Part shown: one piece after another, positions 1-64,000 of the stretch
Position numbering within the stretch: the first letter of the stretch is position 1
Layout: every line of letters begins with the position of its first letter
DNA from: Bispira polyomma
Lineage: Eukaryota
DNA length: 64,000 bases
Assembly: GCA_965649765.1 (NCBI GenBank)
Contig: OZ287761.1
Span: 3,658,001 to 3,722,000 of the forward strand
Reading direction: 5' to 3'
Notes under the pieces: model-generated
The model's input: only the letters and a program-made list of their open reading frames with translations
Told to the model about the DNA's origin: nothing
Database searches by the model: none
Position numbers and translations under genes: made by a program

Positions 1-383
1 GGTGAAAAACTATCACATCAAAACAAATGAAGTCAGTACATAGATATTGATGATTATTCTTGATAAAAATTAGTAAAAAAAACTATTTCTTTACAAAAGG
101 CTTAAGATTTTGGGTTTTAACGTTGTTTTCAACACGTTTTGTGTGATATATCGTGATGATGGGCCGTTCATTGGTGAAAGAAATCAGAACATGCTTAGTT
201 TATCAAGGTTTTTCTGCTCTGCAAACCACCAGCCTCACATATACATACCAGGGCCATGCGAACACTTCATACTTTCGTGAGGACATCTGTCCTTAAAAAA
301 TCATCATAATTTTCCTAGTATGTACAGATAATAGATCTTCTAAGCCTAAGGTACAAGTTTTCATCTTAATAAACGACAAGTAC

Positions 384-518
384 CTGGGATTGCGCTTGTA
401 ATTCAGCCTCAGTTTTAGACATTTCTACATATATTTGTTCCTCCATCGTGGATTCTGTAGAGACTAGGCCGATTTCATCGGGAGATTCAGGTCTTACTTC
501 TTCATGCACGGGTTGAAC
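384..518 (-). CDS. 135-nt repeat exon
   Basis: aag acceptor, CAG|gtactt donor. Confidence 0.85.
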
Positions 519-1024
519 CTTATATACACAGCACAAAAGGTTACAAGGTAAAGGAGTTCGCATACACACAACACAAAACAGTGAAGACGTTAGAACCTTT
601 TATCAGGCTCAGCCTGATATTGTTTTCATTCTAAAAAGGGAGCCGCCATTTTTGAAAACGGCACTGCCATCTTATCAATCGAGGATTGATTGGAAGCAAT
701 CGACCCATCCAAATTATTGTTAGATTCAGGCACAGCCTGTCTGAATATATAGTGGCCATATCAATTGTAGTGTATTTCACACTGTGCACCCGTGTGTTTT
801 TTTTAAAAGACAACTCTTGTTTACACCGGATTCAGTGAATTTCAAGAGGTGAAATGCTCTACATAAGTTTTTCTTGTGGTCTTTTAAAAGATTGGCCCAC
901 TTTATTTTTGTATTAGTCAAACTTTTATTATCCGAATATTTCAACTTTTGAATAATAATAAACGCTTTGAATCTCACCACATTTAACATTTTTATTAAAT
1001 CCCCGTGTTAAAAACGAAATCTAC

Positions 1025-1159
1025 CTGCGTCTCTGCTTGTAATTCAGCCTCAGTTTTGGACATTTCTACAAATATTTGTTCCTCCATGGTAGATTCTGTA
1101 GGAACAAGGCCAATTTCTCCAGGAGATTCGGGTCTAACTTCTTCATGCACGGGTTGGAC
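1025..1159 (-). CDS. 135-nt repeat exon
   Basis: tag acceptor, CAG|gtagat donor. Confidence 0.88.
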
Positions 1160-1644
1160 CTAATATCACACAACACACACACACACACACTATGGTACAC
1201 ACTGAAAACGGGTTAAAACCTTTGATGAAACTGTCGACAAAATCTTCCACATCTTCAATCTGCCCAATTTTACTTTTGCTATTGCTTAATTAGCAGGCCC
1301 AGACATATTAAATTTTCCTAATAATAACATACGTGAAATAAGATATTTCAGCAATCTAGAAGAGCCATGGTTTGTTAATGACTGAGGTGAGATGTTTTTC
1401 ATAGAAGTGGTCATGGTGGCCATCTTGTTTTTTCAAAAGAAGGCTATATTAAGTCACAGGCAACATTTCATAGCAATGAATATATCCAGCAAATTTGAGG
1501 AAGCGAGCCGCAATAGTTGTCCCGCTAGAGTGTAAAATTTCAGATAACAAACAATGGCCTATAACGCTTGTGACCCCTTAAAACTTGCTTATAAATATCT
1601 CATAGATATAATGCCAGTCTAGATGTCATGTTCTTGTTTAGTAC

Positions 1645-1779
1645 CTGAGTCTCAGCGCGTATTTCGGATTCTTGCTGAGATAACTCCACTATAATGTGTT
1701 CTTCCATCGTGGAGTCTGTTGGGACGAGTTCTATCTCACTGGGGGATTCAGGTCTCACTTCTTCATGCACTGGTTGGAC
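1645..1779 (-). CDS. 135-nt repeat exon
   Basis: tag acceptor, CAG|gtacta donor. Confidence 0.88.
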
Positions 1780-2327
1780 CTAACACACAAACACACGCAC
1801 ACAGCACAGCAAGTGTGGTTAATTAAGACGGGGAAGACAAAACGGTTTGGAAGCTAATTAACTTGACTGATTCTCATTACGTTCACACTTTTCAAAATGG
1901 CGGTAAGCATGTAGAATAGAATTGTCCTTTCAAAGGAACTTTTACACAAATGAATTGATAATTTAGGTAGTTTATGACAAAAAGAAGTCGTTTGTAATAA
2001 TTTGGTAAAACATAGGAGCAAAGCCCTCCAATCCACCTATAAAATGTTAAATTGGACTTAGTGATGTCATATAGGTACCGGCAAACTGCAATCAAGCCAG
2101 GGTTTGTAATCAGGTGATGCATTTATCAGGTGATGTATTACTCCATACATTACAAGCTCTATTCAGAAAAGAGTAAATTGGTCAAGGTTTCCTCAAATTT
2201 TTACCTACAAATGGGGAGGATCTTTTAATAGATCGGTTCGATTTTAATACAATAGTGCATCGATCTCAATCTTAACATTATTAAATGCTTCAGAAAAAAA
2301 TAGACCCGCGTTAAAATTGAAATCTAC

Positions 2328-2462
2328 CTGTGTCTCTGCTTGTAATTCGGCCTCAGTTTTGGACATTTCTACAAAGATTTGTTCCTCCATGGTGGATTCT
2401 GTAGGGACAAGGCCAATTTCACCGGGAGATTCAGGTCTAACTTCCTCATGCACGGGTTGAAC
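2328..2462 (-). CDS. 135-nt repeat exon
   Basis: aag acceptor, CAG|gtagat donor. Confidence 0.85.
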
Positions 2463-2961
2463 CTTATATACACAGCACAACAGGTTATAAGGGGAGTTTG
2501 AATACACACAACACAAAACAGTGAAGACGTTAGAACTTTTTATCAGGCTCAGCCTGATATTGTTTTCATTCTTAAAAGGGAGCCGCCATCTTTGAAAACA
2601 ACACTGCCATCTTATCAATCGGGGATTGGTTGGAAGCAATCGACCCATCTAATTTATTGTTATATTCAGGCGCTGCCTGTCAGAATATATAGTAGAACAT
2701 ATCAACGGTAGTGTATTTCAGACTGTGCACCCGTGTGTTTTTTTAAAAGACAACTCTTGTTTACACAGGATTCAGTAAATTTCAAGAGGTGAAATGCTCT
2801 GCATAAGTTTTTCTTTTGGTCTTTTAAAAGATTGACCCACTTTATTTTTGTATTTGTCAAACTTCTATTATCCAAATATTTTAACTTATGAATAATAAAC
2901 GCTTTGAATCTCACCATATTTATCATTTTTATTAGCTCCCCGTGTTAAAAATTAAATCTAC

Positions 2962-3096
2962 CTGCGTCTCTGCTTGTGATTCAGCCTCAGTTTTGGACAT
3001 TTCTACAAAGATATGTTCCTCCATGGTGGATTCTGTAGGGACAAGGCCAATTTCACCGGGAGATTCAGGTCTAACTTCTTCATGCACGGGTTGGAC
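2962..3096 (-). CDS. 135-nt repeat exon
   Basis: tag acceptor, CAG|gtagat donor. Confidence 0.88.
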
Positions 3097-3583
3097 CTAA
3101 TATCACACAACACACACACACACGCTATGATACACACTAGAAACGGGTTAAAACCTGTGATGAAACTGTCGACAAAATCTTCCACATCTTCAATCTGCCC
3201 AATTTTACTTTTGCTATTGCTCAATTAACTACAGGCCCAGATATATTAAACTTCCCTATTGATAATATATGTAAAATAAGATATTTCAGCAACCTAGAAG
3301 AGCCATAGTTTGTTAATGACTGAGGTAAGATGTTTTTCATAGAAGCGGTCATGGTGGCCATCTTGTTTTCTTCAAAAGGAGGCTATATTAAGTCACAGGC
3401 AACATTTCATAGCAATGAATATATCCAGCAAATTTGAGGAAGCGAGCCGCAATAGTTGTCCCGATTGAGTGTAAAATTTCAGATAACAAACAATGGCCTA
3501 TAACGCTTGTGACCCCTTAAAACTTGCTTATAAATATCTCATAGATATAATGCCAGTCTAGATGTCATGTTCTTGTTTAGTAC

Positions 3584-3718
3584 CTGAGTCTCAGCGCGTA
3601 TTTCGGATTCTTGCTGAGATAACTCCACTATAATGTGTTCTTCCATCGTGGAGTCTGTTGGGACGAGTTCTATCTCACTGGGGGATTCAGGTCTCACTTC
3701 TTCATGCACTGGTTGGAC
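3584..3718 (-). CDS. 135-nt repeat exon
   Basis: tag acceptor, CAG|gtacta donor. Confidence 0.88.
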
Positions 3719-4232
3719 CTAACACACAAACACACGCACACAGCACAGCAAGTGTGGTTAATTAAGACGGGGAAGACAAAACGGTTTGGAAGCTAATTAA
3801 CTTGATTGATTCCCATTACGTTCACACTTTTCAAAATGGCGGTAAGCATGTAGTATAGAATTGTCCTTTCAAAGGAACTTTTACGCAAATGAATTGATAA
3901 TTTAGGTAGTTTATGACAGAAAGAAGTGGTTTATAATAATTTGGTAAAACATAGGAGCAAAGTCCCCCAATCCGCCCATAACATGTTAAACTGCAATCAA
4001 GCCAGGGTTTGTAATTAGGTGATGCATTTATCAGGTGATATATTACTCCATAAATTACAAGCTCTATTCAGAAAAGAGTAAATTGGTCAAGGTTTCCTCA
4101 AATTTTTACCTACAAATGGGGAGGGTCTTTTAATAGATCGGTTCGATTTTAATACAATAGTGTATCGATCTCAATCTTAACATTATTAAACGCTTCAGAA
4201 AAAAATAGACCCGCGTTAAAATTAAAGTCTAC

Positions 4233-4367
4233 CTGCGTCTCTGCCTGTAATTCAGCCTCAGTTTTGGACATTTCTACAAAGATTTGTTCTTCCATCGTGG
4301 ATTCTGTAGGGACAAGGCCAATTTCATCAGGAGATTCAGGTCTAACTTCTTCATGCACAGGTTGGAC
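4233..4367 (-). CDS. 135-nt repeat exon
   Basis: tag acceptor, CAG|gtagac donor. Confidence 0.88.
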
Positions 4368-4821
4368 CTAATATCACACAACACACACACACACTATGGT
4401 ACACACTCAAAACGGGTTCAAACCTTGAGAAAACTGTCAATAGTTGACACAAAATTTGGCAAGATGTTACCGCCGCAAACCAATTCTCACTACAAACGGG
4501 TTAAAACCTTTGATAAAACTGTCAAAAAAATAAGACAAAATTTCACACAATTTTCACTGTAAATGATAAATTTGACTTTTCATTTATTTTTGGGGGGCTT
4601 TTGTGTGACATTTTAACATCATTGGTCATATATGTTACTATAAGGAAGAACATCTAGCCATGCCATACATTTGTGGAACATTTTACATAACTACATGAAC
4701 TTTTTGTAGCTCCTATTTATAGCACTGCGCTTGTTTGCTATAAATCCTGAGAATATTTGCGGAATGCTAAGGAATGCAGTTCACAGATATATTCTACCAC
4801 AGTTAAGTTAGACAAGAGTAC

Positions 4822-4956
4822 CTGGGACTCGGCCTTAATTTCCATCTCGGATTTCGACATTTCCACAATAATCTGTTCTTCCATGGTGGTATCCATGGGA
4901 ACGAGGCCAATCTCGCCTGGGGATTCGGGTTGAATCTCTTCATGCACAGGTTGGAC
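4822..4956 (-). CDS. 135-nt repeat exon
   Basis: cag acceptor, CAG|gtactc donor. Confidence 0.88.
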
Positions 4957-6033
4957 CTGATATATGAAAGACACGGCAAAGGGTAGGGAAATATATGATG
5001 AGAGGTGTCACACAGGATTATATACATACAGGAAAAACCCCTTTCAAGTAGAACTCTGTTAAGTAGAGCTGCAAGTCATAGAATGTCAATTGCAGCGATT
5101 ATCGCTGACACACGGACGGATGGACAAAAAGCAAATTTCCACTAATTATAGTGCTGATACATACTACCTCAACTCAGCTATTTTTTTAAAAGTTTTTCAC
5201 CAAATCACTACAATTTAAGTGTAAGATTAACAAAACATTACAATTTTATTAATCTAATTATTTTTTTTCCTCGACAACAATGTGCGGTGGGGTACATACT
5301 AAAACTCAGCAAATAAAGAGTAAAATATACATGATCAAGTCGCCTGGACTCGATGCATAGCCGTATTGGTCACAGTTGACTGATACGTCAATCTCTCAAC
5401 TAATCGTCGCAGCCTGACTGTTAAGTCAAATTACCCATTGGAGATAAATATGTAGTTCCTCCAAGGTATTTTTTATTTGACGAGTCAAAATCCTACTTAA
5501 CATTTGGAGTTACTTTCTCACTTAATATGTGGAGTAGAGAAATGTATAATTAATCAAAATTTATTTTCTTTTTGAAATGTTGAAATCTTGCTTAAGTAGA
5601 AAGTATTTCTCCTGGTTCCTGGAGGTTCGACTTGAAGGGCAATTTGATTGTATAATCTCAAATGTTTACTACAATCTAAACAAACAACACCTTATGTAAG
5701 CAAAGATACTGCGGACACTCGGTTATACAAACACTCGTTTATACAAACACTCAGTTATCTAAACATGTTAGGAATCTTTGAAGTTTGGTAAATCAAACTA
5801 CAGCAGGATCTTTATTGTCCAGACTTGTTGGGAGAGCAAAATTTGGTTCAGAAAAAAATCAATAGAAAAGATGGCAAAAGTGGAAATGAGTTTATAAAAT
5901 GAATATTTGAAGTTTAAAAGTACTGTACACGCAGAAATGCTCCCCAAACAATCAATTTTAACTAGTTTTCACTAATTCGTTGTAAATTGGTCAAATTTAA
6001 TTCCACCTAAAATTTTCTTTTAGATGCTCTTAC

Positions 6034-6168
6034 CTGCGTCTCTGCTTGTAATTCGGCCTCAGTTTTGGACATTTCTACAAATATTTGTTCCTCCATCGTA
6101 GATTCTGTAGGGACAAGGCCGATTTCACCGGGAGATTCGGGTCTAACTTCTTCAAGCACAGGTTGGAC
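6034..6168 (-). CDS. 135-nt repeat exon
   Basis: tag acceptor, CAG|gtaaga donor. Confidence 0.9.
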
Positions 6169-6722
6169 CTAATATCACAGCAAATCAAAAGGGAAATTTG
6201 TACAAGTCTCACCACACAAAAAAACACGGCACACACAAGCCAATAATTAGCTTAGATATTGGGTATAACCGTCACTTTCAACCACGCATCTTGTGTCCTA
6301 TCATGACGGGAGCAGTTCACTGGTGTGGGGAAAAATCAGAACAGGATTGTTGGTCAAGGTTTTGAATCCATGATGATGGTCACTTAAGCGAAGAATTGAG
6401 TTTTGGTGTTTAACATTTAATGTAATCTAATCAATTCCGTAATGGCGCTTAATCTCCGTATTCTAAGGAGCAAAAAATCAGAATCATTTTTCAGTAATTA
6501 TGTTACGATGGACGGAAAAAGGATCATTAACAGGGAGGGAGTCTGTGATGGTAAGACCGATGGTAAGATCACTTTCAAAATGTGTTATATTGTGATGGCC
6601 ATTTGACAGGTTGGGCTGTGTGACACAGGTAGGTCTACACAAGGGATGATTAACTGTTACTATGGCAACGGAGATGTAAATCCTACACTACACTTCACTG
6701 CAACTGACTACCAACTACACAC

Positions 6723-6857
6723 CTGTGTCTCTGCCTTTCTTTCGGCCTCAGTTATAGACATCTCTACAATAATCTGTTCCTCCATCGTGGTATCTGTGGC
6801 GACAAGTTCAATTTCCTCTGGCGATTCAGGTCTGACTTCCTCGTGAACTTGTTGAAC
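6723..6857 (-). CDS. 135-nt repeat exon (45 aa, VQQVHEEVRPESPEE...)
   Basis: tag acceptor, CAG|gtgtgt donor, phase 0. Confidence 0.87.
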
Positions 6858-7955
6858 CTAAATTTACAATGCATTATGGGATATATGATATATTATGGGA
6901 CAAAATGAATGATAAAACCCTTTTTACACTTAAAGTGTACTGTCTTTTGCCTGGATTGTCACAAACTTATAAGGCTTAGTCAATACCAAGGCCAATGACT
7001 TTAGAATGAAGTTTTAGATTTACTTTTCAGTTTTGAACCACTTTAAATCTAACCTTAACTGATTAGAATAACTATCTCGACTTCAGTAGGACTTAAAACT
7101 TAATATGTTAAGATTGTAGAAGTAAAAGCCTGTGAGAGAATACAAAATGTACCTATATTTTTCTACATAAAAACGTAATAAGGGCCCAAAGCGCTAAGTC
7201 TAGATATTGTCCTAAATCTGTTACAAAAGTTTACTGCATAAAAGACAGAATCTTGGCTCAGTTTTTTTGGTGAAAACTGCCGCAGAAAATTATGTCTAGT
7301 TGTATAGAAAAATGCCACTTCCACTGGTTCTGATTATAGAGGGGACTAAGTATGCGTATATTATAGACAAATTTGTTTATTTTTTTAATTGGGATATTTA
7401 ACATCCACTTTAGTACCTGTTGGAAAAGCTGGAGGAAACAATGCATACAGTTGATCAAGGTTCTGCAATGAAACCAGCGACCCACAGTAAGGAACTACCA
7501 CCTTTCTCCCATAGGCATCGATGGGAGTGGAACTCACATGCCCAGAATCTAGATCAATGGATTCGGTTGTTAAATAGACTAAATAGTGATCAGTTGATCT
7601 TCCTCAAGAGGTAATTCAGGTGATTCAGATAGAATCGATTACCCACAATTCATTGCAAAAAATGGAGGGAAAGTCACACAAAAGTTGCACACAGTCAAAT
7701 ATTCAAAATATACACTTAAAACAGAAAATGAACTTGAATATTATCAAATAAACTTGAGCAGTATAGAGTATATATATTAAATGTGTAATACTAAAATCTA
7801 TATCATTGGTAGCCATTTTGAATCTAAAAACCAACTTTTTGCATTTCACAGATCTAGCAAATCCAACAAATCTAGATTGTAATCTAGATTGCACAGATCC
7901 AACAGATTCTCATCTGTGAAATACGCGCAGTATCTCAAAAGTGTGACGTACTAAC

Positions 7956-8015
7956 CTGAGAAGGAGCTTTAGCCTCATACTGTGGCGTCACTAGGTCTGC
8001 ACTGATTGCTTCACC
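7956..8015 (-). CDS. 60-nt exon (GEAISADLVTPQYEAKAPSQ) completing the last repeat of the giant exon
   Basis: ctttag acceptor, CAG|gttagt donor; 25 aa + 20 aa = one 45-aa unit. Confidence 0.8.
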
Positions 8016-8625
8016 CTAAAGAATGGGTTAATAAAAACAATGGGTGTTTTATAATGTGTTCGGAGTAATTGACAACCAAACAAACAACATATAGAAAAAC
8101 ACAACAAAAATCTAAAAATTAAACAAAAAGAAACTAAAGGTGAATATCAATACAAAAAATACACATATCTATAGATAGATTATTGAATATAATAACATTT
8201 AACACTAAGATTTAATATTAATATATTTCTGTCATTAATAATAACATTTATATCATAAAAGACTGTAATTATTACATTTATATATTAAAAAAAATTCTAC
8301 ATTAAAAACATAAAGGAGCTATAATTGTTTTGTTTTTTTAAATACATACAATAGAAATATATGTTAACTAATAAATATACATACAAGTAAATACCTATTT
8401 TAATCAGCGAGGTAAAGAACCTAAAAAACAAAGTATTGGAGGAGGTAATACGGGAAATCTTGGGGTGCATTGCAAATGATATGAAAAACACGAACACACA
8501 CATCTAGATAGGGTAGTTTGGGTGCATCACAAATGAAAGAGAAAAATATATAATATATATACTAAGTGTGTCCAAAAAAAAAATAGAAGAAAAAATTTCA
8601 GCAAAATAATTCCTGAACACACTAC

Positions 8626-11600
8626 CTCTGTTTGTTCTGTTTCTTCGGGTAGTATTTCGCCCTGTAATTCGGACGTCACCTCCTCGACCACCGGTTTGAT
8701 CTTGGTTTCCGTCTGCGATTTCTTCTTTTTCACCTCCAGAGCCACCACTACCTGCTCTTCCTGGGTCATCTCCAGGACAACCTCGCCGATTTCCTGCGGC
8801 ACTTCGGGCTGCACCTGCTCCACGACCGGCTTCACCTTGGTCTCGGCGCGCTTCTCTCTCTCGTGCGCGTCTAACACGACCACAGTTTCCTGTTCTTTTG
8901 TCGTTTCCGTGGCGACCAGACCGATCTCTTCGTGTACTTCCGAAGCCACCGTCTCCACAATCTGCTTGATCTTGGTCTCGGTTTGCGGCCCGCTTTTGGT
9001 TTCCTCCAGTTCGACGGTTATTTGCTGCTCCTCTGTGCTCTCCGTTAGTATATCCTCCAGTTCCTCAGGTATTTCCGTGCTGACTTGCTCTATAACCAGC
9101 CTTACCTGGGTTTCAGTCTGTGGCTTACTCAACGACTCTTCCAAAGCCAAAACCACAGCCTCTTCTTTTGGGATTTCTGTAGCAACAAGTCCGATGTCCC
9201 CAGATTTTTCCGCCATCACTTCTTCCACGACCGCCTTAATCTGCGTCTCAGTTCTGCTTTGCCTCTTGGATTCCTGAAGCGTGACCACAATTTCCTCTTC
9301 TTGGGTTGTCTCAGACGGCACAATCTCTATGTCCATAGGCAATTCTGCTTCTACCTCTTCCACCACAGGAACAATCTGCGTCTCCATCTGGGGTTTTCGA
9401 AGAGATTCGTCGAGGGCCACCACAATTTGCTCTTCCGTACTCGTGTCAGTCGGAATCAGCTCGATATCGCCTGGCAATTCAGACGTGATCTCCTCAACTA
9501 TGGCTTTGACCTTGGTTTCAGTCTGTGGTTTCGTTTCCGAGGCTTCTAACATGACAGTAACCTCTTCCTGTTCCGTGAATTCCGAGGGAACAAGCTCCAA
9601 TTCTACGGGTAGTTCAGATGGTACCTCCTCCACTACTGGCATGATCTGGCTTTCAGCGCCCGGTTTGGTTGTAGACTTGGCCAAAGTGACAGTGACCTGT
9701 TCCTCCTGTGTTGTTTCCATGGCGAAGAGTTCAATCTCATCAGGCATTTCCAGCTGAACTTCTTCAACCACAGGTTTGACCTTGGCTTCCGTTACCGGTT
9801 TGACCTCTGATTCTTCCAGCTGGACGATAACTTGTTCTTGCTCAATGATTTCTGACGGAACAAGCTCGAGAGCAACCGGCGTTTCTGGAGAGATTTCCTC
9901 AACAACCGGCATGATTTGCATCTCTGCCATTGGCTTTTTCATTGATTGTGCGAGTACTACTGCTATTTCTTCTTCCTTGGTCGTTTCCATAGAAATCAGC
10001 TGGATTTCTTCCGAATTCTCTGACTGTATCTCCTCTACAACTGGTTTGACCTTTGTTTCTCTGCCATGCATGACCTCCTTCTCTTCCAAAATGACAACAA
10101 TTTGCTGTTCCTCTGTGGTTTCTGTGGTCACCATTTCGAGGCTTACCGGTGCTTCCGAGGGAATCTCTTCCACTACAGGCATGGTCTGGGTTTGAATGGC
10201 AGGTTTTGTAGAAGATTCTTCCAGTGTTAGAACCACCTGCTGTTCCTCTGTAGTTTCCGTGGGAACCATTTCAAGGCTGAGAGGTGCTTCAGAGGAGATC
10301 TCTTCCACCACTGGCATGGTCTGGGTTTGAATGGCAGGTTTTGTGGAAGATTCCTGCAGTGTTAGAACCACCTGCTGTTCCTCTGTAGTTTCCGTGGGAA
10401 CCATTTCGAGGCTGAGAGGTGCTTCCGAGGGAATCTCTTCCACCACTGGCATGGTCTGGGTTTGAATTGCAGGCACTGTAGAAGATGCGTCCAGTGTAAG
10501 AATCACCTGCTGGTGTTCGGTAGTTTCGGTAGACAATAATGCAATGTCCTCGTGAAGTTCTGGTTCCACTTCCTCTACGACTGGCTTAACCTTTGTTTCC
10601 GTCACAGGCTTTACTTTAGATTCCTCTAGAGATACAACAATCTGTTCTTCGTTGATGCTTTCTGAAGGGACAAATTCAATATCCATCGGTGTTTCGGCCG
10701 GGATTTCTTCAACTACCGGCATTATCTGAGTTTCCATCGGTACTTCCTGGGCGGATTCTTCCAAGATAACCACAATTTCCTGTTCCTCAGTCGTTTCCAT
10801 GGGTAAAAGTTCAATTTGATCAGACACTTCAGTATGAATTTCCTCCACAACCGTCTTCACTTTGGTTTCTAAGGTGGTTTTTACCTTACTCTCTTCTAGC
10901 GTAACAACCACTTCCTGTTCGGTTGTGGATTCCAGCGGTACGAGTTCAATCTCAACCGGCTCTTCAGGTTGGATTTCTTCAACTACTGGTGCAGCCTGAG
11001 ATTCAGTGGCTGGCTTTCTTAGAGATCCCTCAAGCACAACAGTCACCTGTTCTTCTTGTGTAGTTTCAGAGGGTACGATTTCTATTTCGCTATGAAATTC
11101 TGGTTTTACTTCCTCGACGACTGGTTTCACTTTCATTTGTATCTTGGGTTTCGTTTCGGATTCTTCCAATTCGATGACCACGCTTTCTTCCTGAGTGGTT
11201 TCTGTTTGAGCCTGTACTAGTTCCTGTGGTAATTCAGATGTGACCTCTTCCACTACCGCTTTGACCTTGGTCAAGGTCTGCACCTGCCTCTCTGGTACTG
11301 CCATGGCAACTACAATCTCTTCGTCTTGTGTAAATTCCTCAGGAAGTAAAGCAATCTTCTCAGGTGACTCAGATTTGATCTGTTCAACCACTGGTTTCAC
11401 CTGGGTTTCAGTTTTTGGTTGCCTTTTAGATTTTGCGAGATCAGTAGTAATTTCTTGCTCTTCAGTAGCTTCTGTTGCTATGACACCGATCTCCTGTGGC
11501 GATTCGGGACGTATTTCTTCCTCTACCAAGGTCACCTGACTTTCTTCTTTTGGCTTCACCTGCGATTCCACCATTTCAAAGACGGTATCTTTCTCCTCTG

Positions 11601-12678
11601 TGACGTCTGTAACAAACGTGACAATTTCTTCTGGTGACTCGGGTCGGATTTCCTCTTCAACGGGTTTCACTTGGACTTCCATGCGCGAGGTGATTTCTGT
11701 GGTTGCCATTTCCATCTGAGTTTGTTCCTCCTGTGTTTGTTCAGAGGTCACGAGTACAATGTCCTCGTGACTATCCGTACTGACTTCTTCTGTGACAAGT
11801 TCGACCTTGGTCTCCGCTTTGTCCTGGACCTCGGGACAGGGAACCAGCTGTACTTTGATCTCCTCTTCCTTTGTGACATCGGTAAAGGCCTGATTGAAGA
11901 GATCATCCGGCTTCTCCTCAGCCACCTGTTCTTCCACCTGCTGTGTCTGCATTTCCGGCCTCTGCATCTTAGAGTCCACTTCGGACAACTCTACCATGAT
12001 GTCTCCTTCTTGCGTCGTCTCCATGGCGACCAATCCTACGTCTTCGTGAGACTCTTCCAGGACCCTCTCCTCTGTGACTCCAACCATAGTTTCCGGCTTG
12101 ACCTTGACCTCAGGTTGGGAAAGGTCGAGCAGCACTTCCTCCTCGTAGGTTTTTTCTGTGGCTATTTCTGTCACATCCTGTGATATCTCCGAAGGCTGTT
12201 CCTCCTGCACGAGTCCGACGCGGGACGGTTTCTGCTGAGTCACCTCGGGCTGCTGGGTCAACTGCACCTGAATCTCCTCTTGCTGCGTGGATTCAGACGC
12301 AGCAGCACCGTAGTCATGTGACTCCTCGGTAGGATGGTCTTCCTTGACCATGGCCACCCTGGTCACGGTTTTCTGTCTCACCTGAGGCTGGTCAAGTTGA
12401 ACTACGACCTCTCTCTGCTCCGAGAACTCCGTATGTTCGGGACTAACATCCTTGTACAGCTCCGTAGTCTGTTTCTCTTCGATCATCCCGACACGAGACA
12501 CTTCCCTGGACTTCATCTGCTGCTTAGACAGCTGGATAACGATCTCCTGTTCCTCGGTAGTGTCCATGGCTGTGTGGCCGACGTCCATATATGATTCGGT
12601 AGTTTGTTTTTCTTCGACAACGTCGATGCGAGAGGTGGGGCGGATTTGGGTGGTTTGGGTATCAAGCTGGAATTGGAT
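8626..12678 (-). CDS. Giant 4053-nt exon of ~30 tandem 45-aa E/V/T/P/K-rich repeats (PEVK-like/elastic region)
   Basis: 1353-aa ORF extended upstream to a cttccag acceptor; GAG|gtagtg donor; phase 0-0. Confidence 0.92.
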
Positions 12679-13375
12679 CTGGAAGTTTCGAAGACATTAA
12701 TATATATAGGAGGAAACATGCACAGTGGATTGAGAAACAGTTAACCATATGGTCAATCCTCGTATTTTCAGCCTACCTCATATCTTCGGCCCATATCAGG
12801 TTTTTGGTCTTAAATGGGGTCAGGTTATTGTCTGAAAACGAACAGATGCTTTCCCATTGTTGGACTTTTTCAACTGAACCAGTATCAGTTTATTTTATAA
12901 CTTAATTGCCTAAAAAGCAATTGGAACCATTTGTGTTAATTATTGGCTTAATAGGCCGAAAATAGGGTGAACCATCATACATGAAGAAGAAGTTTTACTG
13001 CACCTTATTAGTAAATACTTATGTTTAAAAAAAACATTTTTTCAAAAAATTAATAATAAAAGATTACAAGTTAGTGTATATATGGTTCATAAAATATTGA
13101 CACTGTCCAAAACAAATTTTCAAAGAGTAAAAATATACAGTCTATAATATATTGCTACTAATAAAATCACAAATAGGTATGCTAGAGATATATAACAAAA
13201 TCAACAGAAGTGTAAAATATCGACTACACAAGAGATACAAATCTCCAAATTACACAGAGAAAACATACAATAAATTTTTACATACTCAACTACACAAACA
13301 ATGAACTATGAGAATAATTAGGATTACCATACAATTATGTCGTCAAGAATCAAATATGTCTCAAATTTAATTTTA

Positions 13376-13595
13376 AATTTAGTTTGGTTTTCACGTCACT
13401 TTGAACAGCTTAGGTCACGATGGCCAGATTGACTAATGCAAGAAACCAGTGCTGAAGCCACTGTGTAAACCACTGACCTTACGGCAAGTACCTGATAAAC
13501 TTTGCCACATGAAGGGGCATCCAGGATTCGAACTCACATTAGTGAGAGGCCAGTGATTTGTGAAGCCAACGCTTTTAACCACTAGGCCACTAGTG
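13376..13595 (-). mobile_element. tRNA-derived SINE, family 1 (Meta-SINE-like)
   Basis: Minus strand has A box gtggcctagtgg, B box gttcgaatcc, a central gtacttgccgtaagg...ggtttctt domain and a gctgttcaaagtgacgtg tail; more than 10 copies in the window. Confidence 0.85.
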
Positions 13596-13795
13596 CCATA
13601 AAAGTAATGATGCATCTTAAATCCTTGACCTTTTGTCACCTGCAAATTACCAATTCTAGAACCTGAAAGCAAATGAAGCAAGTAAAGCTAATGTTCTTTT
13701 CACTGCAGTATTTTATTTTGAAAACACAGGACAGGAAATATGGTTATTTAAGGACTTTCTTTTAGTTGTAAAGGTTTTTCTAGGACAAGCATCAA

Positions 13796-14188
13796 CAGTA
13801 GAATCTTTTATTATCCAAACATATTGGGGAGAGAGCAAAAAGTTTTGTTCAGATAATAGAAAGTTTATAAAATAGAGGGAGGCATCTTAGTATGAAAAAG
13901 TTGGAAAATGTAAATTTGGGAGAGTGAAACTGTGTTCATAATATTGAAGTTTGGGATAACAGAAGTGTTTGGATAATAGAGGTTCTACTGGATCAGAACA
14001 ATTCCAATGTTAAGTACACAATACAGTGGAACCTCCTTTATCCAAACCTTTATTATCCAAACTTTTCCCAAACATATACGATGTCATATTTTTTGGTAAA
14101 AAAAAATGCTTCTTCTATTGTACAAACTTTCTCTTATCGAAACAAAGTCTGGCTCACCCAACATGTTTGGATAATAGAGGTTCTACTG
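13796..14188. mobile_element. Two adjacent Tc1/mariner(pogo)-type MITEs (13796-13990, 14024-14188)
   Basis: TIR cagtagaacctctattatcc...ggataatagaggttctactg, TA flanks on the second copy. Confidence 0.82.
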
Positions 14189-14297
14189 TATTGAAGGAAT
14201 GTGTAGTAAGCATTGGAGACAAAAGCCACAAAAAAAACGTCACAGGGCAAGAAATCTCAAATTAATCACAGTGAAAAGCCAGAGTAAACTTGAATTA

Positions 14298-14577
14298 CTT
14301 GGGTTTCTTTTATATCACTTTCAACAGCTTAGGTCATATCAAACCTGACAAACTTTCCTTCATGCAGGAACAAACAGGATTTAAACCCACATTCGAGAGG
14401 GGTTAGGATTTTTCTCTGTTCTTTCCTTTATGTGGTCAAGTTCATCAGGTACTTACCATAGGGTAGGTCGGTGGTTTACAGTAGATTTAGCACTGGTTTC
14501 TTCCACCATTGAATCAGGCTACTGTAATTTGACCCAAGCCGTTGAAAGCGATGTAAATCCCAACTGAATTCAAATTT
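14298..14577. mobile_element. Two oppositely oriented truncated SINE family 1 copies
   Basis: Tail at 14298-14340 is the reverse complement of the tail at 14530-14577. Confidence 0.75.
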
Positions 14578-14648
14578 AGCATGTGCCATATTTAAGATTT
14601 TTTGCTTTTCATCATGAGTTTAACAAAAATTCTTTTCCAGCAAAATAC

Positions 14649-14922
14649 CTCTTTATGTTGCGTGGATTCTGCACCCTCGGCAATCAACTCCGCGGCACCT
14701 TCCTCTGGATACAACTCATGGGAGGTTAAGACTCGGGTAGTTTCACGGCCCCTGACCGACGGGTGGGCCAGTTGGTACTGAATCTCCTCATGAGATGTCT
14801 TCTCAAAGCCTGGAGCATCCACAGTATCTTCTGTGGTTTCTGCTCTGAGCTGAATGTCATCCATGCCGGCAGTTTTCTGAAGCTGCCACTTCACGTCGGC
14901 CATTTGAACGGTTTCTTCGAAC
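14649..14922 (-). CDS. Exon with diverged repeat units (FEETVQMADVKWQ...STQHKE)
   Basis: tcgtag acceptor phase 2, GAG|gtattt donor phase 0. Confidence 0.85.
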
Positions 14923-15559
14923 CTACGACAGGGAATTTTGATACAATAGAATCTCTAGGATTTCTTCAGTTAATAAGAGGGTTCGTTAACTAGAATTAAA
15001 TATTTTTTGCATAAAGAGATAAGAAAATGTGAACAGTTTCTTCAAACCTACAAAAGGAAATTCATAGAGTAGAATCTATGATCTGAACGTTTTGGGAGAT
15101 AAAAAGGTTTTCTTCAGTGCAAGCTAACGTCATTGTGTTATACTGTTAACAGTCTATTTATACAGGTGACCCCATTTTTCACTTAAATAGACCTGTGTAT
15201 TTAAGACCTTGTGATCACCACACCAAACTCTCTGCAGCCAATACTTGAACCAGGGACCTTATGATCACTAAACCAACTCCTGAAAAACCAATGCCGTTTC
15301 CGAACCCTTTTTTCATCAATCTCATCAATCCCCCCCCCCCATATGTTCCCATTATTCTGTGGTTTACCCACACTCCTTTGTTTGTCAATCCTAACTTCTT
15401 CCACTATTTACTCATTTAATCAATATCATATACCCACTGTTTACCCACACCTTTGTTCATCATTCTCAAGATTCCCTCATGTTCTCATTATTCTTCCAAT
15501 TACCCACCTCTGTTTGTCCATCTCAAGTCACCCCCCCCCCCCCACCCTCTTGCACTGAC

Positions 15560-15803
15560 CTCACCAATCTCTCATATCTTCCATTTACCCACCCTTGTTC
15601 ATCTATCTCCAGTTCCTCCACCACTTCCTCCTCGTAATCCTGCGTCTCCGTTTCCTCCTGGATCTCTTTGCGTAGTTTCTCCATGTTTTCCAGGAACCTC
15701 TGTGTCTTGGACTGGAATTCAACCTCGTCCATGGAACTAGACGAGATGACTGATTCGGCCTGAGAGGCGCTGGCCTCTTCACTGTCAGGCACGTATTCAA
15801 ACA
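15560..15803 (-). CDS. Acidic exon (FEYVPDSEEAS...RYERLV)
   Basis: ttccag acceptor, AG|gtcagt donor; phase 1-2. Confidence 0.88.
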
Positions 15804-16286
15804 CTGGAAATATTTAAAATACCGACGTAAATATGGTGTCAATGACAGACTCGTCATGAGATGCACTATTACACCTAAAATCAAAGATCAAAATCTTATG
15901 ACTAAAACTTAGTTAAAACCAAGACCTTTTATGAATACGGCCACTCGTTTCCCAAACCAATAATTCAGTTTGTCACAATATGACCACAAAGATTTTGAAA
16001 ATTAAATACCTAGGGCTGTAAAAGAGTACTCGTTAAAGAATTGAGTAATCAAATAAGAAAGTAAAAAATTAGAAAAAAAGGAGCACTCTTTGTCAGTAGA
16101 TTTAGAAATATTCTCATAAAATTTATCTCAATCGAGTCATATTCTACCATTTTAAAAAGAAAATCATGCAAGTTCTGGCTATTTAAAGAGTAGAGTAATG
16201 GTACTCAGGTACAAAACTTACTACTCGTGGCAGCTCTAGAAGTACTCCAAATAAACCTAAATTCCTACTCTTATCTACCCACTTAC

Positions 16287-16697
16287 CTTCGACCTGTAAG
16301 AAGGCCCTGGATGTTGCTCTGCCGTACTTGTTGAGGGCAATACACTCATATTTGCCCGTGTCCTGTGGGAACACCTCCAGTATGTGCAGTATACACTCCC
16401 CGGACTCGCGGTCGTAGTGCGTCTTAAAGTCAGGGTTGTCCACAACCAGCTTGCCGTTGTGGTACCATGTGACCTCGGGGATTGGGTTTCCTGTAACGCG
16501 GCACACAAACTTGACCTCTTCTCCGTCCATGACCTTGAGAGGGTTGAGTTCCCAGATAAATCTAGGTGGCGACCCTTCAAGGTGGATCTGGAACTCCTGA
16601 CGCTGGGCCTCGATCGCCTCGATCTGCTTGGATTTGTGGATCTTTAGGGCGCTGGTCTGACGCTGTGTAGTGGTGAGGTCGACCTCCATCTTTACAC
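16287..16697 (-). CDS. Linker + complete Ig (SPPRFIWELNPLKVMDGEEVKFVC...)
   Basis: tttcag acceptor, G|gtaagt donor. Confidence 0.93.
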
Positions 16698-17233
16698 CTG
16701 AAATATGTATATTGTGTTTGAGAGACATATCTATCTACATCTTAACACCTGGAATACATTAACACACCTGTAATATAAGGATATGTAAGGCGCTGGTCTG
16801 ACACTGGAGTACGTATAGATAGATTTAATGTACTAATCAGGTCCACTTCCATCTTAACACCTATAATATATACCTTGTATTAAAAAGAGACAGGTCTGCC
16901 TCCATCTTAACACCTGGAATACATGAATACACCTGTAAAATAAGGTCAACCTCCATTTTAACACCTGGAATACATTAACACACCTGTAATATATAGATCT
17001 GAAAGGTGCTGGTCTAATGCTGTGTACTAATCAGGTCAACCTTCAAAGAGTTTACCAACAAAATATGGGGACATCCATTCCTTGTACTTTTCGCCTAGAT
17101 ATCACCTACAATTTTACTATATAATTCTTTCTGTCAATTTTACTTGGTTTTTTGGTCAGTTTCAGGCATTTTTTTGTCAATGATTTAGCACAATGTCTAG
17201 TATTGTTCCTCAATTTAACATCACACAATGTAC

Positions 17234-17452
17234 CTCTTGGAGCTCCTCTTTGCTGGACGGTCAAGGACGTACTCTTCTTCTCCTTAGGAAGGGCAAAGGT
17301 CATGGACACGGGTTTGTGACGTGTCTGATCAATGGCCAGTGTCTCGGAGTAACGTCTTTGTTTGGAGATCGGCATCTGTAGGGTTTGACGCTGGGTCACT
17401 GATGCTTCGGCTCTATGCTTTAGGTCGATGATCTTCTTCTCCGTGAAAATAC
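17234..17452 (-). CDS. Unique-sequence exon (IFTEKKIIDLK...RRYSET...RGAPR)
   Basis: ctccag acceptor, G|gtacat donor; phase 1-1. Confidence 0.85.
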
Positions 17453-18117
17453 CTGGAGAAAAATAAAAATACACAGATAGAAATAACACAGTTTTTTCAT
17501 TTCAAGAAAGCAATTACCTTAGTCAGAAAAATTATGATGCCACTTTCTAGTCTATTAAAAAAAATTGTGTACGTCTTTTATATCGCAGCAGTTATAAACT
17601 GAAGAGTACCTATCTCTTACCGAAATGTGTATTTATATTTTGATTATTTATATTTCAAAGATTCAAAGTTTGTTTCGTCATATATATTTGTAAAGCATTT
17701 TAAATGTGCTGTTAAAAACGTTTAGACTGGAAGGTGGTACATCGGCGATACAGCAATTTTACTTCCGCCAAAACATCTGCATCTACTGCTCGGTTTGTTT
17801 GTGTCACCAGGATCACTTCATTTATTTATTTATTTATTTTAATTTAGGTGGGTTTATACTACCTCTATCACCGCACTCATTACCTGGTCATTTCCACTTG
17901 TTTTCTACCTGTATCAACACACTTATTACCTGGTCATTCCACTATTTCTACCTATATTAACATACTCATTACCTCCATTTTGAGGTTTCAGCTGAGATTG
18001 CTGCTGGAATATAACCTCTGTCTCTGCTGTAGCTGAAACTCTCCAAACTTATCGTTACCTGTATTAACACATTTACCTGGTAATTCCACCCGTTTCTACC
18101 TGTATTAACACTCATAC

Positions 18118-18372
18118 CTGGTAGTTCCACCTCCATTTTGAGAGGTTTTGGCTGAGGTTGCTGCTGGAATATGACCTCCGTCTTCGACAGCCGTCTCTCT
18201 GGAAGTCCAAACTGTAGCTGAAACTGCCTGAACTTCTCCTTGTGGTCGATAGAGATGGTCTCGGAAAACCTACGTTTCTCCGTCACTTGAATGGGTTCCA
18301 CGGTCTTCACCACCTGGGTGGTCTTACTAACGATCTTCTCGGTGCCTTCTTCATCAGAGGACGAGGATGGTA
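18118..18372 (-). CDS. Unique-sequence exon (PSSSSDEEG...RRFSET...KMEVELP)
   Basis: tttttag acceptor, G|gtatga donor; phase 1-1. Confidence 0.88.
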
Positions 18373-18805
18373 CTAAAAACACAGAAGAAAATAGGAAACT
18401 CCATTATCCAAGCATGTAGAGAGAGCAAGATTTTATTCAGATACTAGAAGGTTGACCAAATAGAACGAGACATTTCTGTCAATAAAAACAATAGGGAAAT
18501 CTTAATTAGAGAGAACGAAATGAGTCCATAAAATCGAATAATTGGATAAGAGAAGTTCAGATAATAGAGGTTCTACTGGATTTGTCTGGTACTCAAAGTA
18601 CTAATTAACCCGAAGCAATAACTAACCTTTTCCTGATTGTCCAAGTAAAGCAAACTTAGGAACCAGTTTATAAGACCAAAGCAAAATAATCTAATCGCAC
18701 AAGATATATGATCATAATTTGTACCTACACATAAACATTTGGCAGTATATATGTATGATAACATACATAAACATACATGTAGTGGATATGCCCCGCTTGT
18801 AAATA

Positions 18806-19157
18806 ACCATACTTCATACTTACATCTCACAAACATATGTCAGTAAGTCACCATACCTTACATACACAAAACCATACTCCATACTTACATCCCACAAACA
18901 TATGGCAGTAAGTCCCCGCGGCCCAATACTTGTTCTCTGCCTTCACCATACCTTACATGTAACCATACTTCATACTTATATCTCAAAAACATATGGCAGT
19001 AGGTCTGTATTTAATACTTACATCTCACAAACATATGGCAGTAGGTCACCGCCGTATATACTTGTTCTTTGCCTTCACCATACCTTACATACATATATAA
19101 CCATACTTTATACTTACATCTTAAAAACATATGACAGTAGGTCTATGTTTAATACTT
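18806..19157. repeat. Tandem degenerate copies of the exon 19160 donor junction
   Basis: atacttacatctcacaaacatatggcagtaggtc repeated ~5 times. Confidence 0.9.
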
Positions 19158-19159
19158 AC

Positions 19160-19996
19160 ATCTCACAAACATGTGGCAGTAGGTCACCGCCGCCCCATAC
19201 TTGTTCTCTGCCTTCACCATATACTCCCCCTCATCCTCGGGGAACACCTCAATGATCACCAAGGTGCTCTCCTTGGTCTGTGTGTCCACAAAGATCTGGA
19301 AGTCCCTGCTCGGCTTGATCGGCTGGCTGTTGAAGTACCACGTGATCTTGGGGTTCGGGTAACCTTGGTAACAGACCCTAAACATAGCCTGGTCCCCATC
19401 GTTGACGGTGAGGTCGCGGAGGGGCAGGGTGAACCTCGGGGGCTCAAACTCGGGTATCACGGCGCAGGGTTCAGCCATCTGACCACCTGGGCCAGGTTGA
19501 CCTACACCTGGCGGTCCATGAAAGGCCGTCTGCGCCTGAGGTGCCGTCTCGGGACGAATCGGGCCGTCAACCATATCAGGAGCACCGGGTACTCGGATGG
19601 GACCGGTCGGTGCTCTGATGCGGACGTTTAAGATGGTCCTCGTGTGGCCTTCACCCAGTGGGTTCATCGCCTTGACGATATACTCTCCTGCATCCAGTGG
19701 GCTGGCATTGTTGATGGTCAGTGAGGTCAGACCTTCTTCATTGAGAATGGTCGTTCTGACGGTTGACAGGATCTCCCGGCTGTTGTGAAACCACTGAATC
19801 CGTGGCTCTGGCTCAGCTTCCACGAGACACTGCAGCGTGATCGTGTCCCCTTCAAGGACGTCCATCTGAGGATTCAGAGGTCGGGTGAAGGTCGGCGAGT
19901 TCTCAATGATCCTCGTCTCCTGTTCCCCGACCACCGTGACCTTCTCTTTCTTCACTGAGACGGTTTTCTCGGTGATGGTGACGTCGGCATTGGCAG
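19160..19996 (-). CDS. Two Ig domains with Pro/Gly-rich linker
   Basis: gtccag acceptor, T|gtaagt donor. Confidence 0.93.
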
Positions 19997-20491
19997 CTGG
20001 ACAAAACAGAAGAGACGAGAGAAACTAATTAAAACTGACATTGAAAAGCAGGCTTGTAAAAATACAGTAGATTCTATGAAACTTGAATGTGCAATATCCA
20101 TAGGTGAATTGGGTTCTACTTATACCTAAATTTTATTAACTAGTATTTCTACATGTTGCGACCAGAAAATTTTGATTTAAATTTAAACTTACACTATTTG
20201 TAGTTACATTAGAATCTACTGTATTAACTAACATGGCTGAGCTGTAGAATTCACTGACAGTATATATACATATATATATAGCCATATTTGTAGTGTGTTC
20301 ATATCTTCAGACATTTGAGAAGATTTTGGCACTTTAAATATCACAGAATTTAGTTTAGTCTCCATATCACACTATACATTTTCACAAGAACCCAAAACAT
20401 CAAAAGTGTAATGTACATATTCCTCCTATGCATTATTAGGAAACTCAAATACTGTTATTCACAAACTTACTAAATAAATACTCAGAAGACC

Positions 20492-20736
20492 GGGGCTGAT
20501 ATTCTCAAACATATACTCAGCTTAAAGTCACACTCAACTCAAATCTAGATTCTCTGTAACTCTGGATACAACAAAGATATCTAAAATCTAACTTCATATT
20601 TGAATTCAGTGTTGGAAGCTCTATTAAAATGCATGGTCACAAGTATAGGTTATTTTCATGTACAGGGATTTCCACATGGTCTATATTTGAGTTGAGTATG
20701 AGTTTAAGCTGAGTATACGTTCCAGAATACGGCCCC
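20492..20736. mobile_element. MITE with GGGCC-type TIRs (PIF/Harbinger-like); inverted copy at 59814-60055
   Basis: ~60-bp imperfect TIR tattctcaaacatatactcagcttaaa...tttaagctgagtatacgttccagaata. Confidence 0.78.
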
Positions 20737-21078
20737 AAGACACCAGAAATGTGAGTTTGAAACTCAAATATTATCAAACACACACAACATGTAGTACAGA
20801 AGGATAGTTGTATTTGTCTTTTGTATTTTTAACGCGCCTTACTGATGCAAGCGCAACGACAGGAGCAATTAACCAATCGAGAAGTCCCAAAAAATACAAA
20901 GCCAAGTAGGGTTTTAAAGTGTATATTTTTTAATACATATATTGTGTCAGTTTAAAGTGTCCATCTTAAGTAAAGCAGAAGACAAGATGTACATCTTGTA
21001 CTATTCAGCAGACCATAAATAAATGGCTCAGTGCATCTTGTAGAAGAAGTGAACATACAATGCTTTAGTAAAAACCCC

Positions 21079-21390
21079 TGGTGCCATATTCACTAATAGA
21101 CTTGGCAAAGTCTTAGGCTTAAATCTATCACAACAGTATACTAGATGTAAGCCCAACACTTGGCTTAGTCCGTTAAAAGAGATAAGTCTGAACCTTGTCT
21201 TAACATTTTGGTCTTTGATTTTTGCTGAAAAGGTTAAGATTTTGGTCTTAGTCCCAGTGACAGTAAGAAAAGATCTTTAGTTAGTGTTAACTTTGCACTT
21301 AACACTAAGACTAACAGTAGGCAGTCTTAAATATTTTAGACATAGATGTTAAGACTAAGTGAAAAGCAAGACCTTTTGTGAATACGGCCC
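21079..21390. mobile_element. MITE family with gggccgtattcac TIRs (also 28970-29068, 35305-35541, 60060-60500, 60625-60826)
   Basis: Shared TIR and cttagtctta sub-repeats. Confidence 0.75.
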
Positions 21391-22519
21391 TAACAAAAAA
21401 TTACAACATCAATGCAAGCTACACTGTAGTTGTACAAAAGTCGATACAATCCTGACTTATTTACCATGATGTTACACTAACCGTCATTTGAGCTTTGACC
21501 TTGGTTTTTGTGACCATTGGCATATTTGGATGTAAAAGATCATGCTTTTTATCCTGACCTTCATTTTCAACTTTGACCGTGGCTTTTTTTGGCAGCAAGT
21601 TTAAGGCGACAATAGTGGAGATTTAGCAGACTATAAGTGTTATGAACTGAAGTGATTGCACATAACACTACTGAACTGAGTGATATAAGGTCTCAAGGAG
21701 GGATGGACCAAAGACAGATCCAATTTGTAGGGCAGGTCTGGCATTTTAATCATTGTATTTTTTACTTTGAGGCCTTGGCAGAGGTGTGCACTCCATTGAG
21801 TGGCCGTCATACTACAATACTAAAGTATCATGTTACAAATTTAATGTATAAAATTTAAAATGTATAACTGAATAAAATCAATTTTATTCTAATTAATAAT
21901 TGGGTGACACTGAACAACAGAGTGAATGATTGTACTACAAAGCAACTTATAAAACTTATAAAAACCAATACACTAAAACAAAATAAAGAAATTATTATAA
22001 TGTACAATATATACTCTAACATAGCTATAGCTATATAAAGTTATAAACTGTAACATAAAGTAACTAAAATTATAATCCTGAGACATTCATTGAGAGCAAG
22101 CCTATATCTATTGCTGCTTCTAAATGGTTAATAGACACACATTCTATACACTAGTAATACAATCAATACAAATTTTAACACTGATTCCAGACACAAATAT
22201 CAGTTATTGAAAGGTCCAACAGCTGATATATAACAAGTTCTCTAAATACGAACATACATGAAAACACAAACATTTAAAACATCCATATTTCCTCACATAC
22301 TACAACATAAATTATAGTGGAAATTTTTTTAGCCAGAATTAAAGTTTCAATTTAGCTTTAAATTGATATTGTCAATAATATTTAGTCCACATTTTCACCA
22401 AAACTGATTACCACAAGAAAGAGTTCAAATGAATTTTCCAGCCTGAAAATTTCAATGTATACATAATTCTATGCAGGCCCCCACTTTCACATAGCCTTCT
22501 AGAATTCAGCTTTTAAAAT

Positions 22520-22831
22520 GTTAGTGCTGGCTTACACAATCACTGGTCTCTCACTTATGTTAGTTCGAATTCTGTTCATTCCTTCATGTGGGAAAGTTTG
22601 CCTGGTACTTTGCTGTAGGAGCGATGGTTTACAAGTGTCTTTCAGCACTGGTTTCTTCCACCATTGAATCTGGATATCGTGATTGAACAGTGGAAAAAAA
22701 CCAGTGCCAAAGCACTATAAACCACTGACCTACAGTAACTGATAACCTTCCCACATTAAGGAAACAAATTGGATTCGAGTCCATATTGGTGACAGGTAAC
22801 ACTTCTAAGCGCTAGGCCACCGCGGTGCCTC
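22520..22831. mobile_element. Inverted pair of SINE family 1 copies
   Basis: + copy 22520-22685 followed directly by - copy 22690-22831. Confidence 0.8.
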
Positions 22832-23143
22832 CTAAAATGTGTTACAGATACACAACCATGCCCCCCCCCCCCTAACCCCTTACGGTGATTATTAACTATA
22901 TTACTTTAAATTTACTAGGGAGACTTGTGAAGCAGGGACTTAGGCCTAGGCACATATTCACTTAGCCAAGTCTCAGGCTTAAATCTAGCACAAAAGTATA
23001 TATTAGATTTAAGCACTTGGTGGCTAATTCCGTTAGTGAATACAGACGGGCCTAGGAATACAACACTAACAAATACCACATGGAGACAATGACAACACCA
23101 TCACAACAACAACGGACATCAACAACATCTCACAGATACTCAC

Positions 23144-25507
23144 GCACAACCACTAAGTTTGCAGTACAGCAGGCTTTGCCCGCAGGGTTGACCGCCTCAC
23201 ACACAACACTGGTCACATCCTGACCACTCGCCCCTTCTATCACTAACATACACTGCCCCACTCCTCCCCCCACCGTCTCCCCCTCCCAAGACATGTGTAC
23301 TCGGTGAGATTCCTGTATCGGCGTCTTTGTCTGCACAGCCATATCATCCCTTTCTCCTTCAGTAGTATACTCTTTATCCAGACATAGATCCCAGTACCAT
23401 GTGACCCGAGGTATTGGCGACCCCGTCACCAAACCTCGGAAGACACACGTCTCGCCTTCCTTCACGATCTGCGGCTGTATGGGAGTCAGGAAGTGAGGAG
23501 GCTCCATCTTGTGGCCTTGAACTTTGATCAGCCTCGTCTTGTGTGTGCCAGTTTTGATCTCCCCGACAACCTTGCGTTCGATCTTCTCACTTCCATAAAC
23601 AGTGGTTTCGACGGTATGCAAGGTCACTTTGCCCTTTTTCTCTTTCGGTTCTTCTTTCGCATTGTTCTCTTGAAGCTGTTCCTTTTCAGATCCGCTCGAT
23701 ACCTTGTTTGTTGTCATCTTACTATGAGTGGTTGTCTCCTGTTTTGACAACTCAGAACTCGTTTTTACCATTTTCTTTATGGTGTACTCGTGGGGTACTG
23801 GTACTGTTGTCGTTAGCGATACATGTCTCTGGGGTTCAATCCTTCCCACTCTAGGCTCCTCCAGCTTGGTCTTTAATATCACCTTTCTCACCTGTTGTTC
23901 TTTTGAGTCTTTTGTCAGTTTTACAGGTACCACTTTACTCCTGTCGGTTTCTAGCTTGGAAACGACCATCCGTTTTTTGGTGGCAGGAGACACAAACTTG
24001 GAAAAGACAGATCTGTGGGTGGATGTGTCGGGCAACGAGAGACTTCTGGGGTATCTATCTATGTGAATGGTTTCCGAATCGGAGAAGTAATTGTCCAAAC
24101 TCAGGTCTCTTCTATACATTGATTCACACTTTTTCTTTTTCTGAGTCGTTTTCTCGTAATACTCTCTTGTCTGTATCTCGTATTCATCTCGGTCCGAATG
24201 GCGTCCAGTGGCAGAAGACTGGTCAAGGTGTGACGACACTTTATGCCAATACACTTGACCGTGTGGCTTCATAGCATCGGGATAATTACCCTCTTCATCC
24301 TTCCTTATCCAAGGTTCCCCATGCAGTACGTCACTTGCCTGGTTTAGTTGTTTGGTCGGTTGTTTAGCTGGTTTTACGATCGTTTCTTGGTACCTCTTTC
24401 CTAAAGCTTTTACCATCATTGGTCTAGAAGGTAATCTTTCACTGTATTTCACATCTGATTCAATTTCTGAATGTTGTTTGGTCGGTTGTTTAGCTGGTTT
24501 TACGATCGTTTCTTGGTACCTCTCTCCCGAAGCTTTACCCATCACTGATCTATGAGGAAATCTTTCAATGTTTTCCACATCCGATTCAATTTCTGAATGT
24601 TGTTTGGTCCGTTGTTTAGCTGGTTTTACTATCGTTTCTTGGTACCTCTCTCCGGAAGCTTTAACCATCATTGGTCTAGGAAGTAATCTTTCACTGTATT
24701 CCACATCTGATTCAGTTTCTGAAAGTAGCATGTCTTGCACCTTTCTCTTATTAGCTGGCTTCTGACTTCTGGATTCCATAATCTTCTCAGTATACTTCCC
24801 ATCATCCTTCAGTTTGCTGTATACTCGATGCGTTGTTATTTCTTGCTGCTCTGACTGTTCGGCTGACGACATCTCAAGGTATTTCTCATCTCTCCTCTCT
24901 TCTCTATCTGCCCCGACATCGCCTATGGCAACGGGTACAGCCAGCCAATCAGATTCTCTTCCTCCGTGGATATCGTCTCCCCCTCCCTGTATATGGTTTA
25001 CATTAAGCTTCACTCCTCCACTCTCTACCAACTTCTCGACTTCCCTATCCTCCCCGTCATCACTGGGGTAGAATCTCATCCCACTTTCATACACCATGGA
25101 GTTATTGTCCGTATCGCTGAGTCGTGCCAGCTCAGAGGAATAAGAGTAGTCACTCTCAAAGCCCACAGGGTTATGGTAATAACCCTCTTCGTATAGATCG
25201 GGGTTTGGCGTGACCTCTAACTCCGCAGCCGAGATGGCTTCACCAAGGTCGTTCGTGGCCATGCATTTAAACAACCCTGTGTCTTCGGGGAAACACTCGT
25301 GAATGACCAGTTGACAATGACCCGTGTCCACGTCTTGGGTGATGCCGAAGACGCCCTTCCGCTTGTCTATATACACATTATTGTGGAACCACTTGATCTT
25401 GGGCGCTGGGTCGCCGTGGATGACGCATGACAGCGTCACATGATCACCGTCCATGGAGGTCAGTGGCATAAGTTCATGGATAAATCGAGGCGGACTTCCG
25501 ACCTTGC
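23144..25507 (-). CDS. 2364-nt symmetric exon: Ig + unique linker with 42-aa repeats + atypical Ig
   Basis: 818-aa ORF; catcag acceptor (weak), C|gtgagt donor; phase 1-1. Confidence 0.88.
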
Positions 25508-25614
25508 CTGATGCTTTAAAGTGACACACATAGAGGAGGTCAAGATAGATTTCTAGGGCTGGTATATTCCCCAAACATCTTAACACTCAAACTCAGACTA
25601 TTCATCATCTAATC

Positions 25615-26048
25615 ATTCTATAGTGAAGTATCAGTATAAGACAGGGTCAAAGTAATTACTTTATAGTCAAATATCATGTATACACAAGTTCAATGCGATC
25701 ACCTGATAATTTTATAGTCAAATATCACGTAAAGACAAGGTCAGTGACACTCACCTGATAATTTTTTAGTCAAATATAACTTATAGACGGGTCAGTGACA
25801 CCCATCTAATCGTTTTATAGTCAAATATCACTTATAGACGGGTCAGTGACGTCCACCTAATGATGTTATAGTTAAATATTACCTATATACAGGGTCAGTG
25901 ACGCTCACCTGATAATGTTAATAGTGAAATATCACTTATAGATGGGTCAGTGACACCCACCTGATAATGTTATAGTCAAATATTACCTATAGACAGGGTC
26001 AGTGGAACAATATAATTATTTTATAGTCAAATATGACTTATAGACAGG
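25615..26048. repeat. ~52-bp minisatellite, ~8 copies
   Basis: ttatagtcaaatatcacttatagacagggtcagtgacactcacctgataat. Confidence 0.9.
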
Positions 26049-27944
26049 GGTTGCAAGGGAAGATATATCTGAAATCTGACAGCATACAGCACCGAAAGTT
26101 TGTTTAAAATGAATGGTTACAAGTGTAGGTTATTTCCATGTACTCTCTCTATTCGAGTTGAGTCAGAGTCTGAGCTTGAGTTTCTTTGGAGAAATACCAG
26201 ACCCAGATGACGACTGATATACTAACTACTTGTGTGATCTTTTGACCGAAGGTAATTTTATTTTCACTGGAATTCAAATGGAATTAGGAATTAACTAGAA
26301 ATTTAATTAAAAACTTAATTTTACTCAAAACCTTTACCTTTTAAAATGCATTCTTAGCATTTGTTTTAAAAATAACCAAAACTGAATATAAATAGAAGTG
26401 AATTCTAAACTATTAAAATTTTATTTCAGCTGGTATTTTTCCCTTTATACAGTATTTTTGATAACGTGTTTTACATTTAGTTCACAAAGATTACAGGTTT
26501 TAGAGAACTGCTTACACTACAAAATGTATTCTATATACAGATACTGTGATAGATTGACCTTGATTAAAACCTCTAGCTACAACTGTGCAAATTTCTATGG
26601 GCTGAAATAAAATTTTAGATGCAGTCACAACCCCTTTAAGTCAAACCTCAAGGTTCTGAGAGAAATGCTTCTACTTAAGCAGTCTGCTATTCACTAAAGG
26701 TCTGAAGTCTAGACATTGTTGTAAATCTAGCACCAACATATACAAGATCTAAGACAAGGTCTCGGCTTAGCCTTTTTGTGCGAAGAATACCACATTGACC
26801 TACCGGAGTTCTATTTAAAAGGGGTTTTGACAGCGTATTTATCCCAACTTCATAAACTTCACCAATGCGAAGCCTACTCGAGCTTTGCTGCTTTTCAGAT
26901 CAAACAGACATGTTATAAAAAAATATGTTTTTTTAATGTGTTTGCTTCTTTCCTGTTCTTGTTTATTATTTATATAGTTCATGACTGTAATTTGTTGCTA
27001 CAAAGTTTGAGAATAGAATGTTTGTGTGTACCAGCCAGGACAAGACTGTCTTTGTTGAAAGACACTCCAAATCTACCTGTAAATTAAAGGTATTCAGTTC
27101 AGAACCCTTGAGAAAATAATAACCCTCATAGTCTGCTAAATCTCCTTATATTCAAGAAATACTATTGTTAGCTTTGACTTGTCGCCAAAAAACCCCAGGG
27201 TCAATGTTTAAAATGAAGGTCAGGATCGAATGCATCATCTTTCACATCCAGATATGGCAAAGGTCACAAAACCAAGGTCAAAGATGAAATAAGGGTCAAG
27301 ATAACTTCACAACCTTTTTCATAACAAGAGCTGCAATGTAAATCAGGAAGACAATGAGCTTTCATACCCATATATGGTAAAGGTCAATAATTTGACACAA
27401 ATTAGTAGACACTACCGCTTTCATATTTGCATCATCCAAGGAAGTTCCCTGGGTTTTTTTACCCTGACTGGATATATACTACCCCGATTTTGATTAATTT
27501 GAGTGGAGGGGCCAACGGCATTGGACAAGGAAGAAACCAATTAAATTGTGGTCCAGATCCAGATAAAGGTAAGTCAGTAGTGAGAATCAACTGTGTACTT
27601 TACTTAGTATTTACCCAAAACCTTTGGCCAATAGTTGTTTTGGTTAAACAAGTTACTCATCTACTTTTATTATATGCTGTCAGATGGCCGACTTTTGGTG
27701 ATCTAGGTCAAGTTTTCTAAACCCATGACGGAGGCGTGTGCTCTACTGAATGCTCCAGTTGTCCAATATATGTTTTATATTTTGTTTCGGAAGTACACAG
27801 AGTACTACATTAAAAGAAACTGCTCCTGCATAGATCAATATTTTCAGCATCTGAGAAATATCCTCAACGAATGTAGTGACCAATCCAAATCCTATGTCCG
27901 TAAACTGACCAAGTGGACATTGGGTTAGTTTACAATGTAGTCGG

Positions 27945-28155
27945 CTTTTACGTCAGTTTTAACAGCTTAGGTCATATCACAAGGTCAATATTTAATGGTG
28001 AAAGAAACCAGTGCTGAACCCACCGTGCAAACCACCGGCATACGGCAAGTACCTGACAAAACCTTACCACACATGAAGGAACAAAAAGGATTCAAACCCA
28101 CATTGGTGAAAGGAGACCAGTGATTGTGGAGCAGGCACTTACAACCACTAGGGCG
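27945..28155 (-). mobile_element. SINE family 1
   Basis: Matches other copies. Confidence 0.85.
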
Positions 28156-28176
28156 ACTGGACATTAGGATAAGATA

Positions 28177-28218
28177 TACAACAACATATTAAACCAATTT
28201 AAATATGAAACATTTATT
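28177..28218 (-). terminator. Candidate poly(A) site for the 30676 terminal exon
   Basis: AATAAA at 28213-28218 with a GT-rich tract (tgttgttgt) ~30 nt downstream; chance hits are common in AT-rich DNA. Confidence 0.3.
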
Positions 28219-30349
28219 TTTATTAACTCTTGTGGAAAACAGGTTTTGATATGCTATTTTTGTTTCTATTTATTTTGTTTTGATTAGAACAGAATATTTC
28301 ACAAATTATTACACAAGTCTTCTGAATTGGTTCTCACAAACACTTGTTTTAATAAACTGAATACTGAATGTTACTGCATATTAAATACTGAAGGATGCAA
28401 TATGAATATTGATGTTTCTTAAGTTAATATAGCTTTGTCATATTGTGACTGTTACCATTGTAACTACTAAAGTTCATGAAATAAACTTCTATGCAAAATA
28501 TAATTTAAATAATTACAAACTCAAAACACAGCTAGAAGCATTTAAATTTTAAGTAAATAATTTAAAACAATAATCGAAACTTAACTGCCAACAGTATTGA
28601 ACATGATAAAATAAACTAGATCAATTTTCAAGTGATCTCTAATGCTCTTACCATTCTCACGTTCCTACATAATATTATAAAATAATCATTCAACCCCACT
28701 CAGAGACAAGCAAATCGTAGACAAAAAGAATGAATATTAATAATAAATAAATCAGTTTGAAACAATCCTATCAATCATATTTATTAGTTTGCACAAGACA
28801 CATGTAAACAAAATGACAGTTTAAAGCTGTGAAGGGAAGCAGTCAAAAAGTGTTTGTTTACACGTATTTTGTGGACTAAATATCTATGTGTGAAAAAAAC
28901 CTACTATTCTGACAAGCAAACTCATAAATCGGGTTTATGACTTTCATAACGCCTGAAATTGCTCTGGTGACGGTATTCACTAACAAACTTAGTCTTAGTC
29001 TTATATCACAAACGTATACTAGATTTAAGCCTGAGACCTGGTTATGTCTGTTAGTGAATACCGCCCCAGATATTAGTTTTAACTCAATAACATCCTAGGA
29101 TATACCACACCAACTCTGAAAACATTGCACGGGCCTTAAATTAGTGTCAGGGAAGACCCTACAGAAAATAATATTCAAAAAGCTTTCCACTCCACCAGGG
29201 CTATTTTGCAAATACTTTATACTTCTATTTGTCTGGCTTATACCATGGACAGAAACCCAAGGTCAATCTCGGGTTCTAACTCAAGTGAATGTCACGTGTG
29301 GAAGTCCTTGAATATGAAAATAACCTAAACTTGTGACCATTCATTTTAATCAAGCCTTCAGTGCTGCATTCAAATATGTAGTCAGATTTGATCTATCTTC
29401 CCTCTACTGTTAGTGCGTGCGACTATTAATCTCAAGATCTGCAAGAGCCACAGTAGAAAGTGCAGCAGAACCTAGTTCTTTATAAGTCCACACTACCAAG
29501 AGATAGGGAGACCGTAATGCTTTGCTGCTCTTTTAAGATGCTTAAGTGTAACAAATACGCGTTGCTATGGTAACAGCCCATTTTTCAGTGAAAATCTTTC
29601 TGAATATAAAACACTGGTTACATATATCTCTCATATCTTGAAAAACAGTGCCTGAATTATGGCCCTCTTTCCTGTGAAAATATTTTTGAACATTCTTCTC
29701 CTACATGTCAGAATCGTGTAGTATATACTCCTATTATATTGACCGCATTAGCCCACACCTTTTGTTTGAAACAAGTTATAAACGTTTGATTCATACCACT
29801 GTAACAAGTGCTTTAGCCTTTACAAATTTGTTGCTTTCTACATAATACTTGTCAAAATGTCAAATGCAGCATCAAACTTATATAACTCAAAGATATTTAT
29901 ATATATAACAAAATCAGAGGTCTTAATATAATTGTATTCAAGGATTGTTGCCTATTTGCTACTAAAATATATTTAAACTAAAACCAAATCACCCAATTAC
30001 CAATAAATACAAGTATACTAAATAACACACACACTAACATAGAACAAAAACCAAATCGCACACATGGGCCAAAACTGAGGGGTCGTTGTTTGTTCTTACT
30101 TTCTTCATTCGTTACGTTACAGTTTCAATGAAAGGATACTTAAGTTATCATACAGTCACATATTAAAGTGACAGTCACTAAAAGATCTAGCCGATCTATA
30201 TAAGCTATAATACTTATGCTTACACACACTTTTTTCTATACTCTGCATATATAAACTAATAGAGGTACAAACTACAACTAGAAATTAAATCACAAAATGT
30301 GTGCCAAACTATATACATGTATACAGATCCAAGTATAGCCTTTAGAGTA

Positions 30350-30594
30350 CAGCAGAACCTCTATTATCCGAACATGTCGGGAGAGCTAGATTTTTGTCTG
30401 GATAAATACAAGCTTCATAACATGGAATAGCCTTTTTTTCAGTATAAAAAAAACATAAAATAAGCAGAAGTGGAAATGAGTTCGTAAAAATCAGGTATTC
30501 GGATAATATTCATATCATAATATCAAGTATTATATCATCACATGATAAGATTCATATCATCATAATAGAAGTTCGGATAATCAAGGTTCTACTG
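30350..30594. mobile_element. Same MITE family
   Basis: TIRs plus TA flanks. Confidence 0.8.
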
Positions 30595-30675
30595 TACATG
30601 TACTTTGCACTGTTCAGATTACAATACCATATCTCTATTTATCTCAATATATGTATGTAGAGCTCGTCCATTATA

Positions 30676-32909
30676 TTATTTGCCATCTTTTACAGGAGTC
30701 TTGAACTCCACATTCACTTCCGGTAGTTCCACGGTTCCAGGGACCACGGGTACAGCCTCTGTTGAGGACGTAGTAGTGGTGGTTACTAAGGTAACCGTCC
30801 CAGCGGTCGACTCTGACGATCCCGGTGCTATAGTGAACATTGCCTCAGCGTGTTCATCCCCTACTTGGTCGGTGGTTTTGATCTCCGAGCTGGTGCTTGT
30901 TTCTGTTACCACAGTGACCTGGCCATCCCGGTCTACCCCCTCCGATGTTACCATGAAAACCGTCTCACTAACTGCAGCAGCAGTTTCTGCTGGACTACCA
31001 GAGCTTGTGCTTGTTTCTGTTACTATGGTGACCTGGCCAGCCTGATCTACCTCCTCCGATGTTACCATGGTAACCGTCTCACTGACTGCAGCAGCAGTTT
31101 CTGCTGGACTACTAGAGCCTGTGCTTGTTTCTGTTACTATGGTGACCTGGCCAGCCTGGTCTGCCCCCTGTGATGTTACCAGGGTAACCGTCTCACTGAC
31201 TGCAGCAGCAGTTTCTGCAAGAGTACTGTCTGAAGTGGCACTTGCTTTAGCATCTCCACCACCTTCAGCAGTGTCCATGGTAACACCTGCTCCAATTACT
31301 GTACTACCACCGGCAAGCACATCTTCACGAGGCACCACTTGCACGAGCTCTTCCTCAACCAATTCCTGTGGCGACACCTCAGGCATATCCACTTCATCGC
31401 CACCATGGGTAACTGCCGCATCAACCTCCATCATCTCTTCTTCTTGTTGTTCTTTTGGTGCTGGAGTTGCTATGGAAACATCATCTCTTGCTACAGGTTT
31501 CTTTGCAGCTGTACCAGCTAATAGTGACCCCTTATGGAGTTCCTCTTTGGCTATTGCTGAGATAACGTCTTCCTCAACAGCAGCCATATCCAGTTGGTCT
31601 TCCTTTAATTCCGGTTGCTGTGTCTCTACCTTTGCCACCTTTACTTCCGGTTGGTCTACCTTTACTTCTGGTTGCGGTTGTTCCTCCTTCTTCGCAGCTG
31701 GTTGCTTCTCTGTTGACTTTGCCACACTAATCTCTACATCACCATCATGCATCACTTCCACAGGGATATTACCCATTATGGCCTGCGCTTCATCACTCTG
31801 CTTGCCTTTCTGCATCAGAGCCTGGATCTGGTCATGAGTCAGCTCCAGAACTTCCTTGTTGTCGGAGGTCTTCCACTGGACGTCCTTCTGCGTGGTTTTG
31901 ATCACGGTTTTGGTGGCACTCTCCTTCCCACCCACTTTCACCGTCTCCATGACGACTGTGTTGCCATCTTTTCCGACTCTCTTCATCACGGTGGTTGGTT
32001 TTGTGTCGTCTTTGGTTGCACCGACAACCGCCCTGGTCGCGTGAGAAAGCTTGCCTTCTTTGGGGAACTCCTTGCCTCCCAATTGGCTCATGTCTATCTC
32101 GACAAACTCCAGGTTCTGATTCTCCCCATCGGGGCCCTCTATCGCCAAGGTGCTTGTGAATTCATTGATCGGCCCTTCCAAAGGCATCACTAGGTCTCCC
32201 TCTTCCCCGATTTCACCCGTCACGTTCGGCTCGCAGGTTTCTTCCACTGTTGTGTCGTGTTCCCACACTTTCTTCTCGTAGCTCTTCTTCCCGTCGAAAT
32301 GCTCCATGGCAACCTCTCTTTCGCTACGTTTCTTCGTCTCGGTCACTGTGTTTTCCTCAACGTCGAATTCCGGCTGGAATTTCTTGGGTATCTTCCTGAA
32401 CTCGTCAATTTCGTCATTTTTCTTGACAATTTCTTCCTGGGTCGACACGATGCTCTCCGTAATCAGCGCCGGCTCTTTGAATATGTACACGGGCCTTTGT
32501 TTCGGCTCTTCCTCTACGATTTCCTCTTCCTCTTTGACGTACTGTATCTTGCTGGATTCTCCCACTTGGTGGCGTAGTGTTCCCACGACCATTAGGTTGG
32601 CTTCCGTGGATGCCTCGCCTCGAGGGTTTGAAGCCACGCATCTGAACGTGCCGCTGTCTTCCGGTATGGCGTTCGAGATATGCAGTTCCCATTTACCACT
32701 CTCCTGGCCGAATTTCAGCTGAAGCCGGTCGTCGAGTTTGACCTTTCCACCGTTATGGTACCAGGTTAGGCAGGGCATTGGTTTGCCGATGATGTGGCAG
32801 TGTAATATAGCCGTTTCTCCAACACTAACCTGGACTGGTTTCAGAGATTGCTTAAAAGACGGGGGAATCATGTGTATATCTGGTTGTAAGCCATAGTCTT
32901 TGTCTGGGT
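30676..32909 (-). CDS. Large exon: one Ig + ~620 aa acidic/Thr-rich unique sequence ending in a stop; probable alternative terminal exon
   Basis: acacag acceptor phase 1; 753-aa ORF; no canonical GT donor near the end; TAA at 30676-30678. Confidence 0.82.
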
Positions 32910-35669
32910 CTGTGTTGTAAAAGATAGAAAATACCAAAACTTTCCCTCAGTAAAAATGTTTATTTTTTAAACTCAGAAATATTTGGTTGCTAGGTAACTA
33001 CTAGGTTGAGATGGCATTCAAAAACTACATTCTAAAGTTAGTATTTCATTCATATTCGCAATTCACCGTAAAAAACAATTGTAATTTATGGTTCTGCGTC
33101 TGTTATCCAAAGATTTTTTCTTATTAAATCGTAGTTGTCATGCATATTAGTATTACAATCATCAGCATTTTCACTAATCTCGTTAAAGCGTAACTTTTTA
33201 AATGTTGTAAACTATCGAGGATTTGACCTTGAATATTGTCTCATAGTGAATTCGAGTTTGATGTTTATTACTGTGGAATGTTTGTTGTAGTTATGTATTT
33301 GAAGACACTACTTCGATCACAATTATGTGTCTCTTTCTTGTAAAATTTTTACTATTCATGCAATTAGTATCATGATGGGTTAGAATTTTGCACAAAGTTC
33401 TTTTATACACATTTATTAAACTAAAACTCAATCTATCGAATAATTGAGCTGCATTAATTCATTTTTAAGTATCCACCGATAGAGATAAACATTCCAAGAA
33501 TATCCATACAGAGCAAGCGTAATGGAATGGGTTTATTTTGTAAATAAAAACTAACCTCGGAGACAAGTAGCGAGCACATCACACATTCGGTCATTCTTTC
33601 GTCATGCAGAATTATTCACAGCAACTCTGCTGCTAATTCTATTCATAACACTACTTTTCACAGGCTGTAGGATGCAGTTAATCTTTGCGGTTTTCCTTTG
33701 CACACAGCATTACAAGAGACAATTTGCAAGCCACACTATAGTTACAGTTTATGTGTATAGTTAACCCTTTCAAACTCGTAGGTTGTCGGCTATTAGCCGA
33801 CGACAATCCTCACTTCCTGGGACCTATGTCTGTCTGCAAGTAGTCGACACCCCAAAAGTCTATTTCATATTATTTCAGTTCCTCACAGTGGGAAAATTGT
33901 AAGTACTTCCTTGTTTAAAAAATAATACGGGAGATTGATATTTAATGCTGGAAGTTCTGGTGTGTACTTTAGTATGACTTTAGCTTCATGGAACCTAGTG
34001 CCGCAAAATATGTCCTTCAGTTCCTGGCGTTTGTTTTCTCCCAGTCGCGAATGTGTTAATATAATCCCACAGCAGAATTGACGAGCAAAAAACAAGGAAG
34101 GAGGGAGACCTAATAAGGTGTAATAACATGGAACAAAGAAAACCTCTCATACTGTCTATTTTGTTCTTGATGCATCATCATTTTTTATAAATGTATGGTA
34201 GAGTTTTAAACTGTAGTTTTTTTCAAATGTACGGTAGCAAAAACAATCCAATTACATGGCCATCGATATTTCTGAATGTTTTTTTCTAACGTTTTTCTGT
34301 ATGGAGAAAAAATATATCATGTAACTAGTATTTATTTATTCATTTAGAAATACTGACACCCACGTATATTAACCAGAAATTTTTTTTTTTTTTATAACAA
34401 ATTGAGGAATACATTTACAATAAATGTTTCCATTACAAATTACAACATTAGGCCTCCCTGTTGAACTTTTAAGAAGATTTAAATAATGTCAACAACAATA
34501 ACACGTAAACCCTGAGAATTCTCTCCTTGACAAAAGACTATGGCTTCAACCAGTTTATCAACAATGGTCGTATATCTTGTAAATTTCTGCCTCATTATAT
34601 TATTATTCCATAGATCTGCATCAGAAATGATCGTCACCAAATCTAGCAATGTCTGTCCACAACTTTCCTCTTCTTTCCAAAACAAAAATCATCTATTTCT
34701 TTTTTTCCGTTGGTAAGAAAAAAACAAACAATTCCTTTTTCTACGCGTTTTAAATCCAATATTTTAAAGCAGTTGGAATGTGAATTCAATTCAACATTTC
34801 AAAAATCTGCTGGCAAAAAAAACAACAAAGAAACGAAAAACAGTGAAGCTCCGAAGCAAAAATGAAAAATAACACCAAAAATTGCAGAAATTATTTCATA
34901 TTCAAGTTATAAATTGTTTTTTGGAGGGGGTGTAGGTTGTGGTATTTTTTGGCGGTAAGTGTATTTTGTGTGAAATTTCCATGGATTTGATCTGAAAAGC
35001 AGCACCTCGCTAACACTATGACAAAAACAGCTTTTAAAAAGACATCTGCATCGGCAGATTCACAATAATATTACATCAGGTATATACATTTTTCGTGTAA
35101 AAAAACCCAACATTTTTCTTTGATACAGCAAGGTGTTAATAACCAAAATAGACAGTATGACAATTATAAGGCAGTTAATGAAGAAATAACAAAACGTTAC
35201 AAAAACATGTGTATATAAAAAGATATCAAAAACATGACCTCAAAAAATGATTCGCATATAGAAACAACACAGCACTGTATAATACATAAAGTGATAAAAA
35301 ACCAGGGTCCGTATTCACAAAAGGTTTTAAGTCTTAACTTAGTCTAAAGCTTAACATTTATGTCAAAAATATTTCAGACACTGCCCACTGTTTAGATCTT
35401 AGTGTGTTAAGTGGAAAGTTAACACTAAGCAATGATTTTTTCTTACTGTCACTGGGACTAAGACCAAAATCTGAAACTTTTTGGCCAAAATCAAAGACGA
35501 TGAGGTTTCAAGACTCTGACACTTTTGTGAATATGGCGGCCGCAGTTTTCACCTCGCATTTCAACTATTCATTTACACACAGAGCTTTATACAGAGAGAA
35601 AATACGTCTCATCATAAGTGACAAGATAGAGACACACACAAAGAGCTGAACGCGCAATTATAGTAGAAA

Positions 35670-35914
35670 CAGTAGAAAACCTCTATTATCTGAGATTTCT
35701 ATAATCCTAATACTTTTTTTTAAAATTTTGTTTATATTTTAATTTTATCCTTCAAATACTTGAATTGATGAATTTGTTATTATTCTCTATCAAATTTATA
35801 GTTTTTCTACAATTGTTTTGTACTAATATGCATCATTTGTATTTCACAAACCTTTAATTATCTGAACAAAATCTAATCTCGCCCAAAATGTTCAGATTAG
35901 TAGAGGTTCTACTG
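35670..35914. mobile_element. Same MITE family (also ~36869-37047, ~18395-18578)
   Basis: TIRs. Confidence 0.78.
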
Positions 35915-36036
35915 TACAATATAGAAATTATATTACTACACACTCGCTTCGCTGCATCCCTTTACAACAGAATTTAATAACACTAGTATTTTTATTAAAA
36001 CTGTAATAAAACTTTTGACCTTCAGTGAAAATGACT

Positions 36037-36258
36037 TGGGTATAACGTCGATTTCAACAGCTTTAGGTCATATCACTACGGCCAGATTCAATGGCGGAAG
36101 AAAACCACTGCTCTAGCCAATGTGTAAACCATATATCGACAGCAAGTACCTGACAAACTTTGCCACTTGAAGAAACAAACGGTAATTCAAACCCACATTA
36201 GTGAGAGGCCAGTGATTGTGAAGTAAGTGCTTCTAACCACTAGGCCACCACTGCCCTC
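36037..36258 (-). mobile_element. SINE family 1
   Basis: Full length, A and B boxes present. Confidence 0.85.
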
Positions 36259-36343
36259 CCTAATTATCTCAGCAGCCACCATAAATTTAAATACAGTAAC
36301 TTAAAGGAGAGTTCTGTATATAAAATCTCAAATAGATACTTAC

Positions 36344-36547
36344 GGACAATGACCACATTAGCTGTACAGGTGGCCTTTCCGGCTGGGTTCTCCGCCCTAC
36401 ACGAGTAGACGCCCACATCGCTCGGCTGGCCGTCCAAGATGGTGAGTGTGCAAGCACCGCTGTCGGTGTCAAAGTCCATCACATGTTTGGGGCCCGGGCG
36501 TACGGGGACCTTGTCCTTCAACCATGTGATCTGGGGCTGTGGAGCAC
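36344..36547 (-). CDS. Ig C-part (APQPQITWLKD...DVGVYSCRAENPAGKATCTANVVIV)
   Basis: taacag acceptor, C|gtaagt donor. Confidence 0.92.
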
Positions 36548-37135
36548 CTGTTAATAACAAAGGGGAATCGTGGATATATGCCACTGTGGCCTTGTGGGTA
36601 AATGCACTCACTTAGAAATGCAGAGGGCATGGGTTAAATTCCAATTGTTTGTTTCAGCACAGTATCAGAGAATTTCTACAGCAACTGACTTAATTGCGAC
36701 AACCAATAATCTGCATATCAAAATCACTATATTTCTTATTTGCATCAGTTCAGGCAAATTTTAAATATTCTAATATATTCTCTTTGAACTTTACTTAATA
36801 ATACATTACTCTATTTTTCAATGAGTATTTAAGTACTCTTTGATAGTCCCAGGTTCCACTGTATATTACCATAGAACCTCTCTTATCCGAACTTCTATTA
36901 TCCAAATATTCAATTTTGATGAAGTCATGGTTACTCTTCCCAAACATTTCTATCTTCCTATTGTGTTTCATACACAAAAGTCTCTTACTATTCTATTAAC
37001 TCGTCTATTATCTTAACAAAAAAAATCGGATAATAAAGGTTCTACTGTACATTTTTAGTGTATTTTTTTAATAAGTACTCCAAGTACCCTTTGATAAGCC
37101 CCCTAGCTTTGCACTGTATATAAATGTCAACCAAC

Positions 37136-37702
37136 CTGAGACCACTGCAGTAAAGACGGCTGATTCCGACTCCTTGACAACCTGCGGCTGGATGGGTTTG
37201 GTGAACTTTGGTGGCTGTCCGCTCTGCTTCTTCACGATCCTCTTGATGACCTTTACCTCTTTATGGTGCAAGGTGCGGTCCACCTCCGACTCCACCGCTG
37301 ACCTGATGACCTCTCGGTCACCCTTCTGGACGACCAGTCTGGTCTTGGTTTGCTGGGCAGTTTCTGGTGGCTGGACAACATCTCGCTTGATCGGTGGCGG
37401 GCTGACAGTCAGAGGAGCCTGGGTGACGTCTTGACCCGCGGAATTACGGGCCACGCACTTGAAGAGTCCCGCGTCCTCGGGTAGACAGTCCACAATCACC
37501 AGGTCGATTTTGCCTGACTGGCGGTTGTAGTTGATGACGAAATCCTCGTTCTTGTCGATGCTCTTGTCGTTGTGGAACCAAAAGATATCGGGCATGGGTC
37601 CGCCCTTGACGGTGCAAGTGAAGGTCACTTCCTTACCGTCGACTCCTGTGACTGGGCTCAGTGGGACCACGAACCTCGGAGGTTGGGCTCTGGGTTGGGT
37701 AC
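37136..37702 (-). CDS. Complete Ig + linker + next Ig start
   Basis: ORF 37068-37670; gtgtag acceptor, G|gttggt donor. Confidence 0.92.
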
Positions 37703-38403
37703 CTACACGAGGGGAAGAGAATTGAGGATATAGGTTAAAATTTGAGGATAGTCGAACCCTTTTAAGTAGAACTCTGATATAGTGGAATTACCTATTGAGT
37801 TATTTAAGGTTCTGACTGCTATATTTCGAATTAAAAGTTACTCTGTTAAGTAGAAGTTATGTTAAGTAGAACACATTTTTATGGTCCCTCCAGATTCAAC
37901 TTAACAGGGTTCCACTTTATTATCAATTACAGTGAAACATCATCATAAAGATCACCAAGAGAACCCTGTCTTTATTGACAAGTGATCTGTACATAGAGGT
38001 TGAATATTACAGCCTCTCCAAGGTCAAAATCCTAGATGACATAAACCTACACTTGTGACCATTCAATTTAATAGAGCTTTCAGCACTGAACTCCCAATAT
38101 GTAGTCAGGTTTTACTTAACTTCACCCTGGTCAGAGATATGTAGCACTTCAGAATAAACTACCTGTCACATACAGAGTTGCATTACTACCAGCCTCCCAA
38201 ATATGAAGTCCGATTTTACATAACTGTACCCTAGCCAGAGATATGGAGACTTTAGATTTGACATTTGCTTGTTATTCATTTGTAGCCACTACGATGTCTT
38301 TGTACATGGACAAATAAACCTATACTTGTGATCATTTATTTTAATAGAGCTTTCGGCACTGAATTCAAATATTTGACATATGGGGTACTTTAGTGTAACC
38401 TAC

Positions 38404-38621
38404 CTGTCACATATAACGTGGTACTACTGACAGCTTCCCCGAGGTCCGTCACGGCACGACATGTGTAGAGACCTGCGTCCTCAATGGTCACATTCTTGAC
38501 CAATAGGATTGCTTTGTTGCCCTCGTGTTTCACTGTGTACTTAGGTGAGGGTTTAATCTGCATTCCATTCACGTGCCAAGTCACCAAAGGCTGTGGGTAT
38601 GCTTCTACATAAGCCTCCAAT
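38404..38621 (-). CDS. Ig body (LEAYVEAYPQPLVTWHVNG...EDAGLYTC)
   Basis: ctgcag acceptor, G|gtaggt donor. Confidence 0.92.
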
Positions 38622-38654
38622 CTGCAGAGAGGAAAGTACATTAGGATTAAGGTT

Positions 38655-39183
38655 GGGGGAGTTTTACACATCACTTTCAACACCTTAGGTCATATTAAAA
38701 TGGCCAGTAGGAACAAGTACTGAGGCCAGTGTATTTAAATCTAACTTTTATATACATTAGGGTTTTACGTTGCTTTCAACACTTTAGGTAATGTCATGAC
38801 AGCCAGATTTAATGGTGGAAGATGCTAGTGCTGAAACCACTGTATTTAAATTTTGCTTGGGTTTTTTACATCGCTTTTACAACAGCTTTAATTAGGTGAT
38901 AGCATGACGGTCAGATTTAATTGTAGAGGAAACCAGCACTTTAAACCACCGACCCAGTTTTGATTACCTTCACCAGTGAACAAGCTTGTCATGATATGAA
39001 TTTGAATACATTTAGGTTTTTCTGTCGCTTTCAACAGTTTAGGTCATATATCACACGACGGCCAGATTCAATTGTGGAAGAAAACTATTGCTGAAGCCAT
39101 ACACGAATGAACGAACAGGGATTCAAACCCATATTGGTGAGAGACCAGTTATTGTAAAGCAGGCGCTTTAAACTACTAGGCCA
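38655..39183 (-). mobile_element. Cluster of SINE family 1: three 3' fragments plus one longer copy in tandem
   Basis: ctttcaaca..ttaggt motif four times. Confidence 0.8.
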
Positions 39184-39256
39184 AGACAAGTTCAAAGGGA
39201 CGTCAAAAACGCAAACTTAACTAAATGTAGGTGTCGCCACTGTATTCTCTACTCAC

Positions 39257-39410
39257 TTGGCTATCGCCCTCTCTCTCACTCTAATCTCAGCCTGCAGTGG
39301 TCGTGTAAACGTCGGTGCAACCTCTGTCATCAACGGCGACCTCTCTGTTCTCTTCGTCATGATCTGGACTTGCTGCGTGGATGTTGGAAGTTCAACTATC
39401 TTCTCTGTGG
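39257..39410 (-). CDS. Linker + Ig start (EVAPTFTRPLQAEIRVRERAIA)
   Basis: acacag acceptor, AA|gtgagt donor; phase 1-2. Confidence 0.88.
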
Positions 39411-39866
39411 CTGTGTAAATTATAGTGGACGAAATATAAGAATTTGTAATTCAAGAAATTGTGACAATTTTTGCATTAAAACCTTTGATTTGAACACAAC
39501 ATATTTAATGGTACATCTATTTACGTTTTCTGTGGCCGTAACTTATAGTGGATGGAATAATTATCATCTAATTTATTATTTATGTCTTACTTTTTATTTA
39601 GAAGAATTAGAAATTTATGATATAAATTCCTTACCCAACGAGAAATACTGTCAAAGTGACACCTGCCTGTCATAATAAATGAGAATTATACAAAATGCCG
39701 TCGACCTCTTGCCGACAACCTTGGGTTAAATTTGATTTTTTTTCAGTGTGCATTTAATGTTGAGTGTTGCTGTAAAAGTGATTTTTCCCACTTCATTTCT
39801 AGTGTACACACATAGATACAATTCGGACATATTTCAATATTATGATAAATTTAATAATTTAGTGAC

Positions 39867-40172
39867 CCCAGTTCATTGGTCACCTTCAAAATGTAATTTT
39901 AGAACTTAAATCTGATGTTGAGCTCAGTTTTACAGGTAATCTCTCCCAGTTCATTGGTCACCTTCAGTATGTAATTTTAGAACTTACATCTGATGTTGAG
40001 CTCAGTTTTACAGGTAATCTCTCCCAGTTCATTGGTTGCTTTCAGTATATAAATTTAGATATCTTTGTAAGTTTAACTTACATTTTATGTTAAACGTAGT
40101 TTTACAGGTAATCTCTCCCAGTTCATTGGTTGCCTTCAGTATGTAATATTAGATATCTTTCTAAGTTTAACT
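39867..40172. repeat. Tandem copies (78-95 bp) of the exon 40176 3' end
   Basis: agttttacaggtaatctctcccagttcattggt repeated. Confidence 0.92.
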
Positions 40173-40175
40173 TAC

Positions 40176-40393
40176 GTTTGATGTTAAGTGTAGTTTTACA
40201 GGTAATTTCTCCCAGTTCATTGGTCGCCTTCAGTATGTAATCCCCTGCGTCCTGAGGCTGTACGTTGTATATAACCAGTGTCACCACTCCCTTGTCGTAC
40301 AAGACCTTAAACCTCTGGCTGGGCTTGAGCTGACTGCCATCATGTAACCACACAAACTTGGGTGGTGGGTTGGCAGCAAGCTGGACAATCAGT
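40176..40393 (-). CDS. Ig body (LIVQLAANPPPKFVWLHDG...QDAGDYILKATNELG)
   Basis: tttttcag acceptor, C|gtaagt donor. Confidence 0.92.
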
Positions 40394-40489
40394 CTGAAAA
40401 ATGATAGAAAAATATACAGTAAAACCCCCTTTAAATGTAAATGTGTAAAATGTGTGTATGTTTATAGTCTGAATATCACCTTTATTAAC

Positions 40490-40772
40490 TTTAACAGTTT
40501 ACACCCCAGCCTGGGTTCTTGAACTATTCAATCATTGTTCAGTCCCAGCTCCCTCGGGAAGCATACTAGCCATGCTGCCACATAAGGCCCAGAAAGACTA
40601 AGACCCATTAGCGGCCAGGTACCCATTTTTACACCAGAGTAGAGAGGGACAACTTTGTGTAAAGCCCCTTGTCCAAGGGTACAATCTCCAGGCCTGCAGC
40701 AAGGATCGAACCTGGGCTCTTAAGATCTCAAAGATCCAAAGTCTGACACTCTAACCACTAGGCCACAGAGAC
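40490..40772 (-). mobile_element. tRNA-derived SINE with CORE-like domain
   Basis: gtggcctagtggttagag A box, ggttcgatcc B box, tgtacccttggacaagg...tgtaaaaatgggtacc. Confidence 0.75.
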
Positions 40773-41308
40773 CATAGTAGAACTCTGATAAGTGGAATTA
40801 TCTGTTTATTAGATTTTGTACTCCTCAATAAATTGTTACGCTGGACAATCAAGTCTGGAAAACGATAAGACAATTTATTTAGTTCAGTTTTGGTGGAAGA
40901 GACGAGTGTTAGACATGTTCAAAACTTCTGTAGGTGGACGGCTCTAAAAGTTATATCTGGAAGGAACTGGAGAGAACTGGATAGGTCCATGCTTAATCTG
41001 GACTGGACTGGTGAAAACTAGAGAAAATGTTGCAAATGTTAGGGATAATCTGGTCATAATCTTGTCAGGTCTGGTAAAAACTGGGCATAAACTGGGCCAA
41101 GTAAAGATCTGGGGTAATCGAGTATAAATGTGGCCGAGAACTTGATAGTGTGATCGCCACATTAGCCTTATAAGCATGTTGAGGGATGAATTGTTTTTCC
41201 AAAAACAACTTTGATTTTCGATATACAAACTTAAACTCCTATTCATTATTTTAACTTATTTACGCACATCCACACTTCACACAACCAACACTCATATATA
41301 TGTCTTAC

Positions 41309-41429
41309 TTGGTGGTATTTCCTGGCACCACGTCCCTTACTGGTGAGGGAGCCTTCAGTATTTGAGGTGCCGCTCTGGGAGGTCCCTGTTTCTGGAGCTG
41401 TACCTTACTCTGACTGATTTGAGTTGTCT
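41309..41429 (-). CDS. Linker + Ig start (GPPRAAPQILKAPSPVRDVVPGNTT)
   Basis: ctttcag acceptor, AA|gtaaga donor; phase 1-2. Confidence 0.85.
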
Positions 41430-43041
41430 CTGAAAGTGTGTCCAAAAATAAAAATTTTGAATTTATTGACTGTTAAAAAAAAAAAAATATTTATTGATCT
41501 ATTTTTTATTTATTTGTTTAATTTATCTTTTGGTCATGTTGTAATAGTCGAAATTATTGATGGTAGAAAACCAGCCATATTTATACTGACAAGCACCAAA
41601 CTATGGCAAAGTACCTGACAAACCTTCCCCAACTAAAGGGAAACAGTGGGAGTCAAACACACACTGTCCTCAGAGGTGAAATTTAATTTGAATTTAGTTT
41701 GGGTTTTTACGACACTTTCAACAGCATAGGTCGTATTCACAAAGGACGGATTTCAATGATGGTAGAAACAAAAATATTTTTTAGTACATTATTTGTAAGA
41801 AAGTTTTAGAGTTAAAGATCAAAGATTAAAGTTTGTCCAAAATATATCAAATATTTAACAGGTTGGATATAACCAATAAAAATTAAAATTTAATTTTAAA
41901 ATATAATTTGAGTAAATTTTAATGTGTGATAAAATTGAAATTTTAATACATAAAATTCCCTTTGATGTGGAGAAAAATCTTAGCTCCTCAAAGGTCTTAT
42001 AGCTTGTAAAATCTACCCTGTTAAGTGGAATATCCTGTTTAAGTAGAGGCATTTATCTTGGTTACATGAGGTTTCAACGTAAATGGTATTCAACTGAATA
42101 TAATTTTGGTTTTACTAATTTACTAACGTTAAAAAAAATCTGGCATTTCGCCAACACTATAGTGATCAAAATGGCTACTCACTTGGCCCGCTGGTGGATG
42201 TCATGCGGTAAAGACACAAAATGGTCCCATATACACAAAATATGACACACAAAAACGGAAAAGACAAACTTCTGCAATAAAAAACTTCATGCATCTTCTA
42301 ATAACTGACACAACAAATAAATATTTGGTAAAAAACAACTGGTTCTTTCTGCTGAAACTATAAATAGAAATACAATTATATAAATAGCAATATATAAAAC
42401 ACATACAGGTTACAATGCAAACACTGTTATATACAATTGTATATACTAAACGACAAAATACCTTTCGCAACTAACAAACATGCATACTACACTCGCACAC
42501 ATACTTTCAATAATAATATTCATATGTTGCATTTCTGGTTGTTGTTTTTTATTTGAGTACATATCTCGGTGTATCTTTTTTGTGGTAACTTATGGAATAG
42601 ATAATGAAGTGAAAAACATTGTGACAAAGTTCAGTAAATAACGGTACAAATTTTGGCAGTTAATAATAAAGGAAGGAATCAATTTGTTTTCTGTTTTTGG
42701 TTCACTCGACAATATTTACTTTTTGCAGAATGTATATTTTTTTATGTTTACAATGTCACTTGATATAGTTAATAGTATCATGTACATTTAAATATATTTG
42801 AATTGTAATTGCTGAGAACATTTAAAACAACATGCGTTTTAATAATAAATGCTATCAACTGGTGTAACATGAATGTTAATATCCTTTGAAATAAGATTAC
42901 ACAGAGTCAGTGTGATGCTATGTCACATCTGAGATTCTATCATTAAATCCCACAATGCATTGCAAGGGATGGGGTAGTGGGGTAACAATGAAATCTCTAT
43001 GAAAATCCTGTTGACGTTGCATCACCACATGCAAGACCTAC

Positions 43042-43162
43042 CTTCCAAAATGAGTTCCGCGGAGCACTCAGCCACCCCAACAGGATTACTAGCTCTGCAA
43101 GTAAAGACTCCCGAATCTTCGGGGAAGACCTCCTTAATGAACAAGATGCATTTGTTACCCTC
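43042..43162 (-). CDS. Ig C-half (EGNKCILFIKEVFPEDSGVFTCRASNPVG)
   Basis: Manual translation; tttttcag acceptor, G|gtaggt donor. Confidence 0.9.
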
Positions 43163-43172
43163 CTGAAAAATA

Positions 43173-43380
43173 TAACAACAGAAAGGGGCGGAGGTTAGTT
43201 TTGTAATAACATCAGAAAGGGGCGGAGTTTAGTTTTGTAATAACATCATAAATGGGTGGAGTTTAGTTTTGTAATAACAACAGAAAGGGGTGGAGTTTAG
43301 TTTTGTAATAACAACAGAAAGGGGTGGAGTTTAGTTTGGTAATAACAACAGAAAGGGGTGGAGTTTAGTTTGGTAATAAC
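43173..43380. repeat. 34-bp minisatellite, 6 copies, abutting an acceptor
   Basis: taacaacagaaagggg(c/t)ggagtttagttttgtaa. Confidence 0.95.
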
Positions 43381-43891
43381 CCAGAACATTTATCAACATG
43401 CAAAAGGAGCATTTGATTTAAAGCTATTTGTTTTAAGATATGCTATAATATATGGTGAAACAATTTTGTATACTGCACGTTTCTCTTCAAATCAGAAGCT
43501 CCATTTTCGTCCTCATATACACCTGGGGTCGTATTTTCGACAAAAATTCCAGTTTAAATTTAGACTCCATTTAAATGAGGGCTATGGGTGAAAGTCCTTG
43601 AACATGGAATAAACCGATACTTGTAACTATTCTTTCAACAGAGCTTTTAGGGCTGAATTTAAATACATGTACATACTCAGATTTGACTTAACTTCTCTCT
43701 AGCCGCAGTAATTCCTGGAAATTTTAAACTTTCCACATGTAAAACATGAAGTTTTATACACACATGTAAGAACCTTAAGTTTTGTACCAGCAATAGCTGA
43801 AAGTTTTAGACATCTGTACTAACCTGTAAGTATCAACCTTACCAATGACTGCCTATGAAACCATAAAGTGGGCAGGGCTTATTTGACTTAC

Positions 43892-44085
43892 CTGTAATAT
43901 CTGGAAGTCCTCACTGTGTAGTATCTGATGTCCCTCTCTGTACCACGTCACCTCTGCCTGTCCGTCAAACTCCACTATAAAGTGGGCGGGGTGTCCAGGT
44001 TTGCCTTCAATGTTGTGGATCGGCTTAGAGAAGACTGGGGGTTTCATGGTTTTGTACAGCTCTGGCTCTGGTTCACTGGACAGAG
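43892..44085 (-). CDS. Ig N-half (KPPVFSKPIHNIEGKPGHPAHF...WYREG)
   Basis: cttgtag acceptor, CAG|gtaagt donor. Confidence 0.9.
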
Positions 44086-44313
44086 CTACAAGGTGACATG
44101 TACACACAGGATAATTATTATACATTTTACTGAAGTCTTTTATTACTGTTAGTAAGTTTGGTGATAAAGCTACAAAGTCTCTCACAAAACCAAGAAATCA
44201 ATTTAAACGTATTCTATCCAATTAACGACAAAATAAGGATTCACTTAATTATGCAACAGCCTATTCAGGTAAACAAAGGTTCCACTGTATGTTATTTAGA
44301 ATCCTTTTCTGCG

Positions 44314-45197
44314 TCTTACCATGACCTTCGGGTCTGTTATGACCTTGCGGTGGGTTACGCAAATGTCTTATCTATGACCTTCTGATGGGTTATGACTTTG
44401 AGGTGGGTTATATAAGTGTCTTACCAGTGACCTTCAGGTGGTCTATACAAGCACATTATCTATGACTTTCCTTAAGGTGGGTTAAACAAGTATCTTACCT
44501 ATGACCTTGAGGTGAGTTATACAAGCACATTACCTATGATCTTGAGGTGAGTTATACAAGCACATTACCTATGACCTTGAGGTGAGTTATACAAGCACAT
44601 TACCTATAACCTTGAGGTGAGCTACACAAGTATTGTACTTAACATTTTGAGGTGGATCATACAAATAATTTACCTATGACCTTGAGGTGGGCTATACAGG
44701 TATCGTACCTATGATCTTGAGGTGGATCATACAAATAATTTACCTATGACCTTGAGGTGTGTCATACAAGTGTCCTACCTATAACATTGATGTAGACTGA
44801 ACAAATATCTTACCTTTGACCTTGAGGTGGGGTGGGTTATATACTACAAGTATCTTAGCTATGACCTTTAGGTGGGTTGAATACCCGTATATCTTATCTA
44901 TGACCTTGAGGTGATCTGTAGAAGTATATTACCTAGAGGTGAACTGTTTAAGTATCTTACCTGTGACCTTTAGGTGGGTTATACAAGTATCTCACCTAAA
45001 GTGTGTTACACAAGTATATCTTAACTATGACCTGGAGGTAAGTTATATAAAAGTATCTTACCTATGATCTGGAGGTGGGTTTTATAGAAGTATCTTACCT
45101 ATGACCTTGAGGTGGGTTATACAAGTATCTTACCTAAAGTGGGTTACACAAGTATATCTTACCTATGACCTGGAGGTGGGTTATTTACAAGTATCTT
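44314..45197. repeat. Minisatellite (~35 bp, ~25 units) derived from the exon 45200 donor junction
   Basis: Unit tatcttacctatgaccttgaggtgggttatacaag matches 45192-45226. Confidence 0.93.
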
Positions 45198-45199
45198 AC

Positions 45200-45388
45200 C
45201 TATGACCTTAAGGTGAGCTATACAGGTGACCTCCCCGGCCTGGTTTCTGGCTGTACACTTGTACAATCCCTCGTCCTCGGGGAAAGCCCCGGCCACGTGC
45301 AGGTTGTGTACTCCGTTCTGTGAGAACATCTGGAAGTACTTGGATGGCTTTACCACCTGATTGTTATGGTACCACTGTACGACTGGAT
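45200..45388 (-). CDS. Ig C-part (PVVQWYHNNQ...FPEDEGLYKCTARNQAGEVTCIAHLKVI)
   Basis: ccacag acceptor, G|gtaaga donor. Confidence 0.92.
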
Positions 45389-45424
45389 CTGTGGAAATAG
45401 GCAAGTAATGGAATTTAGCTTTGA

Positions 45425-45647
45425 TTTTGGTTTTTTACATTACATTCACCATTTTAGATCATTTCATGAAGGTCAGATTTAATGGTGGAAGAAACTAGTA
45501 CTGAAGCCACTGTGTAAAAATCACCAACTTATGGCAAGTACCTGACAAACTTTTTCTCACACAAAGGAACGAACAAACAAGATTTAAACCCACATTGTTG
45601 AGAGGCTAGTGATTGTGAAGCAGGCACTTCTAGCCATTAGGCCACCA
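45425..45647 (-). mobile_element. SINE family 1
   Basis: Matches other copies. Confidence 0.85.
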
Positions 45648-46025
45648 TTGGTCTACCGCTAAGCAAGAATGTACAATGTGAATGCTTCGATCTAATCACA
45701 GGCACAACTTGTTAGAGCTGTTGGACAATGTAAAGAAGGTCTATATTCACTAGGGGCGGTATTCACAAAATGGTTAAGCCTGGATTTTGTCTCAGATCTA
45801 GTATACTTTTGTTCTAGATTTAGGACAATGTCTAGACTTTGCCCTTTCATTAAAACCGCCTCAGCTGTTTTTGCAATCTTTACAACAAGACAAAGTCACT
45901 CATTTTCCCTTTGTGCACTTGCTGATCTTTTACAGAAAGTATTGAGCTGTGGGACAATATGCCTATAAAACTAACTAACTAAGCTACCCTTGTTTGAGCT
46001 GAGAAACCTTCACAGATAGTCTTAC

Positions 46026-46157
46026 CTGGGGTTGCGGCGATCTTACAAGAGAAGGTCACTCCCTCGCCCTCATTCACTTGCTGATCTTTGAGAGGAAGTA
46101 CCAACTGCGGTGCTTTCTCCTCCCCAGAGACAGGGGTTTTGGTGACGTCACCTTGGC
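46026..46157 (-). CDS. Ig N-part (KAPQLVLPLKDQQVNEGEGVTFSCKIAATP)
   Basis: tttgtag acceptor, G|gtaaga donor. Confidence 0.9.
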
Positions 46158-46586
46158 CTACAAATAGAAAATGATGGGAATATTACAAGTTGTTAATGTT
46201 GTTACTGTTAAAGTAGGAAGAAGCTTGTGATCAGAGTTCAGTCATAACCAGCAGACGAACGTTAAGGTGGAAAAGCCAGTTGATACAGGTTGATACAGGT
46301 GTCTTTTAAGCATTTTCGTAAAACACTTTTGCGCCTGTAATCTGGGAGACTATTTCATTCAGCAGATGCTGCAACTTTAAATGATTTTGTAAATGTAGAC
46401 ATAAAATGAATTACAATCAGAGAATTTGTAATATTTTATTGGTACAGATTGTCAATTTCATGAGAAGTTTTTGAAAAGTTGCCTGTTTTGACATCTGTGA
46501 TACATGAGCAGTGATCGATTTAATTGTTAGAGTACTGTCAATCAATTAATTTATTATTTGATTAATCAGTGCAGCCTGCTACTGAC

Positions 46587-46752
46587 CTTGTACATTGAGT
46601 TTAGCAGTACACGTGGCCTTTCCTAGCTTGTTGACCACGATACACTCGTAAGCCCCACTGTCCTCTACACGCACCTCGTAGACCAGGAGAGTGAAGTGGT
46701 CCTCCTCCACGATAAACTTCCAGCGTTTACTCTCGTACAGCCTCTTGCCGTT
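46587..46752 (-). CDS. Ig C-half (NGKRLYESKRWKF...EDSGAYECIVVNKLGKATC)
   Basis: Manual translation; ctaacag acceptor, G|gtcagt donor. Confidence 0.9.
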
Positions 46753-47129
46753 CTGTTAGTTAGAAAAACATTATAGTAGAACGGGAGCTCTATTTACTGA
46801 ACAGGCTGGGGGAGCAAGGTGTTATGTTTGGATAATATAGCCTCTTATCATTGTGTTACACAGGAAAGGTTTTATATTTGTATTTAAATTTTAAAATGAC
46901 CGTACTGTTAGTTAGAATAACATTAAAGTAGAACAGGAGCTCTATTAACTGAACGGGTTGGGTGGGGTTTTGTTTGGATAACTGAAGGTTCATAAAATTG
47001 AAGTGGCATTTTAGAATGGTAACTCGTAAAGATTTTTAAAAGATCCTGCAATTGGAAAAATTTATCCTTTTGTAAGATCAATAACTCCCCTCCTGTTAAA
47101 TGGAATTTTAATAGGTGCAGTATATAGAT

Positions 47130-47388
47130 TTGAATTTAGGTCATATCACAATGGCCAGATTTGATAGGGGAAGAAACCACTGACCTACAGCAAGTACCTG
47201 AAGGAACTTTTGGTTGGACCGTATATCATAACAGATAGACAAGATACTAAGTAGAGTACACTACCGACCTATGGCAAGTACCTGACAAACTTTCCGATGT
47301 AAAAGAACAAACAGGATTCAAACCCACATTGGTTAGAGGCCAGTGATTCTGAAGTAGGCACTTCTAACCAATAGGCCACCGTGCCCCC
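47130..47388 (-). mobile_element. SINE family 1 fragments
   Basis: Head at 47388 plus internal domain. Confidence 0.75.
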
Positions 47389-47523
47389 TCTTATAACTAA
47401 GAATGTACAATACGACACTGTATCCACCATAGGACACAAGTCACACTCATTATAAAGCATGCATTTTACTTTAACAAAAATATATTTTAAGGAAATTCAG
47501 CAGTGGGAATCAGTTTTACTTAC

Positions 47524-47660
47524 CTTAGCCCAGTAGACTTCAGGCCTAGGACTTCCACTAATCTGCACATCAAAGGTGGCTGGCTCTCCAATACTGATAT
47601 TCAGGTCGCGCATCTGGACCTTAAACTCAGGAGCACTGTCTCTGACTTTACTGGTGTCTT
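47524..47660 (-). CDS. Ig N-half (SAPEFKVQMRDLNISIGEPATFDVQISGSPRPEVYWAK)
   Basis: Manual translation; ttgcag acceptor, AAG|gtaagt donor. Confidence 0.9.
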
Positions 47661-48453
47661 CTGCAATAATAAGATGTTAGTTTATGCATATTTACAGTAT
47701 CTTTCTGTAATAATTAGAAGTTTATTTATTTGTGTCTTCTGTGATAATTATATGTTAATTTAAGCACAGGTGTCTCTTTTCTGCAATAATTAGTTCTTAA
47801 TTTATGCACATTGGTGTATCCTAAAATAATAATATGTCGCCCCCGGACTAGGTCGGCTTTATATAGAGGCAGCAACTCGATAATCTATTAGTATGGGAGG
47901 GAGCGCAGCAGCAAAATCAGTTACACAATGAACTTTAACTTACAAATGTTAAGCGAACTGCTGAGTTACTGAGTCGCATCTATATTTAGAGGTGAGAAAT
48001 TTGTCAGTATTGATTCTAAAGAAAGGGCAATTGATGTCGTCCCTAGGTTTTTGGGGGGTTTGCTGACTGATGTGATACATAAAAGAATCCTTTATCACTC
48101 TCAGGCTAGATTTACACATCTATGTGTACAACTTGCTTTCTTTCTTTTGACATAACACTGATTCTAATTTGATTCACTTAGCCAATAAAAAAGTAGTTAT
48201 GATATAAAAAAGGTTCAATAACAAAATCCCTGTTATCACGGCATGACCCGTTAACATAAAATTTAAGGGTCAATTCTTAATTTTGGCAGTCATCAATCAT
48301 GCGCAAGATTGAAGGGTTTGTACAACAATGGCTAAGAACGGTGTAAAATTGAAAATATAATATGTCTGCATAGATCTGACCCCCTAGATCTTCAATTTGT
48401 GCATACTTTGTCAAATTTCTACTCAAATTTAAGCACACAGAATCTCTGCTCAC

Positions 48454-48671
48454 CTAGAACAGTCAAGCTGGCCTTGCATTCCGCCATACCAAACTGGTTA
48501 CTGATCTTGACTGCAAACACGCCAGCGTCTTCTGGAAAGACCTCGGGTATCAGCAGGTAGCTCTTGTTGTTAAGTGTGGTGATCTGGAAGTCATGTGACG
48601 GCTGGATCTCCAAGCCTTCACGGAACCACTGTACGTTTGGGTAGGGGAAGCCGGTGAAGTTCACCTCAAGC
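48454..48671 (-). CDS. Ig domain body (LEVNFTGFPYPNVQWFREG...VFPEDAG)
   Basis: ORF track plus cccag acceptor and G|gtgagc donor. Confidence 0.92.
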
Positions 48672-48719
48672 CTGGGCAGATAGACACAGAGAAATTTAAT
48701 TTGAATTAAGTAGTATTTC

Positions 48720-49032
48720 ATCGTTTTGATCAGTTTAAGTTATATCACGATGGCCAGATTGAATGTTGGAAGAAACCAGTGTTGGAAGAATATAGTTGTA
48801 TTTCGAATTTAGTTGGATTTTTACGATGCTTTCAACAACTTAGGTCATATCGCAACGGCCACATTCAATGGTGAAGGACACCAGTGCTGAAGCCACTGTA
48901 AACCACGGACATACGGGCAAGTACCTGACAAACTAGGCCACATGAAGGAAAAAACAGGAATCAAACCCACATTGGTGAGAGAATAGTGATTTTGAAGCAG
49001 GGCGCTTCTAACTACCAGGCCACCGCGGCCCC
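48720..49032 (-). mobile_element. SINE family 1 (full copy plus extra tail)
   Basis: ggggccgcggtggcctggtagttag head. Confidence 0.85.
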
Positions 49033-49228
49033 TCTAAATGTAAGGACACAGGGTAAATTCTAGAATTCACTGGTGACATGGCACGGCTGTATAGAAAATA
49101 GTTCTTCCTACAATCAATGCATTAATGTTTAGTGTTATCCTATAGAAGACTGTTTCAGAGTAATAGGTGCTATAGAAGTTACTACATTATATTTAAATCA
49201 CATCACAACACAAGCATTCACTACTTAC

Positions 49229-49355
49229 TTCACAAGCTGTCCTTCCTTTGCCTTCGTGTTCATCAACGGCTTGTTTAACGTGGGAGGAGCTTGTGACTTG
49301 GCTGACTTGGGAATTCTGGGAACTTCCGTCTTGCGATCGTGTTCAGCTTCAAGAC
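49229..49355 (-). CDS. Linker + Ig start (QAPPTLNKPLMNTKAKEGQLV)
   Basis: tctgtag acceptor, AA|gtaagt donor; phase 1-2. Confidence 0.88.
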
Positions 49356-49581
49356 CTACAGACAAAACAAAATTTAATATTTAAATGAGAGAATACCCGA
49401 CCTATACACAAAACAAAATACTGGCAAAAAACAAGGGAATTCTGGGAACTTTTGTTTGCGATCACGTTCTGCTTCCAGACCTACACACAAAAGAATCATT
49501 AAAAAAAATCATTCTCGAAACCAAGCCAGCATGGTGACAGCAAAAATACTTCCCTACCATCGCTCCATTTAAATTTTTATT

Positions 49582-49810
49582 TGAATTTAGTTGGGTTTTA
49601 CGTAGCTTTCAACAGCTCAGGTCATATCTCGACAGCCAGATACAACAGTAGAAGAAACCAGTACTGAAGCCACTGTGTAAACCACCGACCTGCAGCAAGT
49701 ACCTAACAGACTATACCACTTGAAGGGACGAACAGGATTAAAACTCACATTGGTGAGAGACCAGTGATTGTGAAGTTCATGCTTCTAGTCACTTGGCCAC
49801 CGCTGCCCCT
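49582..49810 (-). mobile_element. SINE family 1
   Basis: Full length. Confidence 0.85.
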
Positions 49811-50062
49811 ACCAGTAAAGTAAATTTGCTCTATTGATTTTTTGACCTGTGAGCCAGTTAGCTCGAATGACCACTTAAAATGGCGGTCGTCTGGAGCTGA
49901 GTTCTATCTGCTGTGTCGGATTAAAGATCCTTGGGGGCGTTGATAAATGGTCATCCTTAAGCCTCGGCGTCAATAGTGGCTGCCCATGAAAAGTGCATTT
50001 GAAATGACCTTATGTTGTATAAGTGTGCCATAACAAATGTCATATTTCATTTCATCACATAC

Positions 50063-50239
50063 CTAACATGTACTTAGCCCTGTCTATATGTACTTCCGAC
50101 GCAATGTGAATGTTGGGTTCGTGGGAGCGTAGCTCTTTGGATGCCTCGGTCTCCTTGAGTTCCGAGTGTCGGAGGTTGATGGCGTGGTAGGCTTCGGTCA
50201 CTTCCTCATCTTTGTACATCAAGGCTTTCTCTTGGCCGG
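50063..50239 (-). CDS. 177-nt unique-sequence exon (GQEKALMYKDEEV...)
   Basis: ttcatcag acceptor, G|gtatgt donor; phase 1-1. Confidence 0.78.
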
Positions 50240-51076
50240 CTGATGAAAGAGGTAGAAACATGAGGAAGTTTAAACATGACTACAGGTACGATTATGTTAC
50301 ACATGGGCCAGTGACTGCCTATGGTCCATAGCTTTCTAAATCACTGCCACCATGTTATGGAATAGTTTCCCAGTTGAACTTACATAACTTGAAACACTTT
50401 CTGGGTTACATCTACAGTTTTTTACTTCTAATTATTTCCCACATCAGCCATAAAAATGTATTAATCTTTCTTGCTATATCACCTTTATTACTTCACTGTA
50501 AAGCAAAGATTTATAACATGGCTTGTAATATTTCTTCATATGTTGGACTTCACATCCTTTATTGTTAGAACATACAATGCTTCTTACTATTATTACTAGT
50601 TTCTTGCTATTATCTGTGAATGTTATTATGTTAACACGATATTTTATTCAAACTAAACAAAAGCCATGATTTGTCCTATTATGAGAAGTTTCAGAGATAT
50701 TTGGACCTACAGGTAAATGTACTAAAAACTTTAAGTGGGAAGTCCTTTACAAAAATACACCCATTCTATTTTTGAAAACCAAAACGAAGTTAATTATTAG
50801 TTATAGCTTGATATTGTTTTCATTCTAAAAAAAGTGCCGCATTCTTAGAAAATATGCAAGGCCTTCATGGATTGGCTGTAATCATCGACCTGTCCGAACT
50901 GAGGGGTGTCAGATTTATTGTTATAAGGCGCAATCTGGAGCCTGAGTATAATATAGTGGCCATATCAACGTCAGTGTATTTCACACTGTGCGCCGATGTT
51001 GACGCCGATGTCAACTCCTGTTTCTAATATACTTTTACCGAGCAGCTTTATTTCTCAGTTGAACTTTTTCAAGCTA

Positions 51077-51262
51077 CAGTAGAACCTCTATTATCCAACC
51101 CTCTATTATCCAAATATTCTATTTTACGGACTAAATTTCACTCTCCCAAACCTGTTTTTTTGCTATATTTCATACTAAAATACCACTTCTATTTTACGGA
51201 GCTTCTATTATCCAAACAAATTTTTACCCTCCCAAGATGTCCATAAAATAGAGGTTCTACTG
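51077..51262. mobile_element. Same MITE family
   Basis: TIRs; reverse complement of 61730-61913. Confidence 0.82.
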
Positions 51263-51405
51263 AAAATGCATTCTTCAGTTTATTTTCATAGGATGGAGTT
51301 ATATATTTAATATTTTTCAAAACTGTGAACGAACTTCCCAGGTTCCACACCCAGTTTATTCCAAGTTTATCCCCACTGTTTTCAAATAATTCTACAGTAC
51401 ACATA

Positions 51406-51967
51406 CAGGTGTGGACAGCTTAGCGGACTGTAAACAGCTTAGCGGACAGTAACTTAAAATGTACACAGTTTAACAGTTAACAAGTAATCTGACCCGTTTT
51501 GAATGCAAAGTCTTTACTTTAACGAAATCATCTGCAGAAGCGCCCACTGGGCGAAACGTCGAAATTAGAGAGAAATTGGGGGTGGGCGATTACGTGAGCA
51601 TTGGCCATTATGATGTAGGATGCCAGCAAAAAAGGTCAATAAACTGCGTCATACCCAAAATTACGTGGGTTGTTTATGTTGTAAACACTTGACTAAAATA
51701 ATATAATATGGATGTATTAGTTGGGGAAAGTAGTATTTATTAGGTAATTAAATTATATATTACTTTTGGTACGTATTTTTGTGTGTAAAAATGGGTGTTT
51801 AGAAGCTTTTTAGCACATTTTTTTGGGGGGTGGGCAATATTGTGACATAGAGCGTTTCCGCAGATGATTTCGATATATTTTACAGATGGCTTTTTAAATG
51901 CAACAAATTTTATGTTTTAAGTTACTGTCCGCTATCGCTGTCCCGTCCGCTAAGCTGTTCACCCCTG
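51406..51967. mobile_element. TA-flanked TIR element with an inner inverted-repeat element (51523-51872)
   Basis: cagg..gacagcttagcggac...gtccgctaagctgttcacccctg; inner cgaaatcatctgc...gcagatgatttcg. Confidence 0.8.
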
Positions 51968-52034
51968 TAATTTACTGACAACACAAGGCAAAACAACAAT
52001 AAAACTTATAGTGGCCTTTGCAGACAACACTTAC

Positions 52035-52154
52035 ATCTCTCCAGCGCTCTCAGTTCTGTTACCGTGGTTCTCGGCTTCCTGAATGCCGAGCCTAACTCGG
52101 TGGAGCGTAACTCCACTCCCCGACGTTTGTGGTTCAACTCAACCTCCACGGCGG
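52035..52154 (-). CDS. 120-nt symmetric unique-sequence exon (AVEVELNHKRRGVELRSTELG...)
   Basis: CTAAC branch point, polypyrimidine tract, cttgtag acceptor, T|gtaagt donor; phase 1-1. Confidence 0.8.
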
Positions 52155-54881
52155 CTACAAGAAAACGAGCAAGCAAACGAGTGCATCGGTTAGTGTGTTG
52201 TGTGACATGCAGCAGCAAAGAAATACACATATAAACAACAGATTTTACACAAACAAACTTCAACAACAAACATTAATAGCATTTTGCTCTTTCTCCCATG
52301 TGTGTGGTGTCTAGTATCCAGTATCCGGTAGTTGGTGGACAATTAGACATGTGCTCAATTAATCGTCGGTGATACTGCATGATCGTGGCCGATCAGTCTT
52401 AATTTTTGAATAATAGATTATACACCAAATACTGTTCCTAACTTCAACTAGTTTTTATGGCAAATAAAGCAATTTTTGTCACTTTTACGTTTTGTTTTCG
52501 TTTATGGCCATTGTTTGCTGGAAGTTATATAGGTTAGCGGTAGATACTAAATATCCAACATCTGAATCCAACCAAATTCTTACAGGATCACAATACATAT
52601 TCGTCCCAGGATGGCATGACGATATACCTTAGATATCTCAAACAATAGAATTTGGTGGATAATCGATTACAAGTCGATCATCGGTCGGACAATAAAGCAA
52701 TTAATCGACCTGTGAAATACAGACCAATTTCCAACACTAGTGTCCAGTATCCGGTCAGTATGTTGTGTACAACAGAAACATGCAAAAAATGAGTATACAC
52801 AGCGACATTTGTTTAACTACAGTAAAACTTGGGTAACTTGTATGTAATGATGTCATCAGCAGTCAAAAAATGGCATCACGATATCACCAGATTTTTATGG
52901 TGATATTAATATCATGATTAAAACTATGTATGTAAAATTCTTTTCCAAAAATTTGTTGGTTTCATTTATTTACATTGTACTTTTTTGGAATTCTTTTATA
53001 TTTATTTAGGAAATACTGACATTTTTACCTAAACTTATACCTTCTCTCGATGATGTCCCGATATCGTGGTACACGATGACGTCTCTAATTGTATGTAGCC
53101 AGTGATTATACGAAACAAAAAGAAAAATCATCTTTTTGTCCATTCAATTCATCTGTTTGTCTATTCACATACAACATGCTTTTACTTTGACAGTTATCAC
53201 TAGTACACGTTTTACTGTATGAAATTCCTCTGTGTTTTAGTTTTGGGTTTAACGTATCAGAATCAGCAGAAAATCGTATTAGGGTAGTTACTCAATCTTT
53301 TCTCATCTGCAAACCACCGGCCTTTAGCAAGTCTACTGCTAACTTTTCCAAACATATGGCAGGGCTAAGTTTTGAACCCACGACAGCAAAGGTGGGTGGC
53401 AAGTGTCTGTCACCAGTACACCACAGAGGCCCCCTATTAATAACTACGCATCACTAGTATATAAAGGAAATCAACTCTGCTGCAGCTTTTACTTTTAAGT
53501 ATTGTGGATATAGGTGTATATAGCTACATTGAGTAAATGCCGAAACAAGCTACAGATTTTTTGAGAATGAACTGTTTGCTATTTGTGACATTACGTGTTC
53601 CAAAGGTCAAATTAAGGTCAAATCGTTAACTGTTAACACTGCTATGCAGCAAATGATATTAAATATTAACTTCATCTTGTATCTGGGTCTTGACTCATTG
53701 GTCAAGCAAAATTCTTTAAACACATAGTCAAAATTGAAATATGGAAATTAAATATAAAGATTGTTAAAGATATTGGCATAACTCGAAGATCAACGTAAGT
53801 TCACAAAATAATTGTTTAAATGAATGTACTCTTTCAAATAAAACGATGTTTCAACAATAGACTATTGTGATATGGTGTAAAAGCAGAAATTTTAGGCTGC
53901 AAAAAAATTAATTCTGAACTTCTATGAAATTCAGTGGAATTAATCTTCACTATTATCCAAATCTTTAGTTGTAAGATCAATACAAAATTTGACTGTCACT
54001 GCGAGTTTATTTTATCCATTTAATCTCTTATAGCTAGCAATTATATTTCCCAGTGAAAATTTTTTCCACTTTTACAATAGTTCAGCCAGGGTTCATATGT
54101 ACGAGCCAAATACACCGGGCTTCCATAAAATGGCTGTGGGATTAAATATATATACTGATTATACAGATGTATATATAAGAACAATACAAAGTGCATCAAA
54201 AAATACATGGAACAACAACATTTAAAACAAGGGATAAACTAAATGACATGTAAACTTTACAAAACCAAAATAAAATAAAATAAAAAATATTCTTGCTTTT
54301 TACTTGGAAAAAACCATCAGTAACTCAAAATTAACAACACTTTGTGAATTCATAGCGATCAAGCACTAGTGACTACATGGAGTATATACAGATAATTTGG
54401 GCTAAATTTTTTTTGGGGGAAATTCACTAGACAGGGCATGACCATATTGAAAAAAGTAGTTCTCCCTACTATTACAGCATTAGGGTTTTTAGTGTTACGT
54501 ATCTATACACTAAATCCAATATGGTTGCTTCCCTTTCGAGTGAATTATAGAATCATTTCCAGAACTCACTACACACGCCACGGTCAAAATGAAAAGTAGT
54601 TTGTCCCTACTCTCATGGCATAAGGGGTTTTACTGCTGTCCTTTAGGGGGATCAGGAATATGTATTCATACGCCAAAATTAAAGATGGCCGCGCCCTGTC
54701 CAGTGAAACGTGGAATCTTTATCAAATTTGTTTTTTTTTTCTTTCCAAATGCGTATATACATATCTTATTAATGCTTGCACAACATAAACTTTGCCACAA
54801 CAAACTTTTGTGCGCTAATTAACTCATACACAGTTTACAAGCATCCCCGCGGACACAACAGCCAATCACATTAGAGCTTAC

Positions 54882-55068
54882 ATTTTGGAGCCTGTTTCAG
54901 TCTTGACCTCCAGTCCTCGTGTGGGATCACTACAAGGGTTGTCGAGCATTCGGCCTCTCCCAGTGGGTTCTTGGCAACCACTCGGATGGTTCCGTTGTCA
55001 TATTCACGTACTTTAGGGATCTCTAACACATTGATCATTCCATCGTACCTCAGTCGGAATCTGTTACC
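54882..55068 (-). CDS. sls: Ig C-half resembling the last kettin Ig (GNRFRLRYDG...EDWRSRLKQAPK)
   Basis: aaacag acceptor phase 0, T|gtaagc donor. Confidence 0.9.
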
Positions 55069-55344
55069 CTGTTTTTTTATATACAAGACAGAATATAAGG
55101 CATGGGTAGAAAGTTCTATTATCTGAACCCCTTAATGGGGGACTGATTGAATAATAGAATGTCCATAAAATAGGAAATTTCCAGAACATTGATCACACCA
55201 TGGCCATCCTTCTGTCTAAATCTACAACCCTGTTTTATTACAATAACAAACACAAGTTATTGCAGAATTCTATAATATTTTGGATATTTAACATCCACTC
55301 TAGTAACTTTTAGTAGGTTATATTGGGACGGGTTTTTTTTTTTA

Positions 55345-55540
55345 ATTTGGATATTTAACGCCCACTCTATTACCTGTTTAGGTTATATTGGGATGGGTAG
55401 TTGGAAACGCTGGAGGAAACACTGCATACAGTCGGTCAAGGTTCTGCACTGAAACCAGCGGCCCACAGTAAGGAACTACTACCTTTCCCACATAGGCATC
55501 GACGGGATTCGAACTCATGCCGCCCAGAGGTGAGAGACTT
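55345..55540 (-). mobile_element. SINE family 2 (other copies 7388-7545 and 56970-57166)
   Basis: Near-identical dispersed ~190-bp repeat with B box gttcgaatccc and A-rich tail. Confidence 0.8.
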
Positions 55541-55981
55541 CTATAATATTAATAGGTGGGGTTGCAAGCATCGCAGACCACTGTTTTTGGTATTGATGGA
55601 AAGCTTGGGCCCCAAAATTATTTAATCTGATATTTGTGTACGAGAGATAAACTGTTTTGAATGATAAGATCTTCATCAAACAGAGGTTTTCTCACTGTAA
55701 CACGATGGTTATAAAAGTTACAAAATCCTAAAATTCAGTAGAATGGTCTTACTTACCTTGACAATCATGCTTCTATTGAACCAACAGGTGAGTCTGGGAC
55801 AGGGATGACCACTGACTGTACACATCAACTTAACCATGTTCCCTTCTCCCACCCCCTCCCTGTTACTTATATTTTCAGCCAATCAAATCGGCTGTTACTG
55901 ACACTGACATTTTTCAGCCAATCAAATCGGCTGATAGTTACACTAACATATTCTCAGGCAATCAGATCGTTTGTTACTTAC

Positions 55982-56247
55982 ATTGAAAATCATGCTTCCG
56001 TTGACCCACCAGGTCAGCCTGGGACGGGGATGACCATTGACTTTACACATGAACTTGGCCGTGTCCCCTTCCTCCACCTGGCTACTTTCTGGCACGAGGT
56101 CAAAGACCGGAGGGGCCGGCTCGGGTCCCTCCTCGATGTATTCCTTCCTGACGTTATCTCTGCGGATCTGCTCCTCCATCAGGTGTAAGTTCATCACGCT
56201 CTCTTCCCCCTCAGGAAGCTGAGTGTCGGTAATCACGGACTCTTTGC
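55982..56247 (-). CDS. sls: Kettin linker + Ig N-half (KESVITDTQLPEG...KFMCKVNGHPRPRLTWWVNG)
   Basis: aatag acceptor, AAT|gtaagt donor. Confidence 0.92.
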
Positions 56248-56505
56248 CTATTTGGGGGGTAGAAATTTACACATTTTAAATGACATTATCTTGACCATTA
56301 GGAAGGTGGGTGTCGGTATTTACAGACTCTATTGCCTATTGTGGGTAAAAATTACACGTACAGTCAAACCCCTTTAAGTGGAATTATCTGTTAGGCAGAA
56401 GTTATTTTAAGGTTGAATTATCTGTTAGCTAGAAGTTATTTTAAGGTCCCATTATGAACCTTTAGGGTATTTACATACAATCAATGTGTACAATCTATCA
56501 CATAC

Positions 56506-56649
56506 CTGCGCACACTAGTTGGGCCTCAGTCTTATCTCTGCCGTACTTGTTGTAAGCCACACACGAATACACGCCACTATCTTCTGGGTACGTCCATGTG
56601 ATATCCAAGGCAACATACCCAAAGTCATACGTTAAGTTGAAACGAGTGC
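56506..56649 (-). CDS. sls: Kettin-type Ig domain, C-half (TRFNLTYDFGYVALDITWTYPEDSGVYSCVAYNKYG)
   Basis: Manual translation; ttctccag acceptor, G|gtatgt donor, phase 1-1. Confidence 0.92.
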
Positions 56650-56969
56650 CTGGAGAAAAGAATAAAACCACAATTAAATGATTTGATGAGTAATGCCAAA
56701 TCTGAAAATATAGATTGTTGGTACTTTTAATAGAGTCACTTTTACTTAATCATTTCTGTAACATTTTGAATCTGAGTTTAGTTGGGTTTTTACGGGGCTT
56801 TCAATAGGTCATATCACGATGGTTAGATTTAATGGTTGAAGAAACCAGTGCTGAAGCCATTGCAAACCACTGTGACCTACAGCAAGTACCTGACAAACTT
56901 TCTGGTAATAACAAAAGCCATCGCCTGCTAGCTGACAATATAGGGGTGGAATTTTTTTTTTTTTTTTTT

Positions 56970-57166
56970 AATTTGGATATTTAACGCCCACTCTAGTACC
57001 TGTTTAGGTTATATTGGGATGGGTAGTTGGAAACGCTGGAGGAAACACTGCATACAGTTGATCAAGGTTCTGTACTGAAACCAGCGGCCCACAGTAAAGA
57101 ACTACCACCTTTCCCACATAGGCATCGACGAGAGTCGAACTCACGCCGTCCAGAGGTGAGAGACCA
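56970..57166 (-). mobile_element. SINE family 2
   Basis: Matches 55345-55540; poly(A) tail seen as a T run at 56952-56969. Confidence 0.8.
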
Positions 57167-57841
57167 ATATAGGGGTTGAAAGGGTTATAACCGAACATAT
57201 ACAGAAGAGAAAAAATACCAGATATTTCGATAACAGAGGTTTGGATTCTCACTATAATGCCATTGCCAGATATGCGTTTACATATTGTACTGTACACAGG
57301 GAATATATGTGTATATTGTAGATGTGAAGAGAATACTCTACAATTGTGCATTGTGTAAGATCAGTGAGAAAAATCAATACTTCTAGTCACTGTGTTTATT
57401 ATGGGATATGTGAGGCCTTCGCATTTTACCTCCTACTTATGTGGTAAACTTTTTTAGGACTAAAGTGCTATTATAATTTACTGGAGCTAAAGACCAAAAT
57501 CTTAGTACTGTTATTGTTTATCTATGTTTTTTATCAGACAATGTTTTTGAAACATTACTCAATACACAAATCAATGGTACACATACTCATGGCTTGATGA
57601 AAAGTAGTAGCATATAATTATGTCTTGAGCAATAATAATACTGTTCACCTAAATGCTTTGAATAAACCTTTGTTGGACTGGCCACTTAAGGAATTCTTGA
57701 ATATATATTGATGGCAACTGTATTTTATAATTTACACTGTGCTCTGTATATATTAATGTAAATGGTCAAAAAAAAAAAATTTTATTCAAGTAAAAACCCC
57801 AAAAAAACTGTTGTAATTAGACCCGACTGGTTTCCACTTAC

Positions 57842-58095
57842 CATGTCTGAGTAGCACGCCATCTTTGTACCATTCCACCACCATGTCCGGGTCCCCAATG
57901 GGCACCAGTTTACACTCAAAATGAGCCCGGTCAGTCTCCTTTAGGCCCGCCTGTGGGCGGATGTGGCTCACAAAGTGGGCAGGTCTCGGGTGGTTTCGGT
58001 CAAACATGTCCCCTTCGTTGTCGTCGGGAACTCTCTGTGGTGGCGCCACCTGTACTGGTCTCACAGGGGCCGCATCCACAAAGTCGGGTGTAGGT
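57842..58095 (-). CDS. sls: Kettin-type Ig domain, N-half (RPAHFVSHIRPQAGLKETDRAHFECKLVPIGDPDMVVEWYKDG)
   Basis: ttttag acceptor, G|gtaagt donor, kettin-like motif. Confidence 0.92.
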
Positions 58096-58782
58096 CTAAA
58101 AAGGAAAAGCACATAATATTAACCTAAGAATTTCAATTTACTTGGGATTCTTTTTTCACAATGTCAACATTGGGGATTTCTTCTCATATCGTGAGAGCAT
58201 AATTATTAAATCTAAAAAGCGTTTTGATAATTTTCCAACGTTGATTTGAAGGTATGTAGTCACAATAGAGTCTTTAATGTTAGATTTTTTGCAGTAATCG
58301 CTTCCTGATAGGGAACTAATATGGAAGTCAATCACTAGTTTTTTACACAAATTCTATTGAATGTATCAGCTGAAAATAGAACAACGTGGGTTTCAAAATA
58401 TGTCCATTTTTAAGGTATAACGATAAAGTAAGGAGCACCACACAAAATTACTGCATATGAATAATTTTATCTTTTTAGCAAGTGACCTTGGATGGTGAAA
58501 ACAAAATAATTCCTAATGTGAAAACTTTAAATGGGATTGGGTTTTCAAAGTAAAGTGGCCAATATAGTGAAAATTAATTGCAGTGAATTTCTTTAAAATA
58601 TTTTTTACTACAGCACATGTATTTTACATACAACAACAATAATGTGAGCAACACGAGTAAATAGCACAGGCAACACATACCATGAGACAAAAGAAAACAC
58701 GAGGAAAAACAGTGAGGGAAGCATAGCAGTGGGCTTTATTATAACTTCAGGGAACCTGCAAAGGATTAGTTGAATGACTGGA

Positions 58783-59015
58783 ATCTAATCTAATCAATTC
58801 CATAATGGTGCTTAATCTCCGTACTGGCCAAGATTCTAAGGGGCAACAATCAAAATCATTATTCAGTATTTATGTTGTGGTGGACAAATAAAAGGGTCGT
58901 TGCCAGAGAGGGAGTCGATGATGGTAAGAGCGAGTAAAGAGGATATGCTTTTTGATAGAGATAGGTCTTGAGCTTACTTCTAAAAGTTGAAACAGAAGGT
59001 GAGCATCTAATATCT
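58783..59015 (-). mobile_element. 3' end of a CR1/L2-type LINE (shorter related copy at ~6420-6575)
   Basis: IRCSPSVSTFRSKLKTYLYQKAY resembles the CR1/L2 ORF2 C-terminus; ends in (gatta)n. Confidence 0.7.
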
Positions 59016-61007
59016 GAAACTCTCAACAGTTCTATCAAACTCACACACTAAGCAGTAGAACCTCTATTATCTGAACTCGTGAGGGAAGCAGAGGGAAGGC
59101 TTTCATATTATAACTATAGGGAAACCTGCCAAGGATTAGCTGAATGGCTGGAAAACTATCAACAATTCTATCAAATTCAAACACTAATAAACAGTAAAAC
59201 CTCTATTATCTGAACAAGTTGGGAGAGGAGCATTTCGTTCAGATAACAGAAAGGCTAATGAAAGAGAAGAGGGTATTTTAGTGTAAAACCATAGGAACTT
59301 GTAAATTTACTTTAGAGAAACAGAGTTGATAAATATCAAATATTTAGAAAACAGAAGATCGGATCATAAGTTTCATCCTTAGATTAAGCAAAATGTAGGA
59401 CTAACAAGCACATAATATTTCTGTGCGGGTCAGAATTTAGAGTTCAGACATAACCTTAAGCAAGAGATTCCAAAAACAATTGACCATATTTGCTCAGATG
59501 AAAGTTTTAAACCAAATTATAGAACAATATTGTTTCGTTTACTATTTCAATCTATATGAAACTGTTTGAAGGTTGATACTTTTGTTAGAGAATATGGAAT
59601 GCTCTGTGAAACCCTGTTAGAACAAGCAAAGTTCACCACAACCCAACGCTGACATTTAAACAATTACAACATCAAACATTGGGCCACTACACTACAACCC
59701 ATCGGCAAGCTGGGTATAAAAACACACACAATTTTATACAGTTCTTGAACTATATGGTTTAAGGGCTTGACATCTTTGTTAGAGATATAACAACAAGGCT
59801 TTGTGAATCCCTGGGCCCATATTCTCAAACGTATACTCAGCTTAAACTCATACTCAACTCAAATATAGGCCATGTGGAAATCATTATACATGGAAATAAC
59901 CTATACTTGTGACCATTCATTTTAATAGAGCTTTTAACACTGAATTCAAATATTAAGTCAGATTTTAGATATCTTGACTGTATCTAAAGTTATAGAGAAT
60001 CAAGATTTCAGTTAAGTATGAGTTTGAGCTGAGTATACGTTCGAGAATACCAGCCATGGTGCTGTATTCACAAAAGGTCTTAGTCTTAATTAAGTCTTAA
60101 GTTTAAAAGTTTTTTCGTCAGAAAAAGGTTAAGATTTTGATTTTTAGTCCCAGTCACAGTAAGAAGAAAATATGTTTAAAGCATTTTAAGTGTTAACTTT
60201 ACTCTTTAACACTAAGATTGTCAATGGTATCTTAAGGACGAGAAGTAGACGACACTTCTAGCGCATGGGCAGTGAAGTTGGTGAGAAAAATTTTAATAAA
60301 ATCACAAGACGGGCCTAGCCTCACTAGGCTTGAAACTCGTTAAAAACTGAGATGATTTTTATGGTCGAATATTTAGGTAAACAAAATAAAAGTATTAGTG
60401 AGGATAAGGAAAGGGTATTTCTCGCAATAAAAAGGTGGTCTTAAATATTTTAGACGGATATGTTAAGTTTCAGACTAAGATCTTTTGTAAGTACGGCCCC
60501 TGTTTGCACCATGAAATCCCCAGCAAAAAAACAAGCCACAAGTCTACACCAAAGAAATGTTGAACATAAAACAGTTATTACGCCATTAATTTTCTGTGAG
60601 GGTCACACCCCTCTCAGCAAGCTGGGGCGGTATTTACAAAACGTCTTAGTTTTAACTTAATCTTAATTTAGTCTTAATGTTTTGATCTCGGTCCCATTGA
60701 CAGTAAGAACACGTATTTAAGCGTTAGTGTTAACTTTGCTCTTAAACACTGAGACTAACAGTAGGCAAGTCTTAAATTCCATAAATGTTAAGCTCAGGGC
60801 AAAGATCTTTTAGTGAATACAGTCCCAGTTTGCGCTGTGAAATCCCCTGTAAAAAACAAGTCACATTTCCACACCAAATAAATGTTAAGAAACAACAAAA
60901 CAGTTGTTACGACATCCATTTCCTGTGAAGGTCACGACACAACATAAAACTCTCGGCAAGCTGGGAGTAGAAACACACGCAGGAGTCCGAGCATCATTGA
61001 CTCTTAC

Positions 61008-61223
61008 TTGTCCTGTTGCTGTACATATTTAGCCAGGTCAAACGGCTGAGGGGCCGCGGCCACCGGAGCCGCTTCACGCCTCATCATCGGCTCATCCACC
61101 AGAGGCCTGCGCTCCGGAGGGGGGCTAGGGGCCTGTCTCCATGGGAATGAGCCGTCCCTGGGGGGTGGGGTCGGGGACAAGATGATGTCCACACTCGCCC
61201 TCTTGGGTGGCTCAGAAGTGGGT
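61008..61223 (-). CDS. Pro-rich linker exon (PTSEPPKRASVDIILSPTPPP...KYVQQQD), phase 2-2
   Basis: caccag acceptor, AA|gtaaga donor, GC-rich open frame. Confidence 0.8.
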
Positions 61224-61729
61224 CTGGTGAAAACGAGCAGATTTGATCGGGTAAAATTTATTGTCGAGTTTAGGCGGACATTTAAAAAACATGTACATAC
61301 ACAAGCTTAAAATAAATGACATATTGAGATAATGTAAGACAGACACAAATAAAATACAAGTAACATACAATTAACATTTTGTGAAAGACTAAGTCGAAAA
61401 AGAGTAACTGATTCTAAGAATTTATCACTCAAAAATAGAGTGGGAAAAAATAGTGAGATTAATTAATGTTTATAAAGAAAAGAAAAGGACAAAATTTTAA
61501 CAAAGAAATTGAGGAAATTGTAAGAATTTTTACAGAATTAAATTGTTCTAAATTACAGTTTAAAAAGACATATTCACCCTATACCCCCCAGCTAGAACAT
61601 GTAACATAAACTTTGACATCAAATGATGTGAATAAATAATAAAATTACAGAAACATATACATACAGACAGTATCTTACACATAAAATGTAACCTCTTTAA
61701 GTAGAACCCCAAGGAAACCAGGAGAAATA

Positions 61730-61913
61730 CAGTGGAACCTCTGTTTTACGGACATCTTGGGAGGGTGAGAATTTGTTTGGATAATAGAAGGTCCGTAAAA
61801 TTGGAGTGGCATTTTAGTATGAAACATAGCCAAAAATAAGTTTAGGAGAGTAAAATTGAGCCCTTAAAATCGAATATTTGGATAATAGAGGGTTGGATAA
61901 TAGAGGTTCTACT
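61730..61913. mobile_element. Same MITE family (also 63843-64000, truncated by window)
   Basis: TIRs. Confidence 0.82.
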
Positions 61914-62105
61914 CTATCCCTAAACTGAAGCAGGACTTACCACTTAACAGGGTAGACTTCAAAAGAGAAGGTTTTTTTTTGTGGGACTTACAAATTGTTT
62001 TTCCACACATAAATCTAGAAATCGACTTGGACAGAGTTCTACTTGAAGGGGTTTTAATTCTTATATAAAATAAAACACTAAAATATGACAACAAACTAAA
62101 CTGAC

Positions 62106-62147
62106 CTTTTAGCATCTGGTGGTTTTGGCGACGTCAAATCCCTTGTT
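62106..62147 (-). CDS. 42-nt exon (TRDLTSPKPPDAK), phase 2-2
   Basis: ttcatttttccag acceptor and AAG|gtcag donor; open frame; phase matches next exon. Confidence 0.6.
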
Positions 62148-63526
62148 CTGGAAAAATGAAAAAAAAAAGATAAAAATATAATGCAACATTCAGAAGTATC
62201 TAAAATAAGGGTAATGCAACATTCAGAAGTATCTAAAATAAGGGCAAAGTAACTGGTTAAAATAACAGAGATAAAAAATAAATTAAAAAAATAAATGAGT
62301 ATTGCATCGTCAAAATTTGAAAAAATTAAAAGACAAGAAATTCAAATTTTTAAGGGTTTTAAAGGGTTGTTTGCAATAAGAGTAAAAACTGTTAAAACAG
62401 ATTGAGACTTTAAGATATTCATACCAAAAAGTAAAGCAGCTTCTAACAAAGGAGACCAAAAATTTAATGCCCCGTTCTTTTTCCACCTCAGTGAGGCGGA
62501 AGTTTCAACCATGCCCAAAACTTCCGCCTGTAAAAGGTTCAGGAAAGAAGTCGAAGTAGAGGGAAGTAATAGATAGGGTTTCCTGGGTTACGAGGTGATT
62601 TTCGAAATGATTTTTCCATACCGTCATAGTGTGAATGCCACATAACAGGCGGATTATACGTATATATAAAAACCCAACAAAACATTCAACATACAAAAAA
62701 AAAACCATGATGCTTTGGAATTGTAAACAATCTGAAATAAAACTTGTCAGTTTTTTTGTTTAATAGAATTGAAAACAAAACAGAAAGCATGATATAAACT
62801 GTCCAACCTAAAAGAAATTGAAAATAAAAAAAGGATTAATTTCAAAAACAGCAATATAAATTTAAGTGGCATTATTTTTTTTCTGTAAAAAAAGAAATGA
62901 AAACATGCTTTAACTTTTGACATGAATTCTCATTGGATATACAGTTTGTAGATGTAACACTTTACAGATAAATATCAAGCCTGAAAAATAAAAAGAAGCA
63001 AAAATATAGGGAAAACTTTGACGGAAAATGCAAAACACATACTTGTAACCTTGGCAACTAGAATAACCCCAAAATGATCCCATCAATGCCCCGAATCTAT
63101 CCGATACTCTTCTCCATAGACAGGAAGTAAAAGTAGGACCGCCTATTACTATACAAATAACGAGAATGGAAATATTTTGGATAGTAACAGTGTGTTCATC
63201 AAATGGTTTGGATAGTAGAGGTTCCACTATAGAAGATCTAGTAAGCATGCGCCAAAACTATGACAATTTTCGGAGACTTTGCATGCTTAAACACCCTAGA
63301 AATAGCATTAACAACATGCATAAGAAAATAACATCAGAGATGAAAAAAAACACCACAGCCTTCGGGTAAAACCCGACCATGACATTGTACACCTACACTC
63401 CCCTTTTTTTTAATTAAAAAAATAGTTTATTCCCCCTATTAAATCATTTTTCAGACACCGTGTGCATCGGGAAGAGCACCCAAATGAATATTTGTGTACC
63501 AAGAACATAGAGGCCGAAAAAATTTA

Positions 63527-63745
63527 AATTTGGTTGGGTTTTGTATCACTTTCAACAGATTAGGTCATATTTCATGATGGCCAGATTCAATGTTAGAAGA
63601 AACCAGTGCTGTAGCAAACCACAGACCTACAGCAAGGACCTGACAAACTTTCTTACATGAAGTAATGAACAGGGATTCACAAACCCACACACTGGTAAGA
63701 GAGGCCAGTGATTGGAATCTAACACTTTTAACCACTAGGCAACCA
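63527..63745 (-). mobile_element. SINE family 1
   Basis: Full length. Confidence 0.85.
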
Positions 63746-64000
63746 TGGCTTCTGAGAACTACAGCCTGTAAACTAGTAAAACTAATCCAGCCACCCACCC
63801 ATCCGAACGACCTGGATGTAAACAATACCCCATAGCCAATACAGTACCACCTCTATTTTACGGACATCTTGGGTGAGTGAGAATTTATTTGGATAATAGA
63901 AGGTCCGTAAAATAGAAGTGGCATTTTAGTATGAAACATAGCAAAAAATAAGTTTGGGAGAGTGAAATTTAATCCACAAAAACGAATATTCAGATAATAG

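What the first reader, a model, noticed from the sequence alone, without database searches (positions are those of the whole stretch)
14900..56360. Systematic 'splice-junction echoes': about half of the exons are shadowed by degenerate intronic copies of their own junction
Seen: 15 of the 30 exons between 14.6 and 62.2 kb (14649, 16287, 18118, 19160, 38404, 39257, 40176 both sides, 43892, 45200, 46026, 46587, 47524, 49229, 54882, 55982 both sides) have 30-110 bp copies of their edge in the adjacent intron. The copies are always direct and almost always span the splice site. Donor copies lie downstream and acceptor copies upstream, with 1 to ~25 copies each. By eye, deep intronic DNA shows few comparable local duplications. 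Inference: this is either a duplication process focused on exon-intron boundaries (co-transcriptional, R-loop or repair-linked), or survivorship of junction-spanning tandem duplications. Either way it creates reservoirs of decoy splice sites and a route to new exons. I do not know of a named system for this and could not search the literature.
Basis: partly seen in the sequence, partly recalled or inferred. Interest (0 to 1): 0.9.

Follow-up and report, generated by a model that had tools for sequence, protein, structure and literature searches.

The report
Tandem copies of exon-intron junctions ("mirages")
In this animal about one splice site in six has been copied, together with a piece of its exon, into the neighbouring intron; such repeats are already named ("mirages", from amphioxus) and the copies here decay like junk, but they are several times commoner than ordinary intron duplications, which suggests short duplications start preferentially in exons.

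Summary
In this titin-like gene 15 of 57 splice sites have direct, junction-spanning copies in their own intron. None lie on the exon side or inverted, against 3-4% at intronic control positions. Sixteen dynein genes elsewhere in the genome give 35 of 244. Short-read contigs carry the two echo clusters they cover. Such repeats are the "mirage" minisatellites described at single loci in amphioxus (PMC3087553, PMC3902484). They also occur in Elysia (5/32) and a closer relative (3/62). The copies look neutral: decoy GT decays at background rate, periods ignore reading frame, and at amino-acid-changing differences the relative never sides with the copy (0 of 36). Polarity follows from geometry plus selection. 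What remains unexplained is the excess: outer breakpoints are 6-fold (23-fold for young-looking families) denser in the last 60 bp of exons than in introns, beyond the roughly 2-fold I estimate from persistence alone. Best reading: DNA-level duplications born and amplified preferentially in exonic DNA, visible only where the extra copy is spliced out. The scan noted this pattern before in many other windows of this genome. No RNA data were available.

The parts
8626..62147 (-). Host gene: titin/sallimus-like giant protein with I-set Ig domains and long E/V/P-rich exons (the gene continues beyond these limits)
   Evidence: ORFs; phases; Pfam I-set; best solved-structure matches are titin; orthologous exon edges
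14902..15077 (-). Acceptor 14922 and one upstream copy (offset 125, 82% identical); the relative has a different 51-bp x 24 array at the same acceptor
15306..15616 (-).
16638..17045 (-). Acceptor 16697 with about 4 upstream copies (51-bp period in part)
   Evidence: identical in short-read contigs
17859..18183 (-). Donor 18118 with about 4 downstream copies (41-46 bp period; one longer 128-bp copy)
   Evidence: identical in short-read contigs of runs X1 and X3
18800..19221 (-). Donor 19160 with about 6 downstream copies (138-156 bp and shorter periods)
38041..38439 (-). Donor 38404 with one old copy at offset 241-270 (74%), interleaved with dispersed-repeat pieces
39401..39559 (-). Acceptor 39410 with one upstream copy (offset about 125)
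39867..40241 (-). Donor 40176 array: 94-bp then 78-bp units carrying 66 bp of exon; no match elsewhere in the genome
40380..40867 (-). Acceptor 40393 with one short copy 461 bp upstream, separated by inserted sequence
43172..43380 (-). 34-bp x 6 array abutting the acceptor at 43162 (polypyrimidine tract only, no exon bases)
44313..45227 (-). Donor 45200 array: about 35-37 bp x about 24 copies, 22 bp of exon per unit, with internal subfamilies; no match elsewhere in the genome
45885..46100 (-). Exon-interior piece 46045-46100 copied into the downstream intron without the donor
46748..46981 (-). Acceptor 46752 with one upstream copy (offset 152)
47647..47820 (-). Acceptor 47660 with 2 upstream copies (78-bp period)
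49309..49495 (-). Acceptor 49355 with upstream copies (offset 125)
55028..55255 (-). Acceptor 55068 with one degraded upstream copy at 55186-55255
55749..56078 (-). Donor 55982 with a 105-bp copy at offset 225 and a 39-bp triplet
56202..56357 (-). Acceptor 56247 with one upstream copy (offset about 87)

Best explanation
These are mirage minisatellites, neutral by-products of DNA-level tandem duplication. Step 1 (shown): a 40-150 bp stretch with one end in the exon (median 24 bp in) and the other in the intron is duplicated head to tail. Step 2 (inferred from geometry): the copy next to the exon stays the working splice site and the extra copy is spliced out, so only this orientation survives; duplications wholly inside constrained exons are purged. 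Step 3 (shown in outline): some pairs grow into arrays of up to about 24 units, most likely by unequal exchange, with copies next to the live exon usually the most similar to it. Step 4 (shown): the intronic copies decay without constraint while the live exon changes only at silent sites. Step 5 (inferred, the weakest): the excess over intron interiors arises because such duplications begin and amplify more often in exonic DNA, most plausibly through recombination or repair events that start in exons. Junction-spanners are the visible remainder of an exon-wide process, not targets of the spliceosome.
For: Genome-wide occurrence: 35/244 dynein and 15/57 titin sites, donors 25/151 and acceptors 25/150. 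Outer breakpoints per kb: 2.4-2.5 in exon -60..-5, 0.6-0.9 in the first 100 intron bp, 0.33 deep; ratio 5.9, rising to 10 and 23 for higher-identity families. Junction position in the unit roughly uniform (mean exon fraction 0.44, KS p=0.09). Arrays of 2.5 or more copies: 34/51 spanning against 8/45 intron-only families. Proximal copies more like the live exon in 16 of 21 arrays (p=0.01). Non-synonymous mismatch 0.46-0.50 of the rate for two free copies, as expected if only the copy is free. The relative matches the live exon at 31 non-synonymous differences and the echo at none, but splits 15 live to 12 echo at silent ones (p=2e-5). Two units tested are unique in the genome. In-frame exon-internal repeats (135, 126, 114 bp) survive in low-constraint titin exons. 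Precedent.
Against: The exon-origin bias is deduced from survivors; the rate inside exons cannot be measured here. GC content explains little (intron positions of 38-45% GC give 2.9%). Contigs of two samples showed no allelic differences over about 4 kb, so a version that relies on high present-day heterozygosity is not supported. Rates differ between genes (0/26 to 16/64, p=0.003) for unknown reasons. Breakpoint microhomology could not be read. Only about 260 kb of a 1,035 Mb genome was tested.
Confidence: 0.55

Rival explanations
1. Splicing- or transcription-coupled origin: polymerase pausing, R-loops or spliceosome-linked breaks at exon ends in germ cells cause local re-replication centred on the junction.
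For: Intron positions within 100 bp of a junction have about twice the deep-intron rate and some arrays end at the AG. All 3 echoes in the relative's titin fall at junctions that also have one here (11 of 36; hypergeometric p about 0.02). Genes differ in rate.
Against: The rate drops sharply on the intron side rather than being symmetric about the junction. The junction has no fixed place in the unit. Donors and acceptors are equally affected. A presumably muscle-expressed gene has the same rate as an axonemal dynein (26% against 25%).
Confidence: 0.2
2. Pure survivorship and persistence: duplications arise evenly everywhere, but exon-anchored ones last longer because one copy cannot be lost or drift, while intron interiors turn over.
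For: One copy is demonstrably constrained. About a quarter of intron sequence is dispersed repeat, and one array was split by an insertion.
Against: Anchoring gives about 2-fold by my estimate; 6-fold is seen, and the excess is larger, not smaller, among high-identity families. Intron-only positions next to exons give only 1.8%.
Confidence: 0.15
3. The copies are functional: selected decoy, recursive or alternative splice sites that tune splicing or supply variants.
For: Decoy AG differs at only 4 of 108 bases against 10-14% background (copies not independent). Echo acceptors are somewhat more often AG|GT (11/25 against 33/125, p=0.09). 21 of 25 donor and 11 of 25 acceptor families hold a decoy scoring about as well as the live site.
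Against: Decoy GT differs at 12.1%, the background rate. Periods are multiples of three in 14 of 50. Exon parts decay neutrally. Most echoes are absent from the relative. Amphioxus mirages did not alter mRNAs.
Confidence: 0.07
4. Assembly or sequencing artefact, or copies of a mobile element.
For: Tandem repeats are error-prone in assemblies; the runs found may come from the assembled sample.
Against: Short-read contigs reproduce the echoes at 16.7-17.0 and 17.86-18.2 kb with no differences. Copies are 74-98% identical with a coding-shaped mismatch pattern. Two units tested are locus-unique. The pattern recurs in other species' assemblies.
Confidence: 0.01

Closest known systems
Mirage minisatellites of amphioxus (Adh3, globins BflGb6 and BflGb9, troponin C, PGBD5; PMC3087553, PMC3902484; original report Canestro et al. 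2002, not held in the library)
   Same: Tandem direct repeats whose unit spans an exon-intron boundary, at both 5' and 3' boundaries, units of tens to about 160 bp, many but not all keeping GT or AG, variable copy number, signs of array turnover.
   Different: Reported there from single genes with no genome-wide rate or control and 'mechanism unclear'. Here measured at about 1 splice site in 6 across 17 genes of a probable lophotrochozoan, with a 6- to 23-fold excess and evidence of neutrality. Many echoes here are single, spaced or degraded copies. Undisturbed splicing and length instability were shown in amphioxus but not tested here.
Internal tandem repeats at exon-intron boundaries in human segmental duplications (PMC2812944)
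   Same: Minisatellite-sized units at exon boundaries that can be spliced out or change gene structure.
   Different: A few dozen cases in young paralogs, with transcript support for new introns; here pervasive in old single-copy genes and no intron gain is shown.
Intron gain by tandem genomic duplication of AG|GT proto-splice sites (Rogers model; cited in PMC3087553; PMC4974935 seen only as title and abstract)
   Same: Duplication of splice signals gives raw material for new introns or exons.
   Different: There an exonic duplicate becomes a new intron; here existing junctions are copied into existing introns and exon structure matches the relative at all 36 mapped edges.

Membership tests
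Mirage minisatellites | Direct tandem repeat whose unit spans an exon-intron boundary | tested here: met
   50 of 301 sites; 30 are head-to-tail with spacer <=10 bp
Mirage minisatellites | Occurs at both donor and acceptor boundaries, extra copies lying in the intron | tested here: met
   25 donors, 25 acceptors, none on the exon side
Mirage minisatellites | Unit length of minisatellite size (10-160 bp in amphioxus) | tested here: met
   Median period 84 bp; 46 of 50 at or below 170 bp
Mirage minisatellites | Many but not all copies keep GT or AG | tested here: met
   144 of 176
Mirage minisatellites | Array turnover with homogenised internal copies | tested here: inconclusive
   Internal subfamilies visible in the 45200 array and a proximal-distal gradient in 16 of 21 arrays; no tree of copies built
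Mirage minisatellites | Length polymorphism or somatic instability | tested here: inconclusive
Mirage minisatellites | Normal splicing is not disturbed | not testable with these tools
   No RNA run holds this stretch; coding constraint on the live exon ends is indirect support
Transposon-derived or satellite repeat | Unit dispersed elsewhere in the genome | tested here: not met
   Two arrays match only their own locus (the tool warns that a blank does not prove rarity); probes hit non-adjacent introns at under 0.1%
Intron gain by tandem duplication | A new intron absent from relatives, made of the duplicated unit | tested here: not met
   All 36 mapped titin exon edges are shared with the relative

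The most novel reading that the evidence does not exclude
This lineage has a germline mutational process tied to exon definition (exon chromatin, polymerase pausing or spliceosome assembly) that repeatedly re-copies the live exon end into the intron at roughly ten times the background rate, so that splicing architecture steers where the genome duplicates, and the spliceosome routinely ignores rows of equally strong decoy sites.
Probability: 0.22. Interest if true: 0.8.

Novelty: new member of a known kind. Interest (0 to 1): 0.45.

Why it matters
The repeat type is known, but its origin was called unclear and I found no genome-wide measurement in the searchable library. A genome where about 15% of splice sites and 9% of intron bases in the sample are such copies makes three questions testable: where short tandem duplications start, how the spliceosome picks the exon-proximal site among equally strong decoys, and how often duplicated junctions seed new introns or exons. 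The copies also record older silent states of exons. In practice they will mislead gene annotation and read mapping in this genome.

Tried and rejected
Inverted or exon-side copies: none in 301 sites. GC content as the cause: junction probes with and without echo have the same GC, and GC-matched intron gives 2.9%. Protected exon flanks: intron-only positions within 100 bp give 1.8%. Weak live splice sites attracting echoes: donors p=0.59, acceptors p=0.09. Frame-preserving use: no excess of periods divisible by three. Exon-specific methylation: CpG is depleted in both exons (0.47) and introns (0.39). Breakpoint microhomology: unreadable because of later decay. RNA: none on record. Canestro 2002 and Gao and Lynch 2009 are not held. 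The species was not identified. Two called genes of the relative read through stops and were not used as queries.
Full report
Setting. The window lies on contig C14 of a 1,035-Mb animal genome. It holds part of a minus-strand gene for a giant protein with I-set Ig domains and long E/V/P-rich exons; the best solved-structure matches of one exon are titin, so I call it titin/sallimus-like by inference. I rebuilt 30 exons between 14.6 and 62.2 kb with continuous reading phase. An orthologous gene from a related species has AG or GT at all 36 edges I could map. The species is not identified; the best named match of a dynein exon is the bivalve Solemya at 73%, so a lophotrochozoan is likely and a mollusc is not established.

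Check of the observation. A 50-bp probe centred on each splice site was aligned to its own intron, to the exon side, in reverse complement and to other introns. In the titin-like gene 15 of 57 sites have a junction-spanning direct copy. Intronic pseudo-junctions in the same gene give 4.1% at the most generous count (p=6e-9). Short-read contigs reproduce the echoes at 16.7-17.0 and 17.86-18.2 kb with no differences; these runs may include the assembled sample.

Beyond the window. I placed 122 introns in 16 dynein heavy-chain genes by homology, independently of repeats. Thirty-five of 244 sites carry spanning echoes. Over all 301 sites there are none on the exon side, none inverted and under 0.1% in non-adjacent introns; donors (25/151) and acceptors (25/150) are equal. 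Genes differ, from 0/26 to 16/64 (p=0.003). The same test gives 5/32 in Elysia, 1/22 in Solemya and 0/26 in the relative's dynein, 3/36 in the relative's titin at a slightly lower cut-off of 30, and 2/58 in a vertebrate-type dynein filed under sturgeon and flagged by its source as possible contamination. At the acceptor orthologous to 14922 the relative has its own 51-bp array of about 24 copies.

Anatomy. Median period 84 bp, median exon part 24 bp, identity to the live junction 74-98%, 1 to about 24 copies; 144 of 176 copies keep GT or AG. In head-to-tail cases the junction lies roughly anywhere in the unit (mean exon fraction 0.44, KS p=0.09), which fits DNA-level breakpoints unrelated to the splice position. 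Donor families have more copies than acceptor families (median 4 against 1, p=0.0004). In 16 of 21 arrays the copies nearer the exon are more like it (p=0.01). Two arrays searched genome-wide match only their own locus.

Are the copies functional? Decoy GT differs from the live site at 12.1%, the same as neighbouring bases, and periods are multiples of three in 14 of 50. In the exon part, non-synonymous mismatches are 0.46-0.50 and silent ones 1.25-1.3 times the rate in the intron part, close to what is expected if the live exon is constrained and the copy is free. At non-synonymous differences the relative matches the live exon 31 times and the echo never; at silent ones it splits 15 to 12 (p=2e-5). 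The copies are therefore decaying fossils. One loose end: decoy AG differs at only 4 of 108 bases, in a small and non-independent sample.

How large is the excess? Real junctions score 16.6% against 2.0% for outermost non-transposon intronic copies and 3.6% for any membership; for high scores it is 6.3% against 0.14% and 0.95%. Counting families, outer breakpoints per kb are 2.4-2.5 in the last 60 bp of exons, 0.6-0.9 in the first 100 bp of introns and 0.33 deep inside; the ratio is 5.9, and 10 and 23 for higher-identity families. Anchoring one copy in an exon should by my estimate give about 2-fold and favour old families; I did not simulate it. GC content does not account for it. Spanning families are also more often amplified (34/51 against 8/45).

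Mechanism. Shown: tandem duplication across junctions, growth into arrays, neutral decay, and a step in breakpoint density at the exon edge. Inferred: the polarity is forced, because only the arrangement in which the extra copy is spliced out leaves the protein intact; and the excess reflects duplication and unequal exchange starting preferentially in exonic DNA, with wholly exonic events purged. In-frame repeats of 135, 126 and 114 bp inside low-constraint titin exons fit this but are weak evidence, since titins favour such repeats. A splicing-coupled process, pure persistence and a functional role are the rivals, at 0.2, 0.15 and 0.07. The lack of allelic differences between two samples over about 4 kb argues against a version that needs high present-day heterozygosity.

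Comparison with what is known. Tandem repeats spanning exon-intron boundaries were named mirages in amphioxus: both boundaries, units of 10-160 bp, many keeping AG or GT, no disturbance of splicing, unstable length, mechanism unclear, and proposed as a route to new introns (PMC3087553; PMC3902484). Related cases exist in human segmental duplications (PMC2812944). The structural features are met here; splicing and instability could not be tested. Nine literature searches found no genome-wide count, but the library lacks most subscription papers, including the original report. I found the name in the papers before consulting the scan's notes. Those notes show that the pattern was reported in many other windows of this genome, once as about one edge in six and once under the name mirage; they are leads, not independent support.

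Verdict. A real and pervasive feature, a new member of a known kind, apparently functionless, with an unexplained and testable bias in where it arises. Interest 0.45.

Noticed in passing
window 384-8015, minus strand: Ten tandem 135-bp exons encoding a 45-residue E/P/V-rich repeat plus a 60-bp exon; a 2.1-kb block (381-2479) is repeated at 92% identity, so whole-exon duplication is recent here.
   Followed up: partly
window 30676-32909, 23144-25507 and 8626-12683, minus strand: Three very large low-complexity exons; for the one ending near 30676 I placed no donor and its frame runs to a stop, so it may be an alternative last exon. An equivalent exon is present in the relative.
   Followed up: partly
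window 10103-10527, 24347-24723, 30887-31218: In-frame tandem repeats inside exons (135 x3, 126 x3, 114 x3).
   Followed up: partly
window 25604-26049: Intron-only 51-52 bp array of about 8 copies, 100-150 bp upstream of an acceptor; it does not resemble that junction.
   Followed up: partly
window 13363-13590, 27925-28152, 36036-36256, 45412-45646, 48796-49033, 49571-49810, 56770-56903, 63520-63745: An abundant dispersed element of about 230 bp, and several other short families, some palindromic (20492-20736, 59812-60055); probably non-autonomous transposons.
   Followed up: no
window 42184-42230, minus strand: A strong donor-like site with a possible very short upstream exon in an intron whose flanking phases do not require one.
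   Followed up: no
L031 (G000:C3:57553430-57556420): A 42-bp donor echo array in the DNAH6-like gene is split in two by about 2 kb of inserted repeats, so the array predates the insertion.
   Followed up: partly
G000 C8:1.22-1.24 Mb, C11:4.17-4.19 Mb, C13:27.29-27.31 Mb: Three myosin-head loci on different contigs with near-identical scores and spacing, perhaps recent duplicates; they would be a good test of echo gain and loss.
   Followed up: no
window 14500-18570: Contigs of two samples run 0.6-1.7 kb without allelic differences, suggesting low heterozygosity or one individual.
   Followed up: no
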